A stretch of 64,000 bases of DNA. It comes from Bdellovibrionales bacterium (GTDB lineage: Bacteria > Bdellovibrionota > Bdellovibrionia > Bdellovibrionales > JAUICD01). The notes under the pieces were generated by a model. That model was not told the DNA's origin and searched no databases. It saw only the letters and a program-made list of their open reading frames with translations. Where the stretch lies: positions 1,792,001-1,856,000 of the forward strand of contig OZ253553.1 in the NCBI GenBank assembly GCA_965262715.1, given 5' to 3'. How positions within the stretch are numbered: position 1 is the stretch's first letter; each line of letters opens with the position of its first letter. Shown here one piece after another: positions 1-64,000 of this stretch. The translations under genes and the position numbers were made by a program.

Positions 1-2
1 AC

Positions 3-338
3 ATTGTAACAAGTGATGGGCTTGTTACAGCTTTAAATGTTCTCAAAATAATGAAAGACAAAAATAAGCGATTAAGTCAGCTTAAATTATTTCAAGATAT
101 GCCCCATGTTTTATACAATTTACGTGTATCTATAAAGAAGGAATTAGAAACAATAAAGGGATATCAAGATGTAATACAATCTGTGAAAAAGCAAATAGAA
201 CCTAATGGAAAAGTTTTTGTAAGATTTTCTGGAACAGAACCACTTGTAAGAATATCACTACAAGGCACTTCTCAGGAAAAGTTACAGCTCTATGCTCGTC
301 AAATTGCAGATCATATTAGAAGCCATCTTAAAATATAG
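3..338 (+). CDS. glmM: Phosphoglucosamine mutase, C-terminal part (5' end outside window)
   Basis: Frame open from window start (..TSDGLVTAL..); C-terminal VRFSGTEPLVRI motif of phosphohexomutases. Confidence 0.85.
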   Translation: MVTSDGLVTALNVLKIMKDKNKRLSQLKLFQDMPHVLYNLRVSIKKELETIKGYQDVIQSVKKQIEPNGKVFVRFSGTEPLVRISLQGTSQEKLQLYARQIADHIRSHLKI

Positions 339-549
339 TTTTATATTTTGCAATTCTAGTTATGAACCTTGCTTCTTTTTGGTACACTTATTTGATAATG
401 TTGAGAAAGTATCTGTTTCTATTTTGAAAAGTATTGCAATGAATAAAATAAGAATAGATATGTTGTTATTCCAATAACATAATATACATAGTGCTTTTAT
501 GAGATATTAAGGTTAAAATATTCGACTTTTTTAATTTAGGTTATTTAAA

Positions 550-3500
550 ATGTTGAAAATAAGTCATCTTCATTCCTACTTAAATTTAGGAAATAGGTTT
601 TATATTTGTTCTTGTCAACGAGGATTCATGTTATTAGAGTCCCTTTTGATAGCTGTTTTTTTAGGAGCTATGGCAGTAGGTGTGACTTACTTTTTTACTC
701 AGAATAGAGTTACAATGAGTTCTTCTTCCCAAGTGATGGGATGTCAGACTATTGTAAAGCAAGCTTTAGAAAGAACAGTATCTTTAGGAACCCGTTTATA
801 TGGATATAAGATTAATAATAATGAGCCTGATTTGCAATACAGTCCACTTTTCATTAAAGGGAGTGGTAGTCATATATCAGATGTAGGTGATGGGAGTTAT
901 TTAGGAAGAGGAGCTTCTAAATTTCCTCCAAAAATGTACACAGATTTGTTTACCAATCTTGTTGGTGTAGCTACACCTTCATCAAGGGCAGGTCCTTTAA
1001 ATAGTGCATTAAATCCAGAGAAGAATTCACAAATACCTATTATTAGAAACCCATTAAGTCCGACAGATTTATTTGAGTTTGGAACATCTGCGCTTTTTAT
1101 TAACTCTGTAAATGCTTTGCAATATCTGTATAATGCTGATCCTGCATATTTTGATGTCAGGAACTCAAGTCACCCTGAGAGATGGTTAGGTAAGAAGTAT
1201 GGATCTGATGTCATGTCTAATGGTTTAATATCAGAAGTATTAGGACGATATAAGAGGAAATTTAATTTAAAGAATGTAGAGCTTTATATAAGGATTGTTC
1301 CTATAGATTTAAATACAGATAAGCTTATTACATCTTATGGTGATATTAAGTGTCAGAAGACAACTTACAATGGGACGTCTTTTGATATTCAAGATTACAG
1401 CTGCCCTGTAGATTCAGGTCACATTTTGATTTTAAGTCGTCCTCATTTTTTAGTTTCAGACCCTAACTTGCAAGATCAAATATCTAGAGACTTGGTAGTT
1501 GTGGGTAATAAGAATATTGGATTTGAGATTAAGGTACATTTGAAGTATGAAAGTGGTGATGAACAGTTTTCTTGCAATGCTATGCATAGATTCAGTCATC
1601 AAAATAAGACGATTACAGGCAGACTGGCAGAGACGAGTCCACTTTCGGTGCAGGTGACTGGTTTAAGAAATGGAACTGGTAGAGACTTATTTAATTCTAA
1701 GTGGAAACAAACTTCTTGTGATCAATTCAATGGTGTCAATGAGCTTAATTATAAAAACATCACTTTAGATCTTGATTTTAATGGATTTAGGAGAAGTGGG
1801 AGTGGAGGAGAAGAATTTGGGACATTGATTTTATGTAAAGGTAAGATGGCTTGTAGAAGTGGTGGAGATGGTAGTTATCCGGGTTGTAGTGTGAAGGAAA
1901 CAGGTTGGCAGCGTTGTCATGAGCTAAAATTTCCAGAGCAAAATGGAGATACAAAAGCAGAACTCTTAGGTGATGATAAGTTAAAATTGACATTTAATGA
2001 TCTGACAGAAAATAGGAGATATGATCTTTCTATTACAGAGATTTCTATGTTGGAGTGGTCAAAGAGGTCTGTTGAATTGCAGCCTAATAAGAATCAGACC
2101 AATATTGGTATAGGTGGTATAAAAACAGTTCGATTCTATATTGATGCTTTAAGACCTCAAGCCGCTTCACATGAAATTCCAGATGGTGATGTAGGAGAGC
2201 CGAATGAAGGAGGAAGAGGAGGAAGAAACTATTTAGGTCCTTTAGCAGCTTGGCAAAAACCGTTAAATTCTTTACCGGATCAATGGTTACAATGCAATAC
2301 TTCGAATGTAAATTTTAATACGACAGTGTTAGATCAATTCACACATAATTTGAAGCCTTGTATTTATAAAGGTCAGCGGAAAGATGGACATGGTACAACA
2401 AATACAACGGGAGATATCACAAATCAAGTATTCAATCGTAATAAAGGTGAGTGTGTAGGAAGGCTCATGGGTATAGATCATGGCCGTCAGACAATTTCAG
2501 CTGAGCCTCGGGACACTTGTGGATTGGGACCAAAGAAAGACCTGGTATGGGACACAGATCTTCCTGGTACATTTATAGCGCAAGATGTAGGTAGTGAGTG
2601 GTTCTACAGCACTTCGAAAATACCTTATGCGATAAAGACGAAGGTCCCTTCTATTAATTCACAAGTAGCATTTCCTAAGCATTACAGTGTGGATTGTGTT
2701 GAGAGAGAGTATAGTTCAAATATAAGGACTGACGGGAATGGTGGAACAATATCATGTGAATTTGTAAATGGGAGTGCAAGTCGAGATGATGGCTGCAATC
2801 CAGAAAAAGCAGGTATCAAATATTACCATGTGTGTGGAGTGAGTCAATGTAAAGGGGGCGAGTGGGGTGTTTTTGCTGCTTATTCAAAGAGTTGTCAGAA
2901 TGTACAATGTGAGCCAGGCTTAATATGCTGTGATGGTTTTAAAGGAGAATGTGGTGGCGTTAGCAAAGCACAGTGCGCAAGGAACACTTATTCTCCATCT
3001 TGTAGTGATCCTAAAGGAGGTGGCAGAGCTCAACAAGACAATCAATCAGGTTGTCCACCATTAGGACTTTATAATTGTAGTTATGAGATTCCATGTTATG
3101 CTACAAGGCCTTATCCAAAGATTGAGGCTTGTTCGAGCTGTATTGGTAAGAGAAATCGAAATAGTTGCAGTTTCAAAAGAAAATTTATATGCCAGGTACA
3201 AGGCTCACGTGTTCGTTCTGACAATAATTTTACTGGAATATGTATGACAGATGGAGCTCAAAGGCTTACGTGCAATAATATCAAAAGCCGATGTTCAAGT
3301 TGGGAGGCCTATTCAGTTACAAAGCAATGTAAAGGGGGCACTTCTTGTAATGAGACTCATTACCGTTGCAATCAATACACAGCATCAGATGGGATTTGTG
3401 AGGTGACATTTAGTGGGAGATGTGGTTCAGCCACAAAAGGAAGTTGTGTTAGGTTAGGAGTGGGTGGAGGCAACACTTCACAAGATAAGTGTGATGTAAG

Positions 3501-3921
3501 GTCTCCTACATGTTCTTCTTATACAAAACTGGGAAGAACAGGGCCTTCGAATTCTACGAATTCTCTTACTTGTAATACGATTGTAAATAATCCTATACTT
3601 CCTCCTGAACCTCCTTTAGTGCGACCTCCTTCTATTATATCTTGTAATTGCTCAACGACTCCTACAATAACAACTATAACAACTCCTATAATTACAACAC
3701 CGACTGTAACTGCAACTACTTCTACAACGACTCCTACAAATCCTACAACAACACAACCAACTCCAGATCCACAATGCGGCGGTTCATCCCCTTCAATAGG
3801 TACTTGGTGTAATGTAGGTAGAGCTACAGATTGTCATTGCTCTACTAGTACTGCTTGCTCATATTTATGTAGTAGTGGTGGAAAGATCGTAAGTTGTTCT
3901 TGTTATGTTTCTGATAGGTAG
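550..3921 (+). CDS. Large Cys-rich protein with N-terminal type IV prepilin-like motif and Pro/Thr-rich linker
   Basis: QRG|FMLLE followed by a hydrophobic helix; many Cys in the C-terminal half; PPEPP and TTPT tracts. Confidence 0.6.
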   Translation: MLKISHLHSYLNLGNRFYICSCQRGFMLLESLLIAVFLGAMAVGVTYFFTQNRVTMSSSSQVMGCQTIVKQALERTVSLGTRLYGYKINNNEPDLQYSPLFIKGSGSHISDVGDGSYLGRGASKFPPKMYTDLFTNLVGVATPSSRAGPLNSALNPEKNSQIPIIRNPLSPTDLFEFGTSALFINSVNALQYLYNADPAYFDVRNSSHPERWLGKKYGSDVMSNGLISEVLGRYKRKFNLKNVELYIRIVPIDLNTDKLITSYGDIKCQKTTYNGTSFDIQDYSCPVDSGHILILSRPHFLVSDPNLQDQISRDLVVVGNKNIGFEIKVHLKYESGDEQFSCNAMHRFSHQNKTITGRLAETSPLSVQVTGLRNGTGRDLFNSKWKQTSCDQFNGVNELNYKNITLDLDFNGFRRSGSGGEEFGTLILCKGKMACRSGGDGSYPGCSVKETGWQRCHELKFPEQNGDTKAELLGDDKLKLTFNDLTENRRYDLSITEISMLEWSKRSVELQPNKNQTNIGIGGIKTVRFYIDALRPQAASHEIPDGDVGEPNEGGRGGRNYLGPLAAWQKPLNSLPDQWLQCNTSNVNFNTTVLDQFTHNLKPCIYKGQRKDGHGTTNTTGDITNQVFNRNKGECVGRLMGIDHGRQTISAEPRDTCGLGPKKDLVWDTDLPGTFIAQDVGSEWFYSTSKIPYAIKTKVPSINSQVAFPKHYSVDCVEREYSSNIRTDGNGGTISCEFVNGSASRDDGCNPEKAGIKYYHVCGVSQCKGGEWGVFAAYSKSCQNVQCEPGLICCDGFKGECGGVSKAQCARNTYSPSCSDPKGGGRAQQDNQSGCPPLGLYNCSYEIPCYATRPYPKIEACSSCIGKRNRNSCSFKRKFICQVQGSRVRSDNNFTGICMTDGAQRLTCNNIKSRCSSWEAYSVTKQCKGGTSCNETHYRCNQYTASDGICEVTFSGRCGSATKGSCVRLGVGGGNTSQDKCDVRSPTCSSYTKLGRTGPSNSTNSLTCNTIVNNPILPPEPPLVRPPSIISCNCSTTPTITTITTPIITTPTVTATTSTTTPTNPTTTQPTPDPQCGGSSPSIGTWCNVGRATDCHCSTSTACSYLCSSGGKIVSCSCYVSDR

Positions 3922-3931
3922 TGTAAAGTAT

Positions 3932-4199
3932 TAGGAGTGGTCTCAAAAATACTATATCTGCTATTTTATTTGAACTTACCTTAATGTAGTGATTTAGAGT
4001 TATAGCAGGCTTCTTCCATAAGCAAACAGGCAACCCCCGCACCCTGCATTCTTGTTATTTTATAATTTTATTATAGGACAAAGTACTTTTTAAAGGAACT
4101 TTATTTTTTAAGGCGCTGGCCTGAGCTTATTTCAGAAACCTGCTATAACTCTATCTCAACATTACAAAGTGCAAAACTTATTTTTGAGACTGCTTCTAG
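3932..4199 (+). mobile_element. MITE with TAG(G/A)AG(T/C)(G/A)GTCTCAAAAATA ends containing family-A hairpin core (3995-4153)
   Basis: Left taggagtggtctcaaaaata vs reverse complement of right end tagaagcagtctcaaaaata; internal agagttatagcagg...cctgctataactct stem. Confidence 0.7.
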
Positions 4200-4541
4200 T
4201 ACTACATTGGCAAGTTAATTCATTTATATCACAATATAGAGTTATTACACAAAACCTTGCTTTATAATAGCTATGACAGACTTTTGATCTAGCTCAGGCC
4301 AGTGCCTTATGGGATAAAAGTTTTCAAGACATCTTATTCTATAATAAAATCATAAATTTATATAGGTGCAAGGCACGGGGGTTGCCTGCTGCTAGTGAAG
4401 AAGCCTGTCATAGCTATTATATCATTAAATTGAATGGCTTTTGCAACAACAAATTCAAAAAAGTTATAAAAACAACAATTCCACAAATGCGTTTTTTTAT
4501 TAAGATTCATGACACTGGATAACTTGCCAATGTAGTACTAG
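4196..4541 (-). mobile_element. MITE with perfect 22-bp TIR CTAGTACTACATTGGCAAGTTA (IS701-like CTAG ends) containing family-A core (4263-4421)
   Basis: 4196-4217 is the exact reverse complement of 4520-4541; family assignment inferred from CTAG-TAC termini. Confidence 0.7.
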
Positions 4542-4611
4542 TTAAATTTTTTTTCCGGGAAACATATATGGATCTGTCCGATAAGCAAGTAAAAAATACA
4601 CTATTGCAAAC

Positions 4612-5553
4612 TTAAAGACCTAATTTATTTTTTCGTTCATCTAAAAGGTGAATGTATTTTTTCTTAAGTTCCTCTGATAAAAAAGAACTATTTATAAGTT
4701 CTTTCCATTGGCTGACTTGATTTGAAAATTGACTAAGCACCTCATCTATGACCTTAGAGGTTAAATTCAATTTTTCCACACCATAATATGTAGTTAAATC
4801 CTCTTTCGTTAGACCGCGTCTTTTACTATTTAAAGGAAGAGCAATCTCTTCTAAGTTAGAAAGATCAACTATTGTAGAGTTGATTAAGTTATAAACAGGA
4901 CTTAACATCACAACACTATTGATAGTGATAAGAGAAAAGTTTTTTAGATGCATATCTTGATGACCGGTCAGGTAAATAAAAATAGTTCTTTTAAAAAGCT
5001 CTTTCTTTTCAACAGTTGGAAAAGCGCAATATTGCTCAATTGTCTTTGCCACTTTTTCCATAGAAGAATCGTATTTACCTTCTCTCGTCTTTCCTTGCAA
5101 CTGCGCGAAGTTTTCTAAAGGGATTTTGTAAGGATAATCTCCTCTATCAAATCTTCTAATGAAATAAAAAAAATAATCACCTTTGCAATATAAAAGTCCA
5201 TGCTTTGGTGTTTCTATACCAACACGATCAGCTAATTTCATTGTTAAGTCTTCGTTTTCGGGCATCTGTGGCCAGTTAGGGCTCTGTGGTTTAAGTATGT
5301 ATTTCCCACCTGGCATTGTAATTTCAAATTTCTTTTCATCTTTATTAAGATTAATAAGTAATTTAGGATTCTCTCCGGAGATGGATATTCTTGTTTCAGG
5401 TTTTGTAATTTTATCTAGTAATTCATCTTGTGTGTATTCAAACTTTTTTAATGTATCTAATTTTTTATCTAAGTGATGTAATCCTTTTAGGGAATAAGGA
5501 GATGAAGTCTTTTGATGAGAATCTACATTTTCATAAGTGATAGGACATTTCAT
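4612..5553 (-). CDS. HipA/HipT-family kinase domain protein
   Basis: SISGENPK, YILKP, ENEDLTM, RRFDR, DMHLKNFS motifs. Confidence 0.85.
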   Translation of the reverse strand: MKCPITYENVDSHQKTSSPYSLKGLHHLDKKLDTLKKFEYTQDELLDKITKPETRISISGENPKLLINLNKDEKKFEITMPGGKYILKPQSPNWPQMPENEDLTMKLADRVGIETPKHGLLYCKGDYFFYFIRRFDRGDYPYKIPLENFAQLQGKTREGKYDSSMEKVAKTIEQYCAFPTVEKKELFKRTIFIYLTGHQDMHLKNFSLITINSVVMLSPVYNLINSTIVDLSNLEEIALPLNSKRRGLTKEDLTTYYGVEKLNLTSKVIDEVLSQFSNQVSQWKELINSSFLSEELKKKYIHLLDERKNKLGL

Positions 5554-5569
5554 AAATACCTCAATAGGG

Positions 5570-5932
5570 CTAAGCAGCGGATAAGGAAGAAGGTTTTATT
5601 GTCACAGCACCTATGATATCTTCTCCCATAGCTACCAATTGGCCAAGGTAATCTGTTAAACTAAGTTTGTGTTTTTTGAGCAGTATTTCTAATTGTCGTC
5701 CTTCTGGCAAAAGCCCTTCAAAAAAAGGAGGGAAGTTTTTATAAATGTAAGTTTTTCTCAATGTTGGCATAGCTAATGATATTTTTGAACCTTTATAATT
5801 TTGATCATACTTGAATTCATAAAGGCTATCATCTTTTTTTGTTAAGATACCAGCATAGCTTCCTTGAAAATAAACTTCTACAAATGATGGTGGAGTTGTA
5901 TTCTTCATTTTTTTCATTTTTAACTCACTCAT
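5570..5932 (-). CDS. HipA N-terminal domain protein (couple_hipA / HipS-like)
   Basis: AGIL..YEFKYD..ISLAMP..FPPFFEGLLPEG..DIIGAV pattern; directly upstream of the HipA kinase. Confidence 0.85.
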   Translation of the reverse strand: MSELKMKKMKNTTPPSFVEVYFQGSYAGILTKKDDSLYEFKYDQNYKGSKISLAMPTLRKTYIYKNFPPFFEGLLPEGRQLEILLKKHKLSLTDYLGQLVAMGEDIIGAVTIKPSSLSAA

Positions 5933-6316
5933 AAAGCACTAAAAAAAGAAACAAAAGTGTGTAAAAGATAATAAGTTAAGAGGCTTTTATAGCAAAGCCA
6001 TATCATCTACTAGTACTTACTATTTTAATATGAAATGTCTTTTATAACAAGTAGTTTAAAGCAAAAAGATAAATAACAAGTTTCATTGAAAAACTATCGT
6101 TAAATACTGCTTACATAAAAAATTAATATTTTAAATTTTGGAGTAACACAAACTATATACACTCAAATTGATACAATAGCCTTCTATGAAATTAACCAGT
6201 GAACTTATTCATCACTATCACTGGCATATTCTTTATCTGAAAAAAACAGTGCTTTATTTACTAAAAAGCTCCAAAAAAGAAGACCTTGTCTTCTATCATA
6301 CTTAAGGAAACTTACG

Positions 6317-6392
6317 ACCTTGTTGCACAAACATCGATTGTAACTTCTTATATATACTAAGATTTGCAACAGGCTTATTCACTAGCAGCAGA
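6317..6392 (+). repeat. Truncated IS903-type end plus 5' fragment of family-A core
   Basis: gaccttgttgcacaaa resembles the IS5 TIR at 59229; caggcttattcactagcagcag matches the start of the A core. Confidence 0.45.
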
Positions 6393-6500
6393 GTGTCTCT
6401 GTGTCATATATTACTGTGGTTTTATTATCTGAAAGAAGATATCAAAATCTAAAATTCAGGCTAAGTTGAAATAGAAATCACCATGGTTGTCTTTGAAAGA

Positions 6501-9185
6501 TCACAAAACTTCTTGAGCTATTTCTGATAGAATATCTTCTGCAGCTCTGATAACAGAATCTTTATCAATTCCATGATACTTATAAATATCACTTGGTTTG
6601 CCGCATTTGGAATGCTTTCTCACAGCAAGAGCCTTTTGCTGAACACCTAATATAGATCCAATATTATCTAATAAACCAGGCTCTCCATCATGCACACTTA
6701 CAACTGGGATACGGGTTATTAAATCCACAGATGTGATTTGGTTACACTTAAAAAGAGTATCACATTGTAAATGCTTTTTAAGGTGATAATAGTTATCTGC
6801 AAAACCTAAATGGCCAATAAGTAGATCTGGGCTGGTAACAACAATAACATTGGCATAAATACCTTTTTCCAGTAGGGCATCTGACGCGCAAATGGCTTCG
6901 GTTGTGGGAGAGCCCATCGCAAAAATATTCACTACGTTATCTCCCGGTTCATAACCGATATACTCGCGGTAATCTATGAGATAATATCCTCCTTTTAAAA
7001 CTTCATATCGAATTTTTTGAAGGATTTCATTTTCTGATAAAGTATCAAGTGTTTTTTCATCAATAGCTCCTTTTGTAGATAGATGATGTGGGTGTAGAGG
7101 CTTTGAAGTTTTATCTATTTTAAAGCGGTGTTGCATTTTGAGACGGTTTAAAAATTGTTTTTGGTCAAACCCTCTGGTTGTTGCACGAATGAGAACACCT
7201 GTCCTTTGCGCTTCATTATTATTTTCATCATTAAGGAAATGTCTTTTAAGAGCATCTACAAATATCCAATCAAGTTCTTGGCAGAAAAAAGGCTCCCATG
7301 TAATCTGATGAGGTATTTGAAAATCTGACTTCCAACCATGTTGTGCCCCTTCAGCAGATAAGGTGATTCCTGAAGGTGTACCAAATAAGACAAAACTTGA
7401 ATCCCAATACAAATTATAAAAATATTGATCTAATGCCCTTTTGATAAAAAAGTCATAGACTGTCATTAAAGGCATTAAAGGGATGCCTAAAAGATCTTTT
7501 ATTTTTCCAAAAGCTCCCATACAAGACATGCTATTGGCTTCTGTAATTTCAAATCTAAAAAATCTATTTTCGGTTGTTCTTTGAGGAAGTAATGTTGGGG
7601 ATTTCTTATCTTTTACATTCAGATTTGATTCATAATCTGGAATACTTATCTCTCCAAAAATCTTTTTATCCATTGTGTATTGAAGGTTTGTGGAGGTGCC
7701 TACATCGGGAGACATTAAAGTGATGAGCTGACTTAAGGCTTGAAAGGCTTTTTCTGTAGGGCTTTTATATTCATTGGCTATACGAGTAAGTTTTGCAGCC
7801 AATTGGCCAAGCATCCATTGTGTATGGGGATAATTGACCATTTTTAAATTAATATCTAAAGTGTCTGGAACTTGGGAGAGGTTGTTTTGAAAAATGGATT
7901 GATTATGTTTTTTAATAGATTGTTTTTCTGTAAACTGTGCAAATAGATCATCTCCACGTTTTTTAAGAAACTGTCCTTCTAAAGAAGACCTAGAAAATCT
8001 CTCAAATGGATGTTCTAAGGAAAGTCCATGCTTTTGTGTCAGTTCTATTATTTCCTGTTTATCTGGCAGGGCATTGTGATTTGATGACTGCGCTGCAGAT
8101 TTTAACCCAAAACCTTTAATTGTGTGAGCTATAATAAGGCAGGGCCTTTTAAATGTTTTGCTTTTTTGGAGTGCTGGAATTAACTCTTGATAATCATGAC
8201 CGCCTAAATCTTGCAAACCAAGATGCAGTTCTTTATCAGTAACTTTTTTTAGAAAATTATCGATTTTAGGATCTACTTTAAGAAGTTCTTTTCTTACCAA
8301 ATCAGGATCTTTGCTAAGCAAAAGGGCTTGTAATTGAAGATCTTCAAGTTTATTTTCTAAAATATCTTGAAAAACTCTACCCCCATCTTTTTGAAAAAGC
8401 TGTTTTCGAAGATGTCCATGTTGAACTGAAATAACATCCCAACCATTGGCCATAGCTGTTTTTGCAATTCGATGATAATCATGGCCTCCTATAACATCGG
8501 TGTTAGTAATTCTTTGTCCATCCAGGCTCTGCCTGTTGTAGTCAATGATCCAAGTGAGATTACTAATTTGTCTTTCTGCAAAGTCGGGTATAGCCTCAAA
8601 CAGAGACCCTTCTCTAAACTCAGAGTCTCCAATCAATGCCCAAAAGTGGGCAGATTCTGGAACTTTAAAACCTTCTATTTGCTGAACATAATCATGAGCC
8701 AGCGCTAAATAACCTAAGTTGACAGGAGGAATCCCAACTGTTCCTGATGGAAGATAACCCTCATGATCAGGATCATACTTTGAATGATAAGATTGAAATA
8801 CGGGTTCACCTTCTTTAGAAAAAGCTCTAAGTCCATACATAGCTTTTTCGCACAAATCTTCACTCATGCGGTTTTTATCTTTATTTAAAAAAAGATCTAA
8901 TAGGTAATTAAAAGCATGATCTGTAGGTGATGTGTGAGGCTTAATAGCCATATAATCAAATCCTGATTTAACCATTAAATGCAAAGCGCCTAAAATATGA
9001 AGACTGCTTGCAGAGGCTGTAGGATGACCACCTACTTTTGGATCCCCTTTTTCTTGATCGTCTCGGTGATTTGCTAAGTAAATCATCATAGTTGCAAAGT
9101 AATGCGCTCTTTTTGTAATAGAGTTAAGTGTATTTAGAGTATTCGCACTTAGGTTGTTTGTTTGACTTTGACCTGTTTTGATCAC
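6501..9185 (-). CDS. aceE: Pyruvate dehydrogenase E1 component (homodimeric AceE type)
   Basis: KVGGHP, KPHTSP, GDSEF.EG TPP motif, DYNRQSLD, EITEANSM, EGAQH. Confidence 0.85.
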   Translation of the reverse strand: MIKTGQSQTNNLSANTLNTLNSITKRAHYFATMMIYLANHRDDQEKGDPKVGGHPTASASSLHILGALHLMVKSGFDYMAIKPHTSPTDHAFNYLLDLFLNKDKNRMSEDLCEKAMYGLRAFSKEGEPVFQSYHSKYDPDHEGYLPSGTVGIPPVNLGYLALAHDYVQQIEGFKVPESAHFWALIGDSEFREGSLFEAIPDFAERQISNLTWIIDYNRQSLDGQRITNTDVIGGHDYHRIAKTAMANGWDVISVQHGHLRKQLFQKDGGRVFQDILENKLEDLQLQALLLSKDPDLVRKELLKVDPKIDNFLKKVTDKELHLGLQDLGGHDYQELIPALQKSKTFKRPCLIIAHTIKGFGLKSAAQSSNHNALPDKQEIIELTQKHGLSLEHPFERFSRSSLEGQFLKKRGDDLFAQFTEKQSIKKHNQSIFQNNLSQVPDTLDINLKMVNYPHTQWMLGQLAAKLTRIANEYKSPTEKAFQALSQLITLMSPDVGTSTNLQYTMDKKIFGEISIPDYESNLNVKDKKSPTLLPQRTTENRFFRFEITEANSMSCMGAFGKIKDLLGIPLMPLMTVYDFFIKRALDQYFYNLYWDSSFVLFGTPSGITLSAEGAQHGWKSDFQIPHQITWEPFFCQELDWIFVDALKRHFLNDENNNEAQRTGVLIRATTRGFDQKQFLNRLKMQHRFKIDKTSKPLHPHHLSTKGAIDEKTLDTLSENEILQKIRYEVLKGGYYLIDYREYIGYEPGDNVVNIFAMGSPTTEAICASDALLEKGIYANVIVVTSPDLLIGHLGFADNYYHLKKHLQCDTLFKCNQITSVDLITRIPVVSVHDGEPGLLDNIGSILGVQQKALAVRKHSKCGKPSDIYKYHGIDKDSVIRAAEDILSEIAQEVL

Positions 9186-9198
9186 AAAAACTCCTTTT

Positions 9199-9409
9199 GG
9201 CTTTATTGCATAATTGATTCAACTTAACAATAGCTATGACAGGCTTCTTCACTAGTAGCAGGCAACCCCCGTGCCTTGCATTGCTGTAATTTTAAGATTT
9301 TCTTATAGAATAAAATATTTTTAAAATTATTGTTTCTTAAGGCACTGGCCTGAGCTAGATCAGAAGCCTGTCATAGCTCTTACATTTTAGTGTTTTTTGC
9401 GACAAGACC
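9199..9409 (+). mobile_element. IS903-type MITE containing family-A core (9232-9378), 9-bp TSD
   Basis: Ends ggctttattgca / tgcgacaagacc resemble IS5 TIRs at 59229/60544; flanks actcctttt (9190-9198) and actcctttc (9410-9418). Confidence 0.8.
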
Positions 9410-9463
9410 ACTCCTTTCTGTCTTAAATAGATCAACATCTAGTTATTTGTATTTATCAAGGAT

Positions 9464-9545
9464 TCTGGCAAATGTTTGCTGGCAACTGTTGACGGGAACT
9501 GATTGCCCGACTGCCGGTTTCCCGGATTGCCCGATTCCCGGAAAA
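9464..9545 (+). repeat. GC-rich family-C repeat (8-nt units such as TTGCCCGA/TTCCCGGA, ending CCCGGAAAA)
   Basis: Related copy at 12030-12150 and a short reverse fragment near 4547-4582. Confidence 0.6.
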
Positions 9546-9765
9546 GATAAATTACCTCTTAATTTATATCATATTAAAAAATTCTTCACTTTTTACTTTC
9601 TGTTTTCACCTCTTATTTTAAGAGTGTATCATTTTAAACTATTTATTAGCTCTTATCAAGCAGTATTCTTATCGGTTGACTTAACAGTGAATCTTAGGTT
9701 TTAGGACTCTGTTTTAAATAGGTACAATATTGACTTTTTGCTCTTTTGTAGGCTAAGATTGGAAC

Positions 9766-11277
9766 ATGACAAAGAAGCAAAAACCCTTACAAATTGAAGT
9801 TTCCAACTTTGGCCCTATAACTAAAGGTAAGGTTTGTACTAAGCCTTTAACAATATTTACAGGCCCCAGCAATACAGGCAAAACCTATTTAGCTAAACTG
9901 CTATATTCTGCCTTAAAGACTTCTGGAGATCATATTGATCCTTCAAATATTTCTAGAGGTGACAAGGACCCTTCAAATTTGCCTATAGAAGACATACTTT
10001 TGTTTAAGGGTTCTTTTATAAAACAGAATAAATTTGAAAAGTATTTAATAACAAATAATATTGATGATCTTTCTAAAGATCAAAGTCTTTTTGAAAAAAT
10101 TTTAAAAGAGTGTTTCGATCGTGAACAAGTTAAGGACTTCTTGATTAAATATTTTCTTCTATACACTCGAAGATTGAATAAGAAAATCCTTGGATATCTA
10201 AATACTCTCTATAAGCTCGTTAAAATTGGTCAATCGAATTTAAGTATTACTTTAAATGATATGATGTGTTTTGTTCAAAAAGATGATTTCCAACAAATTT
10301 GTTTAAAAGTAACAAAAAAGCCATTTGAAAACTTTATCGAAATGTGCACTGAAGAAGTTTGTAATTGCATTTGTGCTGATCTCTTTCCAAAAATATCTAA
10401 TGACCAAGATTTAGATAAGGAAGTTTTTTTAAAAAAAATTAACCAAAATATCTCTGATTTTTGTTGTGATTATGGAAAATCCTATTTACCTGCTGATTTT
10501 AATATATATTATCTTCCAGCAGCGCGTACAGGTCTTATAAAAACCCATAGATTGATTGCAGCAAGTGCGATAAAAAGGTTAGCTGGTACGCATAAGGCTT
10601 CTAAATTAATTAATGGTGAAGATGTAGATCTTTTAGAACATTTAATTACTATTGATACGGATAAAGGAACACTTGAAGGAGTATTAGAAATTGTTGATAA
10701 CATTGAAGCACATATTTTAAAAGGAAAAGTAGAGGTTGTCTTTGATGAAACAAATTATCCTGATTTTATTTTTAAGCAAGATAATCGTTCATTTAATATG
10801 CAAGAAGTATCCTCTATGGTAACAGAACTTGCTCCTATTGTACTTTTTTTAAAATATGGTTCTTCGGTGAAATCAGGTGATACTCTTATTATTGATGAAC
10901 CAGAAGCTCATTTACATCCAAAAGCTCAAAAGGATATGGCTGGGATCCTTGTTGCTCTTGTTAAAGCTGGAGTCAATGTCATTATCACCACTCACAGTGA
11001 AACCTTATTGCAAGAAATAAGTAATTATCGCATGGAAAATGTTCCAGAAGAAAAAAGAAAAGAAATTATAGGTAATACACTTAATTTAAGTGAAGATGAA
11101 TTGGCTGTTTATAGTTTTAAAAGAAATGGCAAAGATGTGATTATTGAAGATGTTCCCTTCGACAAAGAAGATGGTATTTCTATCAAAGATCACAATGAAG
11201 TGAGTACTAAGCTTTACGATCAAACGACAGATATATATGATGAAAGTCATAAAGATGAATCAAAATCATCCGCCTAA
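9766..11277 (+). CDS. ABC-type AAA ATPase (AAA_15/AAA_21-like), probable defence ATPase
   Basis: SNFGPI, Walker A GPSNTGKT, SSMVTELAP signature, IIDEPEAHLHP, TTHS. Confidence 0.85.
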   Translation: MTKKQKPLQIEVSNFGPITKGKVCTKPLTIFTGPSNTGKTYLAKLLYSALKTSGDHIDPSNISRGDKDPSNLPIEDILLFKGSFIKQNKFEKYLITNNIDDLSKDQSLFEKILKECFDREQVKDFLIKYFLLYTRRLNKKILGYLNTLYKLVKIGQSNLSITLNDMMCFVQKDDFQQICLKVTKKPFENFIEMCTEEVCNCICADLFPKISNDQDLDKEVFLKKINQNISDFCCDYGKSYLPADFNIYYLPAARTGLIKTHRLIAASAIKRLAGTHKASKLINGEDVDLLEHLITIDTDKGTLEGVLEIVDNIEAHILKGKVEVVFDETNYPDFIFKQDNRSFNMQEVSSMVTELAPIVLFLKYGSSVKSGDTLIIDEPEAHLHPKAQKDMAGILVALVKAGVNVIITTHSETLLQEISNYRMENVPEEKRKEIIGNTLNLSEDELAVYSFKRNGKDVIIEDVPFDKEDGISIKDHNEVSTKLYDQTTDIYDESHKDESKSSA

Positions 11278-11740
11278 AGTAACTATACAAGAACACTTAA
11301 AAAATCTTGGCGTTGTTATGCAATTACCACAAACCCTCACACAAGACGGGTGTAAAGTTAATTTAGAAGGCTTTAAACACGATCAAAATAGTTTTGTTGT
11401 AGATGTCGATAAAGAAATAGAGAAAAAAAACTCAGAAGTTGAGTGTAAAGGGAAGAGATGTGATTTAGTTTTATGTGCTAATAATAAGGACTGTGTTCTT
11501 ATAGAAGTTAAAAGGGGACAGGCACGGAACAGTGCAAGAGAACAACTTTTAAATACACGTGAATGGTTTAAAAAGCAGAAAAATATTTCTCCTAAAATGA
11601 CATATTACCTTGTACTTATTGCTGAAAGCATAACCCCATATCAACTCAGAAGTAAGAGATTTCAAAAAGCAGGCATTTTACATATAAAACATGGAAAAGA
11701 TATATTTAAGTATTTAAAAGATAGACTAAAAAATAACTAG
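11237..11740 (+). CDS. Small basic protein with PD-(D/E)XK-like nuclease motif, partner of the AAA ATPase
   Basis: KRCDLVL...VLIEVKRG; overlaps the ATPase 3' end. Confidence 0.55.
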   Translation: MMKVIKMNQNHPPKVTIQEHLKNLGVVMQLPQTLTQDGCKVNLEGFKHDQNSFVVDVDKEIEKKNSEVECKGKRCDLVLCANNKDCVLIEVKRGQARNSAREQLLNTREWFKKQKNISPKMTYYLVLIAESITPYQLRSKRFQKAGILHIKHGKDIFKYLKDRLKNN

Positions 11741-11989
11741 AAGTAGTTTGATAAAATAGGTTTTGCAATATAGAGATAGAGTTATGACAGGTTTCTGGAG
11801 TAGGTCTAGGCCAGTGCCTCAAGAGACAAAGTATATATAAGGTACTTGATACTATAACAAAATCTTAAAATAACAGAAATACAAGGCACGGGGGTTGCCT
11901 AAGACCTATGGAAGAAGCCTGTCATAACTCTAGATATTAGGATACTTTCTTTTATCATGACATTGGATAACTTGCTGATGTAGTACTAG
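11738..11989 (-). mobile_element. Chimeric MITE with family-A core (11777-11932)
   Basis: Left end tagaagtagtttga resembles the 3932-4199 shell; right end taacttgctgatgtagtactag resembles the 4196-4541 shell. Confidence 0.65.
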
Positions 11990-12029
11990 AGATAACCTCA
12001 AAGATAAGTTTTGTATTTTAAAACATATC

Positions 12030-12150
12030 TATTTAAAGGGTCTGGCAGTCGGGCAGGCTGGTAAACTGTAACTGGTAAATTAAAGATGCCAGATATTTTG
12101 ATTCCGGATACAGTATGCCAGACTGCCGGATTGCCAGATCCCGGAAAAAA
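12030..12150 (+). repeat. Family-C GC-rich repeat, second copy
   Basis: tctggcagtcgggcag ... tgccagactgccggattgccagatcccggaaaa; similar to 9464-9545. Confidence 0.6.
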
Positions 12151-12243
12151 AGAACATTTAAGTAATTATAAACTTTTATTTTTGAACCCATTTCTTTAAG
12201 ATTTACCTTGCTTAAAATCCATAAATAATTTAGATAGTAATAG

Positions 12244-13764
12244 GTGATGGAAATGGAAAAAGCAAGACATAAAATATTTGTCCGTTATAGCTCAGAAATG
12301 TCTCTTAAGGGTAATAAGGCTAAAAATGATCTTATTAAAGTTTTAAGCAAAAATATTTTAAAACAAGCAAAAACTTATGATCCAAATATACAAATTATCA
12401 AAAGATTTAATTATTTAGAAATACAAACTCTTTATCATGAAAAAGTGATTTCTATCCTTAAAAGAACTTTTGGTATTGGTAGTATTTCTCATATACTAGC
12501 AGAAACTACAGAAGATTTAGATGGCATTATCTCACTTGGGAGAGCTGTTTTTAAAGATGTTGTAAAAGATAAAACTTTTGCTGTTATTATGAAAAGAGCA
12601 GGGTCTAAAAACTTTAGTTCTCAATCACTAAGGGAAAAATTAGGAGCCGCACTTTTGCCTTATTCTAAAGGTGTTGATTTAAAAAAGCCTCAACAAGAAG
12701 TAAGAATCGATTGGATCAATGGCACATCTTATTTTAGCCTCAATAGAATAAAAGGACAGGGAGGTTTCGCAAGCGGTTCTCAAGGAACAGTTGTCGTGCT
12801 TATATCTGGAGGTTTTGACTCATGTGTTGCTGCTTGGATGCTTATGAAAAGAGGGGTTTTATGCCATCTTGTTTTTTGCAATCTAGCTGGAAAAGCCTAT
12901 CAACGCCTTGTATTACAGATAAGTAAGTTATTAATAGATCAATGGGGAGGAGGAGGAAGGGAACAAAAGTTCATTGCAGTTGATTTTAATAAAATCTTAG
13001 AAGATATGATTAAAAATGTAAAAGATAATTATAGGCAAATTATTTTAAAGAGAAAAATGTTTAAAGTGGCTGAATATTTTGCTAATAGCTTCAAAGCAGA
13101 TGCTATTGTAACAGGAGAGGCTCTTGCTCAAGTGAGTTCTCAGACTCTTAAGAACTTAAGAGTTATAGAAAGCGCAACATCACTTCCTGTTTTAAGGCCA
13201 TTAATTGGTATGAACAAGCAAGAGATTATTGATCTTTCTTATAAGATTGGTACAGGATTTCTCTCTGAGCATGTAAAAGAAAGATGTAATATCACAAATA
13301 CGTTTCCAGTACTTGCAGCAAATCTTAAAGAGACTCAAGGTGAAGAAGATAAAACAAATCTCAATATTTTTCATGAAAGTTTAAAGTTTAGCAAGATGTT
13401 TGATTTAAATAAAATAGAACTTAAAAAAGTTAGAGAAGATTCTTTATTTAAAGTTGAGGTTACAGAGAATGATCATATTATTGACTGTCAACCAGAGCAT
13501 TTTTATAAAGTTCATCATTTTATAGGAGCTTCACATATTGAGTTTGATAAAATCCAAACACAATTTAAATCTTTAGATCCTAAAAAATCTTATTTAATCT
13601 ACTGTACTTACGGAACTCAATCTGCAATGGCAGCTGAATACTTGCAACAGATGGGACTGGAGGCCTACGCTTTTTTAGGTGGTATAAATAGCTTAAAAAA
13701 AAGCTATCCTGACAAAATGACAAGTCTTCACGAAAGGAAAAAAAGCCACTTATATGTCAAGTAG
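12244..13764 (+). CDS. thiI: tRNA 4-thiouridine(8) synthase with C-terminal rhodanese domain
   Basis: THUMP-like N-terminus, PP-loop SGGFDS, TGEALAQVSSQT, LRPLIG, rhodanese YCTYGTQS. Confidence 0.9.
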   Translation: MMEMEKARHKIFVRYSSEMSLKGNKAKNDLIKVLSKNILKQAKTYDPNIQIIKRFNYLEIQTLYHEKVISILKRTFGIGSISHILAETTEDLDGIISLGRAVFKDVVKDKTFAVIMKRAGSKNFSSQSLREKLGAALLPYSKGVDLKKPQQEVRIDWINGTSYFSLNRIKGQGGFASGSQGTVVVLISGGFDSCVAAWMLMKRGVLCHLVFCNLAGKAYQRLVLQISKLLIDQWGGGGREQKFIAVDFNKILEDMIKNVKDNYRQIILKRKMFKVAEYFANSFKADAIVTGEALAQVSSQTLKNLRVIESATSLPVLRPLIGMNKQEIIDLSYKIGTGFLSEHVKERCNITNTFPVLAANLKETQGEEDKTNLNIFHESLKFSKMFDLNKIELKKVREDSLFKVEVTENDHIIDCQPEHFYKVHHFIGASHIEFDKIQTQFKSLDPKKSYLIYCTYGTQSAMAAEYLQQMGLEAYAFLGGINSLKKSYPDKMTSLHERKKSHLYVK

Positions 13765-14270
13765 AAGCAGTTTCAAAAATACTAGAAGCCATCTCAAAAA
13801 TAAAGTTTTATATTACCCGTTGAGAAATAAAAGCATTTCCCTTAACATTGCTTAAAAAAATGAGAGATATCTACCCTACTCAAAATAAACAGATTTTTGA
13901 GGCGGTTAGCATCCCCTTGAAGGGGACACATCCCGTAGCGTAAGCCTTCAGGCTAACTGATAAACAACAACAATTTCCCTAACATGGTGTAAGAGAATGA
14001 GGAAACTCTTTCTACTAAAATACATCTTTCTTTCTAGGCGATAACCATTTTCTGATGGAGCCTCAGGGTTATCGCCAGAAAGTGGCCAGGGACTTGCATC
14101 GAGAGGCCAGATGCATTTTAGTGAACAGAGGTTGGTTTATTTTGAGTGAAATAAATTAAACACAAAACATAACATATAACTAAAGATGGCTTCTTACCTG
14201 AGTCTACTCCAGACGCCTGTTATAACTCTATTTCAGTATTGTAAAGTGCAAAGCTTATTTTTGAGACCAC
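13762..14270 (+). mobile_element. Nested repeat complex: GTCTCAAAAATA-type shell containing family-B2 (13836-14151), nested B1 (13974-14125) and 3' half of a family-A core (~14190-14230)
   Basis: tagaagcagtttcaaaaata and tagaagccatctcaaaaata at left, tatttttgagaccac at right; actcaaaataaac pairs with gtttattttgagt around the B1 copy. Confidence 0.65.
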
Positions 14271-14301
14271 GTAACTTCAAATTACTTTGAAGTATTTTTA
14301 T

Positions 14302-16014
14302 TTATTCTCTAAAAATAACGAAAATTTGATTTTGCTCTACACGAGCTTTATTTATGTCACTCTCTGAGAGAACATAATCCTGATATCCTTTAGCTTTTAA
14401 GACGATAAATTGACCTTCATGAAATCTTATTTGTTTAGGTGTTCTTTGATAGTCCCATACTCCATCTATAAAAATCTTAGCTCTACTTGGATGGCTAGAA
14501 ATAAAGATGCTCATGTAAGTGGGGGTTGCTTTTTCTGATGTAAGTGTTTTGTCCTTTTCATCTTTCCCATCTATGAGTTTTGTAATTTGTTTTTTTGTGC
14601 TTTGAAATAAAGTGCTTATTTTTTTAGTCAATTTATTTGTATCTTCTGGATATTTTGTCTTGAGATGAAGAGTAAAAATAACACCAATGGAGAACATTAA
14701 AAGCATGCCAAGTTTCATGCAGATAGAGCTAGTTATTTTTTTTGGAGAAAATAGGTTGTTAGGTTTTTTTACATGCTGATATTTTTGAGGACTCTTTTTT
14801 CTTTGTTGTATGAATTTATTAGGTGTTATTGCTTTTACTTGATTAGTTATAGTATGCATAGGAACTTGAGCGACAGCCTTAGATGCTACTTTAGAACTAG
14901 AGAACTTGCCTGATGATAATGACTGTGCTACATTTCCTTCTTGAGTAAGAGTGATTGTTTTTGTTTTTTCATCAAACTCTATACCTTTTTTTTCTAATTT
15001 CTCTAGTGAAGATTTTATAACTTTATTGATATCATCAAACTCTTTCTTATAAAAATTTTGAATCTTGTAACCAAGATGAATAGGATTGAAATTTGGATAT
15101 TTGGCATTGAGAAGACTAGATAACTCTTGATGAAAGTCGTTTGCTGTCATTTTCCTAAGGTTTCTATCGCGAATCAGAGCCCTACTCACAATTTTTTCTA
15201 TATCTGCGAGATATGGGGTTTCAGGACTTATGCTTTTTAATCTAGGAATATGAGCTTCTTTGACTTTTTTTAAAATTTTGGCTTGAGTGTTTGCATAAAA
15301 AAGACGTTGTTTGGAGAGTAGTTCCCAAAGAATAATACCTAAAGAAAAAATATCTGTTTTTTGGTTTATCTCCAACCCATCAGCTTGTTCTGGGCTCATA
15401 TAACTAAACTTGCCTTGAAGTTTCTTAGCTCGCATTTGAGCCATTTGAGTTGGGTCATTACGTTTAGATATACCAAAATCAATGAGCTTTACTTCTCCTT
15501 CGATACTCACCATGGCATTTTGGGGACTGATGTCACCATGTACTAGATAAAGCTTTTCTCCTGTTTTAGGATGAACAAACCTATGCGCATAATCTAAACT
15601 GGCAGCAAGTTCTTTAATGATATAGATTTTTTCTTCAAAAGCAAGATCTGCTTGGGCTGTATAAAGGTCCTTTAAAATCTGTCTAAGGTTTTTTCCTCTA
15701 ATGAACTCTAATTCTAAGACTAATTTTTGTTTTTTTTCTCCTTTTATCATCTCGTCAACGGTATTATAACCAATAACAGATGCGATATTTTTATGTGACA
15801 TATTCATCACTATGTCTGTCTCTTCCTCAAACATCTTGATGAACTCTAAACTTGAGGAAAAAGAGGAGATCATTGTTTTGATAGCCATTAATTTAGAGGC
15901 TTTTGGTTGACCTTTAGTTGTTTTAGGTCTCTTAACGGCTAAATGAACCTCGGCCATGCCTCCTTTACCGAGTTCATGAATTAAAATATATTCTTTACCA
16001 AGCTTTTTTTCCAT
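14302..16014 (-). CDS. Hanks-type Ser/Thr protein kinase with TM helix and C-terminal PEGA-like domain
   Basis: GKGGMAEV, AIK, HGDISPQN, DFG, YMSPEQ, DIFSLG; TM near residue 435-450; SHPSRAKIFIDG. Confidence 0.9.
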   Translation of the reverse strand: MEKKLGKEYILIHELGKGGMAEVHLAVKRPKTTKGQPKASKLMAIKTMISSFSSSLEFIKMFEEETDIVMNMSHKNIASVIGYNTVDEMIKGEKKQKLVLELEFIRGKNLRQILKDLYTAQADLAFEEKIYIIKELAASLDYAHRFVHPKTGEKLYLVHGDISPQNAMVSIEGEVKLIDFGISKRNDPTQMAQMRAKKLQGKFSYMSPEQADGLEINQKTDIFSLGIILWELLSKQRLFYANTQAKILKKVKEAHIPRLKSISPETPYLADIEKIVSRALIRDRNLRKMTANDFHQELSSLLNAKYPNFNPIHLGYKIQNFYKKEFDDINKVIKSSLEKLEKKGIEFDEKTKTITLTQEGNVAQSLSSGKFSSSKVASKAVAQVPMHTITNQVKAITPNKFIQQRKKSPQKYQHVKKPNNLFSPKKITSSICMKLGMLLMFSIGVIFTLHLKTKYPEDTNKLTKKISTLFQSTKKQITKLIDGKDEKDKTLTSEKATPTYMSIFISSHPSRAKIFIDGVWDYQRTPKQIRFHEGQFIVLKAKGYQDYVLSESDINKARVEQNQIFVIFRE

Positions 16015-16168
16015 ATGAAAAACCCATAATTTACCATAATCTATATCGGATTATGGCATTTAGTTCTTAACTTAAGTGGGGTCTAGTTATAGCTTAAAAG
16101 GGCTATTATCATCAAAAAGGTAATGGTTATAAAATGAAACAGTATAGAAGATTTTCGATTTTAGGTAC

Positions 16169-16196
16169 TTGACAGGTGCTTTAGAAATGATATGGT
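16169..16196 (+). promoter_or_regulatory. Sigma70-type promoter for the 5S rRNA gene
   Basis: TTGACA (16169-74), 16-nt spacer, TG-n-TATGGT (16191-96), about 6 nt upstream of the 5S 5' end. Confidence 0.6.
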
Positions 16197-16201
16197 GTAT
16201 T

Positions 16202-16319
16202 TACTGGTTTTTATAGCGGTGGGGGTACACCTGATCCCTTTTCGAACTCAGAAGTTAAGTCCGCCAGCGGCCATGGTACTACAGTGATCTCACTGCGGGA
16301 GAGTAGCACGATGCCAGTA
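16202..16319 (+). rRNA. rrf: 5S ribosomal RNA (stand-alone)
   Basis: Helix I tactggt/gccagta; conserved acacctgatccc..tcgaactcagaagttaag, atggtact, gggagagtag. Confidence 0.93.
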
Positions 16320-17276
16320 TTTTTTCTTTTTATAGTACATATCTTGCAGAAGTAAACCTTTAAGCTGATTAATAGACAACAACAATTTCCCTAACATAAT
16401 GTAAAAAGACGAGGATATCCTTCTAGTAAAAATGCCTCAGGCTTTCTAGGCATTGCCCTATTTGCCAAACGGCGTGAGCCAGTTTGGGGGCAATGCCAGA
16501 AAGTTGCCAGAGGCAAGAGGCATTTTTAGTGAAACAGAGTAGCACGATGCCAGTATTTTTTCTTTTTATAGTACATATCTTGCAGAAGTAAACCTTTAAG
16601 CTGATTAATAGACAACAACAATTTCCCTAACATAATGTAAAAAGACGAGGATATCCTTCTAGTAAAAATGCCTCAGGCTTTCTAGGCATTGCCCTATTTG
16701 CCAAACGGCGTGAGCCAGTTTGGGGGCAATGCCAGAAAGTTGCCAGAGGCAAGAGGCATTTTTAGTGAAACAGAGTAGCACGATGCCAGTATTTTTTCTT
16801 TTTATAGTACATATCTTGCAGAAGTAAACCTTTAAGCTGATTAATAGACAACAACAATTTCCCTAACATAATGTAAAAAGACGAGGATATCCTTCTAGTA
16901 AAAATGCCTCAGGCTTTCTAGGCATTGCCCTATTTGCCAAACGGCGTGAGCCAGTTTGGGGGCAATGCCAGAAAGTTGCCAGAGGCAAGAGGCATTTTTA
17001 GTGAAACAGAGTAGCACGATGCCAGTATTTTTTCTTTTTATAGTACATATCTTGCAGAAGTAAACCTTTAAGCTGATTAATAGACAACAACAATTTCCCT
17101 AACATAATGTAAAAAGACGAGGATATCCTTCTAGTAAAAATGCCTCAGGCTTTCTAGGCATTGCCCTATTTGCCAAACGGCGTGAGCCAGTTTGGGGGCA
17201 ATGCCAGAAAGTTGCCAGAGGCAAGAGGCATTTTTAGTGAAACAGAGTAGCACGATGCCAGTATTTTTCTTTTTAT
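16300..17276 (+). repeat. Tandem array of four identical 236-bp units plus a partial fifth
   Basis: agagtagcacgatgccagt recurs at 16300, 16536, 16772, 17008, 17244; each unit has the 5S 3' end, a T-tract and a family-B1 element. Confidence 0.92.
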
Positions 17277-17298
17277 TAAGATATTCAATAAATATAAT

Positions 17299-17513
17299 GG
17301 CATTGTTGCATATTGGTGATATATAAAGTCTAGAAAATTATGGTAGGCATCTTCACTAGCAGCAGGCAACCCCCGTGCCCTGTATTGCTGTTATTTTGTG
17401 GTTTTATTATGGTATAAAAACTTTATACAAATTTTTATCTCCTGAGGCACTGGCCTGAGCTAGATCAGATGCCTACCATAATTTTCTATACATATTTTTT
17501 ATGCAACAAGTCC
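17299..17513 (+). mobile_element. IS903-type MITE with family-A core (17331-17488)
   Basis: ggcattgttgcata / tatgcaacaagtcc ends; perfect 22-bp stem tagaaaattatggtaggcatct/agatgcctaccataattttcta. Confidence 0.8.
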
Positions 17514-17653
17514 ATAAATAATGGATAATTTTATATAAAAAATATCTGTATTTTTATGCCTATTCTTTGTTGAATATGATAGAAAAATCATATAATCATA
17601 TATTTATAATAAAAATAAGTCAGACACACTAAGTAAAAAATAAAGTTATTATT

Positions 17654-18226
17654 ATGATTAAATCCATTAAATTTCAGAATTTTACATCACTTTATCATGA
17701 AGGTGAGGTCAATTTTGTAGTTGATGATGATGCTCCAGATATAAACGATTTTAAAAAGTGTGGTTCTCACCGGCTCTCAAAAGTATCAGTTATTTTAGGA
17801 GCCAATGGTTCAGGTAAAAGTAATGTGCTTTATGCGATTGCTTTTTTAAGAAGATTTATAGCGCATTCGTTTTCAGAAGCTTCAGAAGGGATAAATATAC
17901 CTCCACATGCAGCGCAAACAGATAAGCCCTCTTATTTCGAAGTGGAATTTTATATTGAAAAGCAGTTATATAAATTTTCTTTAAGACTTAATCAAGAAAG
18001 AGTGCTTTTAGAGACTTTACAATGTCTCAGTCAAGATACAAAGATGTTGTATTCAAGAGAATATGATTCTTCGAAAGGTTCTTATGCATTTGATGGTAAG
18101 AATTTAGAGGTAGAAAGTGATTTTATAAGTAGAGTGCGACCTAATGCTTCTGTTGTATCTACAGGATCACAATATAATTATAATAAATTCATTCAAATTA
18201 AAAGTTATTGGATATGCTTTTATTGA
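17654..18226 (+). pseudogene. 3'-truncated copy of the RloA-like AAA ATPase
   Basis: Close paralog of 19701-20861 up to QIKSYW, then cut at a duplication junction; lacks Walker B. Confidence 0.85.
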
Positions 18227-19211
18227 TATGATCAAATTCTTTCTTATAAAAGTTTTGAATTTTATAGCCAAGATGAATGGGATTAAAACTTGGGTATTTT
18301 GCGTTGAGAAGACTAGATAACTCTTGATGAAAGTCGTTTGCTGTCATTTTCCTAAGGTTTCTATCGCGAATCAGAGCCCTACTCACAATTTTTTCTATAT
18401 CTGCGAGATATGGGGTTTCAGGACTTATGCTTTTTAATCTAGGAATATGAGCTTCTTTGACTTTTTTTAAAATTTTGGCTTGAGTGTTTGCATAAAAAAG
18501 ACGTTGTTTGGAGAGTAGTTCCCAAAGAATAATACCTAAAGAAAAAATATCTGTTTTTTGGTTTATCTCCAACCCATCAGCTTGTTCTGGGCTCATGTAG
18601 CTAAACTTACCTTGAAGCTTCTTAGCTCTCATTTGGGCCATTTGAGCTGGATCATTCCGTTTAGATATACCAAAATCAATGAGCTTTACTTCTCCTTCGA
18701 TACTCACCATGGCATTTTGGGGACTGATGTCACCATGTACTAGATAAAGCTTTTCTCCTGTTTTAGGATGAACAAACCTATGCGCATAATCTAAACTGGC
18801 AGCAAGTTCTTTAATGATATAGATTTTTTCTTCAAAAGCAAGATCTGCTTGGGCTGTATAAAGGTCCTTTAAAATCTGTCTAAGGTTTTTTCCTCTAATG
18901 AACTCTAATTCTAAGACTAATTTTTGTTTTTTTTCTCCTTTTATCATCTCGTCAACGGTATTATGACCAATAACAGATGCGATATTTTTGTGTGACATAT
19001 TCATCACTATATTTGTTTCTTCTTCAAACATTCTAACAAACTCTAGACTTGAAGAAAAAGAAGGAATCATAGTTTTGACAGCTAGTAGCTTAGAGGTTTT
19101 TGGCTGGCCTTTAGCTGCTTTGGGTTTCTTTACAGCCAGATAGACTTCGGCCATTCCTTCTTTACCGAGTTCATGGATTAAAATATATTCTTTACCAAGC
19201 TTTTTTTCCAT
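18198..19211 (-). pseudogene. 3'-truncated copy of the Ser/Thr kinase (kinase domain only)
   Basis: Near-identical to the first ~330 aa of 14302-16014; Gly-loop GKGG changed to GKEG; no TM or C-terminal domain. Confidence 0.8.
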
Positions 19212-19351
19212 ATAAAAAATCCATAGTCTACCATGATTTATATCGGATTATGGCATTTAGTTCTTAACTTAAGTAAGGTCTATTTTGTGTGAGCCAAAGT
19301 AGCACGATGCCAGTGTTTTTTCTTTTTATTAAGATATTCAATAAATATAAT

Positions 19352-19565
19352 GGCATTGTTGCATATTGGTGATATATAAAGTCTAGAAAATTATGGTAGG
19401 CATCTTCACTAGCAGCAGGCAACCCCGTGCCCTGTATTGCTGTTATTTTGTGGTTTTATTATGGTATAAAAACTTTATACAAATTTTTATCTCCTGAGGC
19501 ACTGGCCTGAGCTAGATCAGATGCCTGCCATAATTTTCTATACATATTTTTTATGCAACAAGTCC
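19352..19565 (+). mobile_element. IS903-type MITE with family-A core (duplicate of 17299-17513), preceded by a 5S 3'-end remnant (~19298-19315)
   Basis: Nearly identical to 17299-17513; agtagcacgatgccagt upstream. Confidence 0.8.
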
Positions 19566-19700
19566 ATAAATAATGGATAATTTTATATAAAAAATATCTG
19601 TATTTTTATGCCTATTTTTTGTTGAATATGATAGAAAAATCATATATTTATAAATAACAATGAGCTGAAATGTACCTAAATAAGGATTACAGTTATTATT

Positions 19701-20861
19701 ATGATTAAATCAATTAAATTTCAGAATTTTACATCCTTTTATCATCAAGGTGAGGTCAACTTTGCAGTTAATAATGATGCTCCAAACACGTCTCATTTTA
19801 AGAAATGCGGCACTCATCGACTCTCAAAAGTATCAGCTATTTTAGGAGCCAATGGCTCAGGTAAAACTAATGTTCTTTATGCATTTGCTTTTTTAGGAAA
19901 CTTTATAGCACATTCATTTTCAAAAACTTCGGAAGGAATAAATATGCATCCACATGCAGCGCAGGCAGATAAGCCTTCTTATTTCGAAGTTGAGTTTTAT
20001 ATTAAAAAACAATTGTATAAGTTTTCTTTAAAACTTGATCAAAAAAGAGTTCTTTTAGAGACTTTACAGTGTCTCAGTCAAGATACAAAGATATTGTATT
20101 CAAGAGAATATGATTCTTCGAAAGGTTCTTATGCATTTGATGGTAAGAACCTAAAGGTAGAAAGTGATTTTATAAATAGAGTGCGGCCTAATGCTTCTGT
20201 TGTATCTACAGGATCACAGTTCAATTATGAGGAACTTCATCAAATTAAAAGTTATTGGGATCATATCATTTTTTCACCTTCTTTTAATGTTTTTAAAGCT
20301 TCTAAGTTTTATTTTGAAAATAAAGATTATTTTGATAATGCTAAAGAATATCTTAAAAAATTAGACCTTGGGTTATCAGATATCGATATAAAAAAAACAG
20401 AACAGAAAACATCAAAGGATAAAATAAAAACTGTTTATCTTCCTTATGGTATCCATAAACACAAATCTAAGGAATTTAAAATCCCTTTTATTTTTGAATC
20501 TTTTGGAACACAGAAATTATACACTACGCTTAGAATGATTTTACCTACTTTAGGTACAGGTTCACTTTGTGTTATAGATGAGATAGAATCTTCTCTTCAT
20601 CCAAAGATGTTGCCATTTATTTGTGATTTATTTGTATCGGAGGAGAGTAATCCTAAAGGGGCTCAACTGCTTTGTACAACACATGCGCCTATCTTGGTGA
20701 ATGAATTATCACAATATCAAATATTTTTAACTGAAAAAAATAAAGATTGTGAGAGTGAAATCTATCGATTGGATGATGTTGAAGGTGTAAAATCAGATGA
20801 CAACTTTCTTGGAAAATACTTAGCGGGAGCTTACGGCGGAGTTCCTCAGATTGATGTATAA
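19701..20861 (+). CDS. RloA-like AAA ATPase (AAA_21)
   Basis: GANGSGKT, ESFGTQK, VIDEIESSLHP, TTH, C-terminal YLAGAYGGVP. Confidence 0.85.
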   Translation: MIKSIKFQNFTSFYHQGEVNFAVNNDAPNTSHFKKCGTHRLSKVSAILGANGSGKTNVLYAFAFLGNFIAHSFSKTSEGINMHPHAAQADKPSYFEVEFYIKKQLYKFSLKLDQKRVLLETLQCLSQDTKILYSREYDSSKGSYAFDGKNLKVESDFINRVRPNASVVSTGSQFNYEELHQIKSYWDHIIFSPSFNVFKASKFYFENKDYFDNAKEYLKKLDLGLSDIDIKKTEQKTSKDKIKTVYLPYGIHKHKSKEFKIPFIFESFGTQKLYTTLRMILPTLGTGSLCVIDEIESSLHPKMLPFICDLFVSEESNPKGAQLLCTTHAPILVNELSQYQIFLTEKNKDCESEIYRLDDVEGVKSDDNFLGKYLAGAYGGVPQIDV

Positions 20862-20863
20862 CG

Positions 20864-21373
20864 ATGGTAAAGAAGAGAAAACAAAAACACACTATATTTA
20901 TTTATTGTGAGGGCAAAGATGATCGTTTATTTATTCAACATCTGAAGCGTGCTTTTGCTAGTCTTAAAAAAAGTATTGAATCTAAAAAAGGAGGAGGAGG
21001 TGGACCTTCTTGGATGATTCAAAAGACTACTCGTGAGCCTGGCGAATATGATGAAAAATATATTTTTTTAGACTTAGATCAAGGTAAAGATAAGGAAAAG
21101 CATGAGAGTGATGCTAATAAACAAAATATCACATTGATTTGGTCTACTCCATGTTTAGAAGGATTATTTCTACAGATATTAAATGGTCATCCTCAAATGT
21201 CTGATTCGCAAAAATATAAAAATCACTTTAAGAAGGAATATAATTCAAATAAAAGACAATATGATCCTACAATGTTTGAAAGATTATTCCCTAAGGAAAA
21301 GCTTGTTTCTAAAAAGGCAAAGATTCCAACACTCAATCAATTGATTCAAATAATAAATAGCATAGGAGATTAA
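20864..21373 (+). CDS. RloB-like protein
   Basis: IYCEGKDD, FLDLD, STPCLE motifs; immediately follows the RloA-like ATPase. Confidence 0.75.
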   Translation: MVKKRKQKHTIFIYCEGKDDRLFIQHLKRAFASLKKSIESKKGGGGGPSWMIQKTTREPGEYDEKYIFLDLDQGKDKEKHESDANKQNITLIWSTPCLEGLFLQILNGHPQMSDSQKYKNHFKKEYNSNKRQYDPTMFERLFPKEKLVSKKAKIPTLNQLIQIINSIGD

Positions 21374-21382
21374 AAAAAGCTT

Positions 21383-22243
21383 ATGACAGATATATCTGAT
21401 ACAACTACCCATAATATAAATGAAATAAAAATTCCTCAACCGACACCACTTCCTGAAAGAAATCTTGTTTATAAACCGTTTTTGTTTTTTTTGTACAAAG
21501 AGATTAGACGATTTTGGCGTGTTAAAGGTCAAACTATTTTTAATCCTCTTGTACAAAGTTCTTTATATCTTTTAATTTTCGGTGTGAGTTTAGGAGGGAG
21601 TATTGTTTTAGATAATGGTCTAAGTTATATGGAATTTTTAATCCCGGGGCTTGTTATGATGGCCGCATTGAATAACGCTTTTTTAAACTGTGCAGGTTCT
21701 ATTGTAACCTCTAAATTTCATGGAGATATTCAAGACCTCAAAGTTATTCCTCTATCTGATTATTTGATCTTAATAGCTTTTGCTTTAGGAGGTCTGATAA
21801 GGGGAATGGTTGTTGGATTGCTCACGTTGGTTGCTTGTCAAATATGTTTTTTTATTATAAATGACCGTTTGCTACCTATTTTACATCCTGGACTTTTTCT
21901 GATTTTTTTAGCTCTCGGAGGACTTTCTTTTGGCTTTTTAGGTGCCTTTACTGGATTTTGGGCAAAAGGATACGAGCATGTCAGTGCTATCGGAGGATTT
22001 ATTGTTTTACCTTTGTTGTATTTAGGAGGGGTTTTTTATTCAATAGCTAATCTTCATCCTGTCTTGCAGATTCTTTCAAGGCTTAATCCTATGCTTTACT
22101 TTATCAATGGCATACGTTACGGTTTTTTAGAACAAAGTGATGTTGGATGGATACAGTGTCTCTGGATTGCAATATTATCAATGATGGTATGTATGTTTTT
22201 AAGTGTGACGTGCTTTCGTACCTCTTCTTTTCAACGCTGGTAA
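21383..22243 (+). CDS. ABC-2 type transporter permease (YadH-like)
   Basis: KEIRRFWR, PGLVMM, PLLYLGGVFYS, LNPMLYFINGIRYGF; multiple TM helices. Confidence 0.9.
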   Translation: MTDISDTTTHNINEIKIPQPTPLPERNLVYKPFLFFLYKEIRRFWRVKGQTIFNPLVQSSLYLLIFGVSLGGSIVLDNGLSYMEFLIPGLVMMAALNNAFLNCAGSIVTSKFHGDIQDLKVIPLSDYLILIAFALGGLIRGMVVGLLTLVACQICFFIINDRLLPILHPGLFLIFLALGGLSFGFLGAFTGFWAKGYEHVSAIGGFIVLPLLYLGGVFYSIANLHPVLQILSRLNPMLYFINGIRYGFLEQSDVGWIQCLWIAILSMMVCMFLSVTCFRTSSFQRW

Positions 22244-22710
22244 GATTTAGGTTTTGTTGAAGTTTCTTCAAGATACTTAAATTTTACACCCGGCTTGATT
22301 TTGTTTTTTGAAAACCACCCCTTATTCATTTCTAAGGCATATTTGGCAGGAAGATGGCTCTTATATGTCCTTCTGGGCTCTTTTAAAAGAATACTTTCAG
22401 GTTGCATCTCTTGAACTTCCAATAACTCCTTTTTAGAATTAAAAAATCCAATACTCAAAGGAATGTATGTATTTTTCATCCAGAAAGAAAGAGGCTGTGA
22501 AGAAGGAAATACAAATAACATACCTTGATCATTTGGAAGAGATTTGCGGTACATCAGTCCACGTGTTCTTTTTTCTGTTGTATCTGCAATTTCAGCTTGT
22601 ATAATCTTATGCCCAACTTTTAGTCTTTTTAAAGATGGGGTATCTTGGCTGTAAGCCCTATCATAATCTAAATTGATAATAAAAATAGAAAATAAAAAAA
22701 TAAATTTCAT
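22231..22710 (-). CDS. DUF192 family protein
   Basis: AEIADT..RTRGLMYR, GMLFVF, FWMKNTYIPLSIGF, YALEMNKG. Confidence 0.9.
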   Translation of the reverse strand: MKFIFLFSIFIINLDYDRAYSQDTPSLKRLKVGHKIIQAEIADTTEKRTRGLMYRKSLPNDQGMLFVFPSSQPLSFWMKNTYIPLSIGFFNSKKELLEVQEMQPESILLKEPRRTYKSHLPAKYALEMNKGWFSKNKIKPGVKFKYLEETSTKPKSYQR

Positions 22711-22754
22711 CTATACACTTTTAACTGAGAGCTTTAACTAGATTTTGAAATATC

Positions 22755-23221
22755 TTTTATTTAAACTCAAACCTTGTACCTATTTTAATTTCATTTTTTT
22801 CAAACTATCCTTGATTCACTTCTAAAACATATTGGCAAGGGTAATGAGACATATACCTCCTTCTTCTAAGGGTATCTACAAGAGGGCTATCTGGTTGCAT
22901 TTCCTGAACTTCTAATAATTCTCTTTCAGCATTAAAAAACCCTACGTTGAGAGGAATATATACATGGTCCGTCCACAAAAAAAATGTTTCTTCAGAAGGC
23001 ATGACGAACAATATACCCTGATTTTCTGGAAGATTTCGTCGATATGTTAATCCATGTTTTATTTTTTCTTCTGTATCTGCGATTTCTACATATATATCCT
23101 TATCTCCTATTTGCAATAATTGCAAATTGTTATCTTGAGAATATACATTATCATAAACTAAACTGACAACAATAAAAAGATTTATTGAAATTAATAACTT
23201 ATAATTTATTAGAGCCTTCAT
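22755..23221 (-). pseudogene. DUF192 paralog with premature stop
   Basis: In-frame TAG at 22805-07 where the paralog has Trp (EMNKGW); frame continues FEKNEIKIGTRFEFK. Confidence 0.7.
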
Positions 23222-23260
23222 ATCCTTAAGCCCTCAAATATCCGATCACTTACACTTAAT

Positions 23261-23890
23261 TCAGTTTGTTCTTTTAGTAATATTATTAAGATGTGTTATT
23301 CTATTTTTTTCCACTGTAAGAAGATAAATGATAACCGCTTGAACTGGCCAATCTCTTAATATAGTAGTATCGGGTAATTGTTCTGGGTCTATTTTAGCAA
23401 AAGTGGTTACATTTCTCACATGGCTGTTGATAGCTATGTCATGCGCTGTATCACCATCAGCATTTAAAACACTTAAGTCAGCTCCACTTGCTAAAAGCCC
23501 ATTGACAATGGCATCACGGCCAGGGATACCGTCCTTACTGGCTACCATAAGTGGCGTTATACCAGACTTGGTTTGAAAGTTAACATCCGCTTCTGCACCT
23601 ATCAAAATGTGAAAGATTTCTTGATGACTGTGATCAATTGCTATCATAAGTGCTGTAAAGTGACCAAATGGGTCTTGAGCATCCACATCAGCACCTTGAT
23701 GTAGTAAATCTTGAACAGCTTGTACATCACCTCGTGTGACAGCTTCTATAAAGGATCCATTTATGTCCGATCCCTCTTTAGCTATTGAAGTGAAACTTAT
23801 AACAGAAGTTAAAATAAAAAGTACCAATATATTTTTAAATAAAGGAAATAACACAATAAACATCCTTGATTTTATACAGGTTATATTCAT
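23261..23890 (-). CDS. Secreted ankyrin-repeat protein
   Basis: Hydrophobic N-terminus; TALMIA, GITPLMVA, GADVD/GADLS repeats. Confidence 0.85.
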   Translation of the reverse strand: MNITCIKSRMFIVLFPLFKNILVLFILTSVISFTSIAKEGSDINGSFIEAVTRGDVQAVQDLLHQGADVDAQDPFGHFTALMIAIDHSHQEIFHILIGAEADVNFQTKSGITPLMVASKDGIPGRDAIVNGLLASGADLSVLNADGDTAHDIAINSHVRNVTTFAKIDPEQLPDTTILRDWPVQAVIIYLLTVEKNRITHLNNITKRTN

Positions 23891-24117
23891 TTAAACCTAT
23901 TTATCTTCATCAGGAAGAAAAATAAATAGCAATCATCTTTTTATTACAGAGTTTCTTTTTGAGTATCAATGAAAAATATTGAGCTTTCTTAAATAAGTAA
24001 TAAATCAAAGCAAAATGGGGTATTAAATAATGCAGTCAGTTAAAACTCAATTTTTCAAAAATTTCTTTAAGATAGTTTTGAATTTTTTCATAAGAAATAG
24101 AGAGAGAAATAAAACGA

Positions 24118-24448
24118 TTTCCTTAACATGTTGTTAAAAAATGAGGGGAGTCTCCTTACTAAAATGCATCATACTTTCTAGGCATTACCCTATTTGCCAG
24201 ACGGCGTGAGCTAGTTTGGGGGCGATGCCAGAAAGTTGCCAGAGGCTTGCCTCGAGAGGCTCGCCTCGAGAGGCAAGATGCATTTTAGTGAAAATTGAAA
24301 CAGTTTCCCTAACATGAAGTAAAGAGATGAGGGGAGTCTCTCTCCTAAAAATAAACGGATTTTTGAGGCAGTCAGCATTTTCTTGAAGATGTGAATCTTC
24401 AGGCTGACTGCCCAAAAACTGCCAGAGGCAGGTTTATTTTTAGGGAAA
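24118..24448 (+). repeat. Adjacent family-B elements (B1 24118-24293, B2 24304-24448)
   Basis: tttcc(c/t)taacat start, gaggggagtct, long covarying stems, ttag(t/g)gaaa end. Confidence 0.8.
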
Positions 24449-24452
24449 TAGA

Positions 24453-25505
24453 TCAATTACATTTTTCCTGATCGTACCTGCAAATTCCAAAGCGGCCCAG
24501 TTCTGCTACATAAGCTAGAGCTAGCTTAACAAAGTCAACAGAATGCTCAGCATTGCCACCAGACGCTTCAAAAGTGTCTGTGACTTTATGTATATGAGGA
24601 GTGATCTCACGTAACCTGGCTTCTATAAACATGGAAGCAGGATAGCCTGCATTATGCCAAGAGGCATGATCTGAACATCCACGTTCACAATAATCGTATT
24701 CCCATGTTATTTCTGGGAGATAAGTTTGAATGAGTCGTTCTAAAAATGCATTTTGCCCAGGATCTGTATAATCACCAATCATAACAAGATCAAGATCTTC
24801 AGAGCCTCTAAAGTTTGTCATATCAAAATTCAGAACACCAATGACATTTTGACCCTCTGCTGCAAAAGAGTTGGCAATATGCTCTGATCCTTTTAAACCT
24901 AACTCCTCTGCTGCAGACCCTACGGCTTTAACGGTTCTTGGCAGACAACCATTGTTATGAAGCATCAGGACTCTAACCACTTCTGTAATGACGGCTATTC
25001 CAGAAGCATTGTCATCAGCTCCTGGTGATCTTTTCCCTAGATTCTCTTCATCATTAGCAGGTGTGCCAACTCTTTCTTTAAGAGCAGAGTCAGCATGAGC
25101 TCCTAGGACGATTATTTCTTCTGGGATAATGCAGCCTTCTATAGTAAGTATTAAAGAAGGTTGCAGGGGACTGAATTCTGGATGGTAAAAATAATCTATA
25201 CTAACATTATTTTTACCTTGTGTTATTTCTTCCACTTGGGATTTTAAGCCTTCACCTTGTGCTACCTCTTCCCACTTGGATTTTAACCATTTCTGTGCCT
25301 CAATAGCTTTTGGACTATTATAATATCTTGTTTCAAATGCTGAAAAAGCTTGTATGGTATTTGCTATCTCTGCGGCATCTACACTCTCTAACATCTCAAC
25401 CACTTCTGGTAATGGCTCTTGAGCTAAAACCGGTTTATAGAACAAAACAGAAAAAGATAACCCTATCAATCCAAAAACAATATGTTTCATATTATTAACC
25501 TCCAA
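24453..25505 (-). CDS. M28 family leucyl aminopeptidase, secreted
   Basis: GAHADS, GADDNASG, AAEELG, NFDMT, SDHASW, HIH. Confidence 0.9.
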   Translation of the reverse strand: MEVNNMKHIVFGLIGLSFSVLFYKPVLAQEPLPEVVEMLESVDAAEIANTIQAFSAFETRYYNSPKAIEAQKWLKSKWEEVAQGEGLKSQVEEITQGKNNVSIDYFYHPEFSPLQPSLILTIEGCIIPEEIIVLGAHADSALKERVGTPANDEENLGKRSPGADDNASGIAVITEVVRVLMLHNNGCLPRTVKAVGSAAEELGLKGSEHIANSFAAEGQNVIGVLNFDMTNFRGSEDLDLVMIGDYTDPGQNAFLERLIQTYLPEITWEYDYCERGCSDHASWHNAGYPASMFIEARLREITPHIHKVTDTFEASGGNAEHSVDFVKLALAYVAELGRFGICRYDQEKCN

Positions 25506-25692
25506 ATAAATAACTAAAGAACCTAATTAGAACTTATCAATAACATAGAACCTCACCATAAGTCTAGACCCTTTGTAAAGTTTTCATAGCTCTTTGTAAA
25601 ACTTTCATACCTTACTATCTCTATTGTTAAAACTTACAGCACAGAATGATGTTTTAGACAGTGCAGCGAGTTAAACCTCTCTTTTGACCAAC

Positions 25693-25911
25693 TTATAGGT
25701 CAGTTTTTTCAATACCTTGATGTAGTAAATCTTGAACAGTTTGTGCATCATCTCGTGTGACGGCTTCTATAAAGGATTCACTTATATCCGATTCCTCTTT
25801 AGCTATTGAAGTGAAACTTATGACAGAAGTTAAAATAAAAAGTACTAATATATTTTTAAATAAAGGAAATAACACAATAAACATCCTTAATTTTATACAG
25901 GTTATATTCAT
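25693..25911 (-). pseudogene. Ankyrin-protein 5' fragment fused to a copy of the gpmI 3' end
   Basis: Matches the N-terminus of 23261-23890 to QDLLHQG, then IEKTDL* like the gpmI fragment end IEKSDL* at 29629. Confidence 0.8.
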
Positions 25912-26225
25912 TTAAGCCTATTCATCAGTAAGGAAAATAAATAGCAATTATCTTTTTACTACAGAATTTCTTTTTGAGTATCAATGAAAAATATTGAGGT
26001 TTCTTAAATAAGTAATAAATCAAAGCAAAATGGGGTATTAAATAATGTAGTCAGTTAAAACTCAATTTTTCAAAAACTTCTGTAAGATAGTTTTGAATTT
26101 TTTCATAAGAAATAGAGAGAGAAATAAAACGATTTCCTTAACATGTTGTTAAAAAATGAGGGGAGTCTTCCTCCTAAAAATGAACAGATTTTTGAGACAG
26201 TCAGCATTTTCTTGAAGACATAAGT

Positions 26226-28181
26226 CCTGAGTTTGACACTTAATTTGAATTTTCGTGATATTTTTTTCAAGGAATGTTGTATTTATAGTCATTAGCGGTT
26301 ATTGTGTTTGTATTTTGGTCAAAAAGTGTAGTGTACTTATTTATCATACACTACGCGTCATATACCTTATTTTCTTTTATTTTTTATATTTTTCTTGTAA
26401 TGTATTTTTATGTTCATAAGGTCTACAAGAAATCCGAGAGGAGACATATATTATCATCTTGTTGAGAGCTACAGATTAGGTTCTCAAGTGAAGCAAAGGA
26501 TTCTAATGTCTTTAGGTAAAGCCGCGGATAAGGAAGTTAACTTGAAGAAGCTTCTAGAAGTATTATCTAAAGAGTTAGAGATAATTCCTGCTAGTAAGTT
26601 ATTAAAAGAGATTGATGTTAAAGACACTTTTATATTAGGTCCCTTACTTATAATAGATGCTATTTTCAAACAATTAAATCTCTATGAATTATTAACAGAT
26701 TTAAAACAAAAGCACCCTAAAGTACAATTTGATTTTGTTAAGATTATTTTTACATTGGTTATAAGCCGTTTTGTAGAGCCATGTTCTAAGCTTAAAGTAT
26801 TTTCACACTGGCAGAAGTTATTTTACCCTGATTTTTTAGAAGAGGAGCTTCATCTTCAAGACATTTATCGTTCTTTAGATATTCTAAGTAAGCATAAGGA
26901 AGATATAGAGAAGACTCTTTATACACAAGGTAAGTCTCAGTTAAGTTTTTTCAATGAGTGTGATGTTATTTTGTATGATTTAACGACATTGAGATTTGAG
27001 AGTACCCGAGAGGATTTAGATAATCTTCGAAGATTTGGTTATAGCAAAGAGAAGAGGAGTGATTGTACCCAGGTGGTATTTGGACTTTTAGTAGATAGAG
27101 AAGGTATGCCCTTAGGCTTTGATGTTTATCCTGGAAATACCTTTGAAGGTAAAACCATACCTTCAGTTATGGAGAAACTAAAAAAGAAGTTTAAGATCAG
27201 AAGATTTATATTAGTAGGAGATAGAGGTTTATTTTCTAATGAGAATTTACAATCTGTAAAAGCAAAGGGAGATGAATTTATAGTAGGATTAAAGCTAGGT
27301 TTATTAAAGGATCGTCATTCAGAGATATACAATTTAAAGAATTTTAAATTTATAAATGAAGATTTAGCTATATACGAGACGAGTTATAATGATAATCGTT
27401 GTATAATTACCTGGTCAAGAAAGAGAGCAGAACGAGATAAGAAAGTAAGAGAAGATATTCTATCTAAGTTAGAAGATAAGCTTTCAAAATCGTCATCAAG
27501 CACAAAGGATTTTGTATCTAATAGCAATTATAAGAAGTATATTATTCATCCTAAGAGTAAAGGCAAGCCTACTTTAAATAAGTCAGCCATAGAACAATCA
27601 GAGAGGACAGATGGTTTTTTTGGAATCATTACAAATACAGATAGTTTAAGTTCTGAAGAGATTATAACGAACTATAAGCAATTATGGAAGGTAGAGAATT
27701 CATTTAGAGAATTGAAAGGTACATTAAAGACACGTCCTATGTTCCACTGGACAGATAAGAGGATCTTAGGACATTTAGTTGTGTGTTTTTTATCTTACTT
27801 ATGTGAGGCTTATTTTTCAAAGAAGTTACATCAGAGAAACATCACATTAAAAGATAAAGCAATTACAGACAAGAGAATAAAGTCAAGGCCATTGAGTGTG
27901 GCAGAAGCTATGTCAAAGCTGAAAGAAGTACGAGCTATACCTGTGAGGGTAAAGGATAAGACACTTTGGATCAGAACAGATATTAACGGTAACAATGCTG
28001 ATGTATTTAAAGCTATAGGAGCAAAGATCCCATCAAAACAACTTAAAGTAGAATCTACTTAGACCTACAAACAATCTCTTAAATCTCTACCACAAAATCA
28101 AAATGTAGTGGTACAAAATCACACATCCACTGTAACTAACTAAAATAACTTAACTTTATTTTCGCAACTGTCAAACTCAGG
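26226..28181 (+). mobile_element. IS1634-family element with 118-bp flanking direct repeat
   Basis: TIR cctgagtttgaca / tgtcaaactcagg; 26108-26225 repeated at 28182-28299. Confidence 0.9.
26410..28062 (+). CDS. IS1634-family DDE transposase
   Basis: YDLTT, FGYSKEKR, PGNT.E, VGDRG, YKQLWKVENSFRELK, RPMFHW. Confidence 0.92.
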   Translation: MFIRSTRNPRGDIYYHLVESYRLGSQVKQRILMSLGKAADKEVNLKKLLEVLSKELEIIPASKLLKEIDVKDTFILGPLLIIDAIFKQLNLYELLTDLKQKHPKVQFDFVKIIFTLVISRFVEPCSKLKVFSHWQKLFYPDFLEEELHLQDIYRSLDILSKHKEDIEKTLYTQGKSQLSFFNECDVILYDLTTLRFESTREDLDNLRRFGYSKEKRSDCTQVVFGLLVDREGMPLGFDVYPGNTFEGKTIPSVMEKLKKKFKIRRFILVGDRGLFSNENLQSVKAKGDEFIVGLKLGLLKDRHSEIYNLKNFKFINEDLAIYETSYNDNRCIITWSRKRAERDKKVREDILSKLEDKLSKSSSSTKDFVSNSNYKKYIIHPKSKGKPTLNKSAIEQSERTDGFFGIITNTDSLSSEEIITNYKQLWKVENSFRELKGTLKTRPMFHWTDKRILGHLVVCFLSYLCEAYFSKKLHQRNITLKDKAITDKRIKSRPLSVAEAMSKLKEVRAIPVRVKDKTLWIRTDINGNNADVFKAIGAKIPSKQLKVEST

Positions 28182-28206
28182 AGAAATAGAGAGAGAAATA
28201 AAACGA

Positions 28207-28351
28207 TTTCCTTAACATGTTGTTAAAAAATGAGGGGAGTCTTCCTCCTAAAAATGAACAGATTTTTGAGACAGTCAGCATTTTCTTGAAGACATAAGTC
28301 TTCAGGCTGACTGTCCAAAAACAGCCAGAGGCTGGTTCATTTTTAGGGAAA
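28207..28351 (+). repeat. Family-B2 element (target of IS1634)
   Basis: cctaaaaatgaac/gttcatttttagg and gacagtcagc/gctgactgtc stems. Confidence 0.8.
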
Positions 28352-28355
28352 CATA

Positions 28356-29438
28356 TCAATTACATTTTTCTTGATCGTATCTACAAATTCCAAAGCGATC
28401 TATCTCTGCTATATAAACTAGAGCTAATTTGGCAAAATTGACAGAGTGTTCAGCATTACCACCTGATTCTTCAAAAGTATCTGTGACTTTATGCATGTGA
28501 GAAGTAACTTCATGCACCCTTGCTTCTACCAACATGGAAACAGGAAATCCTGCATTATGCCAAGAAGCATGATCTGAACATTCATAGCCACATTCATCAT
28601 ATTCCCATTTTATTTCTGGAAGATAAGTCTGAATAAGTTGCTCTAAAAATGCATTTTGTCCAGAGTTCGTATAATCAGAAATCATGACAAGGTCAAGGTC
28701 CTCAGAGCCTCTAAAGTTTGTCAGATCAAAATTAAGAACACCAACAATTTTTTGATCATCTTCTACAAAAGATTTAGCAATATGCTCTGATCCTTTCTGG
28801 CCTATCTCTTCTGCTGCATACGCCATGAACATAATGGTTCTTGTAGGACGATAATTGTGGAGCATTAAAACTCTAAGAATTTCTGTAATGACTGCTATTC
28901 CAGAAGCATTGTCATCCACTCCTGGTGAGCTTGTTATTGGGTCTAGATTCATATTTCCTATAATAGTTTTAATAATGCTTATTCTAGAAGCATTGTCATC
29001 GCCATCCTCTTGTGCCTCTTCTTGCTGGTTTTCCTCATTAAGAAGCTTCTCAATAACCTCTTTCTCTGGGTACATAATAGAATCAGCATGAGCTCCTAGC
29101 ACAATTTTTTCTTCTGGGATAGTACTACCTTCAATAGTGAGGATTAAAGAAGGCATAGGACTGAACTCTGGATGATCAAAAAACTCTATACGAACATCAT
29201 TCCTATTTTGTGTTATCTCTTCCCATTTAGATTTTAACCATTCCTGTGCTTTAATGGCCTCTAGGCTTCTATAATACCTTGTAAATCCCGAAAAAGATTT
29301 CATGGTATCTTCTATCTCTAGAGCATCTACACTCTCTAACATTCTAGTGATTGGAGGTTTTTGGTCACCTTGACTGCAACCGGTTATAAAAAGTACCCAT
29401 ATTGAGCTTAAAACGACATTTTTCATATTAACGTCCAA
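28356..29438 (-). CDS. M28 family leucyl aminopeptidase, probable lipoprotein (paralog of 24453-25505)
   Basis: ITGC lipobox-like; GAHADS, DDNASG, AAEEIG, SDHASW; identical C-terminal GICRYDQEKCN. Confidence 0.9.
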   Translation of the reverse strand: MDVNMKNVVLSSIWVLFITGCSQGDQKPPITRMLESVDALEIEDTMKSFSGFTRYYRSLEAIKAQEWLKSKWEEITQNRNDVRIEFFDHPEFSPMPSLILTIEGSTIPEEKIVLGAHADSIMYPEKEVIEKLLNEENQQEEAQEDGDDNASRISIIKTIIGNMNLDPITSSPGVDDNASGIAVITEILRVLMLHNYRPTRTIMFMAYAAEEIGQKGSEHIAKSFVEDDQKIVGVLNFDLTNFRGSEDLDLVMISDYTNSGQNAFLEQLIQTYLPEIKWEYDECGYECSDHASWHNAGFPVSMLVEARVHEVTSHMHKVTDTFEESGGNAEHSVNFAKLALVYIAEIDRFGICRYDQEKCN

Positions 29439-29628
29439 TAAATAACTAAAAAACGTAATTAGAATGTATCAATAGCATAACACGTCACCATAAGTCTATA
29501 CTCTTTGTAAAACTTTCATAACTCTTTGTAAAGTTTTCATACCTTACTATCTCTACCCTCTATTAAAACTTAAAGAGCAAAATAATGTTTTAGGCAGCGC
29601 AACGAGTGAAACCTCTCTTTTGACCAAC

Positions 29629-29986
29629 TTATAAGTCAGATTTTTCAATTAAGTTATGTCCTGTCATCTCTTTTGGGACAGGTAAGTTAAGAAGGGTTAA
29701 GAGAGTAGGTGCAATATCAGAAAGTTTTCCATTAGAAAGCCTGTAAGGTGTTTGATCAGATCGAGATATCCATATCAGAGGGACAGGATTTGTCGTGTGT
29801 TGAGTTAAAACCTGAGATGTCTTAGGACAGATCATCTCCTCACAGTTGCCATGATCAGATGTGATAAAAATTTCATGATTTGATTTTTCTGCCTGAGATG
29901 CAATACGGCCTAAACATTCATCAATCACTTCTATAGCTTTAATAGCTGCTTTTTCATTGCCCGTGTGGCCTACCATATCTCCGTTT
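29629..29986 (-). pseudogene. Duplicated 3' end of gpmI (island-flanking direct repeat)
   Basis: Nearly identical to 38859-39204; homology begins at the helicase stop codon. Confidence 0.88.
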
Positions 29987-32900
29987 TATGTAGATGTAAT
30001 AGCAAGCCAGCAAATTAATTTAATATCCTCTTCTAAAATAGAAGGTAATGGCTGTGGTGAACCTGCAGGCTCTAATCCAGTCTCAATAATCCAATTAATA
30101 AGCTTTTTAGATTTTTCTATTCCTTTATTCTCAATACGAAATTGTTCTCTTAGAAGAATCTCATCTCTTCTTGGCCATGGAGATTCCACAATATCAAGAG
30201 CTCTGTTTATTTTTTCTTCATCTATATCAATAGGTTTAAAAGACCGGATGAATTGTGCCACATCTCTATTGAGTTTTCTTATTTTTGGCTGTAAATTAGC
30301 AGGATCGGTTTCAAAGTTCCATGATTCTAAGATATCTGCTTTGGCTATATCCCAAAAGTTATAAACTGATTTTCGAGCTTCTTCTGGTAAGACAATATCG
30401 GTTTCTTTTTCAGATTCAATAAGACGAAGGCAAGTTGCAACTTCCTTAATAATCTGTTTGTTTTTCTGTGGACCCCATTGATGATCTGAAGGAACAAATC
30501 TTAAGTAGGTTCTTTTTTCACCAATTGTAGCACAAAAGAATATTCCTTGTTCTTTCCCTTTTTTCATCCCAGAAAATGATTTCCATGGGAGATTAATAAT
30601 TTTTTTCTTATTTTCTTCAAGAGCCTTTCTTAATGTTTGACGATACTCCTCCCCTGTTTGTACAGAACTAACTGTTCCACCTCTTTCAAACAGAATTGGA
30701 TTTTCCTTTAGAAGTTGATTGATTTCTTCTCTTGTTTCACTAAAGACTTGTTTCCCCTCTTGCCCCTCTTCTATAGGAGAAGTAACTCCAATGCTTCTTG
30801 CAGCCAAAGCTAGTTTATTTAAAATACGTTGTTTTAAATCCAATAAGGCATCCAATCTATCTGTAGGGAAAACTGTTCTTAGGAAGACCTCTGTATGCTG
30901 ACTTCCAATTCTGTCAATTCTTCCATGACGTTGAACAAGCCTCATAGGATTCCAAGGCAAATCATAATTAATGATATGACAACATTGCTGTAAGTTGACT
31001 CCTTCTGCTAAAACATCAGTAGTAATTAAAATATCATAGTCGTCAGAATGATGGGATTGCATAGACTCAGGAGCAAATCCATTAACTGCTGACTTTGTAT
31101 AATCAGATCCTGTAATGGTTGCTATCCTTTCCTGATAATGTTTAAGTTCTAGATCCTTTTTAATCTCATCGTTAAGAAAATTAAAAATCCATTCCACTGT
31201 ATCGGAAAAAAAGGAAAATATTAAGACTTTTCTTTTGTTTTTTTCTTCATTTGCATAACCTTCCTTTTCGGACTGTTTTAATATAAATTTTAATTCCCTC
31301 ATAATGGCTTTGAGTTTTTGATCTTTATCTTTGGTGACTTGATCTGCTTCTTCTTTCAATCTTTTAAGGGTTTTTAAATCTTGAATGACATCATCCTTCA
31401 TTTTTTCAACATCATATCTACTTGTTGTGTCTGTGTCTTCATATTTTTGTAAAAGGTCTTCAAACGCCGTTTCATCATCACCTGATAATTCTTGCAGAAA
31501 TTTTGTTGAAATGACTTTTTCCTTATCTAAGGCCTTTAAAAAAAGTTCATGTTGCTTGATCATTCTTTGCAAGCTTTTTGAAAAAGCGTAAGCAGATGAT
31601 TCAAATCGTTTTAACAGGTTAGAACGCAACAAACCAGAAATCCCTTCTGCCAAGTAGTTTTGTTCCTCTGCTTCTGGTTGTTTTAAATAAATTTTAGGTG
31701 TGTATCTAGAAAATTTAATTTTTTGAGAACTATCAGGATCAAGAGCTTTTTCAATATGATCAAAAGAGAGAACTTCATTTATTTTATAACGAACAGTAAT
31801 GGCTTTTGGACGAGGAAAAACAATTTTTTTAGAAGAACCGTCAGAATCTTTTATGGTATCATTGGCATAATGATGCTGTATAAATTGACGAGTTCTTTTG
31901 ACAGTGGTGGCATCAATTACAGGAAAAAGCTTATCAGGACTTAGATCAGAAGGATTTTCACACATAGCTTCATGAAAAACTTCTTTGATAGATAAAATGC
32001 CTTTATGAGCTAAAAAGGCATCTTGTTTGATGAAAAAATGAATCAAATAATAAAGATCCCAAAGGGAATTGTTTACAGGAGTTGCAGTTAAAAATAAGAC
32101 ATCTTTCTTTTTACCAAAAAGAAGCTTTCTTAAAATACCTGCTCGCATAAAAGCATCTGGGTTTCTGTAATTATGGGCCTCATCCACAACAATCAACTGA
32201 TATTCATCTAAATCTCTTTGTAACTTCTGTGAAGTTCTATCTGCATCTTTATTTAACTGCTTATCACCAGCAAGTTCTTCATAAGACACACATTCAATGA
32301 AAAACTCATGTTCGGATTTAAATCTTTTCCAAGTATTGTCACGAAGAGCTGCAGGACAAATCAACAAAGCTCTTTGCCTTTTATTCCTATAATGTTCAAT
32401 AATTTGAGCTGCTATAAATGTCTTTCCTAAACCTACTTCATCAGCAACAATAACCCCACTATATTCTTGAATAATCCGTAAGGCCCTGATAACCCCATGT
32501 TTTTGAAATTGAGTTAAGAGAAACCCTTCTTCACTTTGAGAATCTACTTCAATTTCTTTTCCATAAAGTTGCCATAACACTCTTATAAAAATATCAAAAG
32601 GAGTTTGAATTGTTAAAAGCTCTTCAAATATTTTGTCTACTTCAAAAGGAACACTATCTTCCCATAATTGATTAAACCAAGATTTCGCTTTAGACACTGT
32701 CATTTTATCACAACGACTGGTATTTAACTCTAAATTTGTAGTCAAACCAGCTTTTGTCATATTAGAAGAACCTATAATAACACCTTCATGTTCTTCATTT
32801 TCCTGTTTGATAAAAATGTAGGCTTTTGCATGGAGGAAATCTTTTTCATATCTGCGAATTTCAATATTTCCAGACTGAAGAGCTTTAACAAAAGATCTAA

Positions 32901-33282
32901 TTTTTTTTTCACTTTGAAAATCAAAAGAGAGATGATCTCTTTCCCTTTGAAGACCTATTTCAACAGAACTTAAGCTTTCTTGTAATTGCTCTGTTTTGAA
33001 TTGTGATTTGGTCTTTTCAAGAGGTTTTAAAGGAAATAAATGTTTTGAAAAAAGCTCTGCTCCAATCAAAAGACGAACAGAATCTATATCAGCTAGCTCA
33101 TCAACTATTTGAAAAAACCCTGCTGAAGTAAAAAAAGCAGTGACAATACAAGCTTCATTATATTTTGAACCATTTATGTTGTTTTTGAGAATAGATTTTA
33201 GAGCTTCAGATAAGGTGTTTTCTCCAATATTATCAATGAGTTCAGGAAAAAATGTTTCTTTATATGAGATGTAGTCATCCAT
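29986..33282 (-). CDS. PLD-nuclease domain + SNF2-type helicase
   Basis: LHAKAYI..GSSNMT (HKD-like), ADEVGLGKT, DEAH, TATP, EGVNLQ, YDLPWNP, QRHGRIDRIG. Confidence 0.9.
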   Translation of the reverse strand: MDDYISYKETFFPELIDNIGENTLSEALKSILKNNINGSKYNEACIVTAFFTSAGFFQIVDELADIDSVRLLIGAELFSKHLFPLKPLEKTKSQFKTEQLQESLSSVEIGLQRERDHLSFDFQSEKKIRSFVKALQSGNIEIRRYEKDFLHAKAYIFIKQENEEHEGVIIGSSNMTKAGLTTNLELNTSRCDKMTVSKAKSWFNQLWEDSVPFEVDKIFEELLTIQTPFDIFIRVLWQLYGKEIEVDSQSEEGFLLTQFQKHGVIRALRIIQEYSGVIVADEVGLGKTFIAAQIIEHYRNKRQRALLICPAALRDNTWKRFKSEHEFFIECVSYEELAGDKQLNKDADRTSQKLQRDLDEYQLIVVDEAHNYRNPDAFMRAGILRKLLFGKKKDVLFLTATPVNNSLWDLYYLIHFFIKQDAFLAHKGILSIKEVFHEAMCENPSDLSPDKLFPVIDATTVKRTRQFIQHHYANDTIKDSDGSSKKIVFPRPKAITVRYKINEVLSFDHIEKALDPDSSQKIKFSRYTPKIYLKQPEAEEQNYLAEGISGLLRSNLLKRFESSAYAFSKSLQRMIKQHELFLKALDKEKVISTKFLQELSGDDETAFEDLLQKYEDTDTTSRYDVEKMKDDVIQDLKTLKRLKEEADQVTKDKDQKLKAIMRELKFILKQSEKEGYANEEKNKRKVLIFSFFSDTVEWIFNFLNDEIKKDLELKHYQERIATITGSDYTKSAVNGFAPESMQSHHSDDYDILITTDVLAEGVNLQQCCHIINYDLPWNPMRLVQRHGRIDRIGSQHTEVFLRTVFPTDRLDALLDLKQRILNKLALAARSIGVTSPIEEGQEGKQVFSETREEINQLLKENPILFERGGTVSSVQTGEEYRQTLRKALEENKKKIINLPWKSFSGMKKGKEQGIFFCATIGEKRTYLRFVPSDHQWGPQKNKQIIKEVATCLRLIESEKETDIVLPEEARKSVYNFWDIAKADILESWNFETDPANLQPKIRKLNRDVAQFIRSFKPIDIDEEKINRALDIVESPWPRRDEILLREQFRIENKGIEKSKKLINWIIETGLEPAGSPQPLPSILEEDIKLICWLAITST

Positions 33283-33335
33283 CTTAGATCATATTCCTTT
33301 TGAGCTTTTTAGACTTATATTATAAATTTTACTTT

Positions 33336-34318
33336 TTACTTACGATGTGGTTTTGCTAAAAGTTGTATAGACTGTTTACCCCATGATATCCCTTGTGTGT
33401 TTTCATAAAGTTTTACAAAAGGAGTTATATTGAAAAAACCATTGATCAAAATATGAGCTTCCCACAATAAACCTTGAAGTTTATTGTCAGCAAGGCTGAT
33501 TTTTAATTTAAGTTCAGAGAGTTTGTTGATTGATAAAGGGCGAGAATGCATCAAATGCTCCTCATAATTGGATAAGTATTTAACAACTTTTTTTATTTTT
33601 TCATCAGAATTTTTTTCATCTTTGAGCATATACTTTTTAAGCCAATCAGAAACCAATTTTTCTGAAAGGTTTTCTGAATCTTCACAAAGTTCTAAAAGGT
33701 CTAAAGAGTATTGCTCAATGAGTGGAATATAAACAGGTAATATTTCCGGACCTTCTTCAGCAACTTTCTTTTTTAATTTTTCAATACCGTTCTTAATTGC
33801 TCTAGAAGGAATACCATTAATTTGAGGGTCAATAGGTCCTAAAACAGCACATGGATGTAAAATGACATGATCTCCTGATAGTGCTAGCATTGTAGCTGCT
33901 GAATAAGCAGAATGTGGAATCAAGAAGTGTATATTGTTAAGTGACCTCTTAATAATTCTACAATTCTCTCTGTAGCGTCAGGCCTACCACCGGGGCTATG
34001 TAAGAGAACATCAACAACATCACTATCTTTTATTGAACTTGAATTTTTGACAGAAACGATCATATCATTAAAGCCATCTACATCAGAAAGGTCAATAAAA
34101 TTTGGAGCATCCGGTAGTGTCTTTTCTAAAAATTTTGTTGCATATATCAATAAAGGTCGTTTTCGATATTGTTCAATATCTTCATAACACTTTTTACGAA
34201 TTCTAAGTAAATCAGAATGAGTAGGGTTTTTTACAGTCAGAAAATTATACCAATCTTGAGTAGTTTTAAACCTTACCCTATTTTGTTGTTGAGTAGATGG
34301 CATGAGGGTTGATCTCAC
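33336..34318 (-). pseudogene. SDH_sah / ClpP-crotonase-like serine protease, frameshifted
   Basis: LHSPGG in the upstream ORF and SAATMLAL, LGPIDPQ, HSRP in the downstream ORF; one base missing near 33938 (would read LRGHFNNIHFLIPHS). Confidence 0.75.
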
Positions 34319-34502
34319 AAGCTGAAGTGGAGGATGAAATAGTCTTAAATACTTTCTTTCGGCCTAAGGCAATAGCTGTTCTTTCTAAAATATCCTTGGT
34401 TTTTTGATGCTGTTTGTAAAGTTCTAATGCTTCTGTGTTTTCATACAAAACTTCTTTTGACATGATCTTACTGGACGTAAGCTCTAACTTCTTTGCTTTC
34501 AT
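34278..34502 (-). CDS. Small hypothetical protein upstream of the protease
   Basis: 74-aa ORF preceded by GGGAG RBS; overlaps the protease start. Confidence 0.5.
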   Translation of the reverse strand: MKAKKLELTSSKIMSKEVLYENTEALELYKQHQKTKDILERTAIALGRKKVFKTISSSTSACEINPHAIYSTTK

Positions 34503-34597
34503 TAGTTTCTCCCATAACCTATTATAATGGATTTTATCTTAAAAAATCAAATTATAATGATTGAGTGTTCTAATATAGTATATAATTAGGTTTTGCA

Positions 34598-37500
34598 CTA
34601 ACTATTTTTAATTATTTTTGCTTTCCATACTCTGTAATATTTTAAAACAGCTTTTAATCGAGGTTCATAATCCCACGTCCTGTGAAAAGTCTCAAAAATA
34701 TGGATGAGCTGTTTTTCAGACAGTCCATAAAGATGAGCAACAACAGCATCTAACTCATAAATCATATTGTTTTTTTCATCTACATCTAACTTGCCATATT
34801 TAACACCTACGGACTTAGCCCATTTTGCAAATCGCTCATCAGGTGATGCTAATCGGCCTGAAAGTTTAACGACTTTTTGCCACAGAGAATTACTTTTGGA
34901 AAGGCGAGGGACAGGGAAAGTATTGAGAAGAAAAAAGCCAATAGAGTTTGTAGAAATAAATAAACGAGCATACCAATCAAAAGGGATAGAGCTTAAAACA
35001 CCAAGTAAAAAGGCTTCATCTTTTTCATCTCCTCTAGAAAAAAGAAAATAAGGAGCTTTATGAACTAAAAAAACTTTAGAAGGTACAAGACTGGCATGAA
35101 TTGTCCTTGGTCTGTCTGCACTGCCAACATCTCGGAAGGCAATCCTTGGCTTAAAACAAGGCAGCGTTTTTTTGTTTCTGATATGATCACTAGAAAATTC
35201 AACATGTACACTTCTTGGACTTTTATGACTATTAAGACGTTTTTGATAAAGATAATTTATAACTTTTTCAGGGTTAGCGTAAGCATAATACTTTCCCGTA
35301 TCTTGTTGCCAAATATTAAAAGATTCTCCCGTGAAAATCTTCCAAAATCCTTCTGGACAACTCTTAGACTTTAAATCCATAAGATTTTTTTGTTGAGTTG
35401 TATGCATTTCTACATCAGTTCAAGTTATCCAGCTTTTTTTATCATTTAAACTCAATCTAGGAGATTTTCTCAGCTGAAGAAAAACATCAAAAGATTCTTC
35501 TTTTGGTAAAGAAGGTAATGAGGCAGAATCTGTCCATGATTCCACTTGATTTTTTGTGAAAAATAAAGAGCTTTGACTTTGTCTAGCTTCAAATTGCCCC
35601 ATAGACTTGAAAGGTCCTTGAATATAAATTCTCCCTTCTTTTTTGTTTTCATTTTCATCTTTTTCAAGGGATAAAATACTTATCCGAATGCCATCTACTC
35701 CTTCAAAAACCCAACCAGAGTTATTGACAAATGTGGTTATATGTACTTTTTGAGTTTTTTGAAAAATCTCTTTACGAAAATTTTCAGACCCTTTAGATTG
35801 ACAAACACTACCTTTCAGAACTACTCCAAGAAAACCGTTTTTTTCACAAATTAATTGCCAAAATCTCCAACAAAAGAATTTATATAAGTCAGAATCTCCT
35901 GAGTTTGACTGAATATAAATCATTTTTTTTAAGACACTTTTAAGCTTATTTATCTTTTCTAGTTCTGACTGGTATTTTTCCCTAAGTGCTGGGTTTTCTT
36001 CTTTTATAGTTCTATATCTCTCTTCTCTTTCTCCTTGAGAAAGCCCTCTCAATCCAGGGAAATATCTGGCCCAAAAAGCATGCTCTTCTAATTTTATTTT
36101 TTCCCAAGGAGGATTGCCAATAATCACATCAAAACCCGGCTTACCTCTTAAAAACACTTCAGGAAAAGCTAATGGGAAATGAAGAGGCTTTAAGTCTTTC
36201 AATTCTGAGAGAGCTTTTTTAAATTCTTTAGATTTACCAATGGCTTTTTTATTTCTTATCCATTCTTCAATTTTAAAAATGTTTAATTTGTCAGATGATA
36301 TCCGGTTAAAAATAGCTATATCAAACAAAGCTTTGGTATCTTTTAAAGATGTTTCTATTTCTTCTTTTAATTTTCGATTTTGTTTGACTTCTTCAGGATT
36401 TAAGTCAGCAAGTTGTTTCATATCTTGCAAAGGTTTTCTTACATGGGCAATTAACTTTTTAGTATCAATTAATTGCATAGGAAAATTTTCTACATCTTTA
36501 AATTCTTCCTGAAACTCTTGCAAAGTTCCTATACCTACCAAAGAATCTCCGCAAGCTAAATTATGATCAAAGTAAGAAAGTGGCAGCCCTGGAATAAAAG
36601 TATGAGTCCACAAAGAAAGCTTTGCTAATTGAACTGCCAACTCATTGTTATCCACTCCATAAATGCAGTGTTTTGCAATATGGCGGGCTAAGATTTTTCT
36701 ATTTTCAATAGAAGAATCATCAGACATATCTTTTAAGTTGTCTTTTACGGCTACTTTTATCTTATCCAATATATTTTGAACCCCATTTAAAGGTCTTTCA
36801 TTTAAATAGTTTGTCATTGCCTTTTCAATTTTATCCACTGCTGCTACTAAAAAGTGCCCAGATCCCATAGCAATATCTGCAACAAAAAAGTTAAAAATTT
36901 CTTTAGCAGCTTCTTTATCATCTAGCTTATCCAATCGTTCAAAATGCTTTTTTAAAGCTGGCTCTAGTGATTTTTCTAGAATATGTTCCACAATAAAGCT
37001 TTTCGTATAATAACTGCCAGAGGCTTTTCTTGCACCAGATTGATTTTGTAGGTAAACATGTCCCTTATTAATTGTGAGAGAATTTTTCTCTTTCTTTTTT
37101 TGATTTTTAGGTTTAAATTTCACTGGAATGTAAATATTTCCACTTAATGTTAAGTTTTCATCTGCTTTAACCAAATTGGACTCTAAAAGTCCTTCATAAA
37201 TAGTTCCAAATTCACTAGGGCCTAAAAAGCGAAAATCTACAGGAGCCAAATCTCTTTCCTGAGACTTCATAAGCAGTAAGTCTTTTAAAGCTGGAACAAA
37301 AAATTTATTGGCAATAGAAATCTTTGAGAGTTCTTTTCCTATCTCTGAATATATGCTGCTAAACAAACCTCCATTATAGGCCATAATTCCCCATTCTGTA
37401 TTTCCTTCATCAATGGCTTTCCAGAGACGAGCAACTTCTTGCCAATGGTTGCATTGATCTTTTGCAAAAGATCCGTTCTGATTAGAATGCAAGTCAGACA

Positions 37501-38671
37501 ATTCTTGTGCTTTTTTCTTAAGAGATCGTGCCTGATAAGCTGAATTTGTTTTATAAGGCAGAAGATCTCTATCTTCAGCATGAGCGATAAATAAGAGGCG
37601 AAACAGAACAGTCAAAGTCTTATGATAAACTTTGTCTAAATCTTGAGAGGATGGATTTTTTATTTTCATTGCGTGAATCATTCCATTGGCTATTTGAGGA
37701 ATAATCTTATCATAGATGCGGTCTTTTAAATTCTTTGCCACATTTTCCGAAAAACGTTTGGATTTTTCTAAGATTTCACTCAAAGATCCTTTTTCACTTA
37801 AAGCTTCAGCAGAGAAGATAAGCCATAAATAGCCTAAATCTTCTTCTTGAAGAAGAGATGATTGACATTCTATATAGGTTTCCGTTCGAGAATTACCACT
37901 GACTCCAGATTTTTTATCAGTGCTATAAAGTCTTATACAATTTTCCTGAACCATTAAAACCCAAGGCATAGCTTCCTGGTCTGCCTTATCCATTGCATAA
38001 GAGACAGGTGAGAGTTGATTAAAACGCTGTTGAGAGGAATAATGAGCTTCTGAAGGATCTAAAAGAACTGCTAAAGCTCTCTTTTTATCTTTGCTTTTTA
38101 AGATATAAGTCAAGTTATCTAGCCGAGTTATATAAAAGCCAAGTTCTTCCAAAAGGTCTTGTCTTTTAAAATCAGATATACTTTTAGATTTCTGCCTTGC
38201 TTTTTCCCAATCATGCCGTTTTTTAACTCCATGGATAAGGTGATGAGAGGCTAGCATACCCTTATTATTAATACCAGATATCCCTTCTACAGAAGGCAAG
38301 AAATGATGACAAAATTCCAAAGCCTTATGACGATTTGGTTGCTCTAAAGCTGTTTGGCAAAATCTCTCGACAAGCTCAAGCCTGCCTTGATAAACCGGAG
38401 GATTTTCACCAGAAGGGCCACAAAGAGAAGCTTGATTGTTTCCATGGATAACAGTCAATAGAACTGGTGAAGCTCTGTTGTTCTTTCTTTTCTTATGAGC
38501 ATTTTTTATTTTTGAGACATTTGGCTGAGTATCACTTGAAAAAACAGCTACTTCTAAGCTAGAATCCCCTTTTCCTAAAATTAATTTCTCAGGTTTTAAA
38601 CCTTGTTCTACTAATTGGAGAGGTCTTTTTGGAAAACTTTGAAGAAATTTCTTTGCAGCACTCATAATCAA
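34598..38671 (-). pseudogene. Type IIG/Eco57I-like adenine methyltransferase(-endonuclease) split by an in-frame TGA
   Basis: YNGGLF, FGTIYEGLLE, GSYYT, DIAMGSGHFL, GNPPW; ORFs 35420-38671 and 34598-35407 are in one frame separated only by TGA (WIT*TDVEMH). Confidence 0.8.
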
Positions 38672-38846
38672 TACATTCGTCTGATTATATTAAAAACTTA
38701 AGACTTTTGGTGGTCTAAAAGTATGAATGTATTTTTTATAAGTGATCTTAATTTGAATAGTTAATTTTAAAACTTGCTCTAATTACTAAGGTAGTATCAA
38801 AGTGAAACAAAACAATTTATAGGCTTCTATTTTTTCCATAAAATCC

Positions 38847-40373
38847 TTATGATCTATTTTTTTCAATTAAGTTATCTCCTGTCATCTCCTTTGGAATAGA
38901 TAGATCAAGTAGGTTTAAGAGAGTAGGTGCAATATCAGAAAGTTTTCCATTAGAAAGCCTGTAAGGTGTTTGATCAGATCGAGATATCCATATTAGAGGG
39001 ACAGGATTTGTTGTGTGTTGAGTTAAGATTTGAGATGTTTTGAGGCAAACCATCTCCTCGCAGTTGCCATGATCAGATGTGATAAAAATTTCATGATTTG
39101 ATTTTTCTGCTTGAGATACAATACGGCCTAAACATTCATCAATCACTTCTATAGCTTTAATAGCTGCTTTTTCATTGCCCGTGTGGCCTACCATATCTCC
39201 GTTTGCAAAATTAGCAATAATCACAGAGTATTTCTGCATATTTGAAATTAGCTGATCTGTAACTTCATAAGCACTCATTTCAGGTTTTTGATCATAAGTT
39301 GCGATATCGCTTGGAGAAGGAATCAAAATACGATCTTCCCCTTTAAGAGGAGTTTCTCTACCGCCATTTAAAAAATAAGTGACATGAGCGTACTTTTCAG
39401 TTTCTGCAATTCTTAATTGCTTGAGATTATTTTGAGAAAGAACTTCTCCTAAGCAATTTGATGGAATGTTTTTTGGAAATAGTACAGGAAAGTTAAAACT
39501 TTTTTTGTATTCTGTAAAAGTTAGAAGGTTGTGAGAGGATAGTTGAATTGGAGTTTCAAATTCACTAAAATTATTTATAGATAAAGATTCTACAATTTGA
39601 CGCATTCTATCTGCCCTGAAATTAAATGTCACACATTGATCTTTAGATCTCATACCTAAGCCTTTTTGCACATAAAAAGGAAGGATAAATTCATCACTTA
39701 TTCCATTATCATAAGATGCTTGAACACCTTCCAAAGCCGAGGCAAAAGTTTTATATTCTCCAGTAAAAGTTAATCCTTTATAAGCCTTTTTTGTTCTTTC
39801 CCATCTTTTGTCTCTATCCATAGCATAAAAACGCCCCATTACAGTTGAAACCACAACATTATCTAAATGAGAAATGAAGTCTTCTAATTCTAAAATATAA
39901 TTTTTTCCACTATGAATAAGTGTATCACGCCCATCCGTGATAACATGAATAGATATCTTCTTATGAGGAAATGCTTTGGTGATATCGGTTATGAGAGCTG
40001 TTAAGTGATGAAAGGAAGAGTGCACATATCCCTTAGAAACCAAACCTAGTAAATGGATGTGCCCATCTGCTTGGCCTATCCTTTGAATATCAGGCATTTC
40101 AGAAAACAAGTGACTTTCAGTAAACTTAGAGATTTTAGGAAGATCTTGTCGTAGAACTCTACCACTACCTATTGTAAGATGCCCTACTTCTGAATTACCC
40201 ATAACACCTTTAGGAAGCCCTACAGCTTCTCCTGATGCATTAAGGCTGCTATGAAGATTTTCTTTTCTGAACTTATCCAAATAAGGTGTTTTTGCGAGAA
40301 AAAGAGCATTATGTGTTTTTTTTGTAGAAAGACCTACACCATCTAAAATAAGTAATATGATCTTTTTTTTCAT
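38847..40373 (-). CDS. gpmI: 2,3-bisphosphoglycerate-independent phosphoglycerate mutase
   Basis: ILDG, GNSEVGH, DGRD, GRFYAMDRD, NFRADR, AETEKYAHVT, TSDHGN; likely start MKKKIILL. Confidence 0.95.
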   Translation of the reverse strand: MKKKIILLILDGVGLSTKKTHNALFLAKTPYLDKFRKENLHSSLNASGEAVGLPKGVMGNSEVGHLTIGSGRVLRQDLPKISKFTESHLFSEMPDIQRIGQADGHIHLLGLVSKGYVHSSFHHLTALITDITKAFPHKKISIHVITDGRDTLIHSGKNYILELEDFISHLDNVVVSTVMGRFYAMDRDKRWERTKKAYKGLTFTGEYKTFASALEGVQASYDNGISDEFILPFYVQKGLGMRSKDQCVTFNFRADRMRQIVESLSINNFSEFETPIQLSSHNLLTFTEYKKSFNFPVLFPKNIPSNCLGEVLSQNNLKQLRIAETEKYAHVTYFLNGGRETPLKGEDRILIPSPSDIATYDQKPEMSAYEVTDQLISNMQKYSVIIANFANGDMVGHTGNEKAAIKAIEVIDECLGRIVSQAEKSNHEIFITSDHGNCEEMVCLKTSQILTQHTTNPVPLIWISRSDQTPYRLSNGKLSDIAPTLLNLLDLSIPKEMTGDNLIEKNRS

Positions 40374-41371
40374 AAATCTAAAGCTGCTTTGTCCCATAGG
40401 GACTCTAATTGGTATTTATCTCGTATATAATTGTAAAAAATATGAACAATTAAAGGGCCATAATCAACCAGTACCCAGTTTCCCTCCACAGTACCCTCTA
40501 CATTGATAGGAGAAATACAAAAATGATCTTTTACATCTTTAATAAGAATTTCTGATAAACTTTGAGTGTGTTTTCTGCTCATACCAGAAGCAATAAGAGT
40601 ATAATCTGTAATGGAACTGATAGGTGATACATAAAATGTCTTAATATTGATAGCTTTTTTTTCATCTAAAATATTTTTACAAAAGATTGTTAACTGTTTT
40701 GTGTTAACTTCATCATTTCTTGATCCTTTTTGATAAATTTGATGTTCTTTAATATACTCTTCTGCTTGTAGATCTAAGTAATGAAAAGTGGATTTGTTTT
40801 GGTAAATACGTCGTCTTAAGTAAGTGGAGGAGACGTCAATATCTTTTTCAATTTGGACAAATTCTATGGTCTTTCCTGACTTAAGCTTTGTATTTTGAAA
40901 TCCAAAATCCTCCACGTAGGGTTGAAGGCCTTTTGGAAATTCCTTTAATGATTCTGGAAAAAACCAGTTAGGCCTTGAAGTCACTATAATATTTGTAATT
41001 TGTAAAATCTCTTCATAGTCCTTCCAGTTATCGAAATGATAAAATAAATCTAAACCTATAATAAGAAATAAATCAGTATCCTTTTCATTAAGTTGCTTTA
41101 AGGTTGTGATCGTGTAGCTGACATCTTTTCTTTTGATTTCTCTATGGTCGACTTGAAGAATATCTGTATATTCTAAGCATCCTAGTTGTGTGATTTTTAG
41201 TCTTTGAACTGGAGAAGGGTCTTCTATAAAGGTTTTATGGGGTGTTTGATATGCAGGTATAATAAGAGCTTTATTTAACTCCATCTTGTGAGCAACATGC
41301 AGTATATTATTTAAATGTCCTTTATGGAAAGGATTGAAACTCCCCCCAAAAATACCAATACGCTTTTTCAT
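40370..41371 (-). CDS. nadD: Nicotinate-nucleotide adenylyltransferase fused to RsfS/Iojap domain
   Basis: GGSFNPFHKGH, SYTITT, IIGLD, SSTYLR; C-terminal EKKAINI, TDYTLIASG, EG..WVLVDYG..IVHIF..RDKYQLESLW. Confidence 0.88.
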   Translation of the reverse strand: MKKRIGIFGGSFNPFHKGHLNNILHVAHKMELNKALIIPAYQTPHKTFIEDPSPVQRLKITQLGCLEYTDILQVDHREIKRKDVSYTITTLKQLNEKDTDLFLIIGLDLFYHFDNWKDYEEILQITNIIVTSRPNWFFPESLKEFPKGLQPYVEDFGFQNTKLKSGKTIEFVQIEKDIDVSSTYLRRRIYQNKSTFHYLDLQAEEYIKEHQIYQKGSRNDEVNTKQLTIFCKNILDEKKAINIKTFYVSPISSITDYTLIASGMSRKHTQSLSEILIKDVKDHFCISPINVEGTVEGNWVLVDYGPLIVHIFYNYIRDKYQLESLWDKAALDL

Positions 41372-41385
41372 TATACCTCTTTACA

Positions 41386-42444
41386 CTACTTAAATTGATA
41401 TGACAAGTCCTGCCTTGTTACTTTATGTGCAAGAGGCTCTATTTGTTTAAAAAAAGATTGCAGACCAAGTCCATTTTTTGCAGAGATAGGTACGATAGAA
41501 ATATTATTCTTCTGAAATGTTGAAAGTATCTCTTTGAGTTGATTGTTTGAAATGGCATCAATTTTATTGAGTGCAATCATGTGTGGGCGTTGCAAAAGCG
41601 GCGGTAGTGTATCAACGCTGGAGACATCCTTATTTTTCTGATAACAAAGGATTTCTTTTTGAAGTGCTTTGTAGTCATTAATAGGCCCGCTTTCTGATAG
41701 GGCATCTAGTACATAGATAAGTGCTTGACTGCGATCTATATGTTTTAAAAAATTGTGCCCTAGCCCTACACCTTTATGTGCATCAACAACAAGGCCGGGA
41801 ATATCAGCTATAGTTATCGGATCTATATCTTGTCTCTGAGGTAATTGAAGAACACCTAAATGAGGGTTAAGTGTTGTGAAAGGGTAATTACCAATTTTAG
41901 GAGTTGCTTCAGAGATTTGAGAAAGAAGTGTAGATTTACCTGCATTAGGAAATCCTATTAAACCTAAATCTGCTATCAGTTTGAGTTCCAGATGAATAAG
42001 TTTTTCTTGACTTTTTTGTCCAGGTTGCGCAAAAGAAGGTGCTTGGTTTCTGCTATTTTTGAAAAAGTGATTTCCTTTTCCTCCAAGCCCTCCTTGGAGG
42101 ACGCATGTTTGGCTTGTATGAGAACACAAGTCATGAAGAACTTGTCCACTCTCATCTTTTAATAGAGTTCCCATAGGTATCTCAATAATGAGGTCCCTAC
42201 CACTTTTACCTGTTTTCTTATTGCCTCCACCAGGTTGACCATTTTCAGCACGGTATATTTTTTTTCGCACCAAGTTGAATAAAGATTTAAGGTGGGGATT
42301 GACTTTAAAGATGATATCAGCGCCTTTTCCTCCATCTCCTCCATCAGGTCCTCCTCTAGGTAAGTATTTTTCTCTATGATAACTTACACATCCAGCTCCG
42401 CCGTTGCCAGAGTGGAGGAATATTTGAGCTTCATCAACAAACAT
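41386..42444 (-). CDS. obgE: GTPase ObgE/CgtA
   Basis: MFVDE start, Gly-rich GGPDGGDGG, GFPNAGKST, YPFTTL, DIPG, NKID, SAK. Confidence 0.95.
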   Translation of the reverse strand: MFVDEAQIFLHSGNGGAGCVSYHREKYLPRGGPDGGDGGKGADIIFKVNPHLKSLFNLVRKKIYRAENGQPGGGNKKTGKSGRDLIIEIPMGTLLKDESGQVLHDLCSHTSQTCVLQGGLGGKGNHFFKNSRNQAPSFAQPGQKSQEKLIHLELKLIADLGLIGFPNAGKSTLLSQISEATPKIGNYPFTTLNPHLGVLQLPQRQDIDPITIADIPGLVVDAHKGVGLGHNFLKHIDRSQALIYVLDALSESGPINDYKALQKEILCYQKNKDVSSVDTLPPLLQRPHMIALNKIDAISNNQLKEILSTFQKNNISIVPISAKNGLGLQSFFKQIEPLAHKVTRQDLSYQFK

Positions 42445-42665
42445 AATCTCTTCCTTTAATACAATTATAGTCTCTCTATAACAGAAAATTGAAAATAAGT
42501 ACATAAGTTTACATATCATTCTATGTAAATATTTAAACCTATATGAAGTAAATGAGCTATTTCTTATTGATTGTCTAAATTTCCAATGGGTTTCTTGTAT
42601 TCAAGGCCTGAAATAAAAATGAATGATAAAACTTACTAAAAGAAAAACATATTTTTTAAAATAAA

Positions 42666-42698
42666 AGCCCTTTACAAGGGTAGTGTCCTCGCAAAGGG
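42666..42698 (-). terminator. GC hairpin, probable terminator (duplicated at ~49766-49798)
   Basis: gccctttacaagg..cctcgcaaagggc with adjacent A-tract (U-tract on the minus strand). Confidence 0.5.
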
Positions 42699-42727
42699 CG
42701 GAGATAAAAAATATCATGAAGCTTGTA

Positions 42728-43210
42728 TCATAAAGAAGCTATAAAGGTATCACATAAGATATTAAATGATTGATTATTTATAGCTTCACATTTAAGCGAT
42801 TGATCATTCTCTAAAGTTATTTTTAGAGAGCAAGTGTAAACCCTATATTGGTTAAATTTATATTCACTGGACATATCCCCACATGCCTTTAAAAGCTCTT
42901 TACCTTTAAATAGAGCACATGATTTTTGACAAACATTGATAAAGGTTGCGTTGACATCTGTGGCATTTTCCTTTTCTATATAATCTGTGTCCGGGCTATA
43001 ATTAGCATAGAAGTAATATTGTGCAGCTTCAGTATCTTGATTTAAGTTTATTGACAAATACTTAGGATCCGCTTCTTGTTTGTTTTTATAAAACTGAAGT
43101 CTTGCATTGTTTACAAGTAATCCTAGTAAACCAATAATAACAATTGCTAGTAAGTAAAGTAATCTTCTAGGGCTTGTTTTCTTTAGCTTCATTATTGCTA
43201 TTTCTTTCAA
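42728..43210 (-). CDS. Membrane-anchored Cys-containing hypothetical protein (paralog of 49827-50297)
   Basis: N-terminal TM helix; part of a ~560-bp direct repeat. Confidence 0.65.
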   Translation of the reverse strand: MKEIAIMKLKKTSPRRLLYLLAIVIIGLLGLLVNNARLQFYKNKQEADPKYLSINLNQDTEAAQYYFYANYSPDTDYIEKENATDVNATFINVCQKSCALFKGKELLKACGDMSSEYKFNQYRVYTCSLKITLENDQSLKCEAINNQSFNILCDTFIASL

Positions 43211-43235
43211 TCGAGGAATAACTGAAGAAGGTATT

Positions 43236-43451
43236 GTGAAAGGAAAGGTTGTAAAATTTAACGAAGAGACGGTGACTCTCTCTCAAAAAGGTCATAATGT
43301 TATTGTACCAAGAAAATCTATACCTAAAAATATTAAACTCAGGATAGGTATTGAAGCCCTTGCTATTATCAAAACAACCAGGGATATGGCATCACCTAGT
43401 CAATCTTCTCGCAGTCTAAAATCAGAAGAAAAAACAGAAAAAAAGAAGTAA
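43236..43451 (+). CDS. Small hypothetical protein, probably 5'-truncated at the repeat junction
   Basis: Frame stays open upstream towards the repeat junction near 43190. Confidence 0.4.
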   Translation: MKGKVVKFNEETVTLSQKGHNVIVPRKSIPKNIKLRIGIEALAIIKTTRDMASPSQSSRSLKSEEKTEKKK

Positions 43452-43701
43452 TATATATTGCAAAAATAAGTCAATGATTATTATATTGCAATATTCATAG
43501 AAAAATACTTACTTTGAACATAATTAATATAAAAACCATGAACACTAGAAAAAAGATAGAAGTGCCTACTATAGAATAAACCCCATAGCTCTAGAGGTTG
43601 CTAAAAGAATCTATTTAAGGTAGTTATAAGTAACTTTGAAAAAATCATAAATATGTCTTAAAAATAGAGATTAAAAATAACACTCATCAAATAAGGAAAA
43701 A

Positions 43702-44343
43702 ATGAAGAATAATTTTTATAAACTTGTTTTAGTTACACAAAAATTAGAAAAAGATATAAATGAATATCTGACTTTCCTAAAAATTTGTATTCAAAATGGT
43801 ATTACCTCTATACAGCTAAGAGAGAAAAACTTAAGCTTTCCTGATGCATTTTCCCTTGCATCACATTTAAAAAAATTTTTATCACCTTTTAAAATTCCAC
43901 TGATTATTAATGACAATCTGAAGATAGCATTGGAGACAAATGCTGAAGGGCTTCATCTTGGCCAAAATGATGGTAATATCATCCAAGCAAGAAAACGTTT
44001 AGGGCCAAACAAAATTTTGGGCTTAACTGTTAATTCCTTTGAACAACTTATGAAAGCAAACAAACTACCTGTTGATTATATTGGTATAGGAGCTATTTTC
44101 CCTACAAAAAATAAACCGCATGTACAGAGAGTTTGGGGATGTCAAAATCTTGAAAAAGCAGTTCTGGAGTCTGTGCATAAAGTCATTGCTATAGGTGGGA
44201 TTAATTTAAAGAATGCCAGTGATGTTTTAGATACAGGAGTTCATGGCATTGCAGCTATTGATGTTTTCCATAATACTTCTAGTCCGTGTTTAACAACAAA
44301 AAAATTATTTAACTTAATTAAAAAGAGCAAGCAGTCATGTTAG
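43702..44343 (+). CDS. thiE: Thiamine-phosphate synthase
   Basis: QLREK, LIIND, HLGQND, DYIGIGAIFPTKNK, AIGGI. Confidence 0.92.
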   Translation: MKNNFYKLVLVTQKLEKDINEYLTFLKICIQNGITSIQLREKNLSFPDAFSLASHLKKFLSPFKIPLIINDNLKIALETNAEGLHLGQNDGNIIQARKRLGPNKILGLTVNSFEQLMKANKLPVDYIGIGAIFPTKNKPHVQRVWGCQNLEKAVLESVHKVIAIGGINLKNASDVLDTGVHGIAAIDVFHNTSSPCLTTKKLFNLIKKSKQSC

Positions 44344-45119
44344 AAGAAATCAAACAAGACCTAAAGATATTAAGAAATAAAAAACCATTAATATTGAATT
44401 TAACCAATTATGTCACTATGGATTTTATGGCCAATGCACTTTTAAGTTTAGGTGCAGCACCTATTATGTCTACCTGTAGTGAAGAAATTAAGGAACTTAT
44501 CAAAATCTCAAATGCTATAAATATTAATATTGGCACTTTAAATAAGGACTTAATTGCACTATCAATGCAAGCAGCAGTAATAGCTAAGAAACTTGGGAAG
44601 CCAATTATTTTTGATCCTGTTGGTGCAGGTGCAACAACTATTCGGACGCAAACAGCAAAAAAATTATTGCTTTATAGTAGTGTGGTAAAAGGAAATGCCA
44701 GCGAAATTCTTGCACTTTCTGGAAATGTTCATAAAACACTTGGAGTTGAAAGTATACATACCACTAATCAAGCTAAAGATGTAGCTCATAGTTTAGCATT
44801 AAAAGCAAATTGCATTGTTGTCATTAGTGGTAAAATGGATTTTATCACAGATGGCAAAGATGAGATTCGTCTTAATTTTGGGCATGCCTTAATGCCATAT
44901 ATTACTGGCATGGGCTGTACATTGTCAGCTATGATTGCTGCTTTTTGTGCAATCAACAAAGACTATTTCAAAGCTTGTAAGCATGCAGTTTCTTATTTTA
45001 CTTTATGTGGAAATATCGCAGGCAAAATAAACCCATGCCCCGGGTCTTTTCGCTCTGCTTTTGTTGATGAACTATTTAAAGCTGATTTTAAGCAAATGAA
45101 AGCGTATTATGGTCACTGA
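44337..45119 (+). CDS. thiM: Hydroxyethylthiazole kinase
   Basis: LTNYV, ANALL..GAAPIM, NIGTL, DPVGAGAT, KGNASEI, TGMGC. Confidence 0.93.
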   Translation: MLEEIKQDLKILRNKKPLILNLTNYVTMDFMANALLSLGAAPIMSTCSEEIKELIKISNAININIGTLNKDLIALSMQAAVIAKKLGKPIIFDPVGAGATTIRTQTAKKLLLYSSVVKGNASEILALSGNVHKTLGVESIHTTNQAKDVAHSLALKANCIVVISGKMDFITDGKDEIRLNFGHALMPYITGMGCTLSAMIAAFCAINKDYFKACKHAVSYFTLCGNIAGKINPCPGSFRSAFVDELFKADFKQMKAYYGH

Positions 45120-46071
45120 AGCAGACATTATTCATCAGATAAAAAATAGGTTTCCTGAGCATATTGGTCATGATACGGCGGAAATTGATGTGCCAGCAGA
45201 TTCATGTTGTGTTGTGACTAAGGATCTTTTAATTGATAACATTCATTTTCGCACAGGCTATATTGAGCCAAAGAGCTTAGCTTATAAAGCTCTGCATGCA
45301 AATTTAAGTGATTTAGCAGCAAGTGGAGCACAGCCTAAATTCATTATACTGGGGTTATCTATTCCTAAATCCCAAGGGGCTTACGTTTATGAATTTATAA
45401 ATCATTTTCTAACACTTTGTAAATCTAATCAGGTAAATATTATTGGAGGTGATACCACTGCAAGTCAATCCGGTTTGTTTGTCAGCATCACAGCTATTGG
45501 TTACACCAAAAAAGGTCATAGAAAAACAAGATATGGTGCTAAAAAGAATGATTTGATTTGTGTTACAGGACCTATAGGGAGATCGCACATAGGCCTTCTG
45601 GCACTAGAAAATAAAGTTAATGGATTGCTTGAATTTAAGGAAAGCTTTCTTTTCCCAAAAGCAAAAGTACAAGAAGGCATTTGGCTTGGAAAGCAAAATG
45701 CTGTCACATGCATGATGGATATTTCTGATGGACTTTTTATTGACCTCAAGCGTCTATTAAAAACTTCAAAGGTGAATGCAGAAATTGATTTAGATAAGTT
45801 ACCACTATCAAATAATTTTATAAAGGCCTGTGAACTTTTAAAGCTTGACCCCTTCAATACGTTACTTGTTGGCGGTGAAGACTACGGTTTGTTGTTTACG
45901 ATACAAAATGAGCATTTTATAAAAACATCTCATCAATTTTTTAACAAATTTTCTTATCAATTTCATTGTATTGGTCATATTAAAGATGGCGACGGCATAA
46001 ATATTAAAAGAAGTGGCAATAAAATTAATTTATCTTTAAAACCGTTTTCTCATTTTGGAGAGGAATTATGA
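45109..46071 (+). CDS. thiL: Thiamine-monophosphate kinase
   Basis: IGHDTA, NLSDLAASG, GGDT, DISDGL, GGEDY, FSHF. Confidence 0.92.
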   Translation: MVTEADIIHQIKNRFPEHIGHDTAEIDVPADSCCVVTKDLLIDNIHFRTGYIEPKSLAYKALHANLSDLAASGAQPKFIILGLSIPKSQGAYVYEFINHFLTLCKSNQVNIIGGDTTASQSGLFVSITAIGYTKKGHRKTRYGAKKNDLICVTGPIGRSHIGLLALENKVNGLLEFKESFLFPKAKVQEGIWLGKQNAVTCMMDISDGLFIDLKRLLKTSKVNAEIDLDKLPLSNNFIKACELLKLDPFNTLLVGGEDYGLLFTIQNEHFIKTSHQFFNKFSYQFHCIGHIKDGDGINIKRSGNKINLSLKPFSHFGEEL

Positions 46072-46907
46072 ATACAAGTCAAGAAATGATGAATAAAAAA
46101 TGTTTATCGATTGCTGGTTTTGACGGATCAGGTGGTGCCGGAATTCAAGCAGATTTAAAAACATTCTCTGCTCTTGGTTGTTATGGGATGAATGTTCTTA
46201 CAGCCTTGCCAATTCAAAATACTTGTGGTGTTAAAAATTGTTATGATCTACCAGTAAGTGTCATAAACGAACAATTAGAGGCTATATTCGAGGACATTAA
46301 ACCTACCAGTATAAAAATAGGTATGTTGTTTTCTATAGAAATCATCCGATGTGTGGCGGATTTTTTGGAAAAACATGCAAGGGATATTCCCATTATTTTA
46401 GATCCTGTAATGGTTGCCAAAAGTGGTGATTCTTTGCTTTTGCCAAATGCTATAAATATTTTAAAAGAAAAATTAATACCCTTATCTACAATTGTTACTC
46501 CAAATCTTCCTGAAGCATATAGATTAATAGATGGCTCAAAGGAAATAGAAACAATAGCACATCAGATTTTAAAGCTTGGTTGCAAATCTGTCCTAATTAA
46601 AGGCGGACATACTGCTAAGATTCATTCTAATGACTTATTCATGGATACAGAAAACACTTATTGGATTGAATCGGAAAGAATTAAATCTAAGAACACACAT
46701 GGTACAGGATGCACTTTATCTTCTGCTATATGCGCTTTTATTGCGCATGGGTTTTCAGAAAAAATGGCGTGTGTTTATGCTAAACGATATATTTTTGGTG
46801 CTATTAAAGCATCAAAAGATATTACAGTCGGACTTGGTCAAGGACCAGTGCATCATTTTTATCACATATCTTCATATATTGATAAAATTATAGAGAACCA
46901 TTCGTAA
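46068..46907 (+). CDS. thiD: HMP/HMP-P kinase
   Basis: AGFDGSGGAGIQADLKTF, KIGML, DPVM, TPNLPEA, KGGH, THGTGC. Confidence 0.94.
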   Translation: MNTSQEMMNKKCLSIAGFDGSGGAGIQADLKTFSALGCYGMNVLTALPIQNTCGVKNCYDLPVSVINEQLEAIFEDIKPTSIKIGMLFSIEIIRCVADFLEKHARDIPIILDPVMVAKSGDSLLLPNAINILKEKLIPLSTIVTPNLPEAYRLIDGSKEIETIAHQILKLGCKSVLIKGGHTAKIHSNDLFMDTENTYWIESERIKSKNTHGTGCTLSSAICAFIAHGFSEKMACVYAKRYIFGAIKASKDITVGLGQGPVHHFYHISSYIDKIIENHS

Positions 46908-47042
46908 AAACACCCTTATTTATTAATCAATATCTAAAAGCATGTTTTAAATACGTTAATGGGGTTACTTATTTCATATTTTATATTATAATTTATTTTC
47001 TTATTATTGGTAATGTTTTATTTATGTAAAGGGATATATATT

Positions 47043-47309
47043 ATGTTGAAAAGGTTTTTATTATTTATATTTTGCTTTGTTTTTACAGTAATGTCTTATG
47101 CTACAGTTCAAGAAGATAGTGATCAGCTTAGCATTGGTGATAAAGTTTACACTATTGATTCTCCCGGAAACAACATAGAAAGATTTCCTTTTAGAGGACC
47201 TTTTGACAGTGTCATTTTAGGTGTAAATAAAAATACAAAAAGTGTGATGGTTTTGTTTGTTGATTCTATGGCTAGCTTCTTTAGCTCAACCAGACCTATT
47301 GAGGTGTAG
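47043..47309 (+). pseudogene. Fragment of a secreted hypothetical protein upstream of IS200
   Basis: Signal-peptide-like MLKRFLLFIFCFVFTVMSYA; short, ends near IS ends. Confidence 0.4.
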
Positions 47310-47404
47310 ATGATATTGCTATAGAGTTTGATCCTAATAGTCCTTTTTAAACACTTAGTCTTAGGAGTGGCTTTGTTGCAGAAGGATTTAGATAATTGTG
47401 TTTA

Positions 47405-47949
47405 ATGTCCCTTTCGGGGATGGTTGAAATCCCTCGCCTTCAGGCGACGCTCAATTTGTGGTATAATACTCAATATGAGACAGTACAGACTTAGTTCACA
47501 TACAAAGAGCGATCTTAAGTTTCATATTGTTTGGATTCCTAAATATCGCAAGAAAGTTTTAGTGGGAGAAGTTGCTACAAGGGCAAGGGACTTATTAAGA
47601 AAGATAGCAATGGAACATGATTTGGTAGTTATTTCAGGTAAGGTAGCTAAAGATCATGTTCATATATTTTTATCCTATCGACCACATCAAAGTATAAGTA
47701 AAATAGTTCAGTGGTTAACAGGTATAAGTTCACGAGTTTTACTTCAGGAATTTCCTTATTTGCGCAAGCAGTTTTGGGGTCGTCATTTTTGGGCTAGAGG
47801 TTATCTTGTAGTAAGTTCTGGTAATATAACAGATGAACTCATCAAGAAGTACGTGGATGAACAAGAGGGTGAACAAATAGCGGATGATAGTCAATTTCCA
47901 ATTGACCCTTCTATTTGAACCCCTCGACTTCAAGTCGAGGGTTGTTCAG
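47405..47949 (+). mobile_element. IS200-type element (tnpA only)
   Basis: Subterminal hairpins tcgccttcaggcga and ccctcgacttcaagtcgaggg flank tnpA; exact ends approximate. Confidence 0.85.
47475..47918 (+). CDS. tnpA: IS200/IS605 Y1 (HUH) transposase
   Basis: HIVWIPKYR, DHVH, FWARGY, YVDEQ. Confidence 0.93.
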   Translation: MRQYRLSSHTKSDLKFHIVWIPKYRKKVLVGEVATRARDLLRKIAMEHDLVVISGKVAKDHVHIFLSYRPHQSISKIVQWLTGISSRVLLQEFPYLRKQFWGRHFWARGYLVVSSGNITDELIKKYVDEQEGEQIADDSQFPIDPSI

Positions 47950-48124
47950 TTTATGTGAGTTGTATATTTCCATTGTTAGATTTATGTTTTTCTAATCAGG
48001 GATTTGTCAAAGTTATAGCCTTTATCATAAGCTTCTATAATCTTACTGCTTTTTTCACGGAGCACATGAGATACTTTAATAGGTATGATATAACCATGTA
48101 TCTTTAATTGGTTTTGCTTTGTAG

Positions 48125-48394
48125 TCATTGATTGCTTATTGGTTGGAACTGGACATTTATAAAATTAACAATTTCGTTTTCATCAATAGCTTCTTGTATA
48201 ATACACTCATCAAAGCTTCTTAACCTTTTAGCTACAAAGTCAATAGCATGATGTTCAGAATTAAATGAAGCTAAAATGCGCTTTTCATGTATTATAAGAT
48301 GTTTGCCCTTATATTTTGGGTTTTCTAAGATTTCTTTTAAATGGTCTTTATACCATTGAGAGTTTTCTTTTTGTTTTTCGTTTAAATCCAACAT
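48125..48394 (-). CDS. Small hypothetical protein (DUF5678-like)
   Basis: KYKGKHLIIHEKRILAS pattern; weak recognition. Confidence 0.4.
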   Translation of the reverse strand: MLDLNEKQKENSQWYKDHLKEILENPKYKGKHLIIHEKRILASFNSEHHAIDFVAKRLRSFDECIIQEAIDENEIVNFINVQFQPISNQ

Positions 48395-48508
48395 AATTGT
48401 CCCCTTATGTTATTACAATAATTGCACTTTTTTTAAAGACGTACAAGCAGTTTTGCTTGACGTCAAATAGATGTAATAATTACAAGTGTGGCAATTACAG
48501 AGCTAGGT

Positions 48509-49276
48509 CTAGGCAACTAAGCCTTGTTTTTTGCTATCGAGTAACCCGTTACGCCTTGCAACCCTTTTAAGTGTTGTTTGATGCCACTTGCCCTTTTGTC
48601 TTGTTTGAATCTTAAGAGAGTTGATTTCTTTAGTGATAGCTTCCCAAGTCTTGCCACTTTTTCTTAAAACCTTAATGATAGGGACAATTCTTTGATCGGC
48701 AATCTCTCTTTTAGATTGTTTATTTGGAGCAGCTGCTTTTTTCTTAGATGTAGTAACTTTAGTTTGTTCAGCTATTTGAGCTTCTTTAGCTTGTCTTTTC
48801 TTTTCCCATAAAGCTTCTAAACCTTTTCTTACATTAGGGTTATTGTAACCGAGTGGCTTACCTTGCTTCTTAACTTCCTGCAAAGCTCTCTTTGTCCTAT
48901 TGCTGATACTCTCACGTTCATATTGTGCTATAGCACCCATAATGTTGATTGTCAGTGGGGTTGCATCGGGCATATCACATACAACAAAATTGACCTTACT
49001 TCTACCAAGTGAAGTAATAAAATGTAAGTCCCTTGAGAGTCGGCTTAATGTAGCAATAATAAGAGTAGCCTTGTTTTTCTTAGAAGTAGCTAAAGCTTTT
49101 TGAAGTTCCGGTCTATTCTTATCAGACTTGCCACTTTCTTTTTCAGTGAAGCTTTCTAGTGGCTTAATGTCTCCAAGATAGTTTTTGACCATAGTCTTTT
49201 GAGCATCTATACCTAGAGATTGTTTGTTAGTGGATACCCTGTAATAAGCAATATATTTGATTTTTTTATTTCCCAT
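48509..49276 (-). CDS. Serine recombinase (resolvase family) with C-terminal recombinase-type DNA-binding region
   Basis: YYRVST..Q, EKESG, RPEL, LSRLSR, ERESISNRT, G..LG, GKWHQT. Confidence 0.9.
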   Translation of the reverse strand: MGNKKIKYIAYYRVSTNKQSLGIDAQKTMVKNYLGDIKPLESFTEKESGKSDKNRPELQKALATSKKNKATLIIATLSRLSRDLHFITSLGRSKVNFVVCDMPDATPLTINIMGAIAQYERESISNRTKRALQEVKKQGKPLGYNNPNVRKGLEALWEKKRQAKEAQIAEQTKVTTSKKKAAAPNKQSKREIADQRIVPIIKVLRKSGKTWEAITKEINSLKIQTRQKGKWHQTTLKRVARRNGLLDSKKQGLVA

Positions 49277-49826
49277 TTTACACCTCGTTTTTCTTTATTT
49301 CCTAACCTTATATATATAGCTATGACACAGTTTATTATCTATGTCAAGACATTAATACTTATTAATAAATAAACTTATTGTGTTGAATATTAATCATAGA
49401 TTAAATGTTTAATAAGAATACAATAATGATATAGATTACATATCATTAATGGTTACTTTATGTATAATATAATCACTTAGTGCCTCGATTTATCATCAAG
49501 GCCTAAAGAGATTACACCTTTATAACCCTATGGCTGTTAAAGTCCATTGAACCGGCTTATTTGTTTGAAACTCTATCATGTTGAATATTTTTTTCTTGTT
49601 TTTAATGCTTACAACAGCTCTTTTTTTGTCATAATTGATAAAGAAACTGTATTTAACCAAAACACCTTCTTATATTTTCATTTTAGCAAGAAAAATTTCC
49701 TTAACATTTTATAAAAAAATAAAGAGATACTCATTACTAAAAATAAACATATTTTTTAAATAAAAGCCCTTTACAAGGGTAGTGTCCTCGCAAAGGGCGG
49801 AGATAAAAAATATCATGAAACTTGTA

Positions 49827-50297
49827 TCATAAAGAAGCTATGAAGGTATCACACAAGATATTAAATGATTGATTATTTATAGCTTCACATTTAAGCGATT
49901 GATCGTTCTCTAAAGTTATTTTTAGAGAGCAAGTGTAAATCCTATATTGGTTAAATTTATCTTCACTGGACAAATCCCCACATGCCTTTAAAAGCTCTTT
50001 ACCTCTTAATAGAGCACATGATTTTTGACAAACATTGATAAAGGTTGCATTACTACCTATGGTATTTACTCTTTCTATATAATCTGTGTCAGGGCTATAA
50101 TTAGCATAGAAGTAATATCGCGCAGCTTCAGTGTCTTGTTTTAAATGGGTTGATAGAAACTCTTTATTGGCTTTCTGTGTATCTTGATAGAATTGTAGTC
50201 TTGCATTGTTTACAAGTAATCCTAGTAAACCAATAATAACAATTGCTAGTAGGTAAAGTAATCTTCTAGGACTTGTTTTCTTTAATTTCATTTTCAA
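49827..50297 (-). CDS. Membrane-anchored hypothetical protein (paralog of 42728-43210)
   Basis: Long identical peptide stretches with 42728-43210. Confidence 0.7.
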   Translation of the reverse strand: MKMKLKKTSPRRLLYLLAIVIIGLLGLLVNNARLQFYQDTQKANKEFLSTHLKQDTEAARYYFYANYSPDTDYIERVNTIGSNATFINVCQKSCALLRGKELLKACGDLSSEDKFNQYRIYTCSLKITLENDQSLKCEAINNQSFNILCDTFIASL

Positions 50298-50398
50298 GCT
50301 CTTTTATTGTTTCTGTTTTTAAATCTTTATGAAACTGTGTAGTTTCTGTTTTATCAAACAAGTAAACCCACGTTATTTTGAACATGGGTTTATTTACT

Positions 50399-50632
50399 TC
50401 ATAAAGAAACTGGTTTAATAGCTTCTCGCTTTAATTGACTGTGCTTATTTCTCTTATCTATTACATCAATTCTTTTGTTTATATTCATAAATGTTCTTGC
50501 GTTTATACGCTGTAATCCATAAAGATGTGATAAATAATGCATGCTAAACAAAGTAGACAATAAAACTGATATGATTATAGATATGAGCATTCCTAAGAAA
50601 AAACCTATCCTTAACTTAACATTCCTTTTCAT
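50399..50632 (-). CDS. Small membrane protein translationally coupled to pilin
   Basis: Start overlaps the pilin stop; one TM helix. Confidence 0.5.
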   Translation of the reverse strand: MKRNVKLRIGFFLGMLISIIISVLLSTLFSMHYLSHLYGLQRINARTFMNINKRIDVIDKRNKHSQLKREAIKPVSL

Positions 50633-51387
50633 TTAGTGCCATCCTGTGCATTTTCTACAACTTTTGATTGATTCATGACCCATACATCTTCTTCATTTCC
50701 TCCAATATCTCCAACTGCACCTATAGTAAATGAAGGGTTATACCTATTTGTATTATTAACTTGCGCTTCTCCATTAATCCATGCTCCTGCTGTAGCAGCA
50801 TTTGAAGAATCTTTACATCCACTAGTTGCTGCGGCTGCACAATCTGTCTGATTAGTAGCTGTGCATCCAGTGTCGGTAGCACTACCCGGACCACAAGTTC
50901 CTAAAACAGCATTTACAGTTGACCACTGTACACTTACAGATGTAATCCCAGGAGCTAAGCCACATTTTGTAGCACTACCGCCAGACTTGCATAATTCAAT
51001 GGTGTCACGGTCTGTTACTGCTGATGGTAATGGTCCTCTATAGCCAGGTTCTCTAGTAGCTTTGTTAGGATTTATGATTCCAGTACCTGCTAGAGTATTA
51101 GTAGAAAATCCTACTCTGTATTGCACTAAACCATCTGGAGAAAATCCAGCTTGATCTATATTAGGTGTTGCAAACCCATGCTCTGTTGCAAAAGTAACTT
51201 CTGCTGAATAAACACCAGACATCAATCCTTTTGCCTCTGCTTGTTGTGCCTTTCTTTGGAAGCGTTGATAGTTTGGTATAGCAATCGCTGCCAATATACC
51301 AATGATCGCAACCACTACCATCAATTCAACCAAAGAAAAACCTTTTTGATTTTTCCATTTTTTAATGAATTTAAACTTCGTTTCCAT
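50629..51387 (-). CDS. pilA: Type IVa pilin
   Basis: QKG|FSLVELMVVVAIIGILAAIAIPNY prepilin motif; Cys pairs in C-terminal domain. Confidence 0.85.
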   Translation of the reverse strand: METKFKFIKKWKNQKGFSLVELMVVVAIIGILAAIAIPNYQRFQRKAQQAEAKGLMSGVYSAEVTFATEHGFATPNIDQAGFSPDGLVQYRVGFSTNTLAGTGIINPNKATREPGYRGPLPSAVTDRDTIELCKSGGSATKCGLAPGITSVSVQWSTVNAVLGTCGPGSATDTGCTATNQTDCAAAATSGCKDSSNAATAGAWINGEAQVNNTNRYNPSFTIGAVGDIGGNEEDVWVMNQSKVVENAQDGTK

Positions 51388-51423
51388 TTTCTTTCCCCTT
51401 TTATTTAATTAATTTTTAAATAT

Positions 51424-51584
51424 TTTCCTTAACATGATGTAAAAGAACTAAATGTATCTCCCTTACTTAAAATGAACAGTTTTTTGAGGCAGTCAGCATT
51501 TTATTGAAGGGGATACATCCCGTAGCGTGAGCCTTCAAGCTGACTGTCCAAAAACAGCTAGAAGCTGGTTCATTTTGAGTGAAA
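51424..51584 (+). repeat. Family-B2 element just upstream of pilA
   Basis: acttaaaatgaac/gttcattttgagt, gcagtcagc/gctgactgt, gcGTGAgc loop. Confidence 0.8.
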
Positions 51585-51712
51585 CAGCTTTAAAATAATA
51601 AATCTTTTATGTGTCTTCTTAAGCTGCTTAATTTGAAAGAAAAGATGACCAAAAATATCAAAAATGAAAGCCTTAAAAGTCAAGTCAAAAGGCTGTTTTT
51701 TAACGTAACTGG

Positions 51713-51875
51713 ACTGTAACTTACGTACATAAGTTACAGTATTAAGTTCTTAAAATTATTACCGATATAGTTAATGGAAAGGATTTTTCATTGATGGTCA
51801 TTGGTAGGGAAAATGACCAAAAACATCAATGATTTTAAAGGTACACCACTGTAACTTATGTACGTAAGTTACACT
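51713..51875. promoter_or_regulatory. Pair of 28-bp near-palindromic sites (51713-51740, 51848-51875)
   Basis: ACTGTAACTTA-CGTACA-TAAGTTACAGT and ACTGTAACTTA-TGTACG-TAAGTTACACT. Confidence 0.75.
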
Positions 51876-52026
51876 ACTAAGTAGTTGAAATCATTGAAGT
51901 ACTAGACGGTCTAGTCTAGTATTAAGACAACATTTAAGTTCAGAAAATTATAAAAACGTTGAATATTGATAAAGAAACTGTATTCAACCAAAACAATTTC
52001 TTGTATTTTCATTCTAGCAAGAAAAA

Positions 52027-52200
52027 TTTCCTTAACATAGTGTTAAAGAAAGAGGAGTTCCTCTTTAGTAAAATGCATCAAGCTTTCTAGGCAGTAAGCT
52101 ATTTGCCGACGGCCGTAAGAGCTGTCGGGCTTACTGCCAGAAAGTGACCAGAGGTCAGAGGCATTTTAGTGAAACAGAGACCAGTTTATTTTTAGTGAGA
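52027..52200 (+). repeat. Family-B1 element followed by a B2 3' tail
   Basis: ggcagtaagc/gcttactgcc, cGTAAg loop, tgacc-aga-ggtca; preceding ~70 nt also present at ~49635-49705. Confidence 0.8.
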
Positions 52201-52213
52201 CAAAATGTTGATA

Positions 52214-52540
52214 TTAGTGCATCAATCTGCTCTTTTGTTTGTGTTTATCTCTATCATGTTGAAATTTAGCTTTATAAGGATGAGTTTTAGATAAGATCAT
52301 TTCCCACCGGTCATCTTCATTCATTGTAAAATAACCTTCCTCTGGTAACTTTTCATCCTTCATCAATAAAAGTGATTGGTCCAAACTTTTAGGAGCGTTG
52401 TTAAGCTGTAGAGAAGTTAAATTTTGTAAGACTGAATTCTTTTCATTTTGCTTAAATTCTTTAGAAAAATAGGCGCAATCAACACATTGAGCACTTACAA
52501 AAATTGGAATTAGTAAAATATAAGCTACAATATAACCCAT
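52214..52540 (-). CDS. Small secreted hypothetical protein
   Basis: Signal-peptide-like N-terminus, CxxC. Confidence 0.45.
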   Translation of the reverse strand: MGYIVAYILLIPIFVSAQCVDCAYFSKEFKQNEKNSVLQNLTSLQLNNAPKSLDQSLLLMKDEKLPEEGYFTMNEDDRWEMILSKTHPYKAKFQHDRDKHKQKSRLMH

Positions 52541-52728
52541 AACAAAAACCTGATAAACTAAGATTGAACAAGTATTACCATAAAAACATCAAGGGACAAA
52601 AGCGGTAAAGCCTCATTTGTTATTTAAGGGTATAACATAAAGACTTAACCTTTTCAATATAATACATAAATAAAGAAAGTAAAGCAATCTAGTAAATCCA
52701 CTTAGCTCATAGACCATATAGATGGGTA

Positions 52729-54967
52729 TTATCTGAAAAAATTAGCCATGGGACATCCTAGTGTTTTTATTTCTGCTTTATTAATAATCATTATACGAGT
52801 GGCTATCATAAAGTTTAAGACATTTTGTTGGAGGATTGAATCAAAAAAATTGTTACCTATATCTAAATCATTTCCTTGTAGGATACTATGTAGTTTTGGA
52901 TTGCAAATAATAGGGTCAAGATATTCTATGACCAAATCTTTAACCTCTTGTGGATTTTCTGGCTTTCGTCCTTCTATTAAAACAGTTTGTAGTTGATCGT
53001 AATGAGTATTTGCAGAGAAGTAATAAGATATAAGACTAAAGGTCAAATTACTCACATATTCACCTACACGAGCATTCCAGATCAAATAAGGAAAAGATTG
53101 ATCATCTTTTCTACTAGTTAGTAAATCAAAGGTTTGTCCCAATCTTAAAGCAAAGTCTTCAAGTGGAAGATTTGTCCCATCTGTTCGGGAACATTCTGGA
53201 GATTTGTCCCTTTGATCGTTGTTGTGATAGTCGTCAATCAAATCGCTGCTTGCGCAAAATAGATCTGTTCTTTTAGGTAACATACCTAAATAGCCGTAAG
53301 CAAGTGCCATTCTGTCATAAGATCCAGACACAGGTTTATGAATATTATGGGATTTCAGATAATCCATGTAAGAGTTACCGACATAACCATTTTGCGCAAA
53401 GATGCTACTTTTATGATTATGTATTAGACCTAATGAGTGCCCTAATTCATGAGTAACTATTGCCTTTAAAAGTTTCGGTATGTAGCTGTCAAAAGTTTCA
53501 TCTTCAGGCGCTAGCATTAAAGTTTGGTGATGAATTGGAAATCCAGTGAAAGACACTTGAGAGATCAAATTATAAGTACCACTGTGAAATGCTGTTAATG
53601 GAGGCCGTCTTATAACTTCATTAGCTCTGATTATATCGCTATATTGAAACCATCTTGAATACTCTTCGATGAGCCTAGGGCCTTGTATCAGGATACTTGT
53701 TGACCAAATCTGCCCTGTATTTTGGTCAAATAATAAATTGCGAGATTGTCCATTGTAGCTGTGTCTATATGTCATATCCCATTCTAATACATTGTATCTT
53801 ATATCTCCTGTAATGATTTCTGTTTGGCCATCATAATTGCCTTGAATGAATTGGTAGGTAAAAGCAGGATAACCTTTTAAAGAGATAAAAATAGTATTCC
53901 AATGATTAAAGCTTTCTCGAAAAGGTGCTTGATAGTTATCGGGGACATTTTTAACGTAGAAATGTGCAGGGTTATCTTTTGAAATATCTCTTAAAGAGAT
54001 AATATGAGTATCCTCTAAGGGAGAGTATGCTGTATGATATCCAACTCCTTCAGTAGGGGTTCTGGTCACAAAGTTGTCTCTGCTTTTACCCCATTCAAAT
54101 CTTAGAGACCAACGTGAAGTCATTTCAGGAAGAGGAGATGGGCCTGGGAAATCTAATGTTGAGATAGCATCAAACACTAAAGTGGGTTGAGAAAATCCAA
54201 CTATAGATGATCGTATGTCTTTCACTTTGAAGGGAATATCTTCGGGAACACCGTATTGTGACTCAAGTTCCATTATTCGCTCTTTTAATTGATTCCCGAT
54301 GGATGCAGGGTCAATAATTATGACTTGATGGTTCTGAGAAATACCAAGTACAGGAAGCTCTGTATAATATATGGGTTGTCCTTCATCGTTGACAACGCAA
54401 TCGTCTTGATAGTGACAGATGGCAAAGCCTAGAGAGCAACTTCCATCACTTGAGCTTATGAGCCTTGCCTGTACATTGGTTTCTACATTGGCTAGGTGGT
54501 ACCCTCTAAATATATTTTGGTAGACAGGTGTCTGATAAAAAGTGTTTCCTCGGTCTGAAAAGTGAGTAGCAACTCCAGTCATATTCATAAGTTTATTTAA
54601 AGCTGTCAGAGGAATACCCAGTAATAAAGCTTCTCTATTGTTAATAGATATTGTTATATCTTTTGAGGTTTGTTCCGGTTCTTGTTTCATATTTTGTAAA
54701 TCAATATTTTGAGCTTTCAAGCAACTCAATACATCATTACTAGATAAGATTTCCCTTTTTAATAAGACAAGTGGAGTTTGTTGATCTCCTAAAAAAGACT
54801 CTATATAGGAATCTGGTTCTCCGTTATTTTGAGCCTCATTTTGTGCTTGTCCTTGTGTATTTGTATTTTGTGTGAATGTACAATTTGTCATACTGATGAC
54901 ACAGATAAATATAAAAACAATTTTTAAAATAGGAAAACAAACATTATCGTAACTAAGTTTAAACAGA
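52729..54967 (-). CDS. Zinc-dependent metalloprotease (metzincin HExxHxxGxxH), N-terminus interrupted by IS30
   Basis: HELGHSLGLIHN, SYMDY Met-turn, GDIRYN; lipoprotein-like ISMTNC. Confidence 0.8.
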
Positions 54968-56305
54968 GGTGGATTCAAGTCGTAAGTGCAACTCCTTGCA
55001 TAGTTGTTTAAAGGGGGTTAGAGGAATACTCTAATCAATAACTTTACATAACGAAAGGAGTATTCCATGAGTAAGTACACTCATCTAACCCAAAGTGATA
55101 GATACCAGATTTTAGCTCTTTTGCAAAGTGGAAAATCAATAAGTTCAATTGCTACGCAACTAGGTCGAGATAAAAGCACCATATATAGGGAATTGAATCG
55201 TAACAAAGGTTTGCGAGGTCATCGTCCTCAACAAGCCCATGAAAAAGCAGTCGATCGTCTTCAAAACTCTCATAGACATATAAAGATAACACAAAAAGTC
55301 ATTAATAAGCTTGAGAGGTTTCTTTGTGAATGTTGGAGTCCGGAACAGATATCCGGTTTTCTTAAACCAAAAGGTTTGTCTATAAGTCATGAGAGTATTT
55401 ATCAGCATATTCTTCGAGATAAGCAATCAGGAGGAGATCTCTACAAATTTTTAAGATGTCAGAGGCAACGCAAGAAGCGATATGGTACAAGTAGATTTGA
55501 TAAAAGGGGTCAGATAAAGAATAGAGTGAGCATTGATAAAAGGCCTAAGATAGTAGATAAGAAGAGTCGGATAGGAGACTGGGAAGGTGATCTAATGATA
55601 GGTAGACATCATAAAGGAGCTTTAGTCACGCTGGTAGATAGATGTTCTAAGAAGACGAGGATTGTCAAAATAGAATCTAAGAGATCTGAGGCAGTTTTTC
55701 ATGCTATTTCTAAAGCTCTTAAAGGAGAGGTTGTTCATACAATGACTTTGGATAATGGTAAAGAATTTTCGTGTCATGAGAAGATCAGTGAATATACTGG
55801 ATGTAAAGTTTATTTTGCACATCCTTACAGTTCATATCAGAGAGGTTTAAATGAGAACACGAATGGTTTAATCCGTCAGTATTTTCCAAAGAAGACAGAT
55901 TTTAGAGAAATCGCCTCTAAGGATGTAAAAAAGGTTGAGTTTTTTTTAAACCATCGCCCTCGAAAGAGTTTAGGTTTTCTAACTCCTAATGAGTTTCATA
56001 GACAAAAGATGGTTTGCTGAAGTTATTCATAGTTTATCCATTTAATTTTACTTATATATAATAACTTCTGAAAATGTTTATTTGACAGCTTGATGTTTAT
56101 GGCAAAGGATCGTTCTTCCGCAGAGCTTTAGCTCGAGGACTACGAGACCTTGCCATAAACATCAAAATACATTCATTCAAATTAAATAATTTACTATAAT
56201 CTTTCATGATAATTAAAACTTTGTTGAAATATTAATCTTAAAATGATACAACTTTTAAAAATATCTATAAACACAGAAGAGTTGCACTTGCGATTTGAAG
56301 TTACG
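54968..56305 (+). mobile_element. IS30-family element with 3-bp AGA target duplication
   Basis: IRL ggtggattcaagtcgtaagtgcaac, IRR gttgcacttgcgatttgaagttacg; aga at 54965-67 and 56306-08. Confidence 0.85.
55067..56020 (+). CDS. IS30-family transposase
   Basis: HTH GRDKSTIYREL, WSPEQI, GDWEGD, DNGKEF, QRGLNENTNGLIRQYFPK. Confidence 0.95.
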   Translation: MSKYTHLTQSDRYQILALLQSGKSISSIATQLGRDKSTIYRELNRNKGLRGHRPQQAHEKAVDRLQNSHRHIKITQKVINKLERFLCECWSPEQISGFLKPKGLSISHESIYQHILRDKQSGGDLYKFLRCQRQRKKRYGTSRFDKRGQIKNRVSIDKRPKIVDKKSRIGDWEGDLMIGRHHKGALVTLVDRCSKKTRIVKIESKRSEAVFHAISKALKGEVVHTMTLDNGKEFSCHEKISEYTGCKVYFAHPYSSYQRGLNENTNGLIRQYFPKKTDFREIASKDVKKVEFFLNHRPRKSLGFLTPNEFHRQKMVC

Positions 56306-56541
56306 AGATAATATTGAATAGAATTCTTTTTTATCAAGCTGGTTTCTTTTTGAGAGTTCATCATAAACATCCTCTTTGCCAGATTATTGTTACAACTTTT
56401 GATTGTTAAGTTATAAGCTAATGAGAAATATGGGTAATAATAAAATCTTATAACAGTCATTTAGTTTTTGGATATACTATTGATATAAAGGTGATTTGTG
56501 ATTTTTTAAGAAAATGATCTCTCATTTTTATAAGAGAGGAT

Positions 56542-57606
56542 TTAGCGTGAGCCTTCTAAGCCTTTTTTGATTTGGAGGAATTGGCCTCCAATTAAGAGCA
56601 AGATGAGAAGAATGACAGCAATGATAACTAAATACTTGATGATATCCCCAAAATCCCAACTCAAACCTTCATCTTGGATAGAAGCAAATGCTTTCTTTTC
56701 TACTAAGGGAATAACTTTTTTCCTGAAAGAACTTGTAGCTCCTCGGTCAGTAGTGGAGTCTTTTGTTTGTGATGCTAGGTTGCCTTTTGCTTTTTTTGAA
56801 AGCTGTACTACGCGTGAACCTTGTATATTGCTACTGATATTTCTAGAGGAGTCTCCGGCGGAAGATGATCCACTAGCAAGAGGTGATCCGCTATCATCTT
56901 CTTCTGATTTGCTTAGCAGTATGATTCTACCTTTTCCTCTTGAATTGTTCCTCTGATTGGATAATTGTTGATTGCCAAAGGCCTTACTAGAACCTCCTCC
57001 CGTAGGTATTAGATTTTGTTGGCCTCCTCCACTTCTTATTCCTGAATTTCCTCCAGCTCCTGCGCCGCTTCTACCTTCTGCGAGGCCTTGACCTGAAGAG
57101 GCGTCCGATCCTGGGGGGGGTATATTTGCAGGTGGAGGAACTTTTGGAGGTGGGGGGATATCTGAGAGAGGAGGTATAATTGGATCTGGAGGTAGAACTG
57201 GAGGTGGAGGTATTACTGACCTTGGAGGTGTAACTGCATCTGGTACATCAATATCAGCGGTAAATACAAACGGGGGGGGAGGACATGCTCCTGCAACTCG
57301 AGTTTCAGAGCCTAATTGAGGTAGTTGCCCTTTTCTTAAAAGACATCCTAAATAATCGCGTTCTCCACTTCCGAAAACATCTTCTAAATAATTATAATTT
57401 GCCTCACTAAAAGCCTTCATAAAGGCACCCATCACAGCTAGTATTAAAACTGTTAACAGGATATATTCAACTAAGACTTGTCCATTGGCGTTATTATATT
57501 TCTTAAAAAAACGCCTTAAGACTTTTTTTCCAAAGGTTATTATAGATGGCTTATAAATAATCTTATTTGTTCTCCTAAGTTCATAGTAAAATTTGAACCA
57601 GGTCAA
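56542..57606 (-). CDS. Pro/Gly/Ser-rich membrane protein with Flp/TadE-like prepilin motif (start uncertain)
   Basis: GQVLVEYILL + TM; PPP tract; C-terminal TM helix. Confidence 0.55.
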   Translation of the reverse strand: MTWFKFYYELRRTNKIIYKPSIITFGKKVLRRFFKKYNNANGQVLVEYILLTVLILAVMGAFMKAFSEANYNYLEDVFGSGERDYLGCLLRKGQLPQLGSETRVAGACPPPPFVFTADIDVPDAVTPPRSVIPPPPVLPPDPIIPPLSDIPPPPKVPPPANIPPPGSDASSGQGLAEGRSGAGAGGNSGIRSGGGQQNLIPTGGGSSKAFGNQQLSNQRNNSRGKGRIILLSKSEEDDSGSPLASGSSSAGDSSRNISSNIQGSRVVQLSKKAKGNLASQTKDSTTDRGATSSFRKKVIPLVEKKAFASIQDEGLSWDFGDIIKYLVIIAVILLILLLIGGQFLQIKKGLEGSR

Positions 57607-57829
57607 ATGCTAGAGTTTATAAAGGTTTTAGAAATAGTTTATAGTCTCTTTATCGAAAGAAATGGCTGGTTTCTTGACTCTATCTGTAAAATAGTAATGG
57701 AATGAATGTTTAACAGGAAAAAACTGAATCAATATGATTCAGGTGGTAAACAAAAAAAGAGTGTAGGATATTTAAATCAAACACTCTTTGCTATAAGGTA
57801 ATACGTCTTTTCGTAATGGCTAAAATACT

Positions 57830-58894
57830 TTATAATCCATAATATCTACCTGTACGACCAGAACATCTTAGATCGTCTTCAACCAATTGGCGTCGACGAG
57901 CTTCTGTAGAAATTGGAATACTATGTAAATCTGAGGAGGTAATATTTTCTGCCCTGCGAAGTGTCTGATATACCTCCATCAATGCAGGTAGTTTTTCAAT
58001 TTCAGGTAAGGTGGATAACCATTGATTATATTCTGCTATGACTGTTTGAGTTGCAACTGTATACTTTAACCTCTCAAATGCATAGTATGCTCCTTTAACA
58101 CGAGGATAGTTTTTCCAATCATCGGCCCATTGTTTCCATTCATTTTCATTTTTAAAATTAACAAAGTGATCATCCTCTCTAACAGGAGAGTCTTGACTTG
58201 CCACATACTCATAGTAATTATAACGGGAGCGACACATTCTTTAAAAAATATTATGGTGTCGATTTTGATATGTGAGCCATGGGTTTTTATTTTGTTGATA
58301 AATAAAAGCATAAAGCTCTATTTTGTCATTAGAAAAACCCTCTACTCCCATCATTCTTTTGATCATATCAAGAGGAGTTTCTCCATTTTCATTGGCGGCG
58401 TTAACGGGAGCATATTTATTTATCAAGACATTGATAAAATCTAAATTTGGTCTTTCTAAGTCTCTTCTTATAAGACGATGAAGAAGGTCGGAAGAATCTA
58501 TTTCAATGGCAGATGAACCTTCTATTGCCTCGTGTATGGCAAGATGAAGAGGAGTGTTACCTTCAGCATCGCAAGGTCGACCTAAGACTTCAGCATAAAG
58601 CTGTCTTCTTTGATGGGATCCTGAAATGCTATCCCAGATTCGTGAAAAGAGATTAGAATTATTTATAGCTTCACTCTCAGGAGTGGCCCATACCAAATCA
58701 TCTATAGCAGACTGAATGTCACGATAGTTTAAGTCGTAGAAATTGCTGTCAGGGTGACAGATATCTATTACTTCAAGCAACGTGTTAGTAGTTGTAGTAG
58801 GAGGACGAGCTTGAGCCTCTGCAATGTCAGCCTGAACTGAAGCAGATATTCCAAACAACATGGTTATAATAAAAGAATAAAAATAAGTTTTCAT
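57830..58894 (-). pseudogene. Secreted ankyrin-containing protein split by an in-frame TAA
   Basis: Signal peptide, GNTPLHLA and GETPLD; ORFs 58241-58933 and 57830-58237 share a frame (NIF*RMCR). Confidence 0.6.
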
Positions 58895-59228
58895 AAGCAA
58901 TTTCCTTTTAATCGAAGTAAAGCTAATTGACAAAGATTAAGATTGTTTTAACGCAATTTTTTATCACCACAAATCAATCACATAGGTAATCCCCAATGAC
59001 GTCGTGATAGTTTTCATAAGCTCAATCGGCATTTGTATTTTCTAAGTAGGTTAGAGAAACCAATAAGGTAAATAAAAAAGTTTTTATTATCATAGGCATT
59101 AAGACTCCTTTATTTATTTTAAAAAGATTGATTATTATTTGCAGTTATAGCGAATATAAAACATTTATGACTGTTTTGAAACTAAAATTTGACATTTTGT
59201 AAATTTTACATGCTTTATAAGTCGAAGT

Positions 59229-60544
59229 GGTCTTGTTGCACAAAGATTTAAATAGTTTTTATTTTATTTATTTTTTAAGTAAGATTGTCATTTAATATTT
59301 TTTTATCAAAGAGAAGAAGGCACAATCATCTGATTAAGGATTTTACATTTAATAAACACTTCATTTGCTTGACGATGAAATTCTCTAGAAGATAATTTAT
59401 CACCTAATAAAGTTTTAAATCTATACATAGCTGTTTCTGATATAGACCTCCTGTGATATTTATGCTTTTTTTTCCACTTCTTTCTACCCATCTTCTTGAT
59501 TTCTCTAATATAAGTATCTCTAAGAAGCGGCGATCCTCGACAATTTCCATGCCTCTTAATCACAGCATTCTTTCTAGGTGGAGCAACCAATTTTATACTT
59601 CTATCACTTGTAAACTGATAACAATTCTTACAGTCATAAGCCCCATCAACTGAAACTTGGCCTATCTCATCTTCATATCCTGTCAATAACTCTTCAAAAA
59701 CCTCATTATCCTTTACAGAATTATCACTTAAAACAGATGCCTTAATCTGGGAATTTGACTCATCTACCGCTAAATGTAGCTTCTTCCAGGTCCTTCTCTT
59801 AGAATACCCATGCTGACGGACTTTCCACTCTCCCTCCCCATAAACTTTAAGACCTGTGGAATCAATGACAATATGAGGATTCTTGTGAGAAGATAGCTTT
59901 CTTTCTAGTTTTACTGATAACTTCTGTAATCTTCTGCAAAGAGTTGTATAATTAGGTATTTCTATATCAAGACACATAAGTTCAACTAGGGATTTAGCAA
60001 AACCTTCTGTAGATCGCAATTTTAAACCAAATATGAATCTTAATATATTAAGAGTTTCAATAGCTTTATCAGAGTAAACTTGTTGACCCCCTTGCTTTGA
60101 AGAACATTTTGCATACCAAGATTTGACGATATCTGCTGAAAACCAAAAAGTGATTTGACCTCTATTGACTAGAGACTTATTATAAAGACTCCAGTTTATT
60201 TTTTTATTTTTACCCATCTCTAGCTCCTTCTGATTTAGTGATTGTGAAAGTTGGGGATGGGTAAATTTTATAATCATTAAAAACAAAAAATCAAAGTAAT
60301 AGATATATCAAACTCATAAAAGATCTTATTGCATAAAAATTTAAGAATGAGATTTGTGAAAGACTTCTGAAATAGGACTAGGCTAGCGGCTTAGGGTAAA
60401 TATCTCTTAAACTATTTTATTCTATAATAAAATCTTAAAATAATAGCAATACAAGGCGCGGGGGTTGCCTAGAGCCTATGGAAGATGCCTGACTTAATTC
60501 TCTAATCTTTTATATACTTCCTTAAATCTTTGTGCAACAAAGCC
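59229..60544 (-). mobile_element. IS5-family (IS903 group) element carrying a family-A hairpin core (~60349-60502) in its transposase leader
   Basis: TIR ggtcttgttgcacaaagattta / taaatctttgtgcaacaaagcc; no matching 9-bp TSD. Confidence 0.88.
59306..60217 (-). CDS. IS5-family (IS903 group) transposase
   Basis: NWSLYN..L.NRG, LRSTEGF, PNYTTLCRR, IDSTGLK, GEGEW, WKKLH, DGAYD, YHRRSISET; start after AAGGAG. Confidence 0.93.
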   Translation of the reverse strand: MGKNKKINWSLYNKSLVNRGQITFWFSADIVKSWYAKCSSKQGGQQVYSDKAIETLNILRFIFGLKLRSTEGFAKSLVELMCLDIEIPNYTTLCRRLQKLSVKLERKLSSHKNPHIVIDSTGLKVYGEGEWKVRQHGYSKRRTWKKLHLAVDESNSQIKASVLSDNSVKDNEVFEELLTGYEDEIGQVSVDGAYDCKNCYQFTSDRSIKLVAPPRKNAVIKRHGNCRGSPLLRDTYIREIKKMGRKKWKKKHKYHRRSISETAMYRFKTLLGDKLSSREFHRQANEVFIKCKILNQMIVPSSL

Positions 60545-60736
60545 ATTGACGAATACAAAGACAAAAAAGACTGGGAATGCCATAAGCATACGTAGACCTG
60601 CCGACATGATCGGTGCTACAGACTCAATGGAAATTTTAATGGCCAGCCATGTTGTTCCCCATATTAGGCAGAGGGCGATAAACAGGATCAGATGCAACCC
60701 TTTGGTCAACCAACTATTTGAAATAAGCACCCTCAA
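60545..60736 (-). pseudogene. EamA/DMT transporter 5' fragment truncated by IS5
   Basis: LCLIWGTTWLAIK..P..SAGLR motif; frame runs into the IS TIR. Confidence 0.75.
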
Positions 60737-61403
60737 ACCCTTTTATTATTTGTGTTGTGTTTTCATATTGTAAAGATCTATTGAAAAAGAATGTCAATAG
60801 CCTATTTTTAAGTTAAGAGTAGCATACCATTATGATTTTTAGCAGAACAATCCCTGTGTTTAAAAAGGTTTAGTCTAAAGGAATAAAGCCTGCACCAACC
60901 ATTTTGGTTTGACTTACCATCCAATCATCGAATTTGCCTATAAAGGGTATGGATTCACCGACCTTTATACGGCAACAGTTTGAGGGATTTGAACAAATTG
61001 AGCATCTTCCCATCCTGTTATAAGCCTCAAATCCACCTACTCCTGAAAGCGTGCTCAAACAAAAATATCTTAAAAATCACCTTTTAATTAGAGAAATTGC
61101 TAAGGAATTTTTGTGCTCAATAAACAAAATCAGACACCTACTTTTAAAATACAAAATCCCATTAAGAGCACTTGTAAAGTGTCACCACAGAAACAAAAGC
61201 CGCACTCGTGAGGAAGAAGATGAGTAGCGTAAAACAGATCACAAAAGAAAGTTAAAAGCCACTGACACAAAGCTATCTTTCTGAAATTTATTTATGGTTT
61301 TATAATTTATAACAATAAGATTCATTAGCAAAAAGAATTTGTAACCTGATGGTCTTGTGTTAGCTATAAATAAGAACGACGATTATTTTATCAGAGGAGT
61401 CTT

Positions 61404-62090
61404 ATGACATTAGGTGATTCTTCTTGTCCTCTTGGCGAGCATTATGTAAGAAGTCATTCCCGCAGCACAAAAAGAGGAATGACACAAGTATCTGCGCATT
61501 GTCGGAAAAACTCAAAAGAAAAAGAAAACTTATTAGATGCTTCTAATCTAAGACATATTTATTATTCGAGTGGACTAAAAAAATATCCTAAACTACCAGC
61601 AATTAAAGGTTTTAGAGGTTTTCATGAGTATGATCCAATGATTCAGTTTTGGACAGAATATTGGAAAAACAAAAATGTATTACATGAACAAGTAGATCCT
61701 CTACTTATTAAGGCTCTCATTGCTACTGAATCCAGCTTTCGCCATGGAGTAAGAACTAAGGACCCTAGAAGTACAGCAGCAGGACTTATGCAAATTACAG
61801 GAAGTACCTTAAGAACTCTTAAAGGAAACCCTGATCGAACTGGTTATATTGAAGTAAAAGATTATCCTATTGATCTGGAAGAAGATGAACATTTAGATCC
61901 ATTAGTTAATATTGCTGCAGGTATTCGTTGGTTAGGACATAAGATCGATAGACTTCCAAATAGATACAAATCAAAAGATATTTCACAAAATATATTTAAT
62001 GGGTTTAAATATTACCATTCATGGGATCAAAAAGGAGAGAATCATGCAAACAAAGTTTATAGATATTACAATGAAACACTTAGCCAGTAA
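61404..62090 (+). CDS. Lytic transglycosylase (SLT domain) protein
   Basis: IKALIATESSF, AAGLMQI, DPLVNIAAGIRWL. Confidence 0.8.
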   Translation: MTLGDSSCPLGEHYVRSHSRSTKRGMTQVSAHCRKNSKEKENLLDASNLRHIYYSSGLKKYPKLPAIKGFRGFHEYDPMIQFWTEYWKNKNVLHEQVDPLLIKALIATESSFRHGVRTKDPRSTAAGLMQITGSTLRTLKGNPDRTGYIEVKDYPIDLEEDEHLDPLVNIAAGIRWLGHKIDRLPNRYKSKDISQNIFNGFKYYHSWDQKGENHANKVYRYYNETLSQ

Positions 62091-62745
62091 ACTCACAGTA
62101 GTTATTTTTATGACCATAAGTTTTGTTTCATGTAGCCATATAGCCCATGTCGTGAATAAGGATCATATTCCTTCACAAGGTTCTGATGAAGAATACTCTG
62201 AGGCAAGTCCTTCCCAAAGGAAAAGAGAATACAAAAAAATTTATTGTACTTCAGAGGATGAAAAGAAAGGAATAAAGACAACCATTGATTATTTCCATGT
62301 TGCTTGTGGTCTTTCAAAAATTCAACCCATAGATAATAGAACTTTAGAGATCAAACGTATTGTTTTAGGCGTAGAGAAGTTAACTGTTGGTGATATGTTA
62401 CTAGGACATCATCTTTTGATTTTAAAATCTGGTAATAAAGTTTTAAAGAAGATACAAGTAGAAAAAGAGGGTTATGATCCATTTTGGAGAGAAGTTGTTT
62501 TCGTCAAAATAAGAAAAGGTGTTTATTGGCAGGACCTCAATAATGATGGATATCCTGAGTTTGCTGTACTAAAAACAGATACGGGCAATGCAGCTTATAG
62601 ATCACCGGATATATACACTTTAAAAAATAATTCTTTTTATTTTTATGGAAAAGGAAGGTATGTATGGACTACTGGAGAACATGTTCTGTTCAATTGCCCA
62701 GAATGTACAAGGCGTGATCCAGATGAATGTAAAAAATGCACATAA
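62044..62745 (+). CDS. Putative lipoprotein with DxNxDG (FG-GAP-like) motif
   Basis: FVSC lipobox-like; DLNNDGYPEF; Cys-rich C-terminus; overlaps the SLT gene. Confidence 0.55.
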   Translation: MQTKFIDITMKHLASKLTVVIFMTISFVSCSHIAHVVNKDHIPSQGSDEEYSEASPSQRKREYKKIYCTSEDEKKGIKTTIDYFHVACGLSKIQPIDNRTLEIKRIVLGVEKLTVGDMLLGHHLLILKSGNKVLKKIQVEKEGYDPFWREVVFVKIRKGVYWQDLNNDGYPEFAVLKTDTGNAAYRSPDIYTLKNNSFYFYGKGRYVWTTGEHVLFNCPECTRRDPDECKKCT

Positions 62746-62746
62746 T

Positions 62747-62773
62747 TCACTGATATTTAGATCATATCAGTGA
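62747..62773. terminator. Hairpin between convergent genes
   Basis: tcactgatat-loop-atatcagtga. Confidence 0.45.
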
Positions 62774-62892
62774 TCTATAATAGTGTAAAAAAGATTTATT
62801 AAATTCTACTGGGTACCTCTTATTTAGCACATCTAGAGAAAATCATAAATGGACAACCTTGTTTACGTTTAAAAGGTCAAAGTAATATATCC

Positions 62893-64000
62893 TTATTTTA
62901 AAAGCCCCATTGAGCAAACAATTTTAGGTTTTTCATCTATTCTTTTGCTTTCTTTTTTATTCACAAGTGTTTCATTTCTGTGTTTTTCATAAACAAGTTT
63001 CAAAATCTCTTTATCTGGTATTTTTCTTCTGAACATTCTTTTTAAAGTTTGTTCTGCCTCATTAGAAAAAGGATAACAATAAATATCTTCTATAATCTGT
63101 TTTATTTCTTCACTTTTTTCATTCATACCATCAAGTTTTTCAAAGAGTTTTCTTCTAGGATTTCGGTTTGTTCCAAGACTTCTAGATTGAGAAGATAGCT
63201 GTTTTAGATTTTCTTCAATGGTGTTTAATCCTGCTCGAACAATTTCATAATGTTTCTCTGTTCTTTGTAATGGCTTTGTGCTCGGTTGACATTCTGCTTT
63301 TTTTAAAATAGCCATTTGATCTTCCGTTACACTCCTGCCTTCTTTATCAAGACAAAGAAGATAATTATTGATATGAGATTTTGCAAAAAGAAGAACCTCT
63401 TCATTTGACTGGCTATCTTTTACTTCTTTTGATGCATGAACAACATCTGGCATATTTTTAATCTTCTCTTCTAAGGAAGGGTCCTTTTTTATCCCTTTAT
63501 TCCATATTTCAAGGGCATAGGAAGCCAGATCAATATCTTCTGATATTTCTTTTTCGAGAGTTTTTGAGTTTTCATTGTACAAATAATCAATGAGTATTCG
63601 TTCTTCGGCCTCAAAAAACTGTTCATCTGTACCTATCACTTCTGCATTTTCCTTAAGTCTATTTTGAATACGACCTCTTAATCTAATTTGTTCTTCTAAT
63701 CCATCATCGGGCATAAAGGAATAACATAGAATTTTATCTGCTTGTTGACCAATGCGATCAATTCGTCCTACTCTTTGGATGAGTTTTATAATAGCCCAAG
63801 GCAAATCATAGTTGACAACTATATTGCAATCTTGAAGGTTTTGCCCTTCACTTAAAACATCCGTTGCAACTAAAATGTCAATTTCTAAATCATGGGATTG
63901 TTTTACATCAAAATTGTTACTACGAGGACTAAACTTATTAATAGTATTTTGTATATTATCTGTTTTTCCAGTTACAAGTGCTATGTTTTTTAAATTTCTT
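62893..64000 (-). CDS. SNF2-type helicase, C-terminal part (5' end outside window)
   Basis: Upstream in-frame ATDVLSEGQNLQDC..NYDLPW then QRVGRIDRIG; homologous to 29986-33282. Confidence 0.85.
   Translation of the reverse strand, partial: RNLKNIALVTGKTDNIQNTINKFSPRSNNFDVKQSHDLEIDILVATDVLSEGQNLQDCNIVVNYDLPWAIIKLIQRVGRIDRIGQQADKILCYSFMPDDGLEEQIRLRGRIQNRLKENAEVIGTDEQFFEAEERILIDYLYNENSKTLEKEISEDIDLASYALEIWNKGIKKDPSLEEKIKNMPDVVHASKEVKDSQSNEEVLLFAKSHINNYLLCLDKEGRSVTEDQMAILKKAECQPSTKPLQRTEKHYEIVRAGLNTIEENLKQLSSQSRSLGTNRNPRRKLFEKLDGMNEKSEEIKQIIEDIYCYPFSNEAEQTLKRMFRRKIPDKEILKLVYEKHRNETLVNKKESKRIDEKPKIVCSMGLLK

What the first reader, a model, noticed from the sequence alone, without database searches (positions are those of the whole stretch)
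3932..60544. Family A: a covarying ~155-nt hairpin in the IS903-like transposase leader and inside three different IS-end shells
Seen: seven full copies (3995-4153, 4263-4421, 9232-9378, 11777-11932, 17331-17488, 19384-19540, ~60349-60502) plus fragments. Outer stem changes compensatorily (agagttatagcagg/cctgctataactct; agctatgacagg/cctgtcatagct; aattatggtaggcatct/agatgcctaccataatt), as does the second stem (ataagc/gcttat, ctagc/gctag, taggtc/gaccta), while the unpaired GGC-AACCCC(C)G bulge is conserved. One copy lies in the 5' leader of the intact IS5 transposase, same strand. Others are wrapped by IS903-type TIRs, by TAG..GTCTCAAAAATA ends, by CTAGTACTACA ends, or by a chimera of two. Inference: this is not simple MITE decay; it looks like a structured RNA or ssDNA module under selection that is shared among unrelated transposon ends, possibly a transposon-associated ncRNA or a protein-recognised hairpin with its own mobility.
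Basis: partly seen in the sequence, partly recalled or inferred. Interest (0 to 1): 0.82.

Follow-up and report, generated by a model that had tools for sequence, protein, structure and literature searches.

The report
Swappable hairpin core of mini-transposons
A 155-letter DNA hairpin, present about 80 times in this bacterium, rides inside the ends of several unrelated jumping genes and gets flipped and swapped between them, so its matched mutations look more like DNA copying between its two arms than like a new RNA gene.

Summary
The repeat is real. All seven window copies exist, and the genome holds 82 near-full copies among 117 loci, with strong covariation and no Rfam match. It lies in IS903-type MITEs, in the leader of 13 of 14 long IS903-like elements, in three IS200 derivatives where it replaces tnpA, and in three other end types. 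The shells are therefore not one decayed end.

The RNA reading is weak. G-T and A-C mismatches are equally common in every helix. The core sits in both orientations within the same flanks and is swapped between shells. The most recently spread IS form, including the window's leader copy, has a broken outer stem yet transposes as a unit. These are signs of template switching and recombination between arms. Evidence for selection is modest.

I found it only in this lineage. The scan has already noted the same kind of shared core in swappable shells on other DNA. Likeness to the ERIC core is inconclusive. Verdict: a new variant of structured bacterial MITEs.

The parts
3932..4199 (+). MITE with S2 ends (TA-flanked TIRs at 3932-3951 and 4180-4199) carrying core copy 1
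3995..4153 (+). core copy 1
4197..4541 (-). MITE with S3 ends (4197-4218, 4520-4541), with decayed IS903-like TIRs just inside, carrying copy 2
4263..4421 (-). core copy 2
6316..6431 (+). IS903-type left TIR plus 5' half of a core (fragment)
9199..9409 (+). IS903-type MITE carrying copy 3 (9232-9378); 9-bp target duplication 8 of 9 alike at 9190-9198 and 9410-9418
11737..11989 (-). chimeric shell (S3 end at 11968-11989, decayed S2-type end near 11737) carrying copy 4 (11777-11932)
14196..14270 (+). 3' half of a core plus S2 right end; copies of a second repeat family lie just upstream
17299..17513 (+). IS903-type MITE carrying copy 5 (17331-17488); target duplication 7 of 9 alike
19352..19565 (+). 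copy 6 (19384-19540) in its shell; segmental duplicate of copy 5
47406..47949 (+). intact IS200 (tnpA 47424-47918); its two ends form the shell of three core copies elsewhere in the genome
47369..48030 (+). core-free IS903-type left-end remnant interrupted by the IS200 (right limit approximate)
59229..60544 (-). complete IS903-like element, 1316 bp, TIRs at 60527-60544 and 59229-59246
59306..60286 (-). IS5-family DDE transposase ORF (NF033579, 328 bits against a cut-off of 140)
60349..60502 (-). core copy 7 in the transposase leader; chimera with a broken outer stem
60322..60339 (.). decayed inner right TIR between the core and the transposase

Best explanation
It is the shared, rod-shaped core of a modular MITE system confined to one lineage. 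SHOWN from sequence: (a) most copies lie between IS903-type TIRs, and such units have inserted with 9-bp target duplications; (b) the core has entered the leader of the autonomous IS903-like element and moves with it; (c) it also lies inside IS200 ends and three other end types; (d) it occurs in both orientations within the same flanks, and interiors are exchanged between shells. INFERRED: transposases acting in trans on whichever shell is outermost spread it. Template switching and recombination at the 20-bp outer inverted repeat homogenise the arms, flip the interior and swap it between copies, which produces most of the covariation. INFERRED, weakest step (about 40% within this explanation): mild selection at the level of the element keeps the fold, most likely because it folds equally well on either strand. 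Read-through transcripts crossing it would form a long duplex for RNase III, damping stray transcription into neighbouring genes and into the transposase.
For: 82 near-full copies among 117 loci. 52 of 82 have an IS903-type TIR on at least one side; 8 of the 19 non-leader copies with two good TIRs have target duplications of at least 8 of 9. 13 of 14 long IS903-like copies carry it, with three junction types in two transposase lineages. 5 of those 13 have perfect 9-bp duplications around the whole element. Related transposases in other genomes of the order have no core beside them (0 of 10 loci). Mismatch states G-T vs A-C per helix: 15/18, 3/4, 2/4, 7/7, 7/9; of 56 rare outer-stem states, 16 are Watson-Crick pairs. 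Reciprocal flank orders: T5/T7 3 vs 2, T2/T1 6 vs 1, T1/T17 1 vs 1. Well-supported branches of the core tree force at least 2 to 5 label changes for six of the seven shell groups listed and join different shells. Template switching is reported to homogenise arms and invert spacers (PMC8604942, abstract and passages) and to make compensatory changes (PMC8794818, passages). RNase III cutting of Correia-containing RNA: PMC10969869, passage.
Against: The spacer inversions in the yeast paper changed only 2-5 bp; here about 115 nt flip, so that mechanism is extrapolated. Template switching should erode asymmetric loops, yet most copies keep them and the length is tight (10th-90th percentile 153-159 nt). 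Copies are only about 65% alike (median), low for ordinary homologous exchange. No cognate transposase was found for S2 or S3 ends. No RNA evidence bears on the RNase III step. The core tree has few columns and 28 of 57 inner branches are unresolved.
Confidence: 0.55

Rival explanations
1. The core is a protein-recognised ssDNA or cruciform module. Its outer arms act as recombination sites (one element: inversion; two elements: cassette exchange), or it helps any transposase pair its ends. It may be a distant member of a cross-phylum core that ERIC also carries.
For: Two positions inside the variable outer stem are almost invariant (58 and 59 of 60). The interior moves between shells at low identity. 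The core stays paired where inner TIRs have decayed. An orthologous shell-less copy differs at 8 of 156 sites against 87 of 542 four-fold sites (p=3e-4). The ERIC centre scores in the top 0.02-0.12% of E. coli flank positions on a two-arm profile. Watson-Crick-only pairing suits DNA.
Against: The full covariance model hits 0 of 10 ERIC copies. ERIC's right arm scores at most 4.7 bits against 22.7 for true members, and the comparison was chosen after the fact. Against the two adjacent genes the orthologous copy is not significantly conserved (8/156 vs 9/105, p=0.31). The six-copy IS form has a broken outer stem, and 3 of those 6 copies have perfect target duplications. No recombinase partner was identified.
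Confidence: 0.2
2. Neutral decay: one old IS903-type MITE was nested into other elements and all conservation comes from mutation mechanics and recent bursts.
For: IS903-like TIR relics are seen inside S3 shells and, by eye, inside some S4 and IS200 shells. Uncompensated variants have spread across shells. S2 ends carry other cargoes here and in other genomes.
Against: Conservation is uneven: 0.84-0.88 in inner stems, bulge and tip against 0.72-0.75 in the AT loops. Length and loop geometry are kept. 13 of 14 long IS copies carry it.
Confidence: 0.15
3. A discrete transposon-associated ncRNA, such as a guide-like or 6S-like RNA or a cis-regulatory leader of the transposase.
For: All 13 leader copies face the transposase. 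Long covarying rod. The upstream gene is on the same strand for 44 of 68 non-IS copies (p=0.02).
Against: No G-U bias. Both strands fold equally (median z -6.7 vs -6.4 on 30 of 60 copies). No Rfam hit. Absent from relatives' IS903-like leaders. The partner is a DDE transposase, not an RNA-guided type.
Confidence: 0.07
4. An invertible promoter cassette, mobile and inverton-like.
For: 20-bp inverted repeats bound a segment found in both orientations. The tip carries -10-like hexamers on both strands in 44 and 40 of 60 copies.
Against: No consistent -35 partner: promoter-like sites in 15 and 17 of 60 copies against about 10 in shuffles, at scattered positions. None lies at the tip of the leader copy.
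Confidence: 0.03

Closest known systems
Bacterial MITEs with IS-matching TIRs (Nezha, Chunjie, Correia/NEMIS; PMC3184786 and PMC10969869, passages read)
   Same: Non-coding, intergenic, AT-rich, TIRs matching a resident IS, target duplications, stable fold-back, empty and filled sites between sister species.
   Different: One interior is shared by DDE and IS200 shells, is carried by the autonomous element itself, and is flipped and exchanged.
bcr1 of the Bacillus cereus group (PMC3184786, passage)
   Same: About 155 bp, dispersed, lineage-restricted, with compensatory changes reported.
   Different: bcr1 is cruciform-like with 5-bp direct repeats; this is an unbranched rod inside IS ends. No sequence comparison was made.
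ERIC/IRU of enterobacteria (E. coli K-12 copies fetched)
   Same: Rod-shaped palindromic repeat. 12 of 16 letters of the right-arm motif agree, and a C-run faces it on the left arm.
   Different: Not detected by the covariance model. Different ends and a ~60-nt AT-rich tip instead of a short loop.
IS903 subgroup of the IS5 family (subgroup label, 18-bp TIR and 9-bp duplication recalled; NF033579 hit)
   Same: DDE transposase, 18-bp TIRs, 9-bp duplications.
   Different: The left end is lengthened by a TIR-core-decayed-TIR unit that relatives' elements lack.
Mobile insertion cassettes such as MIC231 (named in PMC6542083, passages; details recalled)
   Same: IS ends carrying exchangeable passenger DNA, moved in trans.
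   Different: The cargo is a non-coding hairpin shared across IS families.

Membership tests
MITE mobilised by an IS903-like transposase | TIRs matching a resident IS | tested here: met
   52 of 82 copies with at least one TIR above 15 bits, 28 with both; background 99th percentile 10.2
MITE mobilised by an IS903-like transposase | target duplication of the IS's length | tested here: met
   8 of 19 non-leader two-TIR copies have at least 8 of 9; full IS 5 of 13 perfect
MITE mobilised by an IS903-like transposase | no coding capacity | tested here: met
   median longest stop-free frame about 30 codons on either strand, 60 copies
MITE mobilised by an IS903-like transposase | mobilisation in trans shown | not testable with these tools
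   only indirect: filled site in a sister-species contig, empty in this genome
IS200-derived non-autonomous element | left and right hairpin ends of a resident IS200, tnpA deleted | tested here: met
   3 copies (genome 577234, 1338630, 1956548) carry both ends and the tnpA tail of the window's IS200, compared by eye
ERIC/IRU | detectable homology of the central core | tested here: inconclusive
   covariance model 0 of 10; weak profile score in the top 0.02-0.12% of background, chosen after the fact
ERIC/IRU | ERIC-type terminal repeats | tested here: not met
   ends differ from the ERIC alignment
REP/REPIN | RAYT transposase in the genome | tested here: not met
   the only PF01797 hit is the IS200 TnpA
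REP/REPIN | two short REP palindromes with a tetranucleotide foot at the ends | tested here: not met
   outer ends are variable 20-bp arms without a fixed foot
Known structured RNA (Rfam 15) | score at or above a gathering threshold | tested here: not met
   window: only 5S rRNA; 12 loci: best E 0.42, generic miRNA hairpin
Functional ncRNA in general | strand-specific G-U tolerance | tested here: not met
   G-T and A-C states balanced in all five helices
Functional ncRNA in general | discrete transcript | not testable with these tools
   no RNA run was available to lay

The most novel reading that the evidence does not exclude
The core is a self-contained, shell-independent cassette. Its outer arms are recombination sites that let it invert and jump between the ends of unrelated DDE and HUH transposons. 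Its inner bulged helix is read by a host or element protein that boosts the spread of any element carrying it, including autonomous ISs, and it is the local form of a cross-phylum core also found in ERIC.
Probability: 0.2. Interest if true: 0.8.

Novelty: new variant of a known kind. Interest (0 to 1): 0.5.

Why it matters
It is a clear natural case in which textbook covariation can be traced to DNA-level events: flips, arm-to-arm copying and swaps are all visible in one genome. That is a caution for RNA discovery by covariation in repeat-rich genomes. It also offers a testable system for why MITE interiors such as ERIC's are conserved. One genome holds autonomous elements with and without the core, an intact IS200 beside its core-carrying derivatives, and an active form with a broken stem. 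If the core proves to be a protein-read enhancer or recombination cassette, it would be a new layer of parasitism on transposon ends.

Tried and rejected
Rfam, gathering and E-value modes: nothing. Pattern scans of viral, metagenome and genome collections: 0, 0, 2 and 2 loci; the four loci are chance matches by model and BLAST. Plasmid blastn: only short AT-rich pieces. Covariance-model searches: 150 order genomes, one hit genome; 150 phylum genomes, none; only 19 candidates per genome were scored, 150 for the four closest. The one hit, G004:C1, is a 12-kb contig in a genome that has a second, 60%-identical recG, so it is most likely misbinned from a sister species. Right-arm motif in 400 phylum genomes: at most 3 per genome outside this one, like the control. 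Sequencing runs: no RNA holder listed, which says nothing about expression. Laying contigs of four runs could not separate flips at one locus from paralogous copies. Promoter and IHF scans: no consistent promoter; IHF-like sites in 17 of 60 vs 9.3 shuffled on one strand, copies not independent. First automated flank clustering collapsed into one group and was discarded; redone. Cognate transposases for S2 and S3 ends not found. attC, retron, 6S and single-strand-origin readings were considered from memory and dropped by inspection only. Literature searches listed no paper describing this family or a core shared across IS families, judged from titles and abstract openings; the library lacks most subscription papers. 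PMC11602168: outline and abstract only. No supplements were read. R-scape was not available, so covariation is not corrected for relatedness.
Full report
Setting. The window is G000:C1:1792001-1856000 of a 2.94-Mb single-contig genome with 33.6% G+C. Earlier scan notes call the organism an uncultured Bdellovibrionota; I did not test that label. The genome has many multi-copy transposase-like ORFs; IS30, IS1634, IS5 and IS200 were confirmed for window copies.

Observation. All seven copies are present as described. Iterated nhmmer finds 117 loci, 82 near full length, 75 distinct, with median pairwise identity 65%. The fold is an unbranched rod: a 20-bp outer stem, a second short stem, a third stem next to a C-rich bulge, a fourth stem, AT-rich loops and a tip. 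On 60 of the 82 copies, 88.4% of cells pair against 78.3% in shuffles and 30-49% in slid controls; 274 cells change on both sides against 73.5. The 22 left out were duplicates, intron-interrupted, truncated, deleted or chimeric copies, chosen by hand. These controls do not correct for relatedness. There is no Rfam match.

Shells. (S1) IS903-type TIRs flank 52 of 82 copies on at least one side; 8 of 19 non-leader two-TIR copies keep a 9-bp duplication at 8 of 9 or better. (Leader) 13 of 14 long IS903-like copies carry TIR, core and a decayed inner TIR before the transposase, with three junction types across transposases about 99% and 74% alike; one copy has a core-free leader. Five of the 13 have perfect 9-bp duplications around the whole element. 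Ten loci with related transposases from other genomes of the order have no core, so the core was added in this lineage. (IS200) The window's intact IS200 (NF033573; the only Y1 transposase) supplies both ends of three copies in which the core replaces tnpA. (S4) These ends resemble the end of a broken IS5-family remnant at genome 1131038-1131554. (S2, S3) 117 and 18 end hits, only 18 and 8 of them within 150 nt of a core. S2 ends wrap unrelated interiors here and in at least two other genomes of the order, with near-identical ends in two more. The shells are therefore independent ends, and many copies are left-right chimeras.

Source of the covariation. A functional RNA should tolerate G-U on its own strand (established knowledge; two-step route described in PMC8794818). 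Here G-T and A-C states are balanced in every helix, and 16 of 56 rare outer-stem states are Watson-Crick pairs. Both strands fold equally well. Flank types occur in both orders around the core: T5/T7 3 vs 2, T2/T1 6 vs 1, T1/T17 1 vs 1; T11 and T19 occur on both sides, and by eye the largest group does too. In L049, and by eye in L035 and L037, the first internal loop has become a continuous stem; in L023 the stem runs 27 pairs. Arm homogenisation with spacer inversion is the reported signature of template switching (PMC8604942), though for far shorter spacers. The outer half of the outer stem tracks the shell, while the interior does not: the core tree needs 28 label changes where 8 would be the minimum, and starred branches join IS200 with shell-less or S1 copies, S4 with S1, and S2 with S1 (few columns, many unresolved forks). 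The leader copy in the window belongs to a six-copy form with only 9 of 15 outer pairs, and three of those six have perfect target duplications, so an intact outer stem is not needed for this IS to move.

Selection. For: uneven conservation, tight length, presence in 13 of 14 long IS copies, and one orthologous shell-less copy at 5.1% divergence against 16.1% at four-fold sites (p=3e-4). Against: that copy is not significantly below the two adjacent genes (p=0.31), the bulge motif is exact in only 25 of 60, and uncompensated variants have spread. I judge selection likely but mild. Strand-neutral Watson-Crick pairing also fits selection on ssDNA or on transcripts from either side, so the symmetry excludes a one-strand RNA, not selection as such.

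Range. Found in this genome and on one contig of G004 that is syntenic at 82-92% and comes from a bin with a second recG, hence probably a misbinned sister species. Two other samples with relatives show contigs on the core positions. Not found in the congeneric G001, in the other order genomes or in 150 phylum genomes searched, with the caveat that few candidates per genome were scored, nor in pattern scans of the large collections.

Relation to ERIC and to other scan notes. The scan already holds several notes, from other genomes, on shared cores in swappable shells, some tied to ERIC and one describing a GGCC stem beside a five-base bulge. These are unchecked leads. My test against ten E. 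coli ERIC copies was inconclusive: no covariance-model hit, a weak profile likeness chosen after the fact, and no enrichment of the shared motif in 400 phylum genomes.

Verdict. A real, apparently undescribed (searches), lineage-restricted MITE core that works like the interior of structured bacterial MITEs and is a member of that class in its IS903-type and IS200-type shells. It differs in being shared across DDE and HUH shells, captured by the autonomous IS, and demonstrably flipped and swapped. Most likely (0.55) it hitch-hikes, with DNA-level arm copying making the covariation and mild selection keeping the fold; a protein-read cassette is the main open alternative (0.2). Interest 0.5.

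Noticed in passing
G000:C1 near 1930254/1928382, 2115226, 1881183, 1433977 and 1775302: A group II intron with a 465-aa RT-like ORF, or its remnants, sits at the same position in the core's 5' arm at four loci, and once in an S2 end. The core appears to serve as its homing site.
   Followed up: partly
window 59229-60544 and G000:C1 1602963: These two oppositely oriented IS903-like copies have reciprocally swapped target duplications, implying an inversion of about 250 kb between them.
   Followed up: partly
window 47369-48030: The IS200 has inserted into a core-free IS903-type left-end remnant, which preserves the probable ancestral leader.
   Followed up: partly
window 16203-17310: A 5S rRNA gene is followed by 236-bp tandem repeats that each include the 3' end of the 5S gene and a copy of the second (three-way-junction) repeat family.
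   Followed up: no
window 12040-12150, 9480-9560; many S2 shells: A third GC-rich hairpin cargo, and a fourth short palindromic element elsewhere in the genome, also occupy or adjoin S2 shells.
   Followed up: no
L011, L025, L030, L047: Four copies carry the same ~14-nt extra mini-hairpin at one position of the right arm, across different shells.
   Followed up: no
window 15022-21373: A ~2-3-kb duplication yields two kinase-like genes and two AAA-ATPase genes; the intact ATPase is followed by a RloB-like gene.
   Followed up: no
window 4612-5932: Split HipA-like pair (HipA_C and Couple_hipA) beside the two nested MITEs.
   Followed up: no
G004:C1 and G004:C11: G004:C1 looks misbinned from a close relative of this genome (second recG); C11 also carries this lineage's S2 ends and repeats.
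   Followed up: partly
G186:C53, G186:C28, G110:C17, G130:C1, G158:C18: S2-type or near-identical ends wrap different structured interiors of 68-172 bp overall in other genomes of the order.
   Followed up: partly
G000:C1 401195 family: About ten dispersed copies of a ~100-aa ORF that looks like a four-helix-bundle protein (label recalled, not scanned).
   Followed up: no

What the first reader, a model, noticed from the sequence alone, without database searches (positions are those of the whole stretch)
13836..52200. Family B: second covarying multi-stem element with GNRA loops, all copies on one strand
Seen: copies at 13836, 13974, four in the 236-bp array, 24118, 24304, 28207 (part-duplicated at 26133), 51424, 52027 and a stub at ~49697. 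Shared layout: TTTCC(C/T)TAACAT leader, outer stem (actaaaatgcatc/gatgcattttagt; actcaaaataaac/gtttattttgagt; cctaaaaatgaac/gttcatttttagg), inner stem (ggcattgccc/gggcaatgcc; ggcgataacc/ggttatcgcc; ggcagtaagc/gcttactgcc; ggcagtcagc/gctgactgcc), a ~6-nt pyrimidine-rich bulge, apical GTGA/GTAA loops, side hairpin (tgcc-aga-ggca, tgacc-aga-ggtca, cagcc-aga-ggctg) and terminal GAAA. Every copy is in + orientation over 38 kb. The stem-bulge layout echoes family A (gc-atcccc vs gc-aacccc). Inference: a mobile structured RNA or ssDNA element with strand-biased insertion; no cognate enzyme is evident in the window.
Basis: partly seen in the sequence, partly recalled or inferred. Interest (0 to 1): 0.78.

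Follow-up and report, generated by a model that had tools for sequence, protein, structure and literature searches.

The report
DNA mini-hairpin selfish repeat, mover unknown
A 145-base repeat present hundreds of times in one genus of uncultured bacteria keeps a branched fold, likely as single-stranded DNA rather than RNA, and likely spreads by joining one fixed end to arbitrary DNA without any transposase that could be matched to it.

Summary
The element is real and its helices covary: 96% of cells paired, 30 of 40 pairs change on both sides, slid controls 36-49%. The headline 'all on one strand' is local chance: genome-wide 104 + versus 98 - clusters, and a run of 7 arises in 79% of shuffles. 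There are about 450 copies (2% of the genome), confined to one genus among those searched. The loops are GNNA, not GNRA: in a second-genome set 280 of 314 copies carry the DNA mini-hairpin GCGNNAGC, and 119 of 307 GNNA loops have a pyrimidine at position 3. This points to folded ssDNA. The 3' end, probably 8 nt past the outer stem, joins non-specific targets and makes long duplications and apparent adjacent deletions. An IS200 TnpA is not found in the sister genome. An IS1634 transposase co-occurs with the element and makes long target duplications, but its ends and target base do not match. The mover stays unknown. This scan reported the same family before, at least six times, elsewhere in this genome; the new points here are the mini-hairpin count, the mis-binned contigs, and the IS1634 test.

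The parts
13836..13961 (+). Host copy, 5' part (leader, outer and inner 5' arms, apical hairpin), interrupted by a nested copy
13974..14126 (+). Nested full copy; its 3' end joins the AGAGG side-loop of the host; about 13 nt of host replaced by an A/C-rich linker
14127..14151 (+). 3' remnant of the host copy (side-hairpin 3' arm, outer-stem 3' arm, GAAA)
16203..16319 (+). 5S rRNA gene whose last 20 nt plus T-tract were re-copied by the array
   Evidence: RF00001, 82.6 bits
16300..17276 (+). 236-bp array: 34-nt duplicated 5S end + 52-nt carried head + element, four times, closed by a fifth copy of the duplicated segment; copies at 16386, 16622, 16858, 17094
   Evidence: the unit-to-unit junction 16531-16703 is also on a contig of run X5, a second study
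24118..24293 (+). Full copy with two extra 14-nt units in the side hairpin
24304..24451 (+). Full copy, head to tail with 24118; reference three-way-junction fold
26133..26225 (+). 5' part of the 28207 copy, re-copied inside the 118-bp target duplication of IS1634
26226..28181 (+). IS1634-family element (transposase 26410-28062); candidate mover, tested and not supported
   Evidence: NF033559, 369 bits
28207..28354 (+). Full copy
47424..47918 (+). IS200/IS605 TnpA (Y1 HUH) with its own end hairpins; the only Y1 match in the genome; candidate mover, not supported
49696..49772 (+). Decayed 5' stub
51424..51584 (+). Full copy with a lengthened apical arm
52027..52200 (+). Full copy (52027-52174) followed by a second terminal arm joined at a side-loop-like site

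Best explanation
Family B is a non-coding repeat of about 145 bp with about 450 copies and a conserved three-way-junction fold; it likely folds as single-stranded DNA and likely spreads as a selfish element by a one-ended copy-in. Shown: the fold (13-bp outer stem, inner stem with one bulged A and a ~6-nt T-rich bulge, GNNA mini-hairpin cap, 5-bp AGA side hairpin), a conserved unpaired 5' leader, and junctions at which the 3' end is joined to non-specific DNA while the 5' end carries variable heads. Inferred steps: (1) the + strand folds when it is exposed as ssDNA, and the mini-hairpin helps it resist SSB; (2) a trans-acting, probably host, protein makes or uses a free end about 8 nt 3' of the stem foot; (3) that end is joined to an arbitrary site by polymerase template switching, often through 2-4 nt of microhomology; (4) copying stops loosely at or beyond the leader. 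An upstream target gives a duplication or array, a downstream target gives an adjacent deletion, and a distant target gives a new insertion.
For: Fold. Bulged A kept in 212 of 214 copies, which pure palindrome correction would be expected to erase (inference). Strand: G-T outnumbers A-C 165:89 in G000 and 325:126 in the second-genome set; copies are not independent. DNA over RNA: GNNA in 162 of 204 and 307 of 314 copies, with a pyrimidine at position 3 in 30 and 119 of these; exact GCGNNAGC in 46 of 204 and 280 of 314. PMC13037366 (abstract start, passages, section 4.1) describes d(GCGNNAGC) as an unusually stable DNA motif, gives the RNA form of GCGAAAGC a Tm of 39 C, finds it at phage G4/St-1/alpha3 priming sites and reports poor SSB binding. 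End: in 24 G000 junctions the carried tail is 4 nt in 8, 4 or fewer in 19, longer in 5; tails differ in sequence; 9 of the 19 share 2 or more bases with the target. Base conservation in the second-genome set stops after +3 (A 230 of 390; +4 is even). The 3' end lies within 10 nt of a convergent stop codon in 19 of 84 cases against 3 of 93 for the 5' end, and abuts 5 of 34 tRNA CCA ends (0.05 expected). Empty versus filled sites. No reverse transcriptase, Y1 or IS110 found in G001.
Against: The 24 events were hand-picked from 55 rows. In G000 only 46 of 204 loops are the exact mini-hairpin and 132 are GNRA-compatible. No replication-strand bias remains once gene orientation is allowed for, although ssDNA elements often show one (recalled), and the skew proxy is poor here. 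A mild sense bias (68 versus 42 in co-directional gaps) and arrays at 5S, tRNA and ribosomal-protein gene ends fit an RNA step equally well. AG is in excess at targets (10 of 24 against 3.2 expected), which an HUH enzyme cutting C|T on the other strand would also give. G001 is 90% complete, so a missing enzyme gene is not excluded.
Confidence: 0.5

Rival explanations
1. B is a REP/REPIN/PATE-like element moved by an HUH (Y1, RAYT-like or unrecognised) nuclease that is now lost or too divergent to detect; it cuts and rejoins the folded strand, and circles give arrays.
For: ssDNA-type fold with required bulges; PMC8266576 (passages) reports that TnpA-REP needs a bulge and cuts at C|T 5' or 3' of the REP; AG excess at targets on the + strand equals CT on the - strand; nesting and arrays resemble REPINs (PMC3116915, passages); one Y1 gene lies in the window.
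Against: No PF01797 match in G001, which holds at least 150 copies. The window TnpA has its own end hairpins, with only 3 left-end and a handful of right-end matches in the genome. 14 of 24 targets lack AG at the junction, and tails vary in sequence. No GTAG-type guide at the stem foot.
Confidence: 0.22
2. B is parasitic on the IS1634/IS1549-type DDE transposase, which makes long variable target duplications; its tail CAG-N mimics the IS end TCAGG.
For: 17 of 26 IS1634-type end pairs in G000 have exact 50-337 bp duplications, overlapping the B range (20 of 24 at 31-315 bp). The transposase is found in G001 and on the B-bearing contig C11 of G004, and not found with this query in G002, G003 or the rest of G004. 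PMC2266710 (passages) notes 8-514 bp repeats and no mechanism.
Against: B lacks the CCTGA inverted repeat at both ends. IS ends join an A in 22 of 26 cases (two rows share one end) against 6 of 18 for B (hand counts, Fisher p = 0.001); over all B ends the base is A in 109 of 289. IS duplications are flush at both ends, whereas B carries heads of 0 to about 60 nt. Co-occurrence rests on one genus.
Confidence: 0.12
3. B moves through RNA: read-through transcripts are trimmed to about 8 nt past the stem and copied by a reverse transcriptase that jumps onto the RNA 3' end (target-primed, SINE-like).
For: Fixed-length 3' tail, variable 5' heads, long variable duplications and microhomology are retro-like; sense bias 68 versus 42; arrays at highly transcribed gene ends; G000 has three RT matches, one a group II intron.
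Against: No RVT_1 match in G001. Loops tolerate a pyrimidine at position 3 in 119 of 307 copies and match a DNA-specific motif. No Rfam ribozyme or other family near its gathering score.
Confidence: 0.1
4. B is a domesticated host element (terminator, mRNA stabiliser or protein-binding site) spread by gene conversion and ordinary slippage; the covariation comes from arm exchange and palindrome correction.
For: The side hairpin scores as a terminator-like site on both strands; 3' ends sit at gene ends; the rpsQ-rplN site is shared with a close relative but holds different inner arms.
Against: Insertions into genes (Rpn genes), nesting, polymorphic sites and a narrow distribution; copies lie inside the ribosomal-protein operon in sense orientation, where termination would harm.
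Confidence: 0.06

Closest known systems
REP / REPIN / BIME with RAYT (TnpA-REP) (PMC8266576, PMC3116915; passages read)
   Same: Hundreds of extragenic folded copies, required bulge, nesting, tandem arrays with flanking DNA, likely ssDNA substrate.
   Different: 145-nt three-way junction rather than a 20-40 nt hairpin; no GTAG guide; no strict CT site; no Y1 gene in the sister genome.
bcr1 of the Bacillus cereus group (review PMC3184786; passages read)
   Same: About 155 bp, branched fold kept by compensatory changes, clade-restricted, mobile without its own enzyme.
   Different: bcr1 is flanked by 5-bp direct repeats and described as an RNA fold; B has no fixed short duplication, one defined end and DNA mini-hairpin loops; sequence relation not tested.
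IS1634 / IS1549 long-repeat insertion sequences and their possible MITEs (PMC2266710; passages read)
   Same: Long variable target duplications; present in the same genomes; CAG just inside the 3' end.
   Different: B has no CCTGA inverted repeats, no preference for A at the target, and a ragged 5' end.
Mini-hairpin priming sites of phages G4, St-1, alpha3 (PMC13037366, section 4.1 read)
   Same: GCGAAAGC and GCGTTAGC caps on ssDNA hairpins; both occur in B copies.
   Different: Those are single origins in phage genomes; priming at B is untested and the overall folds were not compared.

Membership tests
REP/REPIN (RAYT-mobilised) | GTAG/GGAG-type tetranucleotide at the foot of a short palindrome | tested here: not met
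   alignment A1: the bases before the outer stem are CCT/CCC-rich
REP/REPIN (RAYT-mobilised) | Y1/RAYT gene in the genome, flanked by the repeat | tested here: not met
   one Y1 in G000, an IS200 TnpA with its own ends and no B within 1.7 kb; none found in G001 (90% complete)
REP/REPIN (RAYT-mobilised) | Joining at C|T dinucleotides | tested here: inconclusive
   AG (CT on the other strand) at 10 of 24 targets against 3.2 expected, absent at 14
REP/REPIN (RAYT-mobilised) | High-copy extragenic stem with conserved bulge | tested here: met
MITE of a DDE insertion sequence | Terminal inverted repeats matching an IS in the genome | tested here: not met
   weak 8-9 of 12 self-similarity of the two ends; by inspection no match to the ends shown for nine IS families
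MITE of a DDE insertion sequence | Target duplication flush with both ends | tested here: not met
   duplications are variable and often separated from the leader by heads; one empty-site comparison shows at most an A-run duplicated
IS110/IS1111 non-autonomous element | Cognate DEDD recombinase in the genome | tested here: not met
   no PF02371 in G000; no PF01548 in G000 or G001; controls rang
IS91-type rolling-circle element | Y2 transposase in the genome | tested here: inconclusive
   0 of 5 genomes, but the control rang nowhere
IS91-type rolling-circle element | Fixed target tetranucleotide at the precise end (recalled) | tested here: not met
   targets share no tetranucleotide
Retroelement / retrozyme-like RNA | Reverse transcriptase available in trans | tested here: inconclusive
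   3 matches in G000, 0 in G001 at 90% completeness
Retroelement / retrozyme-like RNA | Self-cleaving ribozyme or known RNA family | tested here: not met
   Rfam gathering scan of the window finds only 5S; E-value scan of 23900-24600 gives 13 weak hits, all below gathering
Retroelement / retrozyme-like RNA | Discrete transcript | not testable with these tools
   no RNA holder listed
bcr1-type repeat | 5-bp direct repeats at insertion | tested here: not met
bcr1-type repeat | Branched fold kept by compensatory changes, about 150 bp | tested here: met
Single-strand origin / primase site | Primer synthesis directed by the fold | not testable with these tools
   only the mini-hairpin cap is shown

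The most novel reading that the evidence does not exclude
B is a selfish single-strand priming site: an SSB-resistant, mini-hairpin-capped DNA fold that recruits the host's own primase or restart machinery, starts a strand at a fixed point 8 nt from its foot, and copies itself into new sites with no transposase or reverse transcriptase. That would be a mobile element whose only mover is the replisome.
Probability: 0.2. Interest if true: 0.85.

Novelty: new variant of a known kind. Interest (0 to 1): 0.55.

Why it matters
How small folded repeats spread in bacteria without their own enzyme is a long-standing open question. This family is a good test case: two complete genomes with hundreds of diverged copies, a fold that can be read base by base, a measurable end, and none of the usual movers found in the sister genome. 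It also reshapes its host by duplicating gene ends and eroding intergenic DNA. If host replication proteins move it, that is a new route of transposition. The value of this particular finding is lowered because its headline strand bias fails and the scan has described the family before.

Tried and rejected
Strand bias: rejected genome-wide; the raw run test on 305 leaders looked strong only because of arrays. Replichore test by GC skew: 58-59% agreement, gone after stratifying by gene orientation, and skew is a poor proxy here (404 of 728 genes on the G-rich strand). Window IS200 TnpA as mover. Reverse transcriptases: a group II intron, its fragment and a retron-like gene, none bounded by B. 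IS110. IS91: uninformative, the control was silent. Archaeo-eukaryotic primase PF01896: 0 of 5. Tyrosine recombinases: 2 in G000, checked there only; an attC-like reading was dropped because targets lack a conserved core. Rpn/PF04754 nucleases: expanded in G000 (19) and G001 (16) but also in G003 (16), where B was not found; no fixed Rpn+B cassette; my recalled AG preference for RpnA was not borne out by PMC5350276 (passages: little if any specificity). Avd-like PF05635 genes: also 19 in the B-free part of G004. Autonomous long copy (5' half, ORF, 3' half): none convincing among 11 split candidates. G004 as a third lineage: rejected, its B contigs are mis-binned. Viral (70 loci) and metagenome (3 loci) pattern hits: 0 of 73 score against the profile. 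Sequencing runs: no RNA holder listed. Leader hairpin as conserved structure: weak, position 18 pairs in 106 of 214. Promoter scan: none at 23900-24600. Literature: no paper held four of five terms on template-switch repeats; a Bdellovibrio repeat search listed nothing relevant by title; one search gave two unrelated papers. These are three searches of an open-access library only, so absence from print is not established. No supplements were read.
Full report
OBSERVATION. The window lies at 1,792,001-1,856,000 of a single 2.94-Mb contig. A profile built from 100 full copies finds 457 matches (246 +, 211 -), 278 nearly full length, 2.0% of the genome. Only 1 of 202 single-orientation clusters lies inside a long ORF. 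Rfam finds only the 5S rRNA and nothing near a gathering score over two copies.

ORIENTATION. Collapsed at 600 bp the copies form 222 clusters; 202 have one orientation, 104 + and 98 -. Runs are mildly fewer than chance (86 against 101.8 +/- 7.1, p = 0.015), and the same-strand share is 0.81 at 0.6-2 kb, about 0.55 at 2-20 kb and 0.46-0.50 beyond. The window's 13 copies are 7 clusters, and a run of 7 appears in 79% of shuffles. Agreement with GC skew (58-59%) is carried by sense copies in co-directional gaps; convergent gaps split 25:24 and divergent 20:23. The skew is scrambled, so a replichore effect is not firmly excluded. What remains is a mild sense bias, 68 against 42.

STRUCTURE. The fold is an unpaired 40-nt leader, a 13-bp outer stem, a 3-nt linker, an inner stem of 6 + 10 bp with one bulged A, a ~6-nt T-rich bulge, an 8-bp apical stem with a tetraloop, a 5-bp side hairpin with an AGA loop, and a GAAA tail. 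On 40 copies from G000, G001 and G004, 96% of cells pair and 30 of 40 pairs change on both sides; slid controls give 36-49%. On 134 copies under 90% identity, 31 of 42 pairs show two or more Watson-Crick types. Relatedness and arm exchange inflate such counts: the rpsQ-rplN site holds different inner arms in two close relatives. The bulged A is kept in 212 of 214 copies, which argues for selection on shape (inference). G-T exceeds A-C, 165:89 and 325:126, so the + strand is the folding strand.

DNA OR RNA. The apical loop keeps G first and A last, but position 3 is free. In G000, 162 of 204 loops are GNNA (132 GNRA, 30 GNYA). In a second-genome set (115 loci pooled with 24 G001 loci; 314 distinct copies), 307 are GNNA, 119 of them GNYA, and 280 read exactly GCGNNAGC. 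PMC13037366 (abstract start, passages, section 4.1) describes GCGNNAGC as an extraordinarily stable DNA mini-hairpin, much weaker as RNA, found at the priming sites of phages G4, St-1 and alpha3, and binding SSB poorly. This is the best evidence here for an ssDNA fold. It is weaker in G000, where 46 of 204 are exact.

ENDS AND JUNCTIONS. A screen of 321 3' ends gave 55 rows where the 3' flank recurs nearby. I kept 24 with an upstream target outside the element and dropped self-duplications of the terminal arm, nested, redundant and doubtful rows. The carried tail past GAAA is 4 nt in 8 events, 4 or fewer in 19 and longer in 5; it varies in sequence, and 9 of the 19 share two or more bases with the target. 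Targets share no motif beyond an excess of AG (10 of 24 against 3.2). Distances from target to element start run from 31 to 1320 bp. The 5' side carries heads of 0 to about 60 nt (several rows there are tandem copies with point changes). The same screen in the second-genome set showed no cap at 4, with most targets in other copies, though base conservation there ends after +3. The 3' end lies within 10 nt of a convergent stop codon in 19 of 84 cases against 3 of 93 for the 5' end, and within 0-4 nt of the CCA of 5 of 34 tRNA genes (0.05 expected); a pattern that finds 2 of these 5 in G000 finds 3 in G001. I read this as deletion from the 3' end up to the first essential feature (inferred). In the window, the 236-bp array re-copies the last 20 nt of 5S plus its T-tract, and one unit junction is also on a contig from a second study.

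DISTRIBUTION. BLAST finds B in 3 of 41 relatives; a covariance model finds it in 3 of 151 genomes of the order and 1 of 151 of the class, counting G000. G001 has at least 150 copies (capped). The 12 matches in G004 lie on three small contigs; G004 has two rplB genes, one 96% identical to G000 on contig C11 and one 69%, and these contigs align with G000 at about 80-95%. They are mis-binned pieces of a close relative, so B is confined to one genus among those searched. They provide empty-site evidence: two sites filled in the relative are empty in G000. The first 80 of 115 loci from the genome collection all come from one record titled as a Bdellovibrionales MAG; the other 35 also score as B, and their records were not listed.

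CANDIDATE MOVERS. The window has an IS200 TnpA, the only Y1 match in G000, but none was found in G001 and its end hairpins are rare. G000 has three RT matches and G001 none. IS110 was not found in either; the IS91 search was uninformative. Rpn and Avd-like genes are expanded but also occur without B. The IS1634 transposase at 26410-28062 was the best new lead. Of 26 end pairs, 17 have exact duplications of 50-337 bp, and it is found in G001 and on G004 contig C11 but not in G002 or G003. Against it, B lacks its inverted repeats, and IS ends join an A in 22 of 26 cases against 6 of 18 for B (p = 0.001).

MECHANISM AND COMPARISON. The best account is a folded ssDNA element with one position-defined end that is joined to arbitrary DNA by template switching, with a loose stop at the leader (confidence 0.5; steps after the fold are inferred). 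It works like REP/REPIN elements (PMC8266576, PMC3116915; passages) but fails their guide and enzyme tests, and resembles bcr1 in size and covariation but lacks its 5-bp repeats (PMC3184786; passages). It is not filed in either family.

PRIOR SCAN REPORTS AND VERDICT. One search lists at least six earlier reports on this family elsewhere in the genome, with the same general reading; these are not independent support. I wrote my own reading (fixed 3' end, variable 5' flanks, 50% ssDNA) before seeing them, then took up their wording 'one-ended' and the bcr1 and Avd leads. Verdict: a real, undescribed (by three limited searches), genus-restricted selfish repeat; the strand-bias claim fails; new variant of a known kind; interest 0.55.

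Noticed in passing
window 26108-28299: IS1634 element with an exact 118-bp target duplication; 17 of 26 such end pairs in the genome have 50-337 bp duplications, nearly all starting with A and ending with T.
   Followed up: partly
G004 contigs C1, C4, C11 (L011, L131, L012): Mis-binned contigs of a close relative of G000 inside a genome of another genus; second rplB copy shows it.
   Followed up: yes
G000:C1:1928300-1930200: A group II intron (465-aa RT) sits inside a family A element shell.
   Followed up: no
G000:C1:2650522-2652294: Retron-like reverse transcriptase with a long N-terminal extension, next to tRNA-Asp, a partial tRNA duplicate and a B copy.
   Followed up: no
G000, genome-wide; window 24241-24274: A 14-nt unit expands inside the B side hairpin; 241 matches, 202 within 120 bp of a B copy.
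   Followed up: partly
G000, e.g. C1:2620560-2620700 and right flanks of IS30 copies; L012:9320-9510: A third structured repeat with an A/T-tract palindrome and bulged stems is often fused to B copies and forms the 3' flank of many IS30 copies.
   Followed up: no
G000:C1:2198524-2198955: Four partial tandem copies of tRNA-Trp precede the intact gene, with no B copy within 200 bp.
   Followed up: no
G000, 43 ORFs (e.g. C1:2741959-2796277): Large expansion of Rpn/YhgA-like nuclease genes and small C-terminal fragments; several are interrupted by B.
   Followed up: partly
window 16203-16319: A 5S rRNA gene standing apart from 16S/23S genes within this window.
   Followed up: no
window 14302-21373: Local duplication of a Ser/Thr kinase gene and an AAA_21 ATPase gene, with RloB; other defence-like genes at 4612-5553 (HipA-like), 9766-11740, 29986-38671.
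   Followed up: no
window 48509-49276 and 52214-52540: A lone serine recombinase and a small multi-copy ORF with no Pfam or NCBIfam match, each within about 420 bp of a B copy.
   Followed up: no
loci L151-L265: In the second-genome set 46 of 390 3' ends begin with TGT, and those inspected run into the reverse leader of an oppositely oriented copy.
   Followed up: no
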